From Ginglymostoma cirratum (Eukaryota), in NCBI GenBank assembly GCA_024137785.1, contig JAHRHZ010000085.1, positions 9,799,548-9,863,547 on the forward strand: a DNA stretch of 64,000 bases, in the 5' to 3' direction. This document shows, in pieces, positions 1 to 64,000 of this stretch. The notes below the pieces were generated by a model. That model saw nothing but the letters and a program-made list of their open reading frames with translations, did no database searches and was not told the origin of the DNA. The position numbers and the translations under genes are program-made. The first letter of the stretch is position 1. Every line of letters begins with the position of its first letter.

Positions 1-29
1 GAACTTCACAGTGCAATTTGAATGCGATG

Positions 30-330
30 TTTGACTTCGCAGGAGAATTAGGACCAGAGAGCATAATTTCAGGGTAAGAGAATGGTCATTTAAGACATAG
101 ATTAGATGATTTTTTTTCAACCAGAGGGCAGTGAATCTCTGGAATTCTGTGCCACAGAGGATTACTGACGCAAACTGAAGGCTGACATAGGCAGGTAAGT
201 GGACCAAGGGCTAAAGGAACAAGGCAAAAAGAGAACTTGACGATTTACAGGCCAATGATCTAACTGATCATTGATCTAATTGACTGGTGTGATAGACTCA
301 ATGGGCTGAATGACTTAATTAGGCTATTAT
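30..330 (+). mobile_element. CR1 LINE 3' end fragment
   Basis: gtgaatctctggaattctgtgccacagagg...gggctgaatgact. Similar fragments at 3215-3435 and 13270-13490. Confidence 0.65.
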
Positions 331-1243
331 GATTTATAATTCATTAAGTTTTGAGCATGAAGAATAGACAGACAATGAGCATTTCATGAGACAGATAGCA
401 AATACTGACATAACATGATGTAATAAAAATACACTTTAGCTGCAGAAATTGGAGAAAATTACGGTCATGAAATCCATCAAGGAAATTTTAAAGTTTCTAT
501 TGGTTCTACTTATGGAAGAGGACGAAAATAATGTGAAGGTATTAATATGTCAATTCAGAAGTTATTGGGAGAAATTAAGTGGCAGATGGTAAACTGGACA
601 TTGCCTGTGCAAAGCAGATGGCAGGTAGAATATTTGCAATTTTATATCACCATCAGAAGAGGTTTGTATGAATTGTGATGCAATGAGCAAGGCTGTTTCG
701 AGTGCATGTGTCTTAGCTCCTGAAGCTTGTAGGCAAAAATTTCGAAATCCAAAGGAAAGACTGAAAATGTCAGGGATCAACATGAAACGTCCTATGCATA
801 ATAACCGACATGATGCTGTCACCATCTCAATATGCTATAAAAACACTTGAAGTACAGCAGCGTTGACCGTATGAGTATGGAAGCGATGTAGCGCCAAAAG
901 AACACGAGTGCAAAGCATGTCCAGCAGGTGGTGCTAAATGCTATAAATCTGGCCATTTGGGACAATCTCAGAAATATCATGAGCTAACAGCAACTTCAAA
1001 ACCTCAGTGAAGAAAAGCCAGGAAAAAAACATCCAGATTAATTGAAATAGAAAAGAAGCAAATATAATTCCAAGGAATTACTGAGACAGGATAAGGAGAA
1101 AGACGACTTTCCTAGGTAAAGTCAAACAGAACGAAACCAGAAAATGAAAACCAAAAGAACTGCGGATGCTGTAAATCAGGAACAAAAACAAAGTTGCTGG
1201 AAAAGCTCAGCAGGTCTGGCAGCATCTCTGGACGAGAAAACAG

Positions 1244-1281
1244 AGTCAACGTTTCGGGTCCGGTGGCCCTTCTTCAGAACT
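1244..1281 (-). ncRNA. Minimal hammerhead ribozyme motif (second Penelope family)
   Basis: Minus strand reads AGUU CUGAAGA A GGG-ccaccgga-CCC GAAAC GUU GACU, inside a short repeat at about 1150-1281. Confidence 0.68.
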
Positions 1282-1689
1282 GAGGAACTTTGTTTTTGAA
1301 ACCAGAAAATGGATCATCAACTTGAAGTCGCAGTTCAGTTTTAGATGATGTCGTACTGGCAAGGACTTTACCATCGCTGATGTGTGTGACAGTCAGGCAA
1401 TTTAATATAAAGCTAACAAGATTGACGTGTTGAAAATATAAATAGAAATAACTGAACACGAGTTAGTAGCCAATTCAGGGACATCTTTGCAGAGTGACCA
1501 CGTTTGGTATCTCCATATTCAAGGGTTTTCAGTGTCCTGGAAGAATAGGCAAAATTGAAAAGGTGATAAAGTAATTTTGTTCATAAAGGCAAGTATCAGT
1601 GTGGTAGTGACTGACGATATGGGTGAAATACATCCTGAAGTGGATTCAGTTCGAGTGAAAATGCAGAATAGCGCGGCAAAGACTTCATG

Positions 1690-2400
1690 GCTTTTCTACA
1701 TGCCACTGATTTGCTTCACTATTGGACATTTTGAACTGTGAATACAGTAGACTAGATCCAGAGAAGTGGTGCTTCACTTGGAAGGTGTGTCAGAGACCTT
1801 GGATATTGAGGAGGAAGGAAGTAAATGAACAAGCATTACACCTTCTGTAATTGCACAGGAAGTTACAATTCGACATAGGGTGGCATTTGGAGGGAAAGTG
1901 TGGAGCTAGTTTCTCATAGGGAGCAATCCCTGCAAAAGGCTGATAAGCGAGGGGACGTAAATATGCGACTGGTTCTGGCATCCTGTAGGACGGAGTGGAA
2001 ATGGCAGCTTTGGGTGTGGGTTCTGGTGCTCACGATGTCGTCGCCTCTACATTGCAGAGATGAAGCGCAGATTGAGGAACTGATTTGAAGAGCATGTGTG
2101 TTTTGTCTGCAAAAATGATCTCGATCTTCCTGTTGCCGATCACTTCAATACACCACAGTGTTCCCTTGCCAGTATATTTGAATCGGGCTTGCTACAGAGC
2201 TCCAGCGAAGGTCATTGCAAGCTGGATGAGTCACATCTCATTTTCTGTCTTGGAACACTGGAGCCTTCAGAACTCAATATAGACTTCAATCATTTAAGGG
2301 GATAAGTACCTTCTCCCTTCTCCTTACCCCAAACTGCACACACCAGGCCCTGTATTCACATGAGCTGCTACCATAACCAACCCATTGTAAGCTACCAATG
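1690..2400. mobile_element. Old Penelope-like fragment
   Basis: 2096-2305 encodes LPVADHFN...LLQ...HLIFCLGTLEPSELNIDF, homologous to the C-terminus of the GIY-YIG ORF at 5438-5809. The upstream part appears inverted. Confidence 0.7.
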
Positions 2401-3459
2401 GTCCAGATTATGGGGACGAAGCTGGTATTGGAGGAAATGCTGGTAAGTGTGTACAAAGTTATTTAAAGTTTTAGGAAAATTGAAACAAAAGAATCACAAT
2501 ACTTGGTAAAATAGTCTAACGCACCTGCTTGCATAGTGCCAGGAGATTTCCACACTGCTTGAGTACAATAAAGATTATTTTTCTGAGCAGGATATTTTGT
2601 GATCCAGATAGTTTCTAATCAATATTGTTAGGCACATTGGTGCACACATGTAGAGCAGGTGAGCCACGAAGCTGGCCTGCCTGGCTTACAGTTAAGGAAG
2701 CTACTGTGCAACACTAGATTTCTACCCATGTCCTCCATTGCATCTACACAAGTTAAGTACGCATGCTTTTATCGTTCCATAATTTAGCTAATATTTCAAA
2801 TTAATGACTCTCGAAAGGGAGAGTCGCCCTTTATTTGGACGTAGTGCTTAGCAACACTTCTCATAAGGAAAACATTCAGGTTGCGCCTTCAAGATGCAAC
2901 GTACCGCTGCATTTTGTCTTTTTTCTTTTTCACTATTGCTTCATCGAATTTTTTGCATTTCTCCGCCCAAGTCAACGTGTTTTCTGCTCAGTTTTCATTC
3001 TGTCACATCAAACTCAAATGACTCCATTCGAAGGCACATGTCTATTATAAATGCCTATGACAGTGGCTGGTAATATAATCACCATTTCTCGTCCGGCCCT
3101 CCGGCATTTCAAACTATTGATAATGCCCTGAGGCTTCTCCTCTATTATCCATTATAATCTGGTTACATTCATTGTCAGGCCGTGGAACAATATCAGAAAG
3201 TATAGTTCTGAGAGAAGTTTGTTCACCCAGACATTGTGAGCCTGTGGAATTCTCTGTAACAGAAAACGGTTGAATATTTTCATGAAGGCGTTAGATACCT
3301 TTTTCTGAGGGCGAAAGAAATCAAAGAGTGTGGGAAGAAAGCAGGAACAGGGTTATGAACTGGATCATCGGCCATGATCATATTGAATGGTAGAGCAGGT
3401 TTGAACTGCCAAATGGCCTACTCCTGCTCCGATCTGTACCAACCTGGGTTTCGAAAAGG

Positions 3460-5970
3460 CAGAACGTCCGACGCAACCCCGCCCACAGCCGACGCCGACA
3501 TTTCTCCGCCCACAGCCGACGCCGACATTTCTCCGCCCACCGCCTCCACAGCCAGCAGCTCCAGAGGACACAGCAACACTGAGCCCTGCCCAGTTCTTCA
3601 CCATCCCCCGAGAACTCCCCCTTACTGAGGACGAACGGTCAGTCCTCAGTGAAGGGCTCGCCTTGTTCCCCTCCACCCACACATCAACGCATGCCGGTCA
3701 CGGTTGGACAATGAGCAGTTTTCACCGCCTCCGCGCTAACTTCTTCAACCGTGAGCCGAACCCTCCCTCTACTGACCCCTTCTCCCGCCTCCAACACAAG
3801 CCCTCCTCCTGGACATCACTCCAAGGCCTCCTACTCTCCCTCGACCTCTTCATCTCCAACTGCCGTCGAGGCATCAATCACCACAACCTCTCCACCCCTC
3901 TCACCCACTCCAACCTCTCCCCCGCAGAACGTGCAGACCTCGCTCCATCCGCTCCAATCCCAACCTCACCGTAAAACCCGCGGACAAGGGAGGCGCAGTT
4001 GCAGTATGGCGCACTGACCTCTACATTGCTGAGGCCAGGCGCCAACTCTCCGACCCCTCCTCCTACTGCCCCCTGGATCATGACCCCACCCCCGAGCACC
4101 AAACCATCATCTCCAGACCATCCACAACCTCATCAACTCAGGTGACCTCCCACCCACAGTCTCCAATATCATCATTCCCCAACCCCACATTGCCTGCTTC
4201 TATCTCCTTCCCAAAATACACAAACCTGACTGCCCTGGTTGACCCATTGTCTCTGCCTGTTCCTGCCTCACCGAACTTATCTCCACCTATCTCGACTCAA
4301 TTTTCTCCCCCTTGGTCCAGGAACTCCCTACGTATGTCCGTGACACCACCCATGCCCTCCACCTCCTCCAGAACTTCCAATTCCCCAGTCCCCAGCACCT
4401 CATTTTTACTATGGACGTCCAGTCCCTACACACCTGCATTCCCCATGCAGATGGCCTAATGGCCCTTCGCTTCATTCTGTCCCGCAGGCCTGGCCAGTCC
4501 CCCTCCACTGACACCCTCATCTGCTTAGCCGAACTTGTCCTCACCCTCAACAACTTCTCTTTCAATTCCTCCCACTTCCTACAGACAAAGGGGGTGGCCA
4601 TGGGTACCCGCATGGGCCCAAGCTATGCCTGCCTCTTTGTAGGTTACGTGGAACAATCCCTCTTCCTATCTACACTGGCCAAAAACCCCACCTCTTCCTC
4701 CGTTACATTGATGACTGTATCAGCGCCACCTCGTGCTCCCATGAGGAGCTTGAACAGTTCATCCACTTCACCAACACCTTCCACCCCAACCTTAAGTTCA
4801 CCTGGACCATCTATAACACCTTTCTCACCTTCCTGGACCTCTCTGTCTCCATCTCCGGCCACCACCTAGAAACCGATATCCATTTCAAGCCCACCAACTC
4901 CCACAGTTACCTAGATTACACTTCCTCACACCCACCTTCCTGCAAAAATGCCATCCCCTATTCACAATTCCTTTGCCTCTGCTGCATCTGCTCCCAGGAT
5001 GAGGCATTCCACTCTCATACATCTCAGATGACCTCGTTCTTCAAGAACCATAACATTCCCCCCGGCAGTGGTTGAGAACACCCTCGACCGTATCTCCCAC
5101 ATTTCCCGCAACTCATCCCTCACACCCCGTCCCCGCAATAACAACCAAAAAGAATCCCTCTCATCCTCACGTACCACCCCACCAACCTCCGGATCCAACG
5201 CAACATCCTCCGACACTTCCGCCATCTGCAATCCGACCCCACCACCAAAGACACTTTTCCCTCACCACCCTTATCTGCTTTCCGGAGGGACCACTCTCTC
5301 CATGACTCTCCACACTCCCCTCAAGCTCCACGACACCTGGTACTTTTCCCTGCAACCACAGGAAGTGTTACACCTGCCCCCACACCTCCTCCCTCACCCC
5401 CATCCCAGGCCCCAAGAAGGCTTTCCACATCAAGCAGATGTTCACCTGCATGTCTGCTAATGTGGTATACTGCATCCACTCTACTCGTTGTGGCCTCCTC
5501 TACATCGGGGAAGCCAAGCAGAGGCTTGGGGACCGTTTTGCTGAACACCTACGCTCCGTTCGCAATAAACAACTGCACCTCCCAGTCGCGAACCATTTCA
5601 ACTCCCCCTCCCGTTCCTCAGACGACATGTCCATCCTGGGCCTCCTGCAGTGCCACAATGATGCCACCCGAAGGTTGCAGGAACCGCAACTCATATTCCG
5701 CTTGGGAACCCTGAAGCCCAATGGTATCAATGTGGATTTCACAAGCTTCAAAATCTCCCCTCCCTTGGCCGCATCCCAAAACCAGCCCAGCTCGTCCCCG
5801 CTTCCCTAACCTGTTTTTCCTCTCACCTATCCCCTCCTCCCACCTCAAGCCCCACCCCCATCTCCTATCTACTAACCTCATCCCGCCCCCTTGACCTGTC
5901 CGTCCTCCCTGGACTGACCTATCTCCTCCCTACCTCCCCACCTACACTCACCTTTACTGGCTCCATCCCC
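3460..5970 (+). mobile_element. Penelope-like retroelement (RT plus GIY-YIG endonuclease), frameshifted, running into a gap
   Basis: RT motifs FTMDVQSLHTCIPH, QTKGVAMGTRMGPSYACLF and RYIDD (about 4700, other frame). GIY-YIG motif NVVYCIHSTRCGLLYIGEAKQRLGDRFAEH. C-rich composition. Confidence 0.92.
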
Positions 5971-6370
5971 NNNNNNNNNNNNNNNNNNNNNNNNNNNNNN
6001 NNNNNNNNNNNNNNNNNNNNNNNNNNNNNNNNNNNNNNNNNNNNNNNNNNNNNNNNNNNNNNNNNNNNNNNNNNNNNNNNNNNNNNNNNNNNNNNNNNNN
6101 NNNNNNNNNNNNNNNNNNNNNNNNNNNNNNNNNNNNNNNNNNNNNNNNNNNNNNNNNNNNNNNNNNNNNNNNNNNNNNNNNNNNNNNNNNNNNNNNNNNN
6201 NNNNNNNNNNNNNNNNNNNNNNNNNNNNNNNNNNNNNNNNNNNNNNNNNNNNNNNNNNNNNNNNNNNNNNNNNNNNNNNNNNNNNNNNNNNNNNNNNNNN
6301 NNNNNNNNNNNNNNNNNNNNNNNNNNNNNNNNNNNNNNNNNNNNNNNNNNNNNNNNNNNNNNNNNNNNNN
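5971..6370. other. Assembly gap (400 N)
   Basis: Run of N. Confidence 1.
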
Positions 6371-6522
6371 ACACAGCAGGTCAAGCAGCATCATAGGAGC
6401 AGGAAAACTTGACGTTTCGGGCCTAAACCCTTCATCAGAAATGATGCTGCTTGACCTGCTGTGTTCATCCAGCCCCATGCTTGTTATCTCGGATTCTCCA
6501 GCATCTGCAGTACCTTTTATCT
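6371..6522. mobile_element. Penelope terminal repeat with inverted (fold-back) segment
   Basis: 6371-6394 is the reverse complement of 6441-6464. Same sequence as 27430-27560. Confidence 0.8.
6407..6442 (-). ncRNA. Minimal type I hammerhead ribozyme motif
   Basis: Minus strand reads AUUU CUGAUGA A GGG-uuuagg-CCC GAAAC GUC AAGU. Confidence 0.75.
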
Positions 6523-7649
6523 CCGTTTCACATGGAGTTCTGCATTGGGATGACCTGAGAGTATCTGTGTACTGCTTGGTGAAAGTGACAATGTTCGTAG
6601 AGCAAATGATTAATGTGACATCCAAATTCAACGGTGTTACAATAATGATCATAATGTACCAAGGCAAGGATATTGTGGTGCAGATTTACCAAACACGGCT
6701 CGGAATTGACTGGTGCATTGCGCATATTTCCGGGCTTTGCACGTCAAGAACAGTTTGACTACATTTCGGAGTAGAAGTGAAACAATTTGCAAGAATGATA
6801 AAAAGAATTGAAATTCATAGCGTGTTGTGGAATGATTTGAATTCCAACGTCAAGTTGCACTCAATGGATTCTTTTAGAAGTGCATTCATTGTCATTTAAA
6901 GAAAAACATGGCAATGGACATGAGCTGCCAAAATCTGCGAAAAGCAATCAGCTAAAAATATCGGGGAATCTCTGTTTTTATGATGATTGAAGCATAAATA
7001 CTAGAAAGAACACTCATAATTCCACAAAGCTTCTTTCATAAAATGAACTCAATGGATTGCTTAACATCTGTTCGGCCTTGCACAATGTTTAAAGTTACAC
7101 TGGAAAGCCGGCACCCCGTTACAGTATGCCAACGTGTCTGTCTTGGTTTTTGTGTTGTTTTACAGAGCTGTATCTTCCACCTAGAAAATTCTAGCACTGA
7201 GGAGAAATTCCAACTCACTGAGAGATTGCTTCCCAAAAAATTACCCGATTCCATGGATGGAAATGAGTGGTGAAACCCCCACTATTGCCATTCAAGACAA
7301 AAAAGTTGAGAGTTCAAACCATGAGAGTTCCGAAGGGAATTCATAATGGCCAACTGATCCCATTAACAGAAACTCCAAGAATCAAAGCCTCCGATTATTG
7401 AAAGCGTGAAAAAAATGCTACATGATCAACATTTGTGGGTCAAGACCTGGATGTCCTGATTAGAACAGTGATGGAGCCAGATCTACCTGCGTTTAGAAAG
7501 AATATGGACATTAGCGGTGTTAGTAAACTCTGCGTTTGAAAATCAAATGCCTTTTGCTAATCTTGCATTGCTTGATACACACGATTTCAGACGTGACATA
7601 CACACAGAAACTGCAAAGTAACATTGACCATACGAGACTTAAATTACCG

Positions 7650-7681
7650 ACCGCACTCACAGGATGTTAAACGTCATTGCC
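7650..7681 (+). promoter_or_regulatory. Conserved proximal promoter block of gene A (RUNX-like ACCGCA, ETS-like CAGGATGT, half-CRE ACGTCA)
   Basis: accgcactcacaggatgttaaacgtcattgc lies about 115 nt upstream of the ATG and is conserved in genes B and C. Confidence 0.55.
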
Positions 7682-7773
7682 ACGTATCTGGTAGTAAGCA
7701 AACTGGAAACCCATCTTAGCAGTTACTAAAGCGCGTAGTTGCGCAGCGCGGTCAGTACAAACCACGACTCATA

Positions 7774-10700
7774 ATGTCAGCGAGGATGATTTTTTTCTGC
7801 CTGATTCTACTTGAGTTTATTCTTGCTGGTACTTGCTGTTTTTTTGATTCACGGAACTGCTTTAATTAATTAAAGACTTTTGAAGCAGCTCTTCGTTCCA
7901 TTAACTAATCTTAATTCATCTATCCGGTTAAGAATTTATCTCTTCTATCTTTATGCCGAATATGACAGTTATCTGTTTTTTTCACTATGTTTCTGACAGC
8001 TGCGGCCCACACTTCGTTCAGTGTTACTCAAACGCCTAAAACAGTAACTGCGAACAGATGGGAAGACATTACCTTCTACTGTACCTCCTCCATTTTTCAG
8101 CAAAGTTCAAAGCCAAATGTAATTTGGTGGAAACAGGTTGGGAATGAATGTGTTCAGATGAAAGCCAGTGGTCGAAAACAATTTGGATTTGAAAATGAAG
8201 CAATAGCATTCCTTAACTTGCTGAGCGTTACTGTCCAAGATTCTGGAATTTATCACTGCACGGTGAATTATCAAGGAATAGGTCAAAGAAATGGAACCGG
8301 ATCCCAGCTATTTGTGCATGGTAAGTGAGAGCGACACTGTCTGAAATAATTTGAAATAACAAGATATTTTCCGATCGCTCATTTCATCAACATTGGCAGT
8401 TAAATCATGTCCGGCGATCATTTACGCAGAACCTTTGCTTGATATTTCTGTTCCCTTGGAAAAAAAAGAGTAAAATTAGACAATCAATATCACAGGTAGA
8501 AAACTGCAACGTCTATAAATATTAACAATTTACGCTATAATTCTAAAGACACCCTATACACCATGTGCATTTTATCGACATACAAAACTTCCAACGTACA
8601 TAGGCGACAAGAAACCGCAATGTCAGGCTATTCGTCCACAATTCTTAGTCCCTGGTATGCTATCGATGTCGTGTGACTACCCCCAATTATTCTTTCTGAG
8701 ATTGAAGATTCCAGAAATTAATTCTCACATTAATTTCACGTCATAATTTGAAAATCAGCTTGAACTTATTTCATGAAGAAAGGAATCGATGCAAAAGAAA
8801 TGCAGTTTGACAGATACAAGTGAGTAGAATCACTGACCTAGAATTCATAAAACAATACAGAGAATCTGTAGCTCCTGAGGTTCAACTGATTCAACTGATT
8901 CTCATTTGAAATGCCTTGTTTTTGAAATCCGACTGATACAGTGGTCTTGAGTTAATCAGCAATCTGCAGCTTCACCTCCATTACACACTTGCGCTTGAAA
9001 AAAAAACACAAGGGCAAACGAGCGCCATTTGTTTATTTGTCTAGCTCAATTTAATTAATTCTTTCAAATATGCTACATAATCATTTTTAAGCATTTTGTT
9101 ATTTTGTTCCGCTGAGGAAAGTCAAGTATTGGATTTGATAATTCAAGTAAAAGTGAATAAAAGCCGCGGCTTTGAGAGCTATGTGTTTAATTAACTGAAT
9201 CCATGTACATAAAATTAAGTAGAGAAGAAACTGCAATTTTGGGTATTGTAATTATAATAAAGCATAGCGTCTGAAAATCTGCCTCAAAGTTAACAATTTC
9301 TGATTTGTTCCAGTAACTTGGCTTTATTCCTTCTCTGCTTGCAGTTGCCCCAGTCCCACTGAAAATTACGCCCAAGCTACATGAAGAAAATTCGCTTGTA
9401 TCTTTGACCCTTCTGTGTGAAACAGCTGCATTTTATCCGGAGGATTTCACCCTCGCCTGGTATAAAAACGGCACCGAAACTACAGTCGGTATAAATACCA
9501 GCAAGGTGCAGAACAGCGAGGGACTGTATGAAGTATCCAGTTCTTTGGTTGAGCCTCTTTCTCCTTCAAGTAATCTCAAGTATACCTGTTCGATATCTCA
9601 CATCTCCCTCAGGACGCCTGCTGTTGTCACCCACAGTATTTCCACATTTGGTGGAATACAAAAAGGCGAGTTATGCTAATTATGAACAAAATGCCTCGCC
9701 CAATGCTTGCATTACATGGAGCTAATCCACGGTAATTTCGTGGAAATATCTCCTTTAAATGCATTAAATTAAGTTGAAATGTGTGTTAAGAAAGGTGCAA
9801 AACCTTACTGGCATCCAAATTGCTTTATTTATGGAGTTAGTATTATGTTCAGTAATGAGCTGTTCTATCCGTTTCTTACTTTTTGACCTTTTTTTGCCGT
9901 CGTTCATTGTCATTGTTTCCATGATAAAAATGCTTTATTCCTACCAGTGCCTACTTTCCTTGCACTGTTGCCAGGAGCTACATTGTTTTATTTGGTTTCG
10001 CTCTGCCTTCTAGCACTGCATTCCCCATTGGTTGTATCCAGGGCAGAATTCTAAGACTTATCCCTTGTCAAGTGGTATCTCCCACCCGGTCAAGGCAGTT
10101 CAGTTGGGATCAATATCACATATACCACAAAGCCTGTGGGATACCTTGACTTGTCTATAGTACGTCAGATTTAATTCATTAACAATTGGTCACTTTGGCA
10201 GCAGTTTGTCACGGCACAAAACAAACAATTAATCACACCTAGCCCATAAAAGTCCTTTGCTACGCAGTGTGTAGTCGATTTATTTGTATATGGTTCTTAA
10301 CCAATTGCCCCAGTTCTCATTTTGGTGCAGCTAGCATTGAAATCGTGCCGCTAATTTCAAAAAGGCATATGTTAAGAAGTGAGGAATGTCAAGAAGGTCA
10401 ACACCGTGGTCCACAGAGAATCAATCCATCTTGTAAGCCTACATTTCCAAAACAATCTTTCAAGATCCTTGAACCGACAATCTCTTTCAGAGATTGATTC
10501 AGAATTTGCATTTGTTGGAAGTAGAAGTCACTTCAACATTCAACTGAAATAATATCCTGCACTTCAGCTTTCTCATTGCCCTTCAGTACCGTGGTGCAAT
10601 TGAAAACACCATCATACTGTAAGCAAGAAACTACAGCAAGACTTTTTCAACTATCATCAGAAAATAATGTCCTCTTAATTTTGCAGATGAGAGCAATAAT

Positions 10701-12303
10701 TCAGTCGTCTTCTGGGCTCTAATTTCTATGGTGGTAGGATTTGCGTTGGGTGTACTAATGGCTGTAATTGCAAAGCGACATGGACTTCAGTCTAACAAAA
10801 GTAAGGTCTACTGTCAACTCATGATCTTCGGTCTAGTTGCAGTCTGAGGACAACAAGCGGGAGGGGTGTGGAGTAGTAGTGAAAGCGAAAAGATTTGAAG
10901 TTGAAAATGCAATGGGTTTATTTTTCAGCGCGCTCAGATTGTTCCAAATACATTTCATAACGCAGAAATGTTCACAAATTGGTGATCAACAAGTTAATTT
11001 CCAGTTGCATTAGGTTCCAGCATAAAAACTGTACTGTTCAAAGCAATTAATGAAATATACCGTGACAAACATCAAATTGGCACGTTGATTCTTCCGCCGA
11101 GAAATAATTGCTCCTTGAAGAACAGGAGGATTAGGAACAGATGATAACTATTCAATCCCATGTTGTTGGCTCTGCCTCGAGAAATATAAACATTGTGATG
11201 TGCCTCAACTGCGCATTCTAAGCCTCTTTTTCACTTTGAATCAGAAATGTAAAGCCTCGTTTTCCATATGAAAACTGGGCTAATATTTCTATCACTCAAT
11301 TTAATTATATTCTATTGATATACAGATAAAGAAGAATGCGCAAGGCAACCGGATCATCGTGACAAAGTGGTAAGTCCATTCCTTCAACCCAGTAGGTGTT
11401 TGCAATAAATTAAACCATTGCAAAAATGGAAGTAATATGTACTAATCACGTCAGAGTATTTTAAGTTTATTTGTTGAAGGACGTGTTCATCCAATGACGT
11501 TTGAAATACAGTTGGTACAATATTGTTATTGATAAAGAATTTTAGTTGAATTTTTAAAATCTCGTTGTAGCTATGAGAATGTTTCTAACTAATAACACTT
11601 TAGAAACTCAGTTATTCTTTAGTTTTGGACACAAATTTACTGTCCAATGCTGCTGCCTTTTGACAGTCAAATATTATGTTCCAGAGTGAATGTGAAGAAG
11701 CTTTGCTTGTTACACTAGCCACTGTGCATTAATATTTGTATGCGCAGGAATAAATCTGAAACGAGGATTCTGCAAGTGATCTCGTGCCCAGGTTAAATTT
11801 GTTCACTGCTTTTTGAAAGAATTGTTGAAGACATGAAACAGGGACTTAATGAAATATTTTCTTTTTGGTCCTTGCAGGTAGCCGTGGCTCAGGATGTGCA
11901 ATATGCTGCAGTCCATTTCAGCAGAGGCAAAACAGCTCCAAGACCCACGTTTGAAATAGAGAGAAGCATGTATGCTGAGGTAGGGCTGAGTAACAGAGAA
12001 AGAATTTAAGTCATCATTATAATATGGCGATTCAGGCTGTCGATGAGAACATTCACCTCTGTTGACACTGACTATGTGAGATATTGAAAGTTATTTGCGC
12101 GTACTTCTGGTGACCACTTTGCAGAAATCTTGTAAAAAACACATTAACAGTATCTCTAAATGCTGCTTTTACAGGGCCCACAAGACGCAATCGGTAATAA
12201 GGTGACGTACGCAGCACTAACGTTGAATAGTTCAGTGAAACCGGAGTTGCACCAGAATCCCAAAGAAGGCACAGAGTATGCTGCGTTGCAGGCTGGAAGA
12301 TGA
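7774..12303 (+). CDS. Gene A: non-rearranging VJ-C1-TM Ig-superfamily inhibitory receptor (SIRPalpha-like tail, NKp30/TCR-like V domain)
   Basis: Phase-consistent exons: leader 7774-7828 (MSARMIFFCLILLEFILA); V 8000-8320; C1 9345-9665 (GC donor) or 9345-9650 (GT donor); TM 10687-10800 (VVFWALISMVVGFALGVLMAVIA-KRH); cytoplasmic 11326-11369; 11878-12009 (VQYAAV, SMYAEV, stop; internal donor at 11980); 12175-12303 (VTYAAL, TEYAAL, stop). No internal stops. About 328 aa (ending in exon 6) or 361 aa (spliced to exon 7). Confidence 0.88.
8000..8320 (+). CDS. Gene A V-set Ig exon with in-exon J-like G strand
   Basis: SVTQTP...ITFYC...IWWKQ...QDSGIYHC...NGTGSQLFVH. Acceptor ctgacag, donor gtaagt, phase 1/1. 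Confidence 0.95.
9345..9665 (+). CDS. Gene A C1-set Ig exon
   Basis: LTLLCETAAFYPEDFTLAWYKNG...GLYEVSSSL...YTCSISHISL shows the C1-set signature (CxxxxFYP, W, Y-x-C-x-V/I-x-H). The 3' donor is uncertain (exon end 9650 or 9665). Confidence 0.92.
10687..10800 (+). CDS. Gene A transmembrane exon (no charged residue)
   Basis: ttgcag acceptor, 114 nt, about 23 hydrophobic residues then KRH, donor gtaagg. Same length as the TM exons of genes B and C. Confidence 0.85.
11878..12303 (+). CDS. Gene A tyrosine-motif cytoplasmic exons 6 and 7
   Basis: Two phase-0 exons, each encoding VxYxxV/L followed 23 aa later by S/TxYAxV/L. Confidence 0.8.
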
Positions 12304-14769
12304 AAAGGAGTAAGAGAAGATATTTAAGTATAAACAACAAATAACAGGCCATAACAATTTAGATGCAGAAGATACTCTTCAGACATATACTGATATATTC
12401 CTGTTCTTTTCTGCTTAGAACTTCAGGCCTGTAGAATCTCACTTATCCGCAACTAGGCATTTCAGTCGTATATCAGATAGGAATAGTTAGTAACTATCAC
12501 TCTAATATCAGCTTAATATTATATGGTTGCTTTGAATAGCATCGGTGATGTCTGTTCAAAGTCTGTTGCAAAGACGCTTTGCGCGCAGAGGGCGCTGCCT
12601 CTCAAGGGTGCACTCCTCTTACGCTTCTAGTTTCTGGTTTCTTGTATCCTCGCAGAATCTATGCTTTTCCCCTCTATTGATACAGCCTGAAAGCCATGCA
12701 GCTTTGTCTTGCCGGTGAACAATTCCTAATTCATGGGGCATGCAACCTGATGTATATAATGTGCTACATCAGTCTCACCCTGCATCATTTTCCAGCAGTT
12801 TATGTGCCAAAGACACATCATGTGCAGCCAGCAGGCAACCATGTCTCAACATCTTGAGGGAACAATCCATGGTGGCAACAATCATTCACGATGGCTTTGC
12901 ACATTAAGTCATGAGCAGCCTGCAACTTCCCTCTAACGGACTCTAAGATCAGGTATTTGATCAGAATGGTGTTGATCTGAGTCTGCAGTCCAAGGACTGG
13001 GGCATGGTCAGTCCTGTAGTTTCATTGGGATCAGTCCATGGATGAGGCAAAGGCAATCATTCAACAATATGGGCACAATTAGCCCAGGGCTGTCCGTTCA
13101 GATCCATCCATACAAAGTAGTATGAGAAAACAAAATGTCTATGGCGGTTACGGTGTAATGGGTAGCGTTCAGGAAAGTACAGTTGAGACCCAGATGAAAT
13201 CAATCATGTATGAGTTAAATGGCGGAGCAGGATCGAGGGACTGAATTTCTTGCTTTGGCTTTTGGTTCTTATGTTCTAAATGATTGTGAGTCTTTGGAAT
13301 CCCTTTCCTCAAAAGGCAGTGGATGCAGAATTTTAAAGTATTTTAAGGTAGAGGCTGGTATATTGTTGATGACCAAGGGGATGAAAGGTTATCAAAAATA
13401 TGCAGGAATGTAGAATTTAGGGTAAAATTAGATCATCTGTGATCTTATTCACTGGCAGAGCAGGTTTGAAGGTTAGAGTAGCCTACTTTAGTTTTTATGC
13501 TCACATGAACATAGCTTGGGAGGTAGCTACCACTTGAAGGAAACTCGGGAATCTAGTTATGTAGTTCGGGTGCTACAGGCTTAGTCGGAGGAAGGGGGAA
13601 TGACAATTGTGAAGGAAGTTCGAATGTTTTTCAGTGACAGCATAGTTTAAAGGACATTTATGAATGGAGTCAGGGAGGAGGATGGTTTTTCCACAGTTAT
13701 GATGATCATGTCATGAAGGAGGAGAAGTGTGAGACCACACCTGGTATGGTCACCTCATATTCCAAGGAACTTGAGATTGTGGAGTTGCATGAAGGTGGGA
13801 AGGAGCTGCATAGTGCAAACCCATGTAGACGGGTTATGTGGGTACTTGTAGAAATTTAAAACCAATGAAATTTCAAAAGAAGAGTGATCAGGAAAGGAGA
13901 GTGCATGTTCTGGGTCTCTAACATGTTGAGGTGACTGGAAGCCACTGGACAAAGATCCATCACTGTTGTCTTCAATCTTGCTGAAATTGTAATGTGTGAA
14001 TTGTGAAGTACAATGGTGAAGATCACATGGAGATAGTGTCTCGACCTGTGAGTGAGGGTGCTGCATGAATATGCCGATATGAGTCCTTTGAAATGGAAAA
14101 CCCCATTGTACATATATCCCTAAATGATAAAAGACCTAGACCTGCAGACTGCCTGATCTCTGGCAATGACAAGATATTAACCCATGTGGATATCGACCAT
14201 TCACACCAGCACCCTTGCTTGGAGAGGCAAAGGAAATATATCAGGATGTCTCACCATGAAGGACAAAGATATCAGCATAAGGCATTGCTCAAAATTCACA
14301 TTGTTCACTTCCTTTCACAGGATTTCGTTTCCTCCTGTCCCTATCACTATGTTAAAGCATTGTCCCTGGTTTCACAAGAGGGAACCTGCTCAGGGGTGGA
14401 ATCTGTTGGTCTTGGACGTTTTGTAGGGAACTCTGGAATTTCTGTGTCATAAGTAACGTTTTGATTGTAAATTTGAATGTTGAATACCTCAATCGCAAGA
14501 CAACACAAAACTAGAAATTTGTGCTTAACATTTTCGCATTTAGCCCAACTTTCATTGCAACATGAACCAAGAATTGTTCTTTTTTCAATACAATGCCTCT
14601 GCATTTTCACAATGCCTCTTGTGAATAAAGTATGTTAAGTAACATAGTTACATCCTAAATGGTTTGAAAGTTTGTCAATGAATTTCAACCAATTTTGTGT
14701 AATAAAGTGATCTGTTGCACAAATTCATCATCGTAACGTGTAATTAACAGCATTGACATGAATAAGGCA

Positions 14770-15840
14770 CTGTTTGGCAGACGGGAAGCATAGAATTCCA
14801 ATGCACTCATCATTTTTGGAGTTTTCAGGCAGTTGCTATTGGGGTAGCACAGGGATCACAGCTTGGATCCCAGTTATTCACAATACATATTTATGATATG
14901 GATAAGGGAACTAAACATAATATCTGCGTGCTTTCAGATGAGCACAAAGCTGGATGTGAGGGTAAGCTGCAAGGTGTTTGCAGAGATGCTTCAGTTTGAT
15001 TTGGATAACCTAACTGAATGGGCAAATACATGGTAGATCTAGTATAATGTAGATCGATGTGATGTTATGAGTTTGGTAGCAAAAGCAGGAAGTCAGATTA
15101 TTATTTCAATAATTATCAATTGGATAGGGGAAGGGGCGTCATGAAATGAGATTTGGGTATCTTTGTACACCAGTCACTGAAAGTAAGCATGCATTTGCAT
15201 CAGGTCGTGAAGATGCGACTAGTTTGTTGACCTTGAAAGCAAGTGGATTTAAATAGAGGAGCAGGGATGTCTTACTACAAATATACAGGGTCTTGGTGAG
15301 ACCAAACCAGGAGTTTTGTGTGAGTTTTGGTCTCCGTTTCTGAGAAAGTATGCCCTCGCAATACAGGGAATGCAAGACAGTTTCCAGACTAACTCCTGGG
15401 ATTGCATAACTGACATGTGCATACAGATTGAATCGATAAGGACTATATTCACAGGAATTTGAAAGAATGAAGTGAGATTTCGTAGAAATGTATACAAATC
15501 TGACAAAACTGGACAGATTAAGCGCAGGAAGGATGTTCCGATTGATTAGCGAAGCCAGAACTAGGGATCACAGATGAGAGATATCGGGAAGGCCATTTAG
15601 GACTGAGATGAGGAGAGATTTCTCCATCTCGAGTGGTGAGTCAATGGAATTCTCTGCCGAAGAAAGTGGGTTAGGCAAAATATTAACTGTTTGCAAGGAT
15701 GAGTTCGATATATTTCTTCAGGCTAAAAGTATAAAAAGAAGCTGCGGGAGGGGTTAGGGAGAGAGAGAGAATAGGGAACTGAATAGGATGATCAGATATG
15801 GTCATGTTGAATGCCTTGGATGGCTGAAGTACCATCTCCG
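14770..15840 (+). mobile_element. Degenerate CR1 LINE 3' portion
   Basis: RT C-terminal and 3' UTR remnants (ggccatttaggactgagatgaggaga...tggaattctctgcc). Confidence 0.75.
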
Positions 15841-17924
15841 ACTTTTGTGTTCACTTATTTTTGTTTTAAGGTCATAAACAGGCGATTTCACACATTATCA
15901 GGTAGATGCCGCTTTTCTAGCTGCAGGAAAACAGCTTGGGAAGTCGTCACCTGATCCAAGAGTAGAAGTTTCCATTACTACAGCTAAGAACTGTCAGGGC
16001 ATTTTAAGCATCCAAAATGGACAATTACGTATTGTCATCGTGCGGAATTAATCGAATTAGCTGTGTTGCTCTGTAGGCATTTTGCTTTGAATTCCTACGG
16101 AGTTTGGAGTAAAATGTTTTTTGTTATTTGCATCATTGATGAGCATGTTTGTGCACCTCTCTGTTTCTGTTAGATGTTCCATTGTTCATGAACTTTCACA
16201 AATAGTTTTGGAATGACTCGTGAGCTACGATCCAATTGATTCATTGTGGGACCGCTTAACTCTTTCTATTCATGCGCTCTCCACTTAATAACGCACATAC
16301 GATCCTGTAATGTTGTTTTTCCCAGTGGGTACAGTGTGTTAGGTAGCTTGTTTCCACTCCTGGCTTAGACCACTTTGTTGGACATAGCAACAGAATTGGT
16401 CGACTAAATTGATGACAATAATAGTGTCAGTGACATGCAGCACCATAATGTTATAGATTGTCATTAAAGTCAACATTAATGCATCGAGGAACACAAATGA
16501 CATTCCCTTACCTTTAATTGAAAGTCTTTTTACATGATACATAATATCCGTCACCGTCAAAGAATTATGAAGAAGCCCAGAGTAAGCTGAGCAATCAGAA
16601 GATTATGGAAATGTTTCTTTACATGGCAGAATTATACGCAAGGATATAGAATGATTCATCATTGGATGTAACTAGGATTCATTCACAGAAGTGCAACAGG
16701 TCAAATATGCGGCTGATTTCAAGCAAAAAAAATCGACTTTCCAACATTAACATGACACAATAGACGAATATTAAGCTCTGCAAACAAAGCACCATATCAG
16801 CATCTGCCATGCTGCAATCTACCTTCCATATCACCCACGCTTAGCGCTAGCTGGATTTTATGATGCTATCCGCTTCTCTTCAGTTTCTAATTGTTGATCT
16901 GTGATGAACCAAGAACCGGAAGTCAATTTCATGATCGAACTGTACTCTCTGCACGCTCTAGCTAACCTCATTAGAACTGGGGAGGAACGGGCAATGTGCG
17001 AGTAACAGCCAAGGTATTTTCGGCTGCTAAGGAAAGCACAACTTTTCTTCTAGAGTCGATAAGTACAAAATGGATTCCATAAATCTGCCTCCCAAATTTT
17101 ATGCTTTACGATTGAAATAAGTGACCATCTAACCTTCTTTATGTTAAGCTGTTGTCCAAATGCTAAATATATCAGGGTGGTGTTTATTGACTTTCAGCAA
17201 GGTAAATGCCCCTCAGTGCAGTTTAGCTCTCCCGAAACAACTTACCTGTCTTTCACAACTAATTGTCAGATGTCAATAATAAGGAAACTATTGGTGACGT
17301 CCTATATATTGAAATAACGTTAATTTCTGCTAGAATCGAAGTGGGAAGATTTCCTCATGCCTGAGCAATTTACGTAAGCTCAAAGAGAACAGGAAACCAA
17401 TTTATGAAGTAATTCCAGGTAATCGAAAATATTTACTGGAGGCATGTTTACAAGAAAAACTAGTCAAGCATGTTCACTGATATGGGTTAGGGAGGGAATG
17501 CTCTAGAAAGGTATTGGCTAAAGTTCTAAACAGACTTTTTGAAAGAACAGATGAATTTTACTTGGCAAAACCTTTACACTTTTGGCCAACCTGAAAGTTT
17601 CTGATTCATTCCAGAAAATATTTTTCCAACTTCAACGACAGTTTATCTTCGTATTATTACTGTTTTTTCATTAACGTGGCATTGATAATGAACACAATTC
17701 ACGCACCGCGTATCCTCTGTTCGGCTACATATTTGTGAAGGTAAAGCAAAGTGGAGTGTGTGGTGCAAAAGTTTCCAGTCTTACTATGACTGTTGATGTA
17801 ATTGATGCTGGCGGGCACCTTAAGACAGTCATGGCCGGCAGGTATAAACTACACCATCCTGCACAGGCCGTGCTTCTTCCAACGAACTGGAAACCTCATA
17901 AAGTCAATCCAAGGTCTTACTCAT

Positions 17925-18370
17925 ACAATCAGATTAGTACAGCACGGAAACAGACTCTTCAATCCAACTCTTCCATATCGACAATATATCCTAAATTAAT
18001 ATACTCTCATTTGCAAGCATTCGGCCCATGTCCCTCTAAATCCTTCGTATTCATTTACATATTTTAAATGTTATAATTGTATCCAACACGACCCCTGGCA
18101 ACTCATTCTTACCGACACCAACCTCTGCGTGCAAACGAATGCCCCCAAGTTCATTTTCAAATCTTTTCCACCTAACCATAAATTTGTGCCCTCTAGTTTT
18201 GGTCTCCCCTGCCCTCGGAAGAGAAGACCTTGACTGTTCACCCTTTCCAAGGCTCTCATGATTTTATAAACCTCTGTAAGGTCACTCCTCAGTTTCCGAT
18301 GTTCCAGGGAAAATAGCCCCAGCCTACTCAGCCTCACAGCTCGAACACTCTAATCGCGCGGCAACGTCCT
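17925..18370 (-). mobile_element. CR1 LINE 3' fragment
   Basis: RLSRLGLFSLEHRKLRSDLTEVYKIMR, the typical CR1 ORF2 C-terminus. Confidence 0.85.
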
Positions 18371-20180
18371 TTTAAATATTTTCAATATTAAATATTTTCA
18401 AGGCTTTGTTTTTCACAGCTTCTATTCCAGCCAGAATTTCGACACCATCTCTTAGCCAGGAAGTTTTTAAATCCTCCGGGTAAAAGGCAGCCGTTTTTAC
18501 GTTAGTATTTCATACAAGTGACTGAGAGCCCTTTAACAGGAATAGTTTTTAACAGGTTTGTGGAAATAGAAAATGTGGTCACATTTGTATGTCCGAGTAA
18601 TGTTAACCAGGGATGTTGTTCATCTTCTTCTTGTTTCATTTAAATTTTAAAGTTGTTCCAAGAATTGAGGCAAATTCTGACATGAGTTGAGCTTAGCAGC
18701 GATGGTTCCAATTAAATATCTCTCAAATATATCTGCCAGATCACATCACCATGCATATGGATTAGATCAATGTCTCGTTTTCCCTCTTATTGTCATTACC
18801 GTTTTAAAGGACTTTTTTTGTGTTTATTGAGAAAATAAAAACATAAGCCAATTCGAAGCATTTGATAAATTACAGAGCTTAGGTTGTTTTGCATGAATAT
18901 TGAGTTGACGGAGATATCTTCAGTGCCTGAATGGGCTTCAAATTAATTATGCAAAATTCACCATTTAAACTCAGCCAGTACAATGAGCACAAACATTTCC
19001 ATGTCTTGATGAAGCTTTCAGGTTATGTGATTTTCACGTGAGAAATACTTCCCACAGGGTTGAGTGGATTGAGGAACTGAGGGCTTTTGACATTTGTCAC
19101 CTCATGAAGGGGTATTATTGACAGTTGAGTGTTACTGGAGGCATCTTACCAGACTCTGAGCAGCGTGTGCTGTGATGAAATGCGTGGTGGAACCCGGTGG
19201 GTTGGTCATCCAAGGCCACATTCATCTTGCTGCAACATCCCCTTTTGCTGAAGCACCGTAGCAAGGGTAGCAAGGGTATTGAAGTCTCTCTGTGGGAATA
19301 ACGCAGCACCCCAACCAAAGAGTTCATTCATCAATGCATGCAATGTGAAAATATACCTTAACAAACAATGTCATAGAACGGAAATTTCTACTGTTCCAAG
19401 TGATAATGAACGATAAAGAATTTGCATTATTGTGGTCCATTCAGTAACAAATTAGGAAATGTTTGGAAAGTGGGATCAAATTGCCATCAAGTGATACATA
19501 CGTAACAATTATCTGATTACTTTCAGATTATCTCTGCGGTGCTTGCATCGGCTATAACTATGAAGTATTGAGCCTATGGTCAAATTGGCAGGTTACCACT
19601 TTCAATCCAAGTGATAATACTTTAAATCAGTCAGAAAGTTCAGCTGATAAGCCTTTTGTGGAGCAATTCTGGTGTCTTTATCTTGGAATCAGGCTGTCAT
19701 ATTTCGAAGCACAAACTGCTCAAACTTAATTGAAGTCAGCAAATATAAAGAAGAGTTATATTCAGTTATTAGCTTTGATTTATTTGTATTAGGGAAAATG
19801 ACTGTGCAAATGAAGGTTTGATGGACCTGTTCAAATCATGACAGTGCCAAAAGCAATGAAGCAATGAAGCAAAAAAGCCTGTTGATCCCATTGGCAGAAA
19901 TTCCAAGAATCAGAAGCTCTGACTGTGGGAAATATGAAACAAAGCAACAGCCACATTTTCAAAAATCATAGTTAAGACTTGTGCGCACTGATGGCCAGTG
20001 ATGGATACAGATCAACTCTTGTTTGGAAGCAGTAAGGACATCAGCAGTGTGAGTTAACTCTGTATTTGCAAATCTAATGGCTTTTTAAAAATCTTTACAG
20101 CACCGATACACGTGATTTCAGAAGGGGAATAACCACAGAAACGATAACATTACATTGGACAATCGAGGCTCAAATTAAAA

Positions 20181-20211
20181 ACCGCATTCACAGGATGTTA
20201 AACGTCATTGC
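20181..20211 (+). promoter_or_regulatory. Conserved proximal promoter block of gene B
   Basis: accgcattcacaggatgttaaacgtcattgc, nearly identical to gene A. Confidence 0.55.
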
Positions 20212-20501
20212 TAAATATCTCTTTGTCATCAATCTTAGCAGTTACCAACTCGTAGAAACTGCCAGCGCAGTGTGTTGAATGCGTTGCTGAAATGTAAGCG
20301 AGGATGAATTTTCTCCATTTGACTCTACTTGAGATTATTCTTTCAGGTAAATTAATTGAAAGAAAACCGCTTTAATTGATAGAAGGCTTTTGAAGCCATT
20401 CATTTAAATAATCTTATTTCCTCTGTCTGGACAAGAATTAATTCTTCTATCTTTATGTTGAATATGACATAGTTGCTTTTACTTCACTATGTTCCTGACA
20501 G

Positions 20502-20816
20502 CTGCAGACTCATTCAGTGTTACTCAAACGCCCAAAGAAGTGACTGTGTCCAGATGGGAAGACATTACCTTGTACTGCACATTCCCCATCTCTCAGCACT
20601 CTTCAAAACCAAAGATAGTCTGGTGGAAGCACGTTCGGAATGAACATATTCAGTTAAGTACCAGTGGCAGAAAACGATTTGGTTTTGAAAACGAAACAAC
20701 GGTTTTCTTTAATTTGCTGAGCGTTAGTATCCAAGATTCTGGAGTTTATTACTGCGCAGTGATTTATCAAGGAATAGGACAAATAAATGGAAACGGTTCT
20801 GAACTAATTGGGCAAG
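20502..20816 (+). CDS. Gene B VJ-type V exon (intact frame)
   Basis: SVTQTPKEV...LYC...WWKH...QDSGVYYCAVIYQGIGQINGNGSELIG. Canonical AG/GT. Confidence 0.9.
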
Positions 20817-21846
20817 GTAAGTGAGAGAGCGAGACTAACTGAAATAGTTCGAAAAAAAACCCAAAATATTTTCTGATCGATTATGTCATCAACTTTGGTA
20901 GTCTCATCATGTGTACTCAGCATTTGCACAACAACCTATAGCTGATGTTTCCATTCCCTTCAAAGAATTGCAATTGGACAGTTAATATCACAGGCAGAAT
21001 ACTACAACATTTATAAATATTAACTATTCAGAGTATAATTCCAAAGACACCTGATACATTGGCTTTTAACAGCAGAATTTCTGATACATGTACTGGCAAC
21101 AAACAAGTTATGACAATGCGTTTCTGCAAGATTCTTTGCTTGTTATTGTTATTGACGTCCTGTTCACCCCAGTTAGTCTTTCTGAGGTAGAAGAGTCCAG
21201 AAAGTAATGCTCACATAATTTTCCTGCATAGTTTGAAAATCCGTGTGAAATTACTTGTTGATGAACAGCATCAATGTAAAAATATAGAAAAACACATACT
21301 TTGAAGTGCAACACAAAGTAGAATCACTGAACTCTAATATACAAGGTTACAGAGAATCAGTAGCTCCTGAGGTTCGGCTGATTCGATGTATTTCACCATT
21401 TGTAAAGCTTTGGTTCTGAAAACTGCCTGATACTGTGGCCTTCATTTAACCAACAATTAGCAGCTTAATTGTTAATATTCGTTTGGGAATAACAAACACA
21501 GAGCTCAAGAACACACATTTGCTTACTCCCTTCCACTGTCCCAGGTCAATACAATATTTACCCCCAATTTCACAACCCCAGGAATACAAAGCAAAGTTTC
21601 CTTGCATTGTTTTAGTGATGAATATTGAATACTGGATTTACACTTCAAGTAAATAAGAGCAAATGTCACCATTAATGAAGGATATTTACTGTTCTAACCG
21701 AATGCTTGTCCAGAAAGCAGAAGGAAAATAAGCTGTACCTTTGAATGTCATTATTACAAAAGAGGGAACCGATTGAAGACGCGACACAAACTTAGCATTT
21801 TGTGATCGTGACCAATAACTTCGTTTTGCTTACTCCTTTCCGGCAG

Positions 21847-22217
21847 TTGCCCCAGTCCCACTGAAAATTATATCCAAGTTACATGAAGAAAATCCAACCC
21901 AATATTTGAGTATTTTATGTGAGACAGTTACATTTTATCCGGAGAATTTCACCCTGACTTGGTACAAAAACGGGATAGAAACTGACCGAGGAATAAAAAC
22001 CAGTAAAGTGGAGAAAAACGAAGGGCTGTATGAAATATCCAGTTCTTTGGTCGAGACTCAACCTCCTTCGCATAAAACCAAGTTTACATGTTTGGTATCT
22101 CACATCTCCCTCAAGACGCCTGCTGTCATCACACGCACCATTTCTACATTTGATGGAGTCTGCGGCACTTTAAATTGGTATTGGTCTTGCATGTATCATA
22201 TAAACTTTGTTCTCTAA
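21847..22217 (+). CDS. Gene B C1 exon, reading through to a stop
   Basis: SILCETVTFYPENFTLTWYKNG...FTCLVSHISL...STFDGVCGTLNWYWSCMYHINFVL*. Confidence 0.85.
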
Positions 22218-22929
22218 TGTCCAGGGTGTTGTGATTTAATACATTACAATTTGATTATTGTGTAAATACTTTGACCCTGCGTGAAATGATATTTTTTGTG
22301 TCACTTCGTCCGTAGATATCCTTTATATTTTCATATAATGAATGCCTAAACACAGTTTATTTATTTGTGAAGACTTGCTCACTGAATCCATCAGTCCAGA
22401 ATTTGATGTGGTTAGCCAAGAAAATGCTGGTGAAATCATTTCTCTAATTTCAAGAAGTACAGGGGCAATAAAGTAGAGGAATAAGAAGTCAACTCGACGT
22501 GCAACTGAAGCAATATTTGGTAACTCAGCTTTTTAATTGATCTTCCATAGCAACGTGCATCGAAAATGCCATCATATTTTAAGAAAAGAATTATAGTGGC
22601 CATTTTTTCAACAATCATAAGCAAATGATGCCGTCTTAATCCTGCAGAGAGTATCAACAATTCACTCGTAATCTAGTCTTCAGTTTGCAAAGTGGTTGCC
22701 TTCACGTTTCTTGTAATACTGGCCATAATAGGAACGTGCAACGTACGTGAATATATCCAAAGTAAGATCTACTTTCACCTGTTTATTTTGCACAAAGCCT
22801 ATGTTCATTTGACAGCTGTGGAAAACGAATGGAATGATGAGAGGATGCCTTATTGGGGAGAATTTGAATTGACTTAAAATTGAAAAATAATTGTTTTTTA
22901 TTTTCTTCACGAACTTGGATTGCTCCAAA

Positions 22930-23440
22930 TGCAGAAAGGCTCATGGTCACATGTGTGGGCCATTCAGCCGCCCCAATCCTGTTCAAAGGGATCACAGCCG
23001 AGGCACTGCTTAACTCCATATACGTATCCCTAAATAGCTTTGCTTAACAAAACGTTGTTGATCTCAGATATAAAATTAAATCAACTTTAATTTGTAGAAA
23101 AATCTTCCAAATATTTACCATCTATGCGTGTTGAAGTGCTTCCAAACATCTTCCCAGAAAGATTTAGACCTAATTTGTGGATTATGTCCACTGGCTCCAT
23201 AATGTCCATCCAAACGGAAATTGTGCATGTCAATCTATACATTCTTCTCCTGATAGTGTATTGAAGGCTTCAATCAGAACACCCATGAACCTTCTAATTT
23301 CTAGAGAAAACAGGCCTAATCTGGGTAGTGTCTACTCATATTTAAATCACTGACGTCCAGGTAATAGTCTTGTGAATGTACATTGTACTCTTTTTAAGGC
23401 CAATGCATCCTTCCTATGCTTTGGTGCCCAGATCTGTTCA
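22930..23440 (-). mobile_element. CR1 LINE 3' fragment in the TM-cytoplasmic intron of gene B
   Basis: Reverse-oriented CR1 tail (ggccattcagcc...gaaccttctaatttctagaga...tggtgcccaga). Not seen at this length in the gene A intron. Confidence 0.65.
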
Positions 23441-26400
23441 CAGTTCGCAAAAAAATAGTTATCAAATGTATGTTGTTCTCCCACGTGTTAAATTCCAAGC
23501 AATTTTCACGTTTCAACATGACAAATGAAATATACCCTGACAAACATGAAGTCGGTAATTTGATTATTCCGCAGAGGAATTATTGCTCCTTGAAGCTTTG
23601 GAGGAAAGGTGCAGATTTCGACAATGACTTCCCTCTCCTCTACACACTCATTTTGCGCTTGGAAACTGAGTCAATAAGTCCATCGCTCAATGTAATTATA
23701 TTTTATTGATTTGTAGATAAAGAGGAATGCACAAGGCAACAAGACCATTGCGAAAACATGGTAAGTTCATTCCTTCATCGCGTTATGGGTTTCAAATATC
23801 TGGCCAATTGCAATAATAGGAGAAATATATGCTAATAAATCCAGGACATTTTAAATCTATTTATTGAAAAACACATCATACAGTATTAGTGTGTGCTTCA
23901 AAACCACGTTTGAAATGTATTTGGTACAGACTATTTTGTTGACAAAGGATGGAAAACTGATTTTTTTAAAAAAAACGAACGTCCTCATACCTGTGAGAAT
24001 GTTTCTTGGTAATAAGACTTTTATAGATTGAGTCATTCTTTATTTTTGAAGAGAAATTTACTATTTAAAGCAGCGATTTTAAATTTAACATTGTGTTGTC
24101 GCATGACAGTGATGATGTTTAATTTGTTATAATGAACACTGTACATGGAGTATTATGGTTCTTGTTTTCACAGGAAGCTGTGGTTGAGGTCTCCTGTGAT
24201 AGACTTCAGCAAAGACGGGAGAACTCCAACACGTGCATTTAAAATAGAGAGAAGCACATATGCTTATGTAGGGCCTAGCATAGAATGAAAAAATCAAATC
24301 ATGAGTCAGGCTGGCAACAAAGACATTTGCTTCTATGGACATTGTCAATGTGATATTTTGAAGTTTATCTTCGTGTTCTTCTGAAGAATAATTTTCATAA
24401 AGTCTAGAAAAAGATCAAATAACAATATTTCTAAATATTATCTTTACAGTTCCCACAAGTTGAAACTGGTGATAAGATGACTGTTTGTGTGAAGGAGGCC
24501 CATAGTATGCTTGAGCTGCAGACTGGAAACAAAATGAAGTAACAGAAGATAGATACGCCCAAGCAAAAATAACAAGCCATAAAAAATGCAGAAGATACTC
24601 TTCGGGCATGTACTGCTTGTATTCTTTTGTTCCTGGAACTTCAGCCCTGCACAAGCTCATCTCTCTGCATATAATGCATTAAAATTTAGTATCAGACAAC
24701 TATAGTTACTACCTATCACTACGCTACACAATTATTCTTTATTTAGTTGCTTTATAGAACTCTAGAGACCTGCATTGAAAGCTTATTGAAAGGTCACTTT
24801 GCATGAAGTTACAGACTGTCTCTAATGTTTGCTTACTTATTCTCATTTGACATCAAGCCTATCTGCATGCAGACAGTATCGATGGCTTGCCTTGCTTTGT
24901 ACTGTACTTTCGGAGCCATACAGCTTATCCTACAGGTGAACAGTTCATACCCAATGGGGCAAACAACCTGATATATGCAATGTGCGACTTCAATCTCACA
25001 CCTGCACCACATGCCAACAGTGAAGGGTCATACATATATCATGTGCTGCCAGCAAGTAGCCATGTAGCAAAGTTTTAGGGGAGAAGTCCTCAGCTAAGTC
25101 CATGGATGTATCTATCAATTATAAAAGACCCAGACATCAAATTAAGGGCAACCTGTCCTTCCAGTCCAAGTATACAGAAACAGTCAGGTGCTAGTGGAAT
25201 GGTGTTAGACAGGGTCTTCATTCCAGGTACTGGGTTATGATCAGTCCTGAGTCTCCTTTCTGCTTAGTTGAGGGGTTAGGGTAAAGGCCAGATGAGAAGG
25301 CAATGATTTGGCAGGAGGTCCACAGTCACGATCATACTGGTGATTAAATGGGAGGCGTGGGAAGTGAGTGAAGCTCCTATGAAGACACCTGGCATGGCTG
25401 CTTCATATGACAAGCAGGGGGCAGAAAGTGGGCACTTACAGGCTGATGTTGATGGGTAGGTTGGAGACTGTGGAGGTGGAAAGCCTATGAGGTTCATGAG
25501 GTGAGCAATCAAGATCATAATTCAGATGTTCAGGGGCTCACACACACATCCAAGTGGAACCTCGAAGCCACTGGCGCAGGATTGGTCATTGACATCTTCC
25601 GTCCTGTTGGAATTCTAACGTGTGCAATCTGAAGTGTAAAGACAGCAAGTGCATCTGGAGAAGGTAGCCAAGAATATTGACCTTTGATGGAGGGGGCTGC
25701 AGGACCCACCAAAGTGAATCTCTTTAACTGGAAACCATATTGCATGCAAGTCCTTAAACTGTATGGGACAGATGCCTTGATCACAGGTGATGGTACTGCT
25801 TTGACCTGATGTGTGGAACAAACTTCACTGTCCTCGATATCGATGAACAGCTAATTTTCCTTCAATAGGTTCCTCTTTTTGACTTTCTTTCCCTTCTTCA
25901 ATGTCCTGGTGCTGTCTCTGGTAACACAGCTTTGTGGATGGAACCTGGTTAAGAATGGATTCCGTTGACCATGAATATTTGAGTCGGGCAAACCTAAGTG
26001 CATTTATACCTGATGTAAATAACGTTTTGACGGTATTTTTGTAGCTTGAGTAGCTTAATAGCACTGTAATAATTATTTAAATTAGAAAAATCATGCATGA
26101 CGTTTCAGTCTAAAGGATACCTTGAAATGAAATATCAACACAGATGGTACTCACTTTTAATACAATATCCCCGCTCATAATGTTAACGAAGAGAGAAATT
26201 CAAGCTAAATGAAGCATTTGCATGTCCTAAAGCCATCTGAATATATTTGACACATACACTCTAGTGAAATATATTTGAAACAATCTCATCATAACAATTT
26301 GTTGGAAACAGTATTGAGATCATTTTCATCACAGCTGTTCTTCACTGAATGACAGTTTCCAATTAAGTTTGTAGAGTTTCTGTTGTGGGTCTGATACAAA

Positions 26401-27432
26401 TTAAAGAGTACGCCGCCTCATTCATGACTGGAAGAAGCATTGAGTCTGTGTGAGGACTCAAATAATGTTTATTTAAATGCTCAAATAATCATAACAATGA
26501 TGTCTGGATGATAAATACGAACCAGAGCTCAGATGCAGTTTCAATGCAGTTCTTTGAAGACAGCTATAAGATTTATTTTTATGTTCATAATTTTTTCCTT
26601 TTTTCTCATAGCATTTAATTCTCTGAGGCGCACCGAAGCTCGCATTCATGTGACAACTAAAAGCACTTATTTTGGCATCTGGCATACCAAACGTCTTCTC
26701 CAGTATCAACATTCATCTCATGTTGGACCGATATCTATGACTTAATTTGTCTAGATGCAATTTTCCCAACTCACATCCAGCCGTTCTCCCAAATTCCATA
26801 TTCTGTAGACTACAAATCAACCAAATCTTTGTGGTTATTGTTTTAAGAAGCACAAGTGGTATCCCGCTAGCTAAGCTATGTTAGCTCGTAATCAGAGTCT
26901 TGATTTCACAATTCCCATTTTTGTTAAACCACCCCATGTACTTCCCTCTCACCAACTCACTAGTTTCTCCCAGACTCATAAAGTATCTCTACCTTTCTCC
27001 ATCCTTACCATTGCTTTAACCCTTTAAGGTATGTATTATAAAGTATCTATTTCATCAAGAGTTTGGTCGTGTATCCGAACACACCCTCATTTCCCCGAGT
27101 CAATACATTATTTTATATCATTCATGTGAAGTGTCTGGGGCGGTGAGGTGGGGGCGTGGGGAGGCTTCATAACATAAAGGCGGTACAGGGTGATGGGTTG
27201 TCTTCAGATAGTACTGTCATTCCATATCTCTTAATGGTTACCAGTGTCTAACTAATTGTCTAGAGTGGATCAGAAGCTCTTGAAAGACCCCCCTACCTAC
27301 ACTCACCTTTACTGGCTCCATCCCCGCCTCTTCGACTTGTCTGCCTCCTCTCCACCTATCCTCTCCTCTATCCATCCTCTATCCGCCTCCCCCTCTCTCC
27401 CTATTTATTTCAGAACCCTCTTCCCCTCCCCC

Positions 27433-27468
27433 ATTTCTGATGAAGGGTTTAGGCCCGAAACGTCAAGT
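27433..27468 (+). ncRNA. Minimal type I hammerhead ribozyme motif
   Basis: ATTT CTGATGA A GGG TTTAGG CCC GAAAC GTC AAGT: intact core, stem II GGG/CCC, stem I ATTT/AAGT. Confidence 0.78.
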
Positions 27469-27606
27469 TTTCCTGCTCCTATGATGCTGCTTGACCTGCT
27501 GTGTTCATCCAGCCCCATGCTTGTTATCTCGGATTCTCCAGCATCTGCAGTACCTTTTATCCTTGACCTGTCCGTCCTCCCTGGACTGACCTATCTCCTC
27601 CCTACC

Positions 27607-27706
27607 NNNNNNNNNNNNNNNNNNNNNNNNNNNNNNNNNNNNNNNNNNNNNNNNNNNNNNNNNNNNNNNNNNNNNNNNNNNNNNNNNNNNNNNNNNNNNN
27701 NNNNNN
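27607..27706. other. Assembly gap (100 N, probably of unknown size)
   Basis: Run of N. Confidence 1.
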
Positions 27707-30549
27707 TTGACCTGCTGTGTTCATCCAGCCCCATGCTTGTTATCTCTTGAAAGACAGGCAGTTGTACGACTATTAACCCATTGCTAACCACATGTTCTTC
27801 TTGTTGGAAATAGGAACATGACATCTGAAGTTCACTTCCTATCTTTCAGGTGCTTTGGTCAACCCACTGAATTTGCTTTTACACAAGTTTGCTCTAAAAT
27901 ATGTGCATTTAATTTGTTGTCATTCTTATTTTTCATATATAAATGCTTATTTTACCTCGTTAAAATAATGCATGGAACTGAAGATTTATCCTTTATTGAC
28001 GTGACTATCTTTAATGTATATTAGTATTGCAAACCGTACAAACACAACAAATAAAATCACGTGTACTCCCAACCTTACTTTTTAAATAATCTATCCCACC
28101 TTTTTGAATCATCAGTTTAGACACCAGCTTGTTATTTCAACAAAACACTTTGAATTTCTTTGCATCGTACGTCAAGCAGAGCAAAATTAAACAACAAAGT
28201 GATCTAATTTGTTTCTGCTATAAACCCAAAAACTTCATTCACAGCATCATTCACACAAAGGACAAACAGACAGACACTGTTAAGGTACAATAAAATCAAA
28301 CAGCAAAACTAGGCAGATTACATAAGTGGTTTGTATGATCTGTTGTTCCACAAACATAAGTGATGGCTTCTTGGTGTTCTGAAGATGCAGATCAGGTTCA
28401 GTTTTTCCGTTCACTCTGACAAAGGCAGTAATACTTTAAACTTTGAACTTCCACAAGTTCAAAGTACTTGTGGAAGTACTTTGAACTTCCACAAACTGCT
28501 CATGGGAGGTTAGGCCGTGAGATTGTATATCTTTATGCTATAGCATGAACAGCCAGATTCCTTTCACAGTAAAATGAAAAGTCTAGAGTCATATTCTGAC
28601 CACTCCTTGATTGACCAACTTTTCCACGAGATCCCAGATTCCAAACAATATTTTCCATCTACTTAAAGACCCCTCAAATAAGCAATGTTAATCCTCACAG
28701 TCCAACTTAGTTATGACCCGATTAATGTTAGAATTTAGCAACAATTCCAACTAACAGCGTCTGTCTCTGGATGAAACCAGGTTTGATCCTTATCCTCATG
28801 TCAATATCTGGAGTTTTCCTACTGAAGATTCAGTGAGTTGAATTATTATAGTATCTTCAATTTCTTTCTTTTTACCAAATTTATGGTGTGACATTATTGA
28901 CGATCCTTTAGATTCCTTCGTCTACGATTTTGACTCCTCCTCTGGAACCATCAAGTCTGCAGCTTTCTTTCTTATCAGAAGATGCTTTCCTGTTCCCTGT
29001 CACATTAAACATTGACAGTCTGTTTGAAAACATGACTTTCCTCTAATTAACTCTTTAAACTCATCTACAGAGTTGTGCAGCTGTATATGTTATCGATTGT
29101 ATACCTCAAGTCCTGTCATTTGGGTGACATGCTGTATTGATTTGCCCAAAATGAAGAAGATTTTTGAACCTCTTGTCACACAGCATTAGGATATTTCTGG
29201 TGACATTGTGCCTTCTCCTGTGCTTTGCCACCTCAAGGAGATCACCGTTTGCTGATCATCCATAGGTCAGAATTGAAAATCTCTGCTGTAACCCTAGGAA
29301 GTCACCTGGCCTCTTCCGCTCTTCCCATTTACTATTGCTTTCCATTGAATTATCAATGTAATGGCTGCTGTCATGCCTTTAAGTGGGCTCTGCATGTTAA
29401 TCTTTTCCCAGCTATTCTCCCTGCTAAACCTGTGCGTCCCCGCCTTCCACCCGCCCACAAACCCCATTCAAGTAGGGCCAGCTCTAGGGAATATTATGAC
29501 TGATGATTGCTTCCTTATCAGAATGGCCTACGGGCCCACAAATAATTACAACATCAGGATCCCAACTCCAAACAAAATATCATGCAATGCACAATATCTG
29601 TTAAACATTTCTGCCATTTTCTAATTTCCAATGATAACATCTCGTGCCTCAGCTTCCAAAGAGCCAGCACTTACTTTTACAGTTCTTTTACATATTTTCA
29701 AAAACAAACCTCTTGAATTCAGAATTAAATTCTTCACTCGTTCACTGTCTTTCTGATTTGCGTTATCAACATTGCGGTCATCCTTTGTTGTTTTCTAAAG
29801 CATTCCCAATCCTCAGGCTTTCTGTATTATATTCTATGATTTTTTAAAATTTGGTACTGACCTTCACTCCCCTGGTCAGTCACAGAAGAATGTCCTTTGT
29901 GTGATTTTTGCTCTTAAATTCTATTCATTTGTGCTGATGGCTCAGAGTTATTTCTTCAAACGTTTTCCACTGCTTATTTTCTGTCAAACGTTCCATCCAT
30001 TTACTCAATCAACTTTTCACCCCTCATTTTTACATGACTGACATTAAAAAAAAATTAGTTTTGTTTGGGAATGGAGAATATCACTCTCAAACTTCATAGA
30101 ACATTAAAAATTAAGCTGCCTGATTGCACAACACCTTGATATAACTCCTCATCAAGTAACTATTTATTTACATATGCATAGTACTTGACAGAGGTCTTGG
30201 TTGCTCAGAGCCAGCTTTCAGAGTTTATAGAACCTCTGACACTCCGCTTTATATCTGTCAGCTAGGGCTCCTTGATTTAAAATAAATTTTATCTTCTTTT
30301 TGGCTCCACACTACATTGTTTCTGGAAACTGTCCAATATGAGATTTGAATTGATTGACGTTACCTTTAGTGGGTGCGTTGTTTTGTTGCACTGCAGTTAG
30401 TAGTGGAAAATCGTCTATTGAAAGAATGAACGAATCTCACAGCCTGGCTTGACTTCTTCAAACCAGCACCGTTTAATAACCATCATATACTACTGTTTGA
30501 AAACCAAGTGGCCTTCCTGCTAACGTGCTGGAGTCATTTTTGAAGAGCT

Positions 30550-31760
30550 CGCTGATAAATTTGATGAAGGGGTGTTGGTGAGTGCAGCATGCTTCATTTT
30601 TCAGAAGGTTTTTGAGAAAACCTCCCACAAAACACTGGTTAGATAAAGTAAAGCACCTTGACTTAGGAAGTAACTTTCAGGAATGGATTAGAGATTCACT
30701 AACAGGCAGAAAATAAAATCAGAATTAACGAGTCATTCTTGCAGCAGCTTTGCCTAGTTTATATAACAAATATCAGTACTTGAATCAACTGTTCGCAATG
30801 TATATTATTGGTTTGGAGATGATGACCAAATGTAACATTTCCAAACTTGGGAAGGATACAAAACTAAGTGGGAGTGTGCATTGTGAGGAAGATGTAAACC
30901 AACTTTGGGAAGGATGCAAAACTAAGTGGGAATGTACGTTGTGAGAAAGACATAAAGCAACTTCAAGAGCTCTTGGGCAGGTTTAATGAATGGGCGAGAC
31001 CAAGACATGTGGAATATAATGTGGGAAAATGTGAGGTTATCCACGTTGGCCAGAGAAACAGATTTAAAGAGTACCATTCTAATAGAAGTTGGAAGATGGA
31101 GATGTACATTGCGACCTATGTATCCTTGCCCATAAGTCACTGAAGGCTAGCGTGGAGTTTTAGCAAGCTGTTAGGAAGGCTGATAGAATGTTAGCAGTTC
31201 TACAAGACCATTTGTATATGCAACTAGTGAAGTCTTGCTTCAACTCCATAGGAGCTTGTTTAGACTCCACCTGGAGTATTGTATACTGTTTTGGTCTCAA
31301 TATGGCAGGATACATATTGCCATGGAGACAGTGCAACAAAAGGTCACCAGACGTGTTCATGGGAAAGGAATGTCCCAAGAAGAAAGGTTGGGTAAAATGG
31401 GCCAGTACCTTTTTTTGGGTGTTGCAGACAAAAAGTGATCGCATTGAAGCTGTCAAAATACTTAAAGGGATGGGCAATATAGATTCATCTAAGATATTTC
31501 ACTTGGTTGGGAAATTTAGAACCAGATGTCATAATCTAGAAGTAAGAGCACTGATACTTGTGTCTGACATGGGGGATATCATTTTATCTAGGTGTTGTAA
31601 ATCTTTGGAATTCTCGACCACAGCAGACTTTTGAATCTCAGTCGTCCATGTTGTTAGCAAAGAGCTTTCTAGATTTCTAATAATCCCTAGAGTACAATGT
31701 TATAGGGATGGGGTAACTAAAAGGCAGTGAAGCGTTTGATCAGCCATGATTGCATTGAAT
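30550..31760 (+). mobile_element. Degenerate CR1 LINE RT and 3' portion
   Basis: LHLEYCILFWS motif at 31235-31438. Internal tandem duplication of about 59 bp at 30840-30962. Confidence 0.75.
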
Positions 31761-33307
31761 TCTGATATTAGGAATTCGAATAGTGTCTTTACTAACGGCA
31801 GCGCAACAAAGCAACACACCCACTAAAGTTAGCGTCAATCAATTCAAATATCATTTTGTACAGTTTCCAGGAACAATATGTCTTTAAAGAGGCTGCAGAA
31901 AAAAAAACAAAGAGGAAAGAGGATTCTCGATGTTGATACTTGACGCACAAAAATGGTAAACGTATTCTACTCATTTCTTGCTTTCACCGTTTGCAATGAA
32001 GAGTTATCAAATTAGCCACCTATACACATTGAAAACCAGATCGACGCACAGCTCATGATTTCAGACAGCAGTTTTCTGAATCGAGAGTGAGGTTGTGGCG
32101 GATTGATAATGAGTGCAAGACCAAGATGAGGACGTTATTGACGTGGGTGCAGTGTTCTTTTCCTTTTTGCTCCAATACTTCATTGATCACAACATGTATG
32201 AGAAAATATTTCAGCCAATTATCGATATAGCCACTGACATACATTAATCGATTTGTTTCAGAATACAGATCGATGATCTAGCCTTCTTTTGTAGTATTTG
32301 TTATTTATTACACAATATGTATTCAACAATAATGCAAATCTGACTGTCAGAGGATTTGAAATGTAGTGGTAAATAAGTAAATGCACTTTGAAATAACCTA
32401 AAATGCAATCAACACTTAAAGAGAAAGAAAATGAATTTTTCTGCGGTGGTCAAAGCAGAAAAGACGCTCTGGCCAGATAATTACGAATTCCTGATGGAAT
32501 GAAAACATTTACATAACCATAGAGAGAATAAGCATTTCAAGAGGAATATTAATATTTACTGCAAGAATGTTGGAGTACAACAGCAAAGATATTTGTTGCA
32601 GTCATAGAGGGCCATCAGTGTGATGTCACCAGCAGTATCTGTTTTCATTATCTAACAAAGGAAATACTTGTCTTAAAAGTTCACACAATTGATTCCTGAG
32701 ATAAGGGTTAATTCTATGAACCAAGCTTGCGTAAAATGTTCCCATATTCTCAGTCTAAAAAATGTGGGCTGCTTTCATTGAATCTTATGAACTTCTTGTT
32801 CATATATACATAATTAGGAATAGGGCTAAGCCACTCGATCACTCCAGCCTGCCTGCCATTGATTAAATTATGATTAATCTGATTACTCTAAATACATGCC
32901 CAACTTCACTTTTCTCAAATCACCTTCACTCACCTTTTGAGGACAAGAGTTCTGAAGAATCGGCACTCCGAGAAAATATTCTCCTTATCTTTGTTCTGAT
33001 TCATGAGCCCTTTGAGACTCATGTTGAGGTTGAACAGGACGTTTATGAAGTCAATTTTGGATGACTATGTACAGTTATGGTCGCCCTGCTATGGGAAAAA
33101 TATTATTAAATTAGTAAGGATTCAGAGAAGATTTAAGAATGTTGCTGAAGAGTTTGAGTTGTATGGAGAGGCAGCGACTTGTTTCACTGTAGCGTAGAAG
33201 GTTGGGGAGTGACCTTGTAGAGATTTATAAAGTCATGAGGGCCATAAATAATGTGAATAGCAAAGGTCATTTCATAGGGTAGGTGAGTTCAAAACTAAGG
33301 GACAAAG

Positions 33308-33625
33308 GGCAGCATGGTGGGTCAGTGGTTAGTACTGCTGCCTCACAGCATTAGAGACTCAGATTCGATTCTACCTTTGGACGACTGTCTGTTTGGAGTT
33401 TGCACGTTCTCCCCGTGTCTGTGTGGGTTTCCTACAGGTGCTCGAGTTTCCTCCCACAGACTGAAGATGTGCAGGCTAGGCGGATCGGCCATGCTAAATT
33501 GCCCATAGTGTTCGAGGATGTGTAGATTAGGTGGGTTATGGGGGAATGAGTCTGGATGGGATGCTCTGAGGGTTGTTGTAGATTTGTTAGGCCAAGGTGT
33601 CTGTTTCCACACCGTAGGAATTCTA
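33308..33625 (+). mobile_element. tRNA-derived V-SINE (HE1-like) inserted in a CR1 3' fragment (about 33040-33910)
   Basis: Pol III A/B-box-like head (ggtcagtggttag...ttcgattc), V-domain ggagtttgcacgttctccccgtgtctgtgtgggtttcc, CR1-type tail. Confidence 0.85.
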
Positions 33626-36600
33626 TGATGTATTTATGGTGAGATGAGAAAGATTCAAAATGGATCCAAAAGGCAACATTTTCACACAGATATTTGTTCA
33701 TAAGTGGAATTAACTACCGTAGGGAATTGTCAGTGCCAGTAAAGTTACAACATCAAACAAAAACGTTTGAGTAGGTAAATGAATAAGAAAGGTTTAGAGG
33801 GTTATGGGCCAAATAAAGGCAAATGGGACTAGTTTAGTTTGGGAAACTTGGTCGGCATTGACGAGTTTGACTGAACTGCCTGTTTCCATGCTGTGTGACT
33901 CTTTGATTCTATGTGGCAACCAGTTCCAGAATCCAACACGAAAGGCAGCATCCTTTGCACATGCACTCTATCAAGACAGTCAGCATCTTGTGTGTTTCAA
34001 TCAAATTGCTCCTTACTCTCCAAAACTCATTGTGTAAGAAGGAAGAGGTCAGCCAGTGAGAATTGAAATGAGAAATGTTTTTATCTTTGAAGGTTTCTCC
34101 CTATGGATGCTGAGTTTTTGAGTACATTCAAGACTAAAAATGAAAGATGTTTGATTTTTAGGGAAATCAATCGATTCTGGGGTAGAATAGGAACAATGGA
34201 GTTAATATGACAGCTCAGCCATGATCTTTCAGAAGATGTCTTTGTCTTAAGATTGTGACTGTGACATGATAGTCACAGTCAAGGAGCCACATTGTGTACT
34301 CATCTTATTTGCTTTAAATATTGACAGACCCTCAGTGAACAAATAGTTTTAGTGCCAGTTTTGGCTCTTTATGTTTGACTTGAGAATTGCCACCTTCCAT
34401 AATAGTAGTAGGACAAAGACATTCAGTTTAATTTTTGTCCTATTTTCAATGTTGGATGGAAGACAGAGCTGGGTGAAAGCTGGAATTCTGCCTATAAGTT
34501 GTACATTCGCCTGTGGGATGTCTGCAAGTGGAAGGTGACGGACTCATCGACTCCCACCAATCAACAAAAAAGCTAATTTATTTAAGGAAGGAAAATAGTG
34601 AGAGATTCGATAGAATGGATTTTCTAGTTCATAAACTTATAACAAAGACAGATTTGACCTAAAACTACAGACTAAGTCCAAGCTAAGGAAACAATTCTTG
34701 GGTATTTATGTAAAAAGTAATCTGTCTTATGAAATGTTAAATGGATTGTTGGATAAAAATGGCTTTGAACGGTGGATTTGTAATAGGTTTTATTCCACTG
34801 TTTTGGCCTGGAGGATGCTGTAATGGGTCAACGATAGAAAAAAAATGTACACACACGGAATAGTTTTTGGATTTGGTTTGTGTTTAATGGAACTGTGGTG
34901 TGATGAGACAATCATTCACAGTTTGGACACAAGGGAGATGTATTCATACCTTCTGGTATGAAGCACAATGATAGCTTTCCTATCACCGAACCAGGAGACC
35001 CAGGTTCAATACCAGCTCCAGATGTGTGTTAAACTATCTCTTACCATGGTGAGACATTGGCCTAAGTCCTGCAGACCACTACAAATTACAATGTGTTCAG
35101 GTGAGTACCGCAGGGCTCCTACAAAGTTGCTTCAGTGCAGCAATAGTATTATTATTTACTCAGCAACGTTTCTTCTGAAAGTATATTTCAATATACCCCC
35201 TGTTGACATTTGACTGAATTATGTCCTGGAATTATGAGACAGGTCATCAGTAGATTTACCTCTTTACCCCGTAGTCAACCTTCAGTTTGTCCAGTGGCTT
35301 AAACACTGAACACGCCTCTATCTAGTAATAAAGAATGTTATCTCTCACCCTCTCCTGGCATAATGGGTACATGTCACCTCCCTTGTGGAATAATTGAAGA
35401 CAAATTAGGAGATGTTAAAGATATTTTCTGCTCTGTTTTGGAAGGATCCTGATTAATGACATTTATTGCCGTGGCCACTGATAGTATCTTCCATGCCTGC
35501 TCTGAGTTTTCTAGTCTACTTACAGCAGACATATGATTGCAATAAGCAACTCCTAGAAGAATGGACAAGTTTTACACACTCCACCTCAGTGACATTGAGT
35601 TGAAAGAAGTGTTTTCTGAAGATAAAGTGGAATTCTCCCTCTCATCTGTCATCTGATTCTTCAAGCAGCTTGTGTTCCCTATGCAATTTCTGCTGATTCT
35701 CCTGTCATCTCAGGAGCACATTCTTTGAACAGAATTCTTGAAGTGAGAACCAAGGCCCTTACCATGTACCATATACATCTCACTGGACTCACCAGCTTTA
35801 GATAACATCATAAACCACCACCACTTCGACTATAGCAATATTTAGAAGAGCCAGTCAGCAACTGACATGAAAACAGAAAGAAATGTGGATGCTGTAAATC
35901 AGGAACAAAAACAAAGTTTCTGGGAAATCTCAGCAGGTCTGGCAGCATCTGTGAAGAAAAAAGAGAGTTAATGATTCAAGTTCAGTGACCTTCCTCAGAA
36001 GGCATGGGTGTTTTGGACCGAAAGGCCTGCTTACATGCGGTATACATCTATGGCTCTAATTACAAGAGAAAACTAAACTTGCAAAAATAATCTGAATTAA
36101 TACAAATCTTGATGATTTACACAATTTTAAAATTTGAGCGATGCAGACCAACTCATTGGGCAATCTCTTTACTCAACTTTATAAAAACACGGAGATATAT
36201 TTTTCATCCAGCTCTGTCTGTGAGGTGAGAGTCAAAATGTAAGTGTGAGACTTCCTGCAGAAGAAGACAAAAAGGATAAACTAGTTTATCTTCAATTTTC
36301 AAATAGTGATTATGGATAAAGACAACAATACAACCAAAAAATTGGTCTTGAAATGCACCCTAGATTTAAATTCTATGAGCAGAAATTTCATTCCTAATCA
36401 CTTTTATTTGGATCAGCGCAATGGCTTAAGAAATATGTAAATAATAGAAATTACTGGATGTTAAAAAAGTCAACAGTTAAATGAATTCAAATTAATCATC
36501 TATTCAAAGCACTCATGCCTCCAAATTTGTAGCATATTCTAGAAATAAGGGAAAAACTGATTCAGCTACAATCTTCTCATTCTTCTAACTGCTTTTTATC

Positions 36601-37389
36601 CTTAGAATAGCTTAAACAAATTTCACGGACAGTCACAAACTAATATTCATTTTGCTCAGGGAAAAATTCCGAAATATTATGATACAAGATTTAATGCAAA
36701 CTGATTAAGAATTTTCAGTGAAACTTTCATGTCTCTCAGTTGAGGTGCTTCTGTCTCATTCATATGTTTAAGTCTTTGCTTTTCGATCTGTACCTGACCT
36801 GAACATGCTGTTTTGACTTCAAAAGGGTTTGCACTCGAAACTATGAATCACAGAGCCACAGAATATCATTGTTGTCTAGCTAAGAGAATAAAGATCAGGC
36901 ATGTTTTCAACTGATGTATTTTCTTTGAATTTTTAGTTCTATTTTATGCCAATACGCAGTTCACATTGATTGGACATCACGCATATTCTTAAAAGGGCTA
37001 ATATACAAGGCTCTATTTTTTTGTGACTCACAGATGGGTACTTAACTGGCTTAATATCAAACTAGCATTAAATTAGAATAACTTTAAAAAAGTTATAACT
37101 TCTCATTGTGATACCACAATAAATATTAAATTATCTTTAAAACAATAGAACTAGCACTGAAGAAAGGCTTGATCTTACATAATCATTTTATAATTTCCCA
37201 TATTACAAAATGTTAGCCTCCTAAATTTATGTCTGTCTCAACTGTCATTCTTAGAACATTCCGGGTGTCAATATTATCGTATATGTATAACAAGAATTTG
37301 AAAAGTGATGAAGAATCTCAGCAGGCCTGGTAACATCTGAGGTAGAAACAGTTAACGTTTCCAGTCGGGTGTCACTCTACTTCAAAACT

Positions 37390-38030
37390 GGTCCAGCAGA
37401 CCATCGGGTCTGCAGTGCATGAATAAACCAGCTATCCAAACTAATCCCACTTCCCAGCACATGGTGACATGCTTTAAAAATGTTGTACTTCAGGTGCAGT
37501 TTCAGGTTTCTTTTACATGAGTCGACGGTTTCTGTCTCAAATGCTAAAATGTGAGTGTAAATTCCACACGAATGCCATCCTCTGAGAGCGGACCCATCTA
37601 ACACTCACCTTAAATCTTTGACCTCCAACATTTCCACGCTTGGCTAGGGGACACAGGTGTCCCCTGGCCACTCTATCCAAGACCCTCGTTAATTTGTGCA
37701 CCTCAACCATGTCACTCCAAAGTCTCCTTCATTCTAAGGAAAAATTTCATTCCTTTCCAAACTTTAACCATAACCCCATTTTCAAACCATGCCAATCTTC
37801 TTGTAAATCACCTCTGTACGCTCTCTACACCAGTTATGCCCTGCTTGCGACGTAAAAGAAAAGTTTCCAACATTGCATAAAAAGCTCTATCTGTGACCTA
37901 AACTTACCTTGTACAGTTTCAGTATGTCATCCCAGCTCTTGTATTCAATGCATCGCCAATGAATCAAAACATCCCGTATGTTTTATGCACCCCGTTATTT
38001 ACTTACTCTGGGGCTTTCAGAAATTCATTG
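37390..38030 (-). mobile_element. Degenerate CR1 LINE fragment
   Basis: Reverse CR1 3' end features (ctatccaagaccctcgttaatttgtgcacctc...ctccttcattctaagg). Confidence 0.6.
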
Positions 38031-39834
38031 ACAAGAACTGTAAGATCTCTTACATTTCCTGGCTCTCAAAACGCCCCGTTTAATGTGCATTCAAATAACA
38101 CTTAGTTATAAAAATTTCTAAACGAAATACAAACATTTTCTACATTCAGTTTGTCTCCTACATAGTGATGCACCAAAAAAAAAATTCACAGTTTCATTTT
38201 GAATACAACTATATTTTCAGGAATCAATGGGATAGCAGCGAGCTATACACATTACAAAATGCCCCGTGACATTTTGTTTGAAAAGAAAACATTTAAAGGA
38301 TCTGGGCTTCCCTGGCATTTACTACTCATCTTTAACCACCCTTGAGTGGCGTGATGCACACTTAAAACACTGCACTCTGGTGTAGGTACGCACACGCAGC
38401 TATTAGAATTTTTCTCCAGGATTTTGACCAACGAAAGTGAAGGAAAAGCCTAGCAAATTTCCAAAGCAGCGTGGTAAATTATGCTGATCTTTCCTAGAAG
38501 CCACCAAGATACCACCAATTCAACTGCACAGATAAAAGCTAAAACTGATCTGAGCTCTCCGTGACAGTAAGATGGAACAAGTAACATTTTGTTTACTCTG
38601 CCCAATATCCAGACGCCTCTACTTAAATTATCAATCTAATGAAGCCGATTTGGAGGTCAGCAATACGATATATGCTGACATTCACTCTCCTACCAAAACT
38701 TGGCAGTTCACAGGAACGGAAACATGACAGGCTGAAAATATTGTGAGTGTCACAGTTAGATTCCATGCTTTCAAAGGGAAATAAAGGGGAAAATCCTATG
38801 AAGCTAACAAGATGTAAAAAAAAACAGCCGCAACTGTTCAGAAAATCACTTCATCGCCTCCTTCTCCACGTTGCTTAGTGATGAACGATAAATGCCAGCC
38901 TTTGCCAGGAACACTCACCTCTTGAATATGACTAAGAAAGTAATGTAACAGTTTGAATGCCTGTCCCAGTTGACTATATTCTTAATTTTCGCAAAGATTA
39001 ATGGGGCAATAGAAAAGACCATTTGGATAATAGCACGAATGTGATGTGTTATTCAACCATACGTTAAAAAAAAGTGAGAAAAAAGAATCAAGGATTTCTA
39101 TTGATATAACAAACTACCTAGTCACGGAAGTGCAAGTAGTATTCAGCAAATGGCAATGGTAAATAATCATGAATAAATAAAGCAGTTTAGTTGAGGTTTA
39201 TTGCAGATGTATAATGGTCAGAATTACGAATAGTACTCTTGTGCCCAGTTAGGAGTGTGCACCATGGGAACTTTCTATCCTCTTTAAGGAGCAGAGAATC
39301 CTTTATTGACAATTTTAGGTTCTCAATCGATCGGTAGTATGTCTGGCAATGGAATACTGAAATATTGTAAATTGTGTAATCAAATCAATTGACAACTTGA
39401 AATGAGACGCTTCAACTGAAAGAAACAAAATTTAATGAAAAGCACAGTTGAAACTATTAATGATCTTGTGATAAAATGAACACTGTATTTAAACTAGCAT
39501 CATATAAAATGAAAACAAAACCATTGTTTGTACTCAGCCGATCAGTACCAACTCTGCAGAGGAAGACAGTTCTCTGTTCATCCTCTGACTTTTCATCAGC
39601 GCTAAGCCTTCTCATTCTAAATCTTCTAAATTTTAGTTTGATAGCGAACAAATGAATCGTGTATCTAAATTTACAAGCTTATGCTACACACAGTAGCACA
39701 TTTCCCCATAACAGCCTAGCTATGCTACCCGTACATATACTTTGAATGCAACTTAATGAATTAAAATGGCATTGATTTACCATTAATTCAAAGTGTTTTT
39801 ACATGATCCAAAATAATGCCTATCAGTCAAGAAT

Positions 39835-42800
39835 TATAAAGAAACCCAGTTTCAGCTGCACAATCAAAAGATCTTGGAAACTGTTCTTTCCAGTAATGAA
39901 TTAATGCAAACATATAAAATTGACGCATGTAAGGATTATCGATTGGACATAACTAGGTTTAAATAATAGATGTGAAATAGGTCATATAACTGGCTGATTT
40001 GAATCAAAAAATCAATTTTGTATTGCCAATATGGCACTAACGTGAGGCAATAGCCGAACAATATGCTCTGCAAAGTAAACACCCCGTCAGCATCTTACTT
40101 TCCAATATTGTTCATGCTTGGTGGTAGCGCGACTTTATGAGGCTATTGGATTCTATTCAAGCCCCGATATCTTTTTTTTGATAACCCCACGACCAAGATA
40201 TCCATTTCATGATCGAACTCGCACACTCTGCAAGCATCATCAGCAATAGAGATGAATGGGCAATGTGCGAGTAAGATCCAAGATATTTTAGGCTGCTAAG
40301 AAAATTATAAATATGCTTCTAGATTTCGTAGCAATTAAATTGGACTCCTCAAATCTGCCTCCCAAATCTGCTGCATTGCAATCAAAACAACCCATAATCT
40401 ACCTTCCTAAACATCAGAGACAAAAACAGAAGTTTCTGGAAAAGCTCAGCAGGTCTGGAAGCATCAATGAAGAAAAAATCCGAGTTAATGTTAAGGGATC
40501 GGTGACCCTTCCTTGGAACTGATAATAGCTAAGAAAATGTCTGTTTATATACAGATGTTAGGTTGGGCAAAGGGAGGAAAGAGTAGAAGTTAGTTGGGAG
40601 TAAAGTCTGAAGAGGCAGAACAACAGTTGGACAGAAAAGGGAGTTCATAACGATCTGGCTGGGGGGATGAATAGCTGTTAATGGAGACTGTATATAGCTA
40701 AGAATAAGTAGTGCGTAATGGCAGGCTATATGATAACAAGGCCTGGTGGGTGGAGTAGGGTCTAGAACATGGGAGAGGTCAGACCCTCAAATTACTGAAC
40801 TCGCAATGAACAAGAAAAAATATTGGAATGGAAATCCCGTCAGAGAGAGCTGTAGAACGTATTCAAGGTCAGCATGCCTAGAAGAGATATGGCCATGATT
40901 TAAATACAAAAAAAAACTGACAGAAATGCAGGTGCTGTATATTGGCAACAGAAACAGAAGTTTCTGGAAAAGTTCAGCAGTTCTGGCAGCATCTGTGAAG
41001 AAAATCAGAGTTAATGTTCCAGGTCCGGTGACCCTTCCTCAGAACTGATGATAACTCGGAGAATGTTGCTTAATATCGATACGATAGGTTGGGGGAATGC
41101 ATGAGAAGTAAACAATAGGTAGGGTAGAGCCCAAAGAGAGAGAAGAACAGTTGGAGAGACAAAGGAGTTGATAACGATCTGGCTAGGAGCGTGAATACCT
41201 GTTAATGGACGCTGTTAGTTGCTCACAATAAGTAATGTGTATTGGCAGGCTATGTGATAACAAAGCATTGCATATGGGTTAGCGGACTAGGACATGAGAC
41301 AGTTCAGGTCATAAAATTATTGAAAAAGGGAAAAAAGATTGGAATGGAAAGTTGGTCGGGGAGAGGAGCAGAACGTTTTCAAGGTGGGCCTGCCTAGAAC
41401 AGATGAGGCAGTGACTTTAATCAAACACAAATACTGAAAGAACTGCAGAAGCTATAAATCAGGAAAGAAACAGACAATACTGTCAAAGCTAAGCAGATCT
41501 GATGGGTGTATGGAGTAAATGATAGGTGGGAATAGAGCACCAAATAGAGAAGAACAAATGGACAGACAAAGGAGTTAATACCGATCTGGCAAGGAGGGTA
41601 AATAGCTGTTAATGGCGACTGTTAATGGATAACAATAGTTGGTGTGTAATGACAGTCTATGTGATAACAATGGCTGGTATGTGGGGTGTTGTCTAGGTTA
41701 TGGGAGAGAACAGGACGTAAAATTATTAAATGTGTGGTGGATGAGAAAAAGCAATTGGAATGGAAATCCTGTAGGAGAGAGGAGCAGAGCGTCTTCAAGG
41801 TAGGTATGCATAGAAGACTATGCCACTGAGTTAAATACTAACTAAAACGATGAAGAACTGCGGATGCTGTAAATCCAGAACAAAAACAGAAGTTGCTGGA
41901 AAAGTTCAGCAGGTCTGGCAGCATTTGTGAAGAAAAATCAGAGTTAAGGTTTTGGGTGCTATGGCCCTTCCTCAGAACTGATGGTAGACTGGAAAATGTC
42001 AGTTTATATGAAGACGATAATGTGGAGAGAGGAAACAAGAATAAACGATAGGTGGGGATAGTGCTCAAAGAGAAATAAAAACAGTTGGACAGGCAATGGC
42101 TAACATTAAGCGTTTTGTACTGGCATGGTAGGTGATAACTAGGTCTGTTGTGTGTCGTAATGGGGTAAGACATGGAAGAGTTTGGAGACTAAAATTATTG
42201 AACTCGTGTGGACAAGAAAAAAAAATGGAATGGAAATCCCGTCTGAGAGAAGAGCAGAAATTCTACAAGGTGGGCATACCGAGAAGAGGTGTGGCAGTGA
42301 ATTAAATACTAAATAAAAAACGAGAAAGAACTGTGGATGCTGTGGATGCATCATCCTGAGACAGGAGATTCCTACATCCCATGGGCAAAAGGCAGCCATT
42401 TTACACTCGAATTTTGGAGGAGTCACTGCGAACCCTTCAATAAGAGTAGTTTTCAACTGGCTTGGGGGAAGTGCAAGAGGGAAAAAATGGTTTTCCTGTG
42501 AAGGAGTACGGTCGCATTTGAATGCCTGAGTAGCGCTGTTACATTAAAAATGTGGCCATGCTAATCCATGATCTTATTTATTTTTCTCTTCCTTTGGTTA
42601 AACTTTCAAATTGTTCCACGACACGCATCAAAGTCTGACACCGTCTGAGCTTAGCGGCGATGGTTCCAATTAAATATCCCTTCAAATATGTCAGGCTGAC
42701 TACACCACAATGCCTATGGATTGGAACCATGTCTTTTTCCCCCTTTGTTGCCATTACGATATTAAAGGTTTTGTCCATTTATGTAAAAACATAAGCCAAT

Positions 42801-43200
42801 TTCAAACATTTGATATAATACAGAGCTTATGTTGTTTTGTGTGAAAGTTATGTTCAGACATATCTTCAGTGTCTACATAGATTTTAAGGTTGATTATGCA
42901 AGATACACTGATTAAAACTTGTCAAATACAAATGATCACAAACATTTCCACGTCTGTGGTGAAGGTTTAAGATTATAGGGTTTTCACGTGATAAGCTCTC
43001 CCTAAAGAGTGGTCCAAATGTTGAGGGTCTCTAATATTTGTCACCTCATGAAGGGGTATTATTGGCAGTTGTGCATCTCTAAACAAAATCTTAGCAGATT
43101 CTGAGCATCATGGGTTATGGCGGTATAAGTCACGGAATCAGGTGATATTGTCATCTCAGGGCATAGCTCACCTCAGCTTCCCCTTTTGCTCAAGCACCAT
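39835..43200 (+). repeat. Diverged segmental duplicate of the gene A-gene B intergenic region (about 16555-19260)
   Basis: Shared blocks ttcatgatcgaact (16928/40206), gggcaatgtgcgagtaa (16989/40258), gagcttagc.gcgatggttccaattaaatatc (18690/42647), atttgtcacctcatgaaggggtattattg (19092/43036). Confidence 0.85.
40410..42345 (-). repeat. Tandem array of about 4 diverged units (about 420-520 bp) of a Penelope-type terminal repeat
   Basis: Recurring gaactgcggatgctg...ctggaaaagctcagcaggtctggcagcatc...cttcctcagaactgat...ggaatggaaatcc with unit starts near 40410, 40915, 41432, 41845 and 42318 (partial). Hammerhead cores are degenerate. Confidence 0.8.
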
Positions 43201-43789
43201 AGTGAAATACTTGCCAGGGAGCAGCGAGCTGTCCAATTTATGGCTTGTTAAATGGTTTGTTAATAAGTCAACTCCCACAACCAAATCCATTTTGCAATCT
43301 AGCTCCCCGGAAAATCGATGTTGGAAACGCAGCAGCTTCTTGTTGAGTATAACCAGTTGCTGGCTGTCAATGAATTCCAGGTTGGGCATTCAGCATGATC
43401 ATCGTTGGCAACGGTCCATGGACACCAGCTCAATCACCTCACATCCACAGACAGTGTAACGGAAAGAACGCTGATTATGGTTGGGACGGCTCAGGAGGCA
43501 ACTAAAGCGACGAGTTTGGTAAGATATGATGAAAAAAGAACCTCACTTTGCCTAGCAGGAACAATTACTCGTCCGAACTTAACACTACTCGCACGTAGGC
43601 AGAAAAGGCAAGATTCTATCCACTGTTTAATTCACTGCATTCATACATGGAAGGAATATTGAATGGTAAATCGAACTTAAAATGCATTTCTAATTTATTT
43701 TCACATTCCTTACCATTCTCCCCGATCTATTTGGTCTGTTTGACCAACCTGCTATGTTATTTGTGAATTCTGCATTAAGAATATACATA

Positions 43790-46700
43790 CTAATATCATG
43801 CCTGCTCAATATACTGCCTTGCTATTGCATTGCAGTGATTCTCAGTTGATATTTGTATCCTTTAACCATGGATCTGCTTAGGTTATGCCATGTAACACAA
43901 TAGTTTGTCCAAGAAGGAGCATGATATTCTGTACTCTCTTGTGTTCTTTACATAAGGCTCGAGAGTATGGCTGTATATTATGGATTATGCGTTGTGATTA
44001 CCAGAACAACACTTCTAAAAAATTTCGATGAGAATTCATTTGCAAATTTAAAACAAAATTGCGTTTTTCGAAAGACAGCCCAAATGGCCAATGGAAAAGG
44101 TTCACAAAATGGGCAATGGCTACTTTCAAAATCATGACTTCCCTTGCAGGTACAAGCAATTGTCAAGCACCTCATCAAAGAGGTATTTGGCCCTGCATAC
44201 ACAGCACTCAGTCTGACACTGATATCGAGCAGTCTTCACGCAAATGATGTGTTTCAGAAATCATAGGAATGGCAATCCTGAATAATAATCCTGCTCATTT
44301 CTCTTGCATCTGCCCACAGGTGTTGAGACCAATGTCAGTTTTATTCAAGCCAAAGATGGAATGGCACGCTTTTATCCCTACCGCCCAATGATATAGACAT
44401 TATTTTAATAGTCCTAACATGCAACAAGGAAGGTTTACAAAACCATTTGTTGATTTCTGCAGTTGAAAGGTAGTGGTGGTGTTGGTGGAGATTAACAAGA
44501 ACGATTCTCATTTATTTGATCAAAGCAAGAGAGGAGATTTCAGCAGAACAAAAACATTCATTCTCGGTTCCGACTTCTTGTATGTTTCATTTTCCAAATC
44601 ACATTTCTATTGAGTTAATTGATCCACATCAAGAACATTAACATTTCTCAGGAGATAACAAGCATGGGGCTGGATGAACACAGCAGGCCAAGCAGCATCA
44701 CAGGAGCAGGAAAACTTGACGTTTCGGGCCTAAACCTTTCATCAGAAACATTTCTCAGGAGTCCTGTTTCTTACTACATTCACCTGAACTGAGCCAAGGT
44801 TTGGTAAGAATGGGACAGGATCAGTGACAACAAATTTGATAGGAGCTTTGTTGAGTTAAGTGCCTGATTACGAAGAGAATAAAATGTGAAAACATATGTA
44901 GCAGGCAATTAAAATACGGTTTCATGTTGGAAATAATATGGCAAAGCTAATGCATGAATACTTCACACAGCAAAAGAATGTGTGTAAGCCTTTTGATGCC
45001 TGTAGAAATGAAAACATTGTACATTGACCACTTCAGCCAAATGTAATTTCGTCTTCAATTTGCTTTTGGCTTTGATCCGATGTATTTGCAACCAAGATGT
45101 AGCGCTCCTGGATCTTCTCCATGAAGTTGACTGACAACCAAATGCAACAGTTTTCCTTTACAGAGTACAGACAAATATGGTGGCATTAGGTTAGAAATGG
45201 GATCACATATATCGTGATGGTGGGTAAACCGTTAATTCACCTTTAGTTTATTAGTCAGTCTCTTTGGTGGTTATAGCAATGTAATTTTTACTGCAACTCA
45301 ACAACCTCATTGTCAGCTATACCACAAGTATATATTTCCACGTCTTGTCATGTTCATGAAATCTCACTGTTGCACTGTTGTTTGGCCTGCGTGCATTGTA
45401 GGTTGTTCATCTTTTTTCTAACTTTAGGAGATAAGTAGAAGGACCAGAGAAACTGAAAATATAATTGATTTGACTATAAAAGTTACATATAGAAATTAAA
45501 GGATTATTCTGCTACTTAAGTGAGAATAGGTTAAGAGAAGCAAGCAGTTAGCAAGCATTTTAAAAGTATTTTTAAATTATCTATTACATACAGAAATAGC
45601 AGGACTGCTGTGACCCATGGAGTACACATTCTATTCTATGTTGGAATTCTAGCATTTTTCCTGGATATGCAATTTGCTTGCATTGATTCCTCAGTTAATT
45701 ATTACATTCCTTAACCGTGGGTCTGTTTTAGCCCAATCATGTAATGCAATTGATTGTCCATGAATGAGCACGTTATTTTGAACTCACTTGTGTCATTTGT
45801 GCGAGGTTTGGAAATATGATTGCATATCATGAATTATAATTACCAGAACAATGCCTTCACAGAAATGCTGAATGAGAGCTTATGTCAAAGGAGAAAACAT
45901 TCGTGAGTGTATGAAAAACAGCGCAAGCATCCAATGGCAGAGATTCACAGAAATGAGCAATGTTCACATTCAAAATCTGACATGTTCTAGGACTTGGGCT
46001 GCAAGCCAGCGTTAACATCAATATCAACACCTGCCCTCTGTGTGGTTTGTAGGATTATATAGTGTTTATAGGATTTCTTTGCTTTACAGTCTCAAACATG
46101 CAATCAATGGATACACGTGTACAGTGGAATGCTCAAAGATAAGAACCAGAATAGTCCATTCCATCCCTGAAAAATACACTGACATTCGGTTAGATCATTC
46201 TTGATTATACCCCAATTCTAATTGGATGACACAATTTTACACCCTTAACGTTGATAATGAAAAAAAAAACACAAAATCTGCTCCGACTCAATTTTCAGTC
46301 ATTTGGTGTTAAAAGTTATGCATTAGAAACTGCAAACAGTGAATTGAAATGCAAGCTGCTTCATGAAATATTCACGGCTGTAGCAGGAGATTTCTATTCT
46401 GAGTTCGTATTGTGTCACTTGATTGCGGTGCATTGAAATAAATCAATATTTCATAAGAACATTCTATCTAGCAGATAGTATAGTAATTCGAATTTTATCA
46501 TCTTATTAGGGAGGAAGATAGGCATCTTCTCATTTAGTTTGCTTAATCTCAAATTCTCATATTAATCTCATATTGCTTAATCTTAAACCAGGGTATAAAT
46601 AGTTGTCAAGTTTGTCTATCTTGCCTCACTAATGATTGCAATTGCAGCAAAAAAGAGAACCAATGAATGTTGCAAATCGAAGTCGATCAAAACCCCATCA

Positions 46701-48830
46701 ATGTGAGGTGAGTTCGCTATCATCAGTTTTTTTTCTAGTGATAAATCTCAAACCTAATTTATCACACACAGTCGAAATACTCCTTTCCCTGAAACAATGA
46801 GACTTACCACACACAGTCAACAACGACCCACTTCCAGCTCCAGTGATGATTTTCTGATGCTTTATTTAACAATAATACATTCCTGAGTCTGCAGCAGTGA
46901 CATTGAGAAAATGAAGTGAGCTCCTTCCTTCCTATACATGAAATAGCTGTCTTTTGCTGGGTTTCAGAAATGATTCTGCATCGCGTCTCCACCAAAATAC
47001 TTCAGGAGCATTTTCAAATGTGAGAAATGTGCAGAACATGGAAACATTAGCACCTCTGATGGTCTTCAAGTGTTTGGGAAAATGATATACTTTGCCTGAT
47101 GTTACTTAAGTGGCTGCCAGAAAAAAAAAGCAAAGCAGTGATAAAAGTTGCATACCTCGGAGAAAGTACTGTATGACACGAAAAAAAAAATGCAAAAAAG
47201 ACAATGAAGAAGCGTGCACATCTAATTGGAGAGTATACAATCCTGCAGTGAATTACAGATGAAATTCATATGAAATAAAAATATCGGATTTAAGCTTTTC
47301 TGATGAGCAGCAAATAAATTTTAATGTTACCTGACAATACTATAATCAGAACAAACTTGAGTTGATTTACAGTTCTCACCGGCATGTTGTAGCATTAAAT
47401 AAAGTTAATTATCAACTTCCTTAAAATCGAGTGGCACGCTCTAAATGGTTGGTTTGAGAAATGAATTGCGTAGATAAGTATAGGAAGTGTGTGGCCAAGG
47501 CATATAATCTATCCTGGGATCCTGAGCATTGTGGAAGTAGATTGTTCCCTTCTGTTGCTCCCTGAGAAGCTTTTTGTCTGAAATGAAATTCTTTTTACCA
47601 GTTCATGTGGCACTTTGTTGCAACAATCTTCTCTATTGACACAGAGCATTGAATATTGTCTCAATGGTGAAAGTGTCATCTCTGTTTGCAGGTATGGGCA
47701 GCTGTCAAAGGGATATTTGGCCCTGGGTACTCAGCGCTCTGTGTGACCCTGATATTGAACAGTGTTCCTGCACAATTTATTTCAGAAATCGTAAGATAAC
47801 AATTATATTCAGAATCGTGTTCGTTTTAAGCACACAATTCACTGCTATAGGCACTATGCTAAAAGTCCTGATGCAAAACAAGCAAGTTTTACAGAACTGT
47901 TTGTTGATACCTGCAGACAAAACTGCAGTTGAAAGCTAACGAGTTTAATCTTTATTTAGTTGATTGCAACAGGGAAGCTGATTTCAACAGAATAAAAAAC
48001 ATTCATTTTGGCACCATCATGCAGCATGTTTTATTTCTCCAACTTCCTTTGCTGAGTGCAAATTGATCCTTATCAGAATTCTAACATTATTCAGAAGCCT
48101 TCCTTCTAACCACATCCATCTGAACTTACTAAAATTTTGGTAAGAGCAGGGCTAGTGTCAGGGACGTCAAATGTGATAGCAGTTTAGTTGAGTTAAGTGA
48201 AGAGAATAAAAATATACAATTCTTAACTCATATCTGAAGTACGCAAGTGAAACCCAGTTTCCCGTATAAAACAGTACACAAGACTTTCCTGCTCAATCTT
48301 TCCCATCGCCTGAGACGTGGTGACATACAGGTTGAAACCACCACCAGTCCACTATCTCTTATGAGAAAGCAGCCCTATGGTAAGGCTATGCAACTTAACC
48401 TCTTACCAAATATGGCAAATTTAATTAATGAATGCTTTAGACAGCAGAAGAGTAATTGCAGGCTAGTTTAATACATGTACAAATTAACAGATTGTAAATT
48501 GAACACTTTCAGCAAACATATCTTTAGTTTGCTGGTGGTTTTTGAGTCAATCGATTTGCCACCAAATCCTTGAAGTTTACTGACTACAGAATGCATCACT
48601 TTTCTTCTTCACAATACGTGCCACATTCAACAATTTTCGGTTAGCACTGGGGCCACATACAGACCAGATGGGAGGTGAGCCGTTTGTTTAATTGTTACTT
48701 TATTCTTGAGTAGCTACAACGATTGAAATAATCCTTTTTTTTTTAAAATAACATTTCAACAGCTGCCGTGTCAGGTTAACAGTGAGCAAATATTTTCATG
48801 TCTTGTCATGTTCACAAAATGAATCATCAG
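43790..48830 (+). repeat. Old tandem duplication of non-coding sequence (43790-45360 versus 45660-45980 plus 47680-48830)
   Basis: Paired blocks tatttggccctg...tgatat (44185/47714), tgtcttgtcatgttca-like (45341/48799), ttaccagaacaa (43999/45840). Confidence 0.75.
44655..44746 (-). mobile_element. Short Penelope terminal-repeat insertion with hammerhead core, flanked by a 15-bp direct repeat
   Basis: aacatttctcaggag at 44640-44654 and 44747-44761. The paralogous site near 48083 lacks the insert. Confidence 0.8.
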
Positions 48831-50664
48831 TTTTTGCAAATCACGCTTCATGCTTCTTTTTAAAAATGTTTTTGAACTAATTTCAAATTCTGATTTCCAC
48901 TTCATCCAGTGGCATATCTTACTCAAACACACGTCGGATCATTTTTCGTTCAGAAAACAACAGGTCAGTGTTTTGACAATTTCACAGTCTCAGCAGTGAG
49001 CCTGTGAGTTAAATTACTCTTGTGAAAATATATAATGGAGGATTCATCATATATATCATTTTAAGAGTGTCTAAGATTTCATTTTATGCCGATGTAGATC
49101 CATTCACCATTGATACTGTGCTGAATGGTGTTGGAAGCAGACGAAGCATCTGGGACATTGTCGCCTCCACATCAAGCATGTTTGCCCAGTGGAATTTGCA
49201 GCTCTTACATCCTACAACGAGCAGATAGGAAGGATTAAAAAATTTATTCTGCTTGTTGTGCACATCAAGTCCAGGGACAGGATTCAAACCAAAATAAAAA
49301 TGCAGCCATTCACAAGACATCCCAAATTCTCCCGGAGGAGGGCAGCAGAGTGGTGATGCTAATTACTGACGTGGGGAAGATTTTCTTTGGTGAAGTCATA
49401 GGCAGTAGTTTTAGAGATGTGGTGACACCAAAGGTACAAGCAGATAGTTGAGTGACCGCTAGAAGGGGCAGGCAGCCAGTGCAGGAATTCCCTGTGGTCG
49501 TCCACTTCTCTAACAAGTATATCATTTTGGATACTGTTGGGGGGAGGCGAATGACCTATTAGGGGATAGCAGCAGCAGCTGTTAGACCGGTGGCATGCCA
49601 GCTGTTCTTAAGTAGGGAAGGCACCAGAGCAGTAGTTATAGGGGACTGTATAGTTAGGGGTACAGATAGGCGCTTCTGTGGGCGTAAAAGAGACTCCAAG
49701 ATGGTATATTGTCTCCCTGGTGTCAGGGTCCAGGGTGTCTCTGAACAGGCAGAAAGCATTCTGAAGGGAGAAGGTGAACAGTCAGAGGTTGTGCTGCATA
49801 TTGGTACTAATGACATAGTTAGGATGAGTGACGAGGTCCTGCAGCAGCAGTTCAGGGAGTTAGGTAGAAAGTTAAAAAGCAAGACCTCAAAGGTCGTAAT
49901 CTCAGGATTATTCCCTGTACCAAGTGTCAGTCAGGCTAGAATTATGAAGATAGTACAGCTCAATACATGGCTAACACATGGTATAGGAGGGAGGGTTTCA
50001 GATATCTGAACCACTGGGATCTCTTCTGGGGCAGCTGGGACCTGTACAAGAAAGATGGGTTGTATCTAAACTGGAGGAGCACAAAAGTCTGGCAGGGAGC
50101 TTTGCTGGTGTCACTCAGGAGGATTTCAAGTAGCTTAGCAGTGGGTGGGAAACTAAGCAAAGATGAATTGACTGAAAGGGAACTAGAGATTAGTCCAGTA
50201 AGACCCAGAGGAAAAACATGCAGGGTGCGGTTGCTTATCGAAGCAGGTTTGGTGGACTGAAGCGAGCCTATTTCAATTCAAGAAGTGAAACAGGCAAGGT
50301 AGATGAGTTTAGAGCTCGGATTAGCACTTGGAATTATGATATTGTTATCAATACAGAGACTTGGCCAAGGCAGGAACAGGAATGGTAGCTTAACATTCCA
50401 GGATACAAATGTTTCAGTTGGGTTAGAGGGGGATGTAAAAGGGGTGGGGGAGTTGCACGACTTGTTCTGGAGAATATCACAGCTGTACTGCGGGAGGACT
50501 CCTCGGACGGCTCATACAGCAAGCCAATATGGGTAGAGGTCAGGAACAGGAAGGGTGCAATCACAATGTTTGGGGTTTACTATAGGCCTCCCAACAGCCA
50601 GCAGGAGATAGAAGAACAGATATGTAGGCAGATTCTGGCAAGACGTAAAAGTAACAGGGTTATT

Positions 50665-50881
50665 GTTGTGAATAAAAACTGAAAGACCTGCGGATGCTGT
50701 AAATCAGGAACAAAAACAAAGTTGCTGGAGAAGCTCAGTAGGCCTAGCAGCATCTGTGAAGGAAAAAGAAACAGAGTTAAAGTTTCAGGTCTGGTGACCT
50801 TTCCGAAATGTTAACTCCGTTTTTCCCTTCACAGATGCTGCCAGACCTGCTGAGCTTCTCCAGCAACTTTATTTTTGCTCA
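50665..50881. mobile_element. Fold-back (inverted) Penelope-type short insertion nested in the CR1
   Basis: aaagttgctggagaagctcag...cagagttaa is followed by its reverse complement. Flanked by agggttatt at 50656-50664 and 50882-50890. Confidence 0.8.
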
Positions 50882-52402
50882 AGGGTTATTCTAGTGGGTG
50901 ATTTTAACTCGCCATATATTGACTGGGACTGACTTCGTGCTTGGGGTGCGGGTGGGGAAAGAATTTGTAAGGAGAATCCACAAGGGCGTCTTGAAACAGT
51001 ATGTAGATAGCACAAATAGGAAAGTGACAGTAATGGACATGGTATTGAGGAATGAGCCAAGATAGGTGGTTGACATCTCAGTGGGGGAGCATCTCAGGAA
51101 CAGTGATCACAATTTAGTAAGCTTTAAGGCACTAATGGATAAAAATAAGGGTAGTTGTCAGATGAAGATACTAAATTGGAGGAAGACTAATTACAACAAT
51201 ATTAGGCTGGACCTGGAGAATATAGATTGGAAGCAGATGTTTGAGGCTAAATCAACATCTGGAATGTGGGAGACTTCCAAGTGTAAGTTGATAGGAACCC
51301 AGGATTGATACTAATTTCTTGTAAGGATGAATGATAAATATGGCAAGTTTAGGGAATCTTGGATATCGAGAAATATTGTGAGTCTAGTCAAAAAGAAAAA
51401 GGAAACATTTGTCAAGGCTAGGAGGCTGGGAACACATGAAGCAAGGGTGGAAGACAAGAAAAATCGAAAGAATCTTAAGAAAGGTGTCAGGAGGGCTAAA
51501 AAGGGCCATGAAAAGTCATTGGCCAACAGGATTAAGGAAAGTCCCAAAGCTTTTTATACATATATAAAAAGCAAGAGGTACACAGGCGGAGGGTTGGCCC
51601 ACTCAATGACAGGGAAGATAATTTATGTGTGGAGCCAGAGGAAATGGGCAGGGTATGAAATGATTAATTTGCATCAGTATTCATCAAAGAGAAGGACTTT
51701 GTGGATGATGAGTCTGCAGAAGGATGTGTAGATAGTTTGGGTCATGCTGAGTTCAAAAGGGAAGGGGTATTGGGGGTGTTGAAAAACATTAAGTTAGACA
51801 AGTCCGCAGAGCCTAATGGGATATGCCCCAGAATACTGAGAGGGGCAAGGGAGGGAATTGCTGTGGCCTTCAGAGAAATCTTTGTATCCTCACTGGCTAT
51901 AGGAGAGGTCCCAGAGGATTGGACAATAGCCAATGTTGTTCCTTTATTTAAGAAGGGTGGCAGGCATAATCCAGCTGATTACAGGCTGGTGAGCCTTATG
52001 TCACTGGTAGGGAAATTATTGGCGAGGATTCTTTGAAACACAATTTAGTCCCACTTGGAAATACGTGGGTGTATTAGCGAGAGGCAACATGGTTTTGTGA
52101 AGGGATGGTAGCGTCTCATTAACCTGATTGAGCATTTTGAGGAAGTGACGAAAATGATTGATGAGGAAAGGGCGGTAGATGTTGTCTACATGGATTTCAG
52201 TATGCCTTTGACAAGTTTCTTCATGGCAGACAGATACAGAAGGTAAAGTCGCCTGGGGTCAGACGTGAGCTTGCAAGATGGATTAAAAAAACTGGCTTGG
52301 TCAGAGAAGACAGAGAATAGCAGTGGAAGGGTACATTTCTGAACGTAGAGCTGTGACTAGTGGCGTTATTCAGGGATCAGTGTTGGGGACCTTTGCTATT
52401 TG

Positions 52403-52482
52403 TAATATTATATATATGTGTGTATGTATATATATATATTATATATAATATGTATATATATAATATATATGTTATATATATA
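52403..52482. repeat. Imperfect (TA)n microsatellite
   Basis: tatatatatgtgtgtatgtatatatatatatt... Confidence 0.9.
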
Positions 52483-52507
52483 TCTCTAAATGATTTGGAG
52501 GAAAATG

Positions 52508-52868
52508 TGAGATAACAAGGTGTAGAGCTGGTTGAACACAGCAGGCCAGGCAGCATCAGAGGAGCAGGGAAGCTGATGTTTCGGGTCTGGACCCTTCTTC
52601 GGAAATGAGGGAGGGGAAGGGGTCTCTGAAATAAATAGAGAAGTGGGCGAGGCGGATGGAAAGTGGATAAAGGAGCAGATAGGTGGAGAGGAGACGGACA
52701 GGTCAAGGAGGCAGGAATGGAGCCAGTCAAGGTGCGTGTAGGTGGGGACTTAGGTTGAGTGTTGGTCAGTCAAGGGAAGACGGACACGTCAAGGAGGCGG
52801 GGATGAGGCTGATAGGTAGGAGGTGGGGGTGGTGGTTGGTCAGTGAGGTGGGAGGAGCGGATAGGTAC
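52508..52868 (-). mobile_element. Penelope terminal-repeat fragment
   Basis: Reverse complement resembles 5830-5970 and 27330-27530. Confidence 0.8.
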
Positions 52869-53392
52869 AGCAGTCTCCAGGTGAGTCAATGAATTGAAAA
52901 TCATCTGTACGAAAAAGTCCACCTGGACATACCGTCACTCATAAGCATAGGTTTCCACATAGAGCTGATTACATACCCCTGCAAGGGATTCAGTCCTCTT
53001 GCAGATGTTGGTGGTATTTCCACTTCACTGGCCCCATCCTAGCATTAACCCATATTTTCATGTCTTCCATCTGAAGTGTTCATAACTTATTTGAAGTATC
53101 ATTGATGCAGATTATTTGAAGAGTGGCATTGCACTGAGATCATTGATCTAATTCTTGACCATAACAATAAAAACACTCTACCTCTCTCAGAGGACTCCCC
53201 AACAGGGCTCTTTAAAGTTCGGTAGTAATTACTATTAATCAGCCTGTGCAGCCATGTTATCACACTACTCGCTGACTGATGGGACGTGAACCCAGGTTTT
53301 ATGGTTCACAGGAAGGGACCCTAGCATAACACAACAAGCTATTGAATGTGTGTATGCATATTGTGAAATGCCTCTGTAGAAGGGCAGACTTT

Positions 53393-53685
53393 AGGGCGGC
53401 ACAGTGGCTCAGTGGTTAGCACTGCAGCCTCCCAGCAGCTGGGACCTGGGTTCGATTCCCACCCCAGGTGACTGGCTGTGCAGAGTTTTCACATTGTCCC
53501 CGTGTCTGTGTGGGTTTCCTCCCACAGTCCAAAGATGTGCAGGCTAAGTGGATTGGCCATGCTAAATTGCCCATAGTGTTCAGGGGTGTGAGGGTTATAG
53601 GGGGAATGGGTCTGGTTGGGATGCTCCAAGGGTCAGTGTGGACTTGTTGGGCTGAAGGGCCTGTTCCCACACTGTAGGGATTCTA
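53393..53685 (+). mobile_element. tRNA-derived V-SINE (HE1-like)
   Basis: gggcggcacagtggctcagtggttagcactgc...ggttcgattcc...gggctgaagggcctgttcccacactgtagggattct. Confidence 0.88.
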
Positions 53686-55132
53686 ATTTGAATAACTTGA
53701 ACCTGGAGCAATTTACTTAATGGAAGGGATGATGCAGCTGTGCCACGTGGGCTATACTTTATATTTGACAGGTCCCCATAGTGGAAGTTAGTTGGGGGAA
53801 GATAAACTACGCCATATTTTCACTGTAGTCAGTTGATGTATTATGCAAATAAATGTCCAGCATTACTGACAGCTACTTCAGCAACTCCCATGAAAGGCTA
53901 AGTGAATTAGCAATGTGTGAGATTTGATTGTCAGGAACATTACCCAATAGGTAAGCTGCTGGTTGGGTTGGGTGTGAGGATGTCGGGAAAACATGCTGAC
54001 GAGTAAGTAGGGTGCAACATATATAGAGTGCTAGTTGGATATAGTGCCACTTGTAAAGGAACGATGGTAATAGTTAAGCAGAGAAAAGGGTGGTTAGGGC
54101 GACAAGTCATAGTATGTCGTGTAGATGCATGGTCATGATGCAAGCAGAGTTCCAATGATCTAGGTATATCTGGTGCCAGGTAGGCAGACTTCAATTTGCC
54201 TATGGTCAGAGTACTATGTAGGTAAGGTATCTGGTAAATAGGATTTAATTTGTTACAGTGCCAAAGTGCAAGGTCTAAAAAGGCCAGTTAATGGAGTGAT
54301 AATTTGGTAGGAAAGCAATATTGTGTTTGGAATGGTATGGTTTCAGGTCTCATGTGAGAGAGGATTGTTGGTTTCCTCAAGGACAATGGTCAGTTCAGGT
54401 CTCTGAGCGGGTGAGAGACACTCTCGGATTGCTGTGTCATAGGGTATTAGTTTCTGGGTGCAGAAGGATTGGTGAATCCCTGGATTGTGGGTGCTTGAAG
54501 TTAATGATGGGGGATGGGGGATGGGGGATGTGGGGTGGGTGTAAAGACCTAAGTCAAGAGCGCAATGTTGGCTTGCAGGACAAAAGGCGCTGGTGTGCCC
54601 CGAGACAAAGTTATAATGGGTACGGTGCAGAGATGAGGGCTTTAGTGTCCCAGCTTCTGGAAATAGGGTGATTTTGCCATGGAGGAATAGCAGTGTCATG
54701 CAGTGGCAGAGGGTGATTTGCGACTGGAGATGAGGGGTGTTTCAAGCACCAGAGCTTGAAGGGAGAGGCGGTGCTTAGCCCCATGCAAATGAGTCAAGCC
54801 TGCTCCCATGGTAACAGATCTTCATCAGATCTTGTGGTGTCGGGTGTGTTGGACCCAACAGAACTGAATGAAGTATTTTGGTTTCCGATGAGGGTGGGTG
54901 CTTTCTGATCTTTGGATTGGGGGCTATTAGATCGCAGGTGAAAAAACTTTGTTCTGTCTGGTGAAGAGTGGAGAGTTTAGAGTCCAGTGGTGGGTAGTAT
55001 TCAAAGCCCAGCAGGAGAGAAAGTTCACAGTTCCCTTTGGGAGGGGGGAGGTCAACTGCTGAGCAGAAAGGAGGCGTGCTTGGACAAAGGCTGAGGTTGA
55101 TATACTGCTGCATCCTGGATCCTTATACCTTG

Positions 55133-55262
55133 TATTAATCAGGGATGTGAAGTGGCTATTCATTGCATTTTTTTCAGATAATATGTTAATGTATTTTACA
55201 GCACGTTAGTTGGAAAATCATTGCTCTTTGCATTAAACGGTATATAGATACACAAGGCCTCA
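55133..55262 (+). repeat. Near-identical copy of the start of gene C intron 2 (56896-57028)
   Basis: tattaatcagggatgtgaagtg...gcattaaacggtatatagatacaca..gcctca in both copies. Confidence 0.9.
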
Positions 55263-56188
55263 TTGACTGTTATACCTTCTTGCCCGTGCCCAGTAACCCA
55301 AATCAGGGATGGTATTATAAGGGGTGTGACTGCCTGTTGAATCATCGCGTCAAGGTAACTGTCCCCCTCTGTGATGTGTAGCAGGGTTCAAAGCTCAGAC
55401 TCCAGCCCATCAACTCAAGTAACTGACACTTGTTACAGATCTTGTCCCTCTGAACTGCTACAGAGTCCACTAACTCGCACTTCATTCAATTGCAGCACAT
55501 TTCCTGACCCTGAATCTTCGTTTCATTTGATTGATATTTAATTTATTTATTATATTTTCGACTAGCATTTAGTTCTATAATCTGCAATTTCTCATATTTA
55601 CATTTTAATCTGAAAACAACTTTGAACACTTATTTCAATTCGTTACTTACCAGCGAATATACTTACAATTTTCCTGTGATGTGTTATTGTGACATAATTC
55701 CTGCATTCTGGCTTAAATCCTCGAAATGTTTCTTTATTTTCACCCCAATCAGTTGCTTCCTGTTGCCCTATGTTACTTCTTAGATCCCAAAATCAACTCA
55801 GGAGCACCACTGCTGGATTCCGCGATGGTCAGCTCTGCTCCCACTGCTGTTCCAATTGAGCTGGATCTTGGCCTTGCCCCTCAGGCTTTTATCTGGAAGA
55901 ACTTCTGGTGTCGGTCCACCCCAGATTTGGTCGTGCTCTGGTAGAGCTCCTCAACCACATAACGATTCGCCAGCTGTTCACCACTGATCTCCATGCTTGT
56001 CGCACTGTCCTTTGTAGATATGAAGCAAAACTGACTCCAGAAATATTAGGAAATTCAGCAGAAGAAAAAGAAAATTACTACTTTGACTTATGCTGCAGTC
56101 TCCATTACACATGTAATTCTGGATGGTCAATTGTTGAGACGGTAAGAACATTCCATTTAACAAAGCATAATTTCAAAACCGACACTTG

Positions 56189-56220
56189 CCGGATGTCAAA
56201 TGTCATTGAAACGTCACTGA
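56189..56220 (+). promoter_or_regulatory. Conserved proximal promoter block of gene C
   Basis: ccggatgtcaaatgtcattgaaacgtcactga, same distance (about 115 nt) from the ATG as in gene A. Confidence 0.5.
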
Positions 56221-56303
56221 TGAAAAAGGAAGAAACCTCAACCTATTTTTTCAGTCATTGCACATTTGCTTTTGCAGCAGAGAATCAACAATTTGAACAA
56301 AGA

Positions 56304-59300
56304 ATGGCACCGAGTACCATGCTTCTTTGCCTAATTTTCCGGGGCATCATTCAGACAGGTGTCAGTTGTTTTTTTTTTAATCGTTTGTTCATTTTCCCGA
56401 TTTATTTTTACCTATACAGCATACGAAGTACTTGATGCGTTCATCTCGCTAACTGCAATTTATCAATCCAGATACGTTTTCACCTTCATGCCTTATCTAA
56501 TGCTGTTAATTTACGTTTGATTATATTTCTGATAGCTTCGGACCACACTTCATTCACCGTGTCTCAAGCACCTAAAGAAGCGAATGTATCCATAGGACAG
56601 ACTATCACCCTCTACTGCATTTTTCCGCTGTCTCCAGACCAAACTTGGGTACGGGTATTATGGTGGAAACATGGCGAGAATGACTACTTGCGTACAAGCA
56701 GAGACAAGAGAAGGAAGTTTGGCATGGAAAATAAGGCAAGCGGTTTCTTTCAGCTGCTGGAAGCAACAATCCAAGACGCTGGAATCTATCACTGCACCGT
56801 GATCCGTCAAGGAGAAGTTAGAGGAAACGGAACAGGATCACGTTTAAGCGTTTATGGTTAGTTTGAAATATAGGAGAACAAGACTTGCTACATTATATTA
56901 ATCAGGGATGTGAAGTGACTATTCATTGCATTTTTTTTCAGATAATATATGTTAATGTATTTTACAGCGCGTTAGTTGGAAAATCATTGCTCTTTGCATT
57001 AAACGGTATATAGATACACAAAGCCTCAAGCAGTGACAGTGTGAGGATTTGGATGCTAGTTTTACTGCTGGCTTTTGACTGATTCACTCAATAATGGAAA
57101 GGTTAGCACGCGTTTGGGTGTCACCTCACTGACGTTCAAATAATATAACACAGACAGGCTGTGTTGCTGAAACATCCTGATGTTCAAATGAATAAAATAT
57201 ATTACATCAGTTGTCATACTCTGACAGACAGCTATGCCGGCACAATTAAAACTTTTCATTTTTCACCAAGACCATGTACATCATTGCACCTGAAATGCAC
57301 AAAGACGTGGCCATCCAACTTGTTCACCGAGGCTTACACCTCGAAATGATGTATATTATATGTTTGTTAGGAAGTTATTGCCTCTCATGCAGGGAAGAAT
57401 TCTAAGCTGAAACTTTACAGATTGACAATGTGCCATTCAATTCTAATGTGTGATATGGGCAAGGCATGGCAATTAAAAAAGATAGGAATTTAGATTGAAG
57501 ACACTCTATAGTGAAAAAATAAAGCAAATTAAATTGTAAATTAAATACTATTTTTGTTCTTTCTCCATAGCGTGCATAACTTGACTATATATTTGTTTTC
57601 ATTCTGTGATTTGCAGCGGCCCCAACACCACTAACCATTGTCTCTGGGCTATCTGAAGGGAATTCTTCGACGTCTCTGACTCTAAAGTGTGAAACGGCTG
57701 CATTTTATCCAGAAAATTTCACCCTTATTTGGTATAAGAATGGTGTTGAAACTGCATTTGGAATAAGTACCAATAAAGTCAAAAACACCGAAGGACTGTA
57801 TGAAGTTTCCAGTTCATTGGTTGTGACGCAACCTGTCCTGATCGACATGAATTATAGCTGTTCAGTATCTCATGTCTCCCTCCAGGCGCCAGCTTTTGCC
57901 ACCCATACAGTGTCTAAATCTAATCTAGGTATGACAGCAACAACTTAAGAAGTATACGCATGTAGTATTGAATTCATAGATACAACACAGGCTATGTTGT
58001 AATGAAGATAGTCCATGGAAGATCGTGAGAAATATCAAGTGCATTAAATCCGTGTTTTTGGATAGAATTCAATCTTGCCGTACCAAAACTGATGTGTTTC
58101 TAGATACTGAAATAGGCTTAGTTCAACCAGTCCTTACTTCTAAATTCCTTTATTGCAGACGCAGCAGTAATAAACAAAGCTTCTACTTCTTATTCTAATA
58201 TTTGCTTACTCGACTGTGGCTGGTATTTTTATAATCTGGGTTTTATGCTTACATTGTGTTATATTTTATCCTTGTCCACCTTTTCCTTCTTGTATGAGGA
58301 CTATCATCGGCAGCACCAGGCATTCTTTTGCGAGATGTGAGTTGCGATACTGCCCCAAGTCGACTGCTTCCTGCGCAGAAGTCTGAAATTAATCATCTGG
58401 TTAACTTCAATTACCAAGTCCTCAAAATGTTTAATGGGGATGTAATTCATGATTTCATTTAAACTGTGCCTGCAATTCGCTACAGTATGCTCTATTCAAT
58501 GCATTGCGTTTTCAATGAGCTTCAGTGTGAAAATCAATTAGCTTCTTTTTTGTACCCAATTCTCTCATGGGTTGCAGACGTCGCTGCCAAGACCAGCATT
58601 TATTGCGCATTCCTAACTGGCATTGAATTGAGCGATTCATTAGTTCATTTATGAGGGTAGATAAGAGACACAACATTTGTGTTAATTCCTGCTTGCCTCC
58701 AATGTTGTTTGGAAAGCTGACCAGTAGTGTAAAGGGACCATAACAGCATTGGCTTAGTCCTCACACGACTAAGGTTGCCAATGTAGGACATTTTTTTTAA
58801 TCGATCCCCCTGCTTGAGGCGTGGTCACCTTCAGTTTAAACAACCTCCAGAGTGATTTCTCCCGAGTGATGGAACAACTCTACAGTCTGATAAATCTATA
58901 GTGACTTTATTGTACCTGCAATGCCATTCTGGTACTGGCAAATCTAGTTAAGATACCAAAAGGTGATTTGTAATCGATTGCTGCATTTCAGAACTTTTGT
59001 TTTTAAGGAAGAAATGCTGCTCAAAAATTCTCCAAATTTCTTTCTACTATAAGGAATTCTAAGAACAAGTACAAGCATTTTGCTAATGGAAACTTGATTT
59101 GTCTCGCATTTTAAATCCCCATAAAACTTGAAACCCTTAAACCATAGGCCTATTCCAGGTATGAAAAGAAATTTCACATTTTCGAGGAAGAATTTACTTC
59201 AAGTAGGTTGGCTACGAATAGTACTTCGAATTTATTTATTCTTACTGCAGTGAACTAAAATGCGGAGTGAAACTGCCAGTGTAAACAATTAAATGCCTAG

Positions 59301-61304
59301 GAGCCAAATTTTGTTTCAGGTTCTGCCACTTCTTGTTCATTTGTGGGATTTAGGTGTCACTGACTGGGCCTACATTTATTATGCATCTCCAGTTTCCCTT
59401 TCGAAGGTGGTAATGACCTGCCTTCTTGATATACTGCAATCTATTTGCTTTATGGACCCACTTAGCCATTAGGAGGGGCTTTTCTAATAATTTTGTTTTC
59501 TTCTAATAATCGTGCAGGCAATGATCAGAAGCCACGTTATTTTTGGATTCCAGTTTTTGCGGTAGCTGGCAGTGCATTCCTTGTTTTTGTGATTGTCTTT
59601 GGAGCGTGCTCTCTGCTGAAGAATAATAAAGGTAAAATCTACGTTAAGTCTTTGATGTTATATCGATCATCAGAATGAAAGTCAGCTCCTGGGTAACAGA
59701 AATGGAAATGAAGTTTAAGAAGAATTGAAGTTGTTGAAAATGTCTTGTTTTTTTTATTTGGGGGTGTGGTTGGAGGGCTGGCAAAGACTGTCGAAAATGT
59801 GCTTATAACATAAAGCCTTTCCATTTTCAATCAAAATGGAAATAATCACCAAGATTTGTTTAAAAATACAGCTTTGTGATCTAATGAATGTAAGATACCT
59901 TGATAAAGCATTTCCAAAACCAAAATTCACAGCTACAATTAGTTTCAATGTGCGATTGTGATGAGGGCATGGGTGGCAGTGTATTTTAGAAACTGATGTA
60001 GAGGTAGACCGTAAACCCAAAAGCAAAATCATCATGTCTAGTCCTCCACTTAAAATGAAATCTCCTGCTGCACTACTGTAGCCCAGATTTCGCCAGTTTT
60101 CGAAAGGTAACCTTGAATTTAAAAAAAAAAACTTGCTCATCATTATAAACGTTAGTATTTAAATGTCCTCACATTGCAGACTTAAAAACCGTGTTAGGCA
60201 TTTTTCGGACTTTGACATTGCAATCTCTGACATTAAATCTGTGTAACTGTTTCTTTTTACATCACATTTCATTCGTTTCTGGGTAAAGACGACCCTGTAG
60301 CAGGAGCGAACCAAGGTGGGGAGATGGTATGTCAATTCATTGATGTTGAAATACTTGTATCAAGAAATAATGGTATCGTGGAATATTAATTTCACAATTA
60401 AGGCAGAACAGTTTAGCTCAGTTTAGTAAAAAATATTGACAAGCCTCATTAAGATAATCAAGTCAGACATGGAAGTTATTTAAAGTTGAAATTGCTGGAG
60501 TAACGTCACAGGCCTGCCTGCATCTGTGCAGAAAGAGCAAAGTTAACGTTTCGAGTCCAGTGACTTTCTTCAGAGAGCTTTAGATTTATTTTATGCCTAT
60601 TTATTTGCTACTTAGTGTGTTGCTGTGGAACTCTGATACGTTATAAGGAATTAAAGTCACTAATTGCACTGAAAATATTCTTATGTGACAATTTTTTTCT
60701 ATCCTTTATAATTGAAAGGAAATTTCAATTCATGACACTTTGCTTGATGTAAACATTCCCATGGCACTCATGTTGTGTGAACTTTGATAGTTTATTTATT
60801 TGGAATAGCGTCCCGACTCTTTCACATATGTTTTACGGTCGAAGAACTATGATTTGCACAAGGAAGCTGCTAAGTACAATGGAGTTGCCAACCAAAAAAC
60901 ATTTTTTTTTTGTCACTAATGCAGATAGGATCTTCTGAGGTCGTGCATTATGCTGTGTTGGAGTTGAACAGAACAACAAAAATTCCAGGGTGCAAACTTA
61001 AAGAGGTGAGAAATGTGTACACTTAAGTAGGTATGAGTAATGGAGCAGAGAAACAAAGTGTAGCATCATCATTCGTGGGAAAGGTCAAGATAAATTCATA
61101 CAGATTTTCCAGTATATTGCCTCGAAAATCATTTGATCATCTGTTGAATGCTTTGAAACAGCATTTCGAAAAATGTGAAAAACGTCCTTTTAACAATATG
61201 TTCAAACAATGGTCTTTCAGCATCAACAAAGGGTAACTGGTGAGGATGTGACATACGCGATTGTGTCCGCGACTTCCTCGGGGAAAACAGGAAAATGCAC
61301 CTAA
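56304..61304 (+). CDS. Gene C: divergent VJ-C1-TM ITIM-bearing paralog with a partly eroded tail
   Basis: Leader 56304-56358 (MAPSTMLLCLIFRGIIQT); V 56536-56856; C1 57617-57928; TM 59518-59631 (YFWIPVFAVAGSAFLVFVIVFGACSLL-KNNK); cytoplasmic exon ending 60326 (ancestral acceptor at 60281-60282 reads GG; in-frame alternatives at 60289, 60301, 60304); exon 6 from 60925 (VHYAVL; TAA at 61024; donor GAG/gtgaga at 61006); exon 7 61221-61304 (VTYAIV, then a frameshift before TQYAQL). Confidence 0.8.
56536..56856 (+). CDS. Gene C VJ-type V exon
   Basis: FTVSQAPKEANVSIGQTITLYC...WWKHG...QDAGIYHCTVIRQGEVRGNGTGSRLSVY. 321 nt, as in gene A. Confidence 0.93.
57617..57928 (+). CDS. Gene C C1 exon (missing from the supplied ORF track)
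   Basis: Hand translation: APTPLTIVSGLSEGNSSTSLTLKCETAAFYPENFTLIWYKNG...GLYEVSSSLVV...YSCSVSHVSLQAPAFATHTVSKSNL. ttgcag acceptor, gtatga donor. Confidence 0.92.
59518..59631 (+). CDS. Gene C transmembrane exon (uncharged)
   Basis: 114-nt phase 1/1 exon with a hydrophobic helix followed by KNNK. Confidence 0.85.
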
Positions 61305-62059
61305 AGAAACAACACAGTATGCTCAGCTAAGGACAAAAACGCAAAGTATTCTATCAGTTTCAAAGCATGTACACTGTGGATGCACAACGATTAAATAATG
61401 CAGTCCCCAGTGTTGGTGTTTGTTTCAAGAACTTCTTTTAAAAAAGAGAAACATACATTTCCTGACATATTTTAATGTTTTACCTAGAACCATGTTTCTT
61501 CCTTTGACTGCGATGGACTGCAAATTTGTTGTACAAGATTATCTGTATGAATGAAGTCAATCTGAAAATATTATATACTAGTTGGAACAATTCAATGATT
61601 GGTGGTCTTTTTTTCTTTTTGTTGAGTGATAATCTTAGTCAATTTATATATTGGCTATTCCTTTGAAGCGACTGGTTCCTTTAATCTCCTTAATTTAAAA
61701 CGAATAACATTTTCCCCAGAGTGTGACCTTTTCCTTTTCCCTATCAAGGATGCATGAATTTATACTTTGTAATGCAATACATTTTGTTATTTACCTTGTA
61801 ACATTATCCTATAGTGTGAATTTTATGTTTTAATTCAATGCAAGTGGTGTCTGTTTCTTTACCATCATCTACTGTCTTTGATGTTACTTCTAATATTCCT
61901 ATTTGGGAAAAAGAATAGAGTCTGCCTTGTTATTGAAATCCTGAGAATTGGACTTGTTTAGTTCTGCTTACTACAACAACCTTTATCCCAAAGAAGCAAC
62001 AAAAAATGCGAATAAGTGGCTATGCATCAACTGTCAGCATATCTCAGTTTCTTTTGAAC

Positions 62060-62555
62060 CGTCCAAACTCATGAGCACTTCCATCTCGAAGAACAAGGGC
62101 TGCTGGTACATGGGAACAACACCATCTGCAATGTCCTGTCCAAGTCACTCACCATCCTGCCTAGGAAATCTGTCATATTTCAAACGTTTTACTCTATACT
62201 GTACTTACTGCAGCCTTTAACTTTTAACTTTGTTCTTTCTTTCTACCTTGTTCCTAAAATTTCATACCTCGGCACTTGTATTGAAGATTGCATCTATCTG
62301 TCGACATTATGCACTTTTCACTGTACTGTACCTTTGTTTTTGAGTACACATGGCAATAAAATCAAAAATCAAATCACTGTTCCTTCAGTGCTATTGGCCA
62401 ACGTTTTGGAATTTCCTCCATAATGGCATTGTGAGCGTACTTACAGCACATGGACTACAGTAGTTCAAGAAGGCAGCTCACCACAACCTTCTCAATGGAA
62501 ACTTAGGGATGGACAATAAATGCTGGCCCATCCAGTGATTCCCAAGTCTCACGAG
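62060..62555 (+). mobile_element. LINE/SINE 3' tail fragment (L2/CR1 group) with an internal insertion
   Basis: ttcaagaaggcagctcaccac...agggatggacaataaatgctggcc, a common elasmobranch retroposon tail. Confidence 0.55.
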
Positions 62556-63799
62556 AGAATTTTATATGGAACGTTTACTTAAAATTTCACGTTTTCACTT
62601 CTAAAGAAGCAGGTGTTTCGAAATGGAAACAAAATAAATTCGACAATTTTGGTACGTGATTAATTCAAATAATGGCACTTTATTCACGGAAGGTAAAATG
62701 CAATTATGTTGGTTGTCTAGAATTTTGCATAGGACTGGGCATCATTAGCCAAGGGTTCATCCCCAATTGCCGTGGAAAATGTGTTATTGGACTGCGTAAA
62801 CCACTGCAGTTGTAAGGGTGTATTAAAAGTGCTGTTAGCGTGGTCCTTCAAGGATTTTGAGCCAGCAACATTGAAAACCTTTGATAAGTCATGAACGACC
62901 AGATCGGGTTTACAGCCTTCTCGTTTTAGCTACAGGTATGCACCTGCTAAATATCAGCAAGAGCAATTTGCTTAACCAAATTTACAGTCGAACCGTTTCA
63001 ATCTTATTCAAATGCTTGCATGTCTGTTCTAAATTTAAAAATATTGCAATACGTGTGGGCGCACTCAGTGTCAAATAGCTGTTGTTATTTTATACGGTGT
63101 ATCTCAGTATAATTAGAATAACCGTCAATGATCATCTTATTATTGCACTTTTGTCAGTTTAACTTTCCAACCGCATTATGCTGCAACTGGGGAGAACAAA
63201 ATAAACCTTTCCGTCTTAACGCAATGTTCACTAAATTTGCCCATACGGACAAAAGTGTTTTGTTAAATACGTTGAACACTCTTCGGTTAATTATGCACGG
63301 ACAAGTACAATTAAGTGTGTAAATTTCCAAGTTAAATGCATTTTCTTCAAGACTTCAAGTATTGCAAGATGAATCTAATTAGCCTGCAACTTATAACGTC
63401 TGTTTATTTCCAAAACGTGGAGAGAGTTAGGACAGTAAAAACTGTTTTAGGCAACTTGACCATCAACGTAAACATTTTAAGTAGAATATTGCTGAATATG
63501 TTTATTCCTGTCTTCATGTTGCATACTATGGAAATGTAGTTTGGTGCTGGTGAAGGAGTATCGCTGTGAAGCAGTCCAGGAAGGGCAACAAAGGGGTTCA
63601 GCATCAGTGTCGTGCAGACTGAAAAGAGTATCAAAGAAGTTAGGATTACTTTGAAGCAGATCATAATGAGTTTCACGCACATCAAGATCATTGTGAGGGA
63701 TATTCAATTATGAAACCGTTCATGATCACTGTGGGAAAAAAAGTGTGTTCATTGAAATGAGACAGATCGTGAAAAGCCATGATATCAGATAAACGTTGT

Positions 63800-64000
63800 C
63801 TGTTGTTTGGCCCGTGTGCATTGTAGGTTGTTCATCTTTTTTCTAACTTTAGGAGATAAGTAGAAGGATCAGAGAAACTGAAAATATAATTGATTTGACA
63901 ATAAAAGTTACATATAGAAATTAAAGGATTATTCTGCTACTTAAGTGAGAATAGGTTAAGAGAAGCAAGCAGTTAGCAAGCATTTTAAAAGTATTTTTAA
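63800..64000 (+). repeat. Recent duplicate of 45375-45575, continuing past the window end
   Basis: 201 bp with 4 mismatches by eye. Confidence 0.92.

What the first reader, a model, noticed from the sequence alone, without database searches (positions are those of the whole stretch)
7774..61304. Tandem family of non-rearranging, antigen-receptor-shaped (VJ-C1-TM) immune receptors in a cartilaginous fish
Seen: three paralogs with an identical exon/phase plan. The V exon contains both cysteines and the J-like G-x-G-S G strand in one germline exon with no RSS, followed by one C1-set domain, a TM and a tyrosine-motif tail. Known: V-C1 with a J motif is the TCR/Ig light-chain architecture, and C1-set domains are largely limited to Ig, TCR, MHC, beta2m, tapasin, SIRP and B7H6. 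The F-G region (YYCAVIYQGIGQINGNGSEL) resembles NKp30 (YVCRVEVLGLGVGTGNGTRL), while the tail resembles SIRPalpha. Inference: this could be a little-described NK/myeloid receptor family combining an NKp30-like V, one C1 and a SIRP-like tail, close to the proposed pre-RAG antigen-receptor ancestor.
Basis: partly seen in the sequence, partly recalled or inferred. Interest (0 to 1): 0.9.

Follow-up and report, generated by a model that had tools for sequence, protein, structure and literature searches.

The report
Shark SIRP-like VJ-C1 inhibitory receptor cluster
The window holds three tandem shark genes for non-rearranging receptors shaped like one antibody or T-cell-receptor chain with an inhibitory tail; one is shown to be expressed, one is decaying, and they belong to a large SIRP-like family of cartilaginous fish that I found annotated only by pipelines.

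Summary
Three + strand paralogs (7774-12303, 20304-~24600, 56304-61304) each have a split leader, a single exon with both cysteines and a J-like GNGTGSxLxV strand, and a C1-set exon. No RSS occurs anywhere in the window.

They are not three equal genes.
- Copy 1 is intact (7 exons, 361 codons). Public RNA contigs confirm four of its six junctions, including a GC-AG intron after C1, and show an isoform that skips the TM exon.
- Copy 2 is decayed: poor donor after C1, TGG>TAG in the TM exon, an 8-nt deletion removing an ITIM, and a degenerate last exon.
- Copy 3 is open through V, C1 and TM, but its tail model is unresolved.

The N gap (27607-27706) lies in an interspersed repeat between genes and touches no exon.

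The family is large and all named members are chondrichthyan (sharks, rays, chimaera). It has paired inhibitory (ITIM/ITSM) and Arg-in-TM forms, and RefSeq names it inconsistently, most often "SIRP-alpha-like". SIRP-alpha is the nearest known family by full-length profile and by language-model features. A specific NKp30 likeness of the V domain was not supported, and family members in catshark appear to lie off the MHC chromosome that carries the annotated NCR3 genes.

First-stage notes of this scan list similar clusters elsewhere in this genome. Verdict: a new variant of a known kind, of moderate to high interest.

The parts
7774..7828 (+). Copy 1 leader exon (MSARMIFFCLILLEFILA, ends in phase 1; split leader)
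   Evidence: ATG and GT donor read. Matches the N-terminus of the Stegostoma ortholog P0152.
8000..8320 (+). Copy 1 VJ exon (both Cys, WW-K, DSGIYHC, NGTGSQLFV; phase 1 to 1)
   Evidence: Pfam V-set. An RNA contig of run X1 covers 8021-8320 and stops at the exon end. AF2 model has mean pLDDT 92.
9345..9665 (+). Copy 1 C1-set exon, ending at a GC donor (AAAG|GCGAGT)
   Evidence: Pfam C1-set E 6e-11. RNA joint 9663(+2) to 10685(+2) gives a GC..AG intron. 93% identical to Stegostoma P0001.
10687..10800 (+). Copy 1 stalk and uncharged TM exon (114 nt, phase 1 to 1); skipped in one RNA contig
   Evidence: X1 contig includes it. X9 contig joins 9665 directly to 11326.
11326..11369 (+). Copy 1 small cytoplasmic exon (N-KEECARQPDHRDKV; phase 1 to 0)
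   Evidence: RNA joints 10800|11326 and 11369|11878. Homologous to KEECTRQPDDRDKV of P0152.
11878..11979 (+). Copy 1 tail exon with ITIM VQYAAV and SMYAE
   Evidence: RNA joints on both sides.
12175..12303 (+). Copy 1 last coding exon (ITIM VTYAAL, ITSM-like TEYAAL, stop TGA 12301-12303); 3'UTR continues past 13500
   Evidence: RNA contigs cover 12173-12309, 12348-12552, 12620-12943 and 12935-13500.
20304..20346 (+). Copy 2 leader exon
20502..20816 (+). Copy 2 VJ exon (holds the quoted YYCAVIYQGIGQINGNGSEL)
21847..22164 (+). Copy 2 C1-set exon. The position homologous to the GC donor reads G|GCACTT (poor). Read-through ends at TAA 22215-22217.
22648..22761 (+). Copy 2 TM-exon homolog with TGG>TAG at 22674-22676; a Lys lies in the hydrophobic stretch
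23717..23760 (+). Copy 2 small cytoplasmic exon homolog; splice sites intact
24174..24267 (+). Copy 2 tail-exon homolog with an 8-nt deletion that removes the first ITIM and shifts the frame. The last-exon homolog (from about 24450) is degenerate.
   Evidence: coordinates approximate.
56304..56358 (+). Copy 3 leader exon (MAPSTMLLCLIFRGIIQT)
   Evidence: with coordinates read from the sequence.
56536..56856 (+). Copy 3 VJ exon
57617..57928 (+). Copy 3 C1-set exon with canonical donor G|GTATGA
59518..59631 (+). Copy 3 stalk and uncharged TM exon (114 nt)
60289..60326 (+). Copy 3 candidate linking exon (phase 1 to 0; DDPVAGANQGGEM); unverified
   Evidence: Best candidate in a splice-site and ORF scan. 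No RNA data.
60925..61026 (+). Copy 3 tail exon with ITIM VHYAVL. It is 102 nt like copy 1's, but the last codon is TAA. An upstream donor at 61005/61006 could bypass the stop.
61221..61304 (+). Copy 3 last exon (ITIM VTYAIV, stop 61302-61304). The ITSM-like TQYAQL lies in another frame just downstream.
46803..47102 (-). Pseudo VJ exon of the same family with two in-frame stops
17838..18497 (-). Relic C1 exon split by an inserted repeat
27607..27706 (.). Assembly gap inside an interspersed repeat, between genes

Best explanation
The window holds part of a tandem cluster of germline-joined (non-rearranging) VJ-C1 type I membrane receptor genes. They belong to a large paired-receptor family found throughout cartilaginous fish. 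Its closest known relatives, in architecture and signalling tail, are the SIRPs.

Copy 1 encodes a signal peptide, a V domain with a built-in J strand, one C1-set domain, an uncharged TM and a four-tyrosine tail (ITIM, Y-A-E, ITIM, ITSM).

Inferred mechanism: the fast-evolving V domain binds a cell-surface or pathogen ligand. Src-family kinases then phosphorylate the tail tyrosines. SHP-1/SHP-2-type phosphatases are recruited and damp activation of the leukocyte carrying the receptor. Family members with an Arg in the TM and a short tail would give the opposing activating signal through an adaptor.

A weak GC donor after C1 and the skippable in-frame TM exon allow soluble V-C1 forms alongside the membrane form.

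Copy 3 is a more divergent, older paralog with at least one ITIM. Copy 2 is a decaying duplicate: a pseudogene, or at most a secreted V-C1.

Shown here: gene structure, domain types, absence of RSS, splicing and expression of copy 1, and the family's distribution and its paired TM/tail types. Inferred: ligand binding, phosphatase recruitment and cell type.
For: - Exons, phases and motifs.
- Domain types: V-set and C1-set.
- No RSS anywhere in the window.
- RNA contigs join 9665|10687 (GC-AG intron), 10800|11326, 11369|11878 and 11979|12175. A second run joins 9665|11326, skipping the TM exon.
- Stegostoma RefSeq ortholog P0152 (363 aa) has the same exon order. P0001 (247 aa) is the GC-donor read-through form.
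- A V-profile search of 1.84 billion representatives gave 117 hits below 1e-10. All 100 or so proteins that carry a source name come from Chondrichthyes, 17 species in all, and in each species where more than one was named they share one chromosome-sized contig.
- Of 59 members with a TM, 34 have ITIM/ITSM tails and 16 have a charged residue in the TM core (13 Arg, 1 Lys, 1 Glu, 1 with two Arg), nearly all with short tails.
- Full-length family profile against PDB: UrIg2 ranks 2nd, SIRP-alpha 4th and SIRP-gamma 10th of 11,030.
- The two nearest named Atlas clusters are SIRP-alpha-like and SIRP-alpha, at 0.97 and 0.96.
- dN/dS is 0.23-0.49.
- Between copy 1 and its Stegostoma ortholog, V is 79% identical and C1 93%.
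Against: - No tetrapod SIRP sequence was available here, so no tree places the family next to SIRPs. SIRPs have two C1 domains; these genes have one.
- Neither the V-only sequence search nor the structural search lists SIRP V.
- A 2026 survey dates the human SIRP family to Tetrapoda (PMC13262535). True orthology would therefore be a new claim.
- Ligand, cell type and phosphatase binding are untested.
- In the one poly-A raw-read run only 6 reads mapped.
- The paper on the nurse shark NCR3 family (Kinlein et al. 2021) could not be read, so overlap with that described family is not excluded.
Confidence: 0.72

Rival explanations
1. These are members of the shark NCR3 (NKp30) family already described in nurse shark (Kinlein et al. 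2021), so the finding is known biology.
For:
- Some family members or isoforms are V-TM without C1. One Heterodontus V-TM isoform has the same V as a V-C1 form.
- The Flajnik group lists multi-copy NCR3 genes in sharks.
- The key paper could not be read.
Against: - Papers from that group describe NCR3 as a single VJ exon gene and introduce UrIg as the novel VJ-C1 gene.
- NCR3 genes of white shark and catshark lie beside AIF1/PRRC2A/DDAH2 on the MHC chromosome. The catshark members of this family sit on a 198.8-Mb contig, and one has a gene ID (LOC119970986) far outside the ID block of the MHC chromosome.
- None of the family proteins that carry a source name is called NCR3.
- No protein close to copy 1 from its own species appeared in a word search with the ortholog.
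- NKp30 is absent from the leading PDB matches by sequence and by structure.
Confidence: 0.15
2. They are surviving non-rearranging antigen-receptor relatives (of the UrIg/UrIg2 or PRARP kind) whose V-C1 chains pair as homo- or heterodimers like TCR or Ig chains, rather than SIRP-like monomers.
For: - Split leader, a single VJ exon and C1, as in UrIg2.
- The C1 exon's best PDB hit is UrIg2, at E 4e-18 summed over three domains.
- V is structurally nearest IgNAR V and TCR V-beta.
- Foldseek aligns the ectodomain model to light chains and TCR beta.
- The Stegostoma ortholog has a Cys in the membrane-proximal stalk.
Against: - There is only one C domain, against 3 in UrIg and 9-11 in UrIg2.
- The stalk Cys is absent from all three window copies and from most relatives.
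- ITIM/ITSM tails and Arg-in-TM partners are the hallmark of paired innate receptors.
- Dimerisation was not tested.
Confidence: 0.08
3. The cluster is a set of decaying pseudogenes without present function.
For: - Copy 2 has four independent defects.
- There is a pseudo V exon and a split C1 relic.
- Copy 3 has a stop at the ancestral exon end and a frameshifted last exon.
- Read counts in the poly-A run are very low.
Against: - Copy 1 has a complete open frame across seven exons.
- It is spliced correctly in two independent runs.
- It has a conserved RefSeq ortholog and dN/dS below 0.5.
Confidence: 0.05

Closest known systems
SIRP family (SIRP-alpha/beta/gamma; signal-regulatory proteins)
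   Same: - N-terminal V domain with a J-like strand, followed by C1-set domain(s), a single TM and a tail of four tyrosines arranged as two ITIM/ITSM-type pairs.
- Paired inhibitory members and members with a basic TM residue.
- Best non-antibody PDB matches, together with UrIg2.
- Nearest named Atlas clusters.
- The most frequent RefSeq name for tailed members.
   Different: - One C1 domain instead of two.
- The V domain is not specifically SIRP-like in sequence or structure searches.
- The family is greatly expanded and all named members are chondrichthyan.
- Synteny with the SIRP region and CD47 binding are untested.
- The literature dates SIRPs to tetrapods.
NKp30 / NCR3, including the shark NCR3 family
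   Same: - A non-rearranging VJ-type V exon.
- An N-glycosylated G-strand motif.
- Multi-copy in sharks.
- Activating relatives carry an Arg in the TM.
   Different: - A C1 exon is present.
- The window copies have uncharged TMs and ITIM/ITSM tails.
- The family appears to lie off the MHC chromosome in catshark.
- NKp30 is not among the leading matches.
UrIg and UrIg2 (elasmobranch non-rearranging antigen-receptor-like genes)
   Same: - Split leader.
- VJ encoded in one exon.
- C1-set constant domains.
- UrIg2 is the top PDB hit of the C1 exon.
   Different: - UrIg has 3 C domains and UrIg2 has 9-11; there is one here.
- UrIg and UrIg2 are single genes in the MHC and the antigen-receptor complex respectively. 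This is a multigene paired-receptor family with ITIM tails.
Ig light chains and TCR chains
   Same: Overall V-C1 chain shape, the J motif, and exon phases of 1-1.
   Different: No RSS, and V and J are fused in the germline. There is an inhibitory signalling tail. No evidence of pairing.

Membership tests
SIRP family | V domain followed by C1-set domains (V-C1-C1 in mammals) | tested here: inconclusive
   V-set plus one C1-set exon. A second C1 is absent in all three copies and in most relatives.
SIRP family | Cytoplasmic tail with four tyrosines in ITIM/ITSM-type motifs (inhibitory member) | tested here: met
   Copy 1 has VQYAAV, SMYAE, VTYAAL and TEYAAL. 34 of 59 relatives have such tails. 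Phosphatase binding was not tested.
SIRP family | Paired activating members with a basic TM residue and a short tail | tested here: met
   15 of 59 TM-bearing relatives have Arg or Lys in the TM core (one more has Glu), almost all without tyrosine motifs. No such copy is intact in this window.
SIRP family | Sequence or profile relationship to solved SIRP ectodomains | tested here: inconclusive
   The full-length profile ranks 2wng (SIRP-alpha) 4th and 4i2x (SIRP-gamma) 10th of 11,030, with one stretch spanning V plus C1. The V-only profile does not list SIRP V.
SIRP family | Conserved synteny with the SIRP locus; CD47 as ligand | not testable with these tools
   The window holds only these genes and repeats.
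NCR3 / NKp30 | Ectodomain made of a single VJ-type domain without a C domain | tested here: not met
   A C1-set exon is present and spliced into the mRNA.
NCR3 / NKp30 | Location in MHC class III next to AIF1/PRRC2A | tested here: inconclusive
   There are no flanking genes in the window. Indirectly, catshark NCR3 is on NC_052158.1, while catshark family members are on a 198.8-Mb contig with a distant gene-ID block.
NCR3 / NKp30 | V domain specifically similar to NKp30 | tested here: not met
   NKp30 is not among the 60 best PDB sequence matches of the V profile, nor among the 50 best structural matches, all at Z 13.6 or higher. A weaker similarity is not excluded.
UrIg / UrIg2 | VJ exon with split leader followed by three or more C1 domains | tested here: not met
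   The split leader and VJ exon are present, but there is a single C1 exon.
Rearranging antigen receptors (IgL, TCR) | Separate V and J segments flanked by RSS | tested here: not met
   V and J are contiguous in one exon, and no RSS occurs in the window.

The most novel reading that the evidence does not exclude
This family is the cartilaginous-fish descendant of the pre-RAG VJ-C1 receptor lineage and a true sister of the tetrapod SIRPs. That would move the origin of SIRP-type paired receptors to the base of jawed vertebrates and provide a living multigene model of what antigen-receptor chains were before the RAG transposon split a V exon.
Probability: 0.15. Interest if true: 0.85.

Novelty: new variant of a known kind. 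Interest (0 to 1): 0.58.

Why it matters
C1-set domains joined to a VJ-type V domain are the signature of antigen receptors, and few non-rearranging genes share that layout.

A large, expressed family of this kind, with inhibitory and activating forms, was found across chimaera, sharks and rays. I found it only as automated annotation under a dozen unrelated names.

The family bears on three questions:
- How old SIRP-type paired innate receptors are. The literature I could search places SIRPs in tetrapods.
- What the germline VJ-C1 precursors of Ig and TCR looked like.
- How sharks regulate innate leukocytes.

It also gives annotators one consistent name for genes now labelled MHC class II beta-like, tapasin-related, Ig lambda-like or B7-H6-like.

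Tried and rejected
- **Spliced protein not searched.** Exons were searched singly by reference, and the full-length RefSeq ortholog P0152 served as proxy.
- **Papers not held.** Kinlein 2021, Flajnik 2012, Ohta and Flajnik 2015, Ohta 2019 and the UrIg 2023 paper could not be read.
- **Supplement search.** Gene IDs of family members were not found in the stored part of the MHC paper's supplement.
- **Word-indexed searches.** Searches with P0152 and P0014 found only chondrichthyan relatives and no tetrapod SIRP. No reference-anchored tree could therefore be built.
- **Atlas search with the V exon alone** gave only generic V-set clusters.
- **Literature searches** for NS344823, PRARP, and SIRP plus shark found no description of this family.
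- **Canonical donor for copy 1.** I first looked for a phase-1 GT donor after the C1 exon and considered A|GTATTT inside the exon. I rejected it once the ortholog and the RNA showed a GC donor.
- **RNA for copies 2 and 3** could not be examined, because only one reads call was allowed.
- **No complex prediction** was run, because I do not claim that any proteins bind.

Full report
**What is in the sequence**

A six-frame scan and tblastn with the V and C1 exons found three V exons and three C1 exons on the + strand. They also found a minus-strand V exon with two stops (46803-47102) and a minus-strand C1 exon split by an insertion (17838-18497).

Pfam calls the V exons V-set (E 2.5e-8 to 6e-8) and the C exons C1-set (E 6e-11 to 5e-10). 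Each V exon is preceded by a short leader exon that ends in phase 1, the classic split leader.

Each V exon runs in one open frame from the end of the signal peptide, through both cysteines, to a J-like strand (NGTGSQLFV, NGNGSELIG, NGTGSRLSV). It ends at a phase-1 donor. A scan for heptamer-spacer-nonamer signals on both strands found none, and no bare heptamer lies within 100 bases of any V exon.

Copies 1 and 2 align through their introns at about 70% identity. Copy 3 aligns only in exons. dN/dS between copies is 0.23-0.49 in both domains.

**The gap**

The N run at 27607-27706 lies 1.97 kb beyond the last block shared by copies 1 and 2, and 28.6 kb before the leader of copy 3.

Both of its flanks are copies of one interspersed repeat. 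They match the flanks of the other gap (5889-6521) at 100% over 40-81 bp, and match 44648-44748 and 52500-52747 at 82-97%. The ORF that crosses the gap comes from that repeat.

No exon is adjacent, so frame continuity does not arise. What stays unknown is the true distance, and the join, between copy 2 and copy 3.

**Copy 1 is a complete, expressed gene**

The best database relative is a zebra shark RefSeq protein, P0152 (363 aa). It is 79% identical in V and 93% identical in C1. Its sequence showed that the C1 exon continues to ...FQK and then joins the stalk/TM exon. In copy 1 that requires a GC donor (AAAG|GCGAGT) at 9665/9666.

Public RNA contigs laid on 7600-13500 confirm this:
- One run (X1) has a contig joining 9665|10687 (GC..AG), 10800|11326, 11369|11878 and 11979|12175.
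- X1 also has a contig that ends exactly at the V exon end (8320), and 3'UTR contigs that run past 13500.
- A second run from another study (X9) joins 9665 directly to 11326. That skips the 114-nt in-frame TM exon and predicts a soluble form.

The leader-to-V and V-to-C1 junctions were not covered by any contig.

The zebra shark annotation also has 247-aa products that read through the GC donor (P0001). That would be a second route to a soluble V-C1.

The seven exons sum to 1086 nt. The TM is uncharged. The tail reads VQYAAV...SMYAE / VTYAAL...TEYAAL.

**Copy 2 is decayed**
- Its V and C1 exons are open.
- The donor position after C1 reads G|GCACTT.
- The TM exon has TGG>TAG at 22674-22676.
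- The first tail exon has an 8-nt deletion that removes the first ITIM and shifts the frame.
- The last exon has lost its tyrosines.

**Copy 3 is open through leader, V, C1 (canonical donor) and TM**

Its tail is unresolved:
- A phase 1-to-0 linking exon is required. I can only propose 60289-60326.
- The 102-nt ITIM exon (VHYAVL) ends in TAA where copy 1 has GAG, although an upstream donor at 61005 could bypass it.
- In the last exon, VTYAIV is followed by a stop. The expected TQYAQL motif sits in another frame, next to G4/A4 runs. That could be a real frameshift or an assembly error.

**The family**

A profile of the three V exons was searched against 1.84 billion representative proteins. It found 460 hits below 1e-3 and 117 below 1e-10.

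About 70 representatives are V-C1 proteins of 220-450 aa. A few are V-TM forms, at least one of which shares an identical V with a V-C1 form from the same species.

All 100 or so proteins that carry a source name (some 60 clusters named) come from cartilaginous fish. The 17 species named are:
- Sharks: Stegostoma, Chiloscyllium (2 species), Hemiscyllium, Mustelus, Scyliorhinus, Heterodontus, Heptranchias.
- Rays: Hypanus, Hemitrygon, Narcine, Mobula (2 species), Pristis.
- Chimaera: Callorhinchus.

In each species where more than one member was named, they share one chromosome-sized contig.

RefSeq names are inconsistent. They include SIRP-alpha-like (the most common), SIRP-beta-1-like, tapasin-related-like, MHC class II beta-like, NCR3LG1-like, Ig lambda-like, CD276 homolog and uncharacterized.

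Of 59 members with a TM, 34 have ITIM/ITSM tails. Sixteen have a charged residue in the TM core: 13 with Arg, one with two Arg, one with Lys and one with Glu. Nearly all of these have short tails without motifs. This is the pattern of a paired inhibitory/activating receptor family.

In V and C1 trees, copy 1 groups with its zebra shark orthologs and copy 2 is their sister. Copy 3 groups with Mustelus, Scyliorhinus, Heterodontus, Heptranchias and batoid genes. Chimaera genes form their own expansions. The family therefore predates the split between chimaeras and elasmobranchs.

**What it is like**
- **C1 exon.** Its best PDB hits are UrIg2, Ig heavy chains and SIRPs.
- **Full-length family profile.** UrIg2 ranks 2nd, SIRP-alpha 4th (one stretch spanning V and C1) and SIRP-gamma 10th of 11,030 matches. 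The others among the 60 shown are almost all antibody chains or antibody constructs.
- **Atlas.** The language-model search with the ortholog returns SIRP-alpha-like and SIRP-alpha as the two nearest named clusters.
- **Ectodomain model.** The AF2 model of the ortholog is confident over the two Ig domains: pLDDT is mostly above 90 across residues 31-220, and the mean over the whole 363-residue protein is 75.7. Foldseek aligns it to Ig light chains and TCR beta over about 220 columns.
- **V alone.** It is a generic antigen-receptor-type V. A V-only profile finds TCR beta, VNAR and CD79b as the best single-domain matches. The all-against-all structural search is led by skate IgNAR V (Z 16.3), TCR V-beta and CD79b.
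- **NKp30 and SIRP V** appear in neither V list.
- **Tail.** From my own recollection, not tested here, the SIRP-alpha tail is built from the same unit (xTYAxL, about 17-20 residues, then xEYAxx) as the tails of this family.

**Is it already known?**

The Flajnik and Verissimo papers I could read describe shark NCR3 as a single VJ exon gene. They present UrIg as the novel VJ-C1 gene.

Their supplement places NCR3 genes beside AIF1, PRRC2A and DDAH2 on the MHC chromosome of white shark and catshark. The catshark members of this family lie on a 198.8-Mb contig. One has a gene ID (LOC119970986) about 4,400 below the MHC chromosome's ID block. This suggests, but does not prove, a different chromosome.

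A 2026 survey dates the human SIRP family to tetrapods. Full-text searches found no description of this family. The nurse shark NCR3 paper was not readable, so overlap with it remains the main risk to novelty.

**Other notes from this scan**

First-stage notes, all unchecked, report similar VJ-C1 genes on the same piece of DNA at 128 kb, 179 kb and about 7.1-7.3 Mb before this window, and on other pieces of this genome. The window is therefore one part of a multi-locus family.

**Verdict**

The window holds a real, partly intact and expressed cluster of non-rearranging VJ-C1 inhibitory receptor genes. They belong to a SIRP-like paired-receptor family found across cartilaginous fish.

The mechanism is inferred from motifs only: ligand binding by V, tyrosine phosphorylation and phosphatase recruitment, with soluble forms produced by TM-exon skipping or read-through.

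Noticed in passing
9665-10687 and 10687-10800: The intron after the C1 exon of copy 1 uses a GC donor. RNA contigs from two studies show both the TM-containing form and an in-frame TM-exon-skipped form. The zebra shark ortholog also has annotated read-through products. This suggests a regulated switch between membrane and soluble forms.
   Followed up: partly
8000-8320 versus 9345-9665: Between copy 1 and its zebra shark ortholog, the V domain is 79% identical and the C1 domain 93%. That would fit faster, possibly ligand-driven, evolution of V. No orthologous DNA was available for a dN/dS test.
   Followed up: partly
61221-61350: In the last exon of copy 3, the ITIM (VTYAIV) and the expected ITSM (TQYAQL) lie in different frames, on either side of G4/A4 runs. 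This is either a real frameshift or an assembly indel.
   Followed up: no
5889-6521, 27287-27750, 44648-44748, 52500-52747: One interspersed repeat flanks both assembly gaps with 100% identical stretches and recurs twice more in the window. It is the likely cause of both gaps.
   Followed up: partly
49590-52036 and 4312-5809: Retroelement remains. One ORF has an OSK/SGNH-like esterase domain (E 3e-7), as in some LINE ORF1 proteins. Another has a weak GIY-YIG match (E 4e-4, below Pfam's cut-off), as in Penelope-like elements.
   Followed up: partly
22648-22761: The TM homolog of copy 2 has a Lys in its hydrophobic stretch, the type of residue found in activating family members. A stop codon lies five codons upstream of it.
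   Followed up: partly
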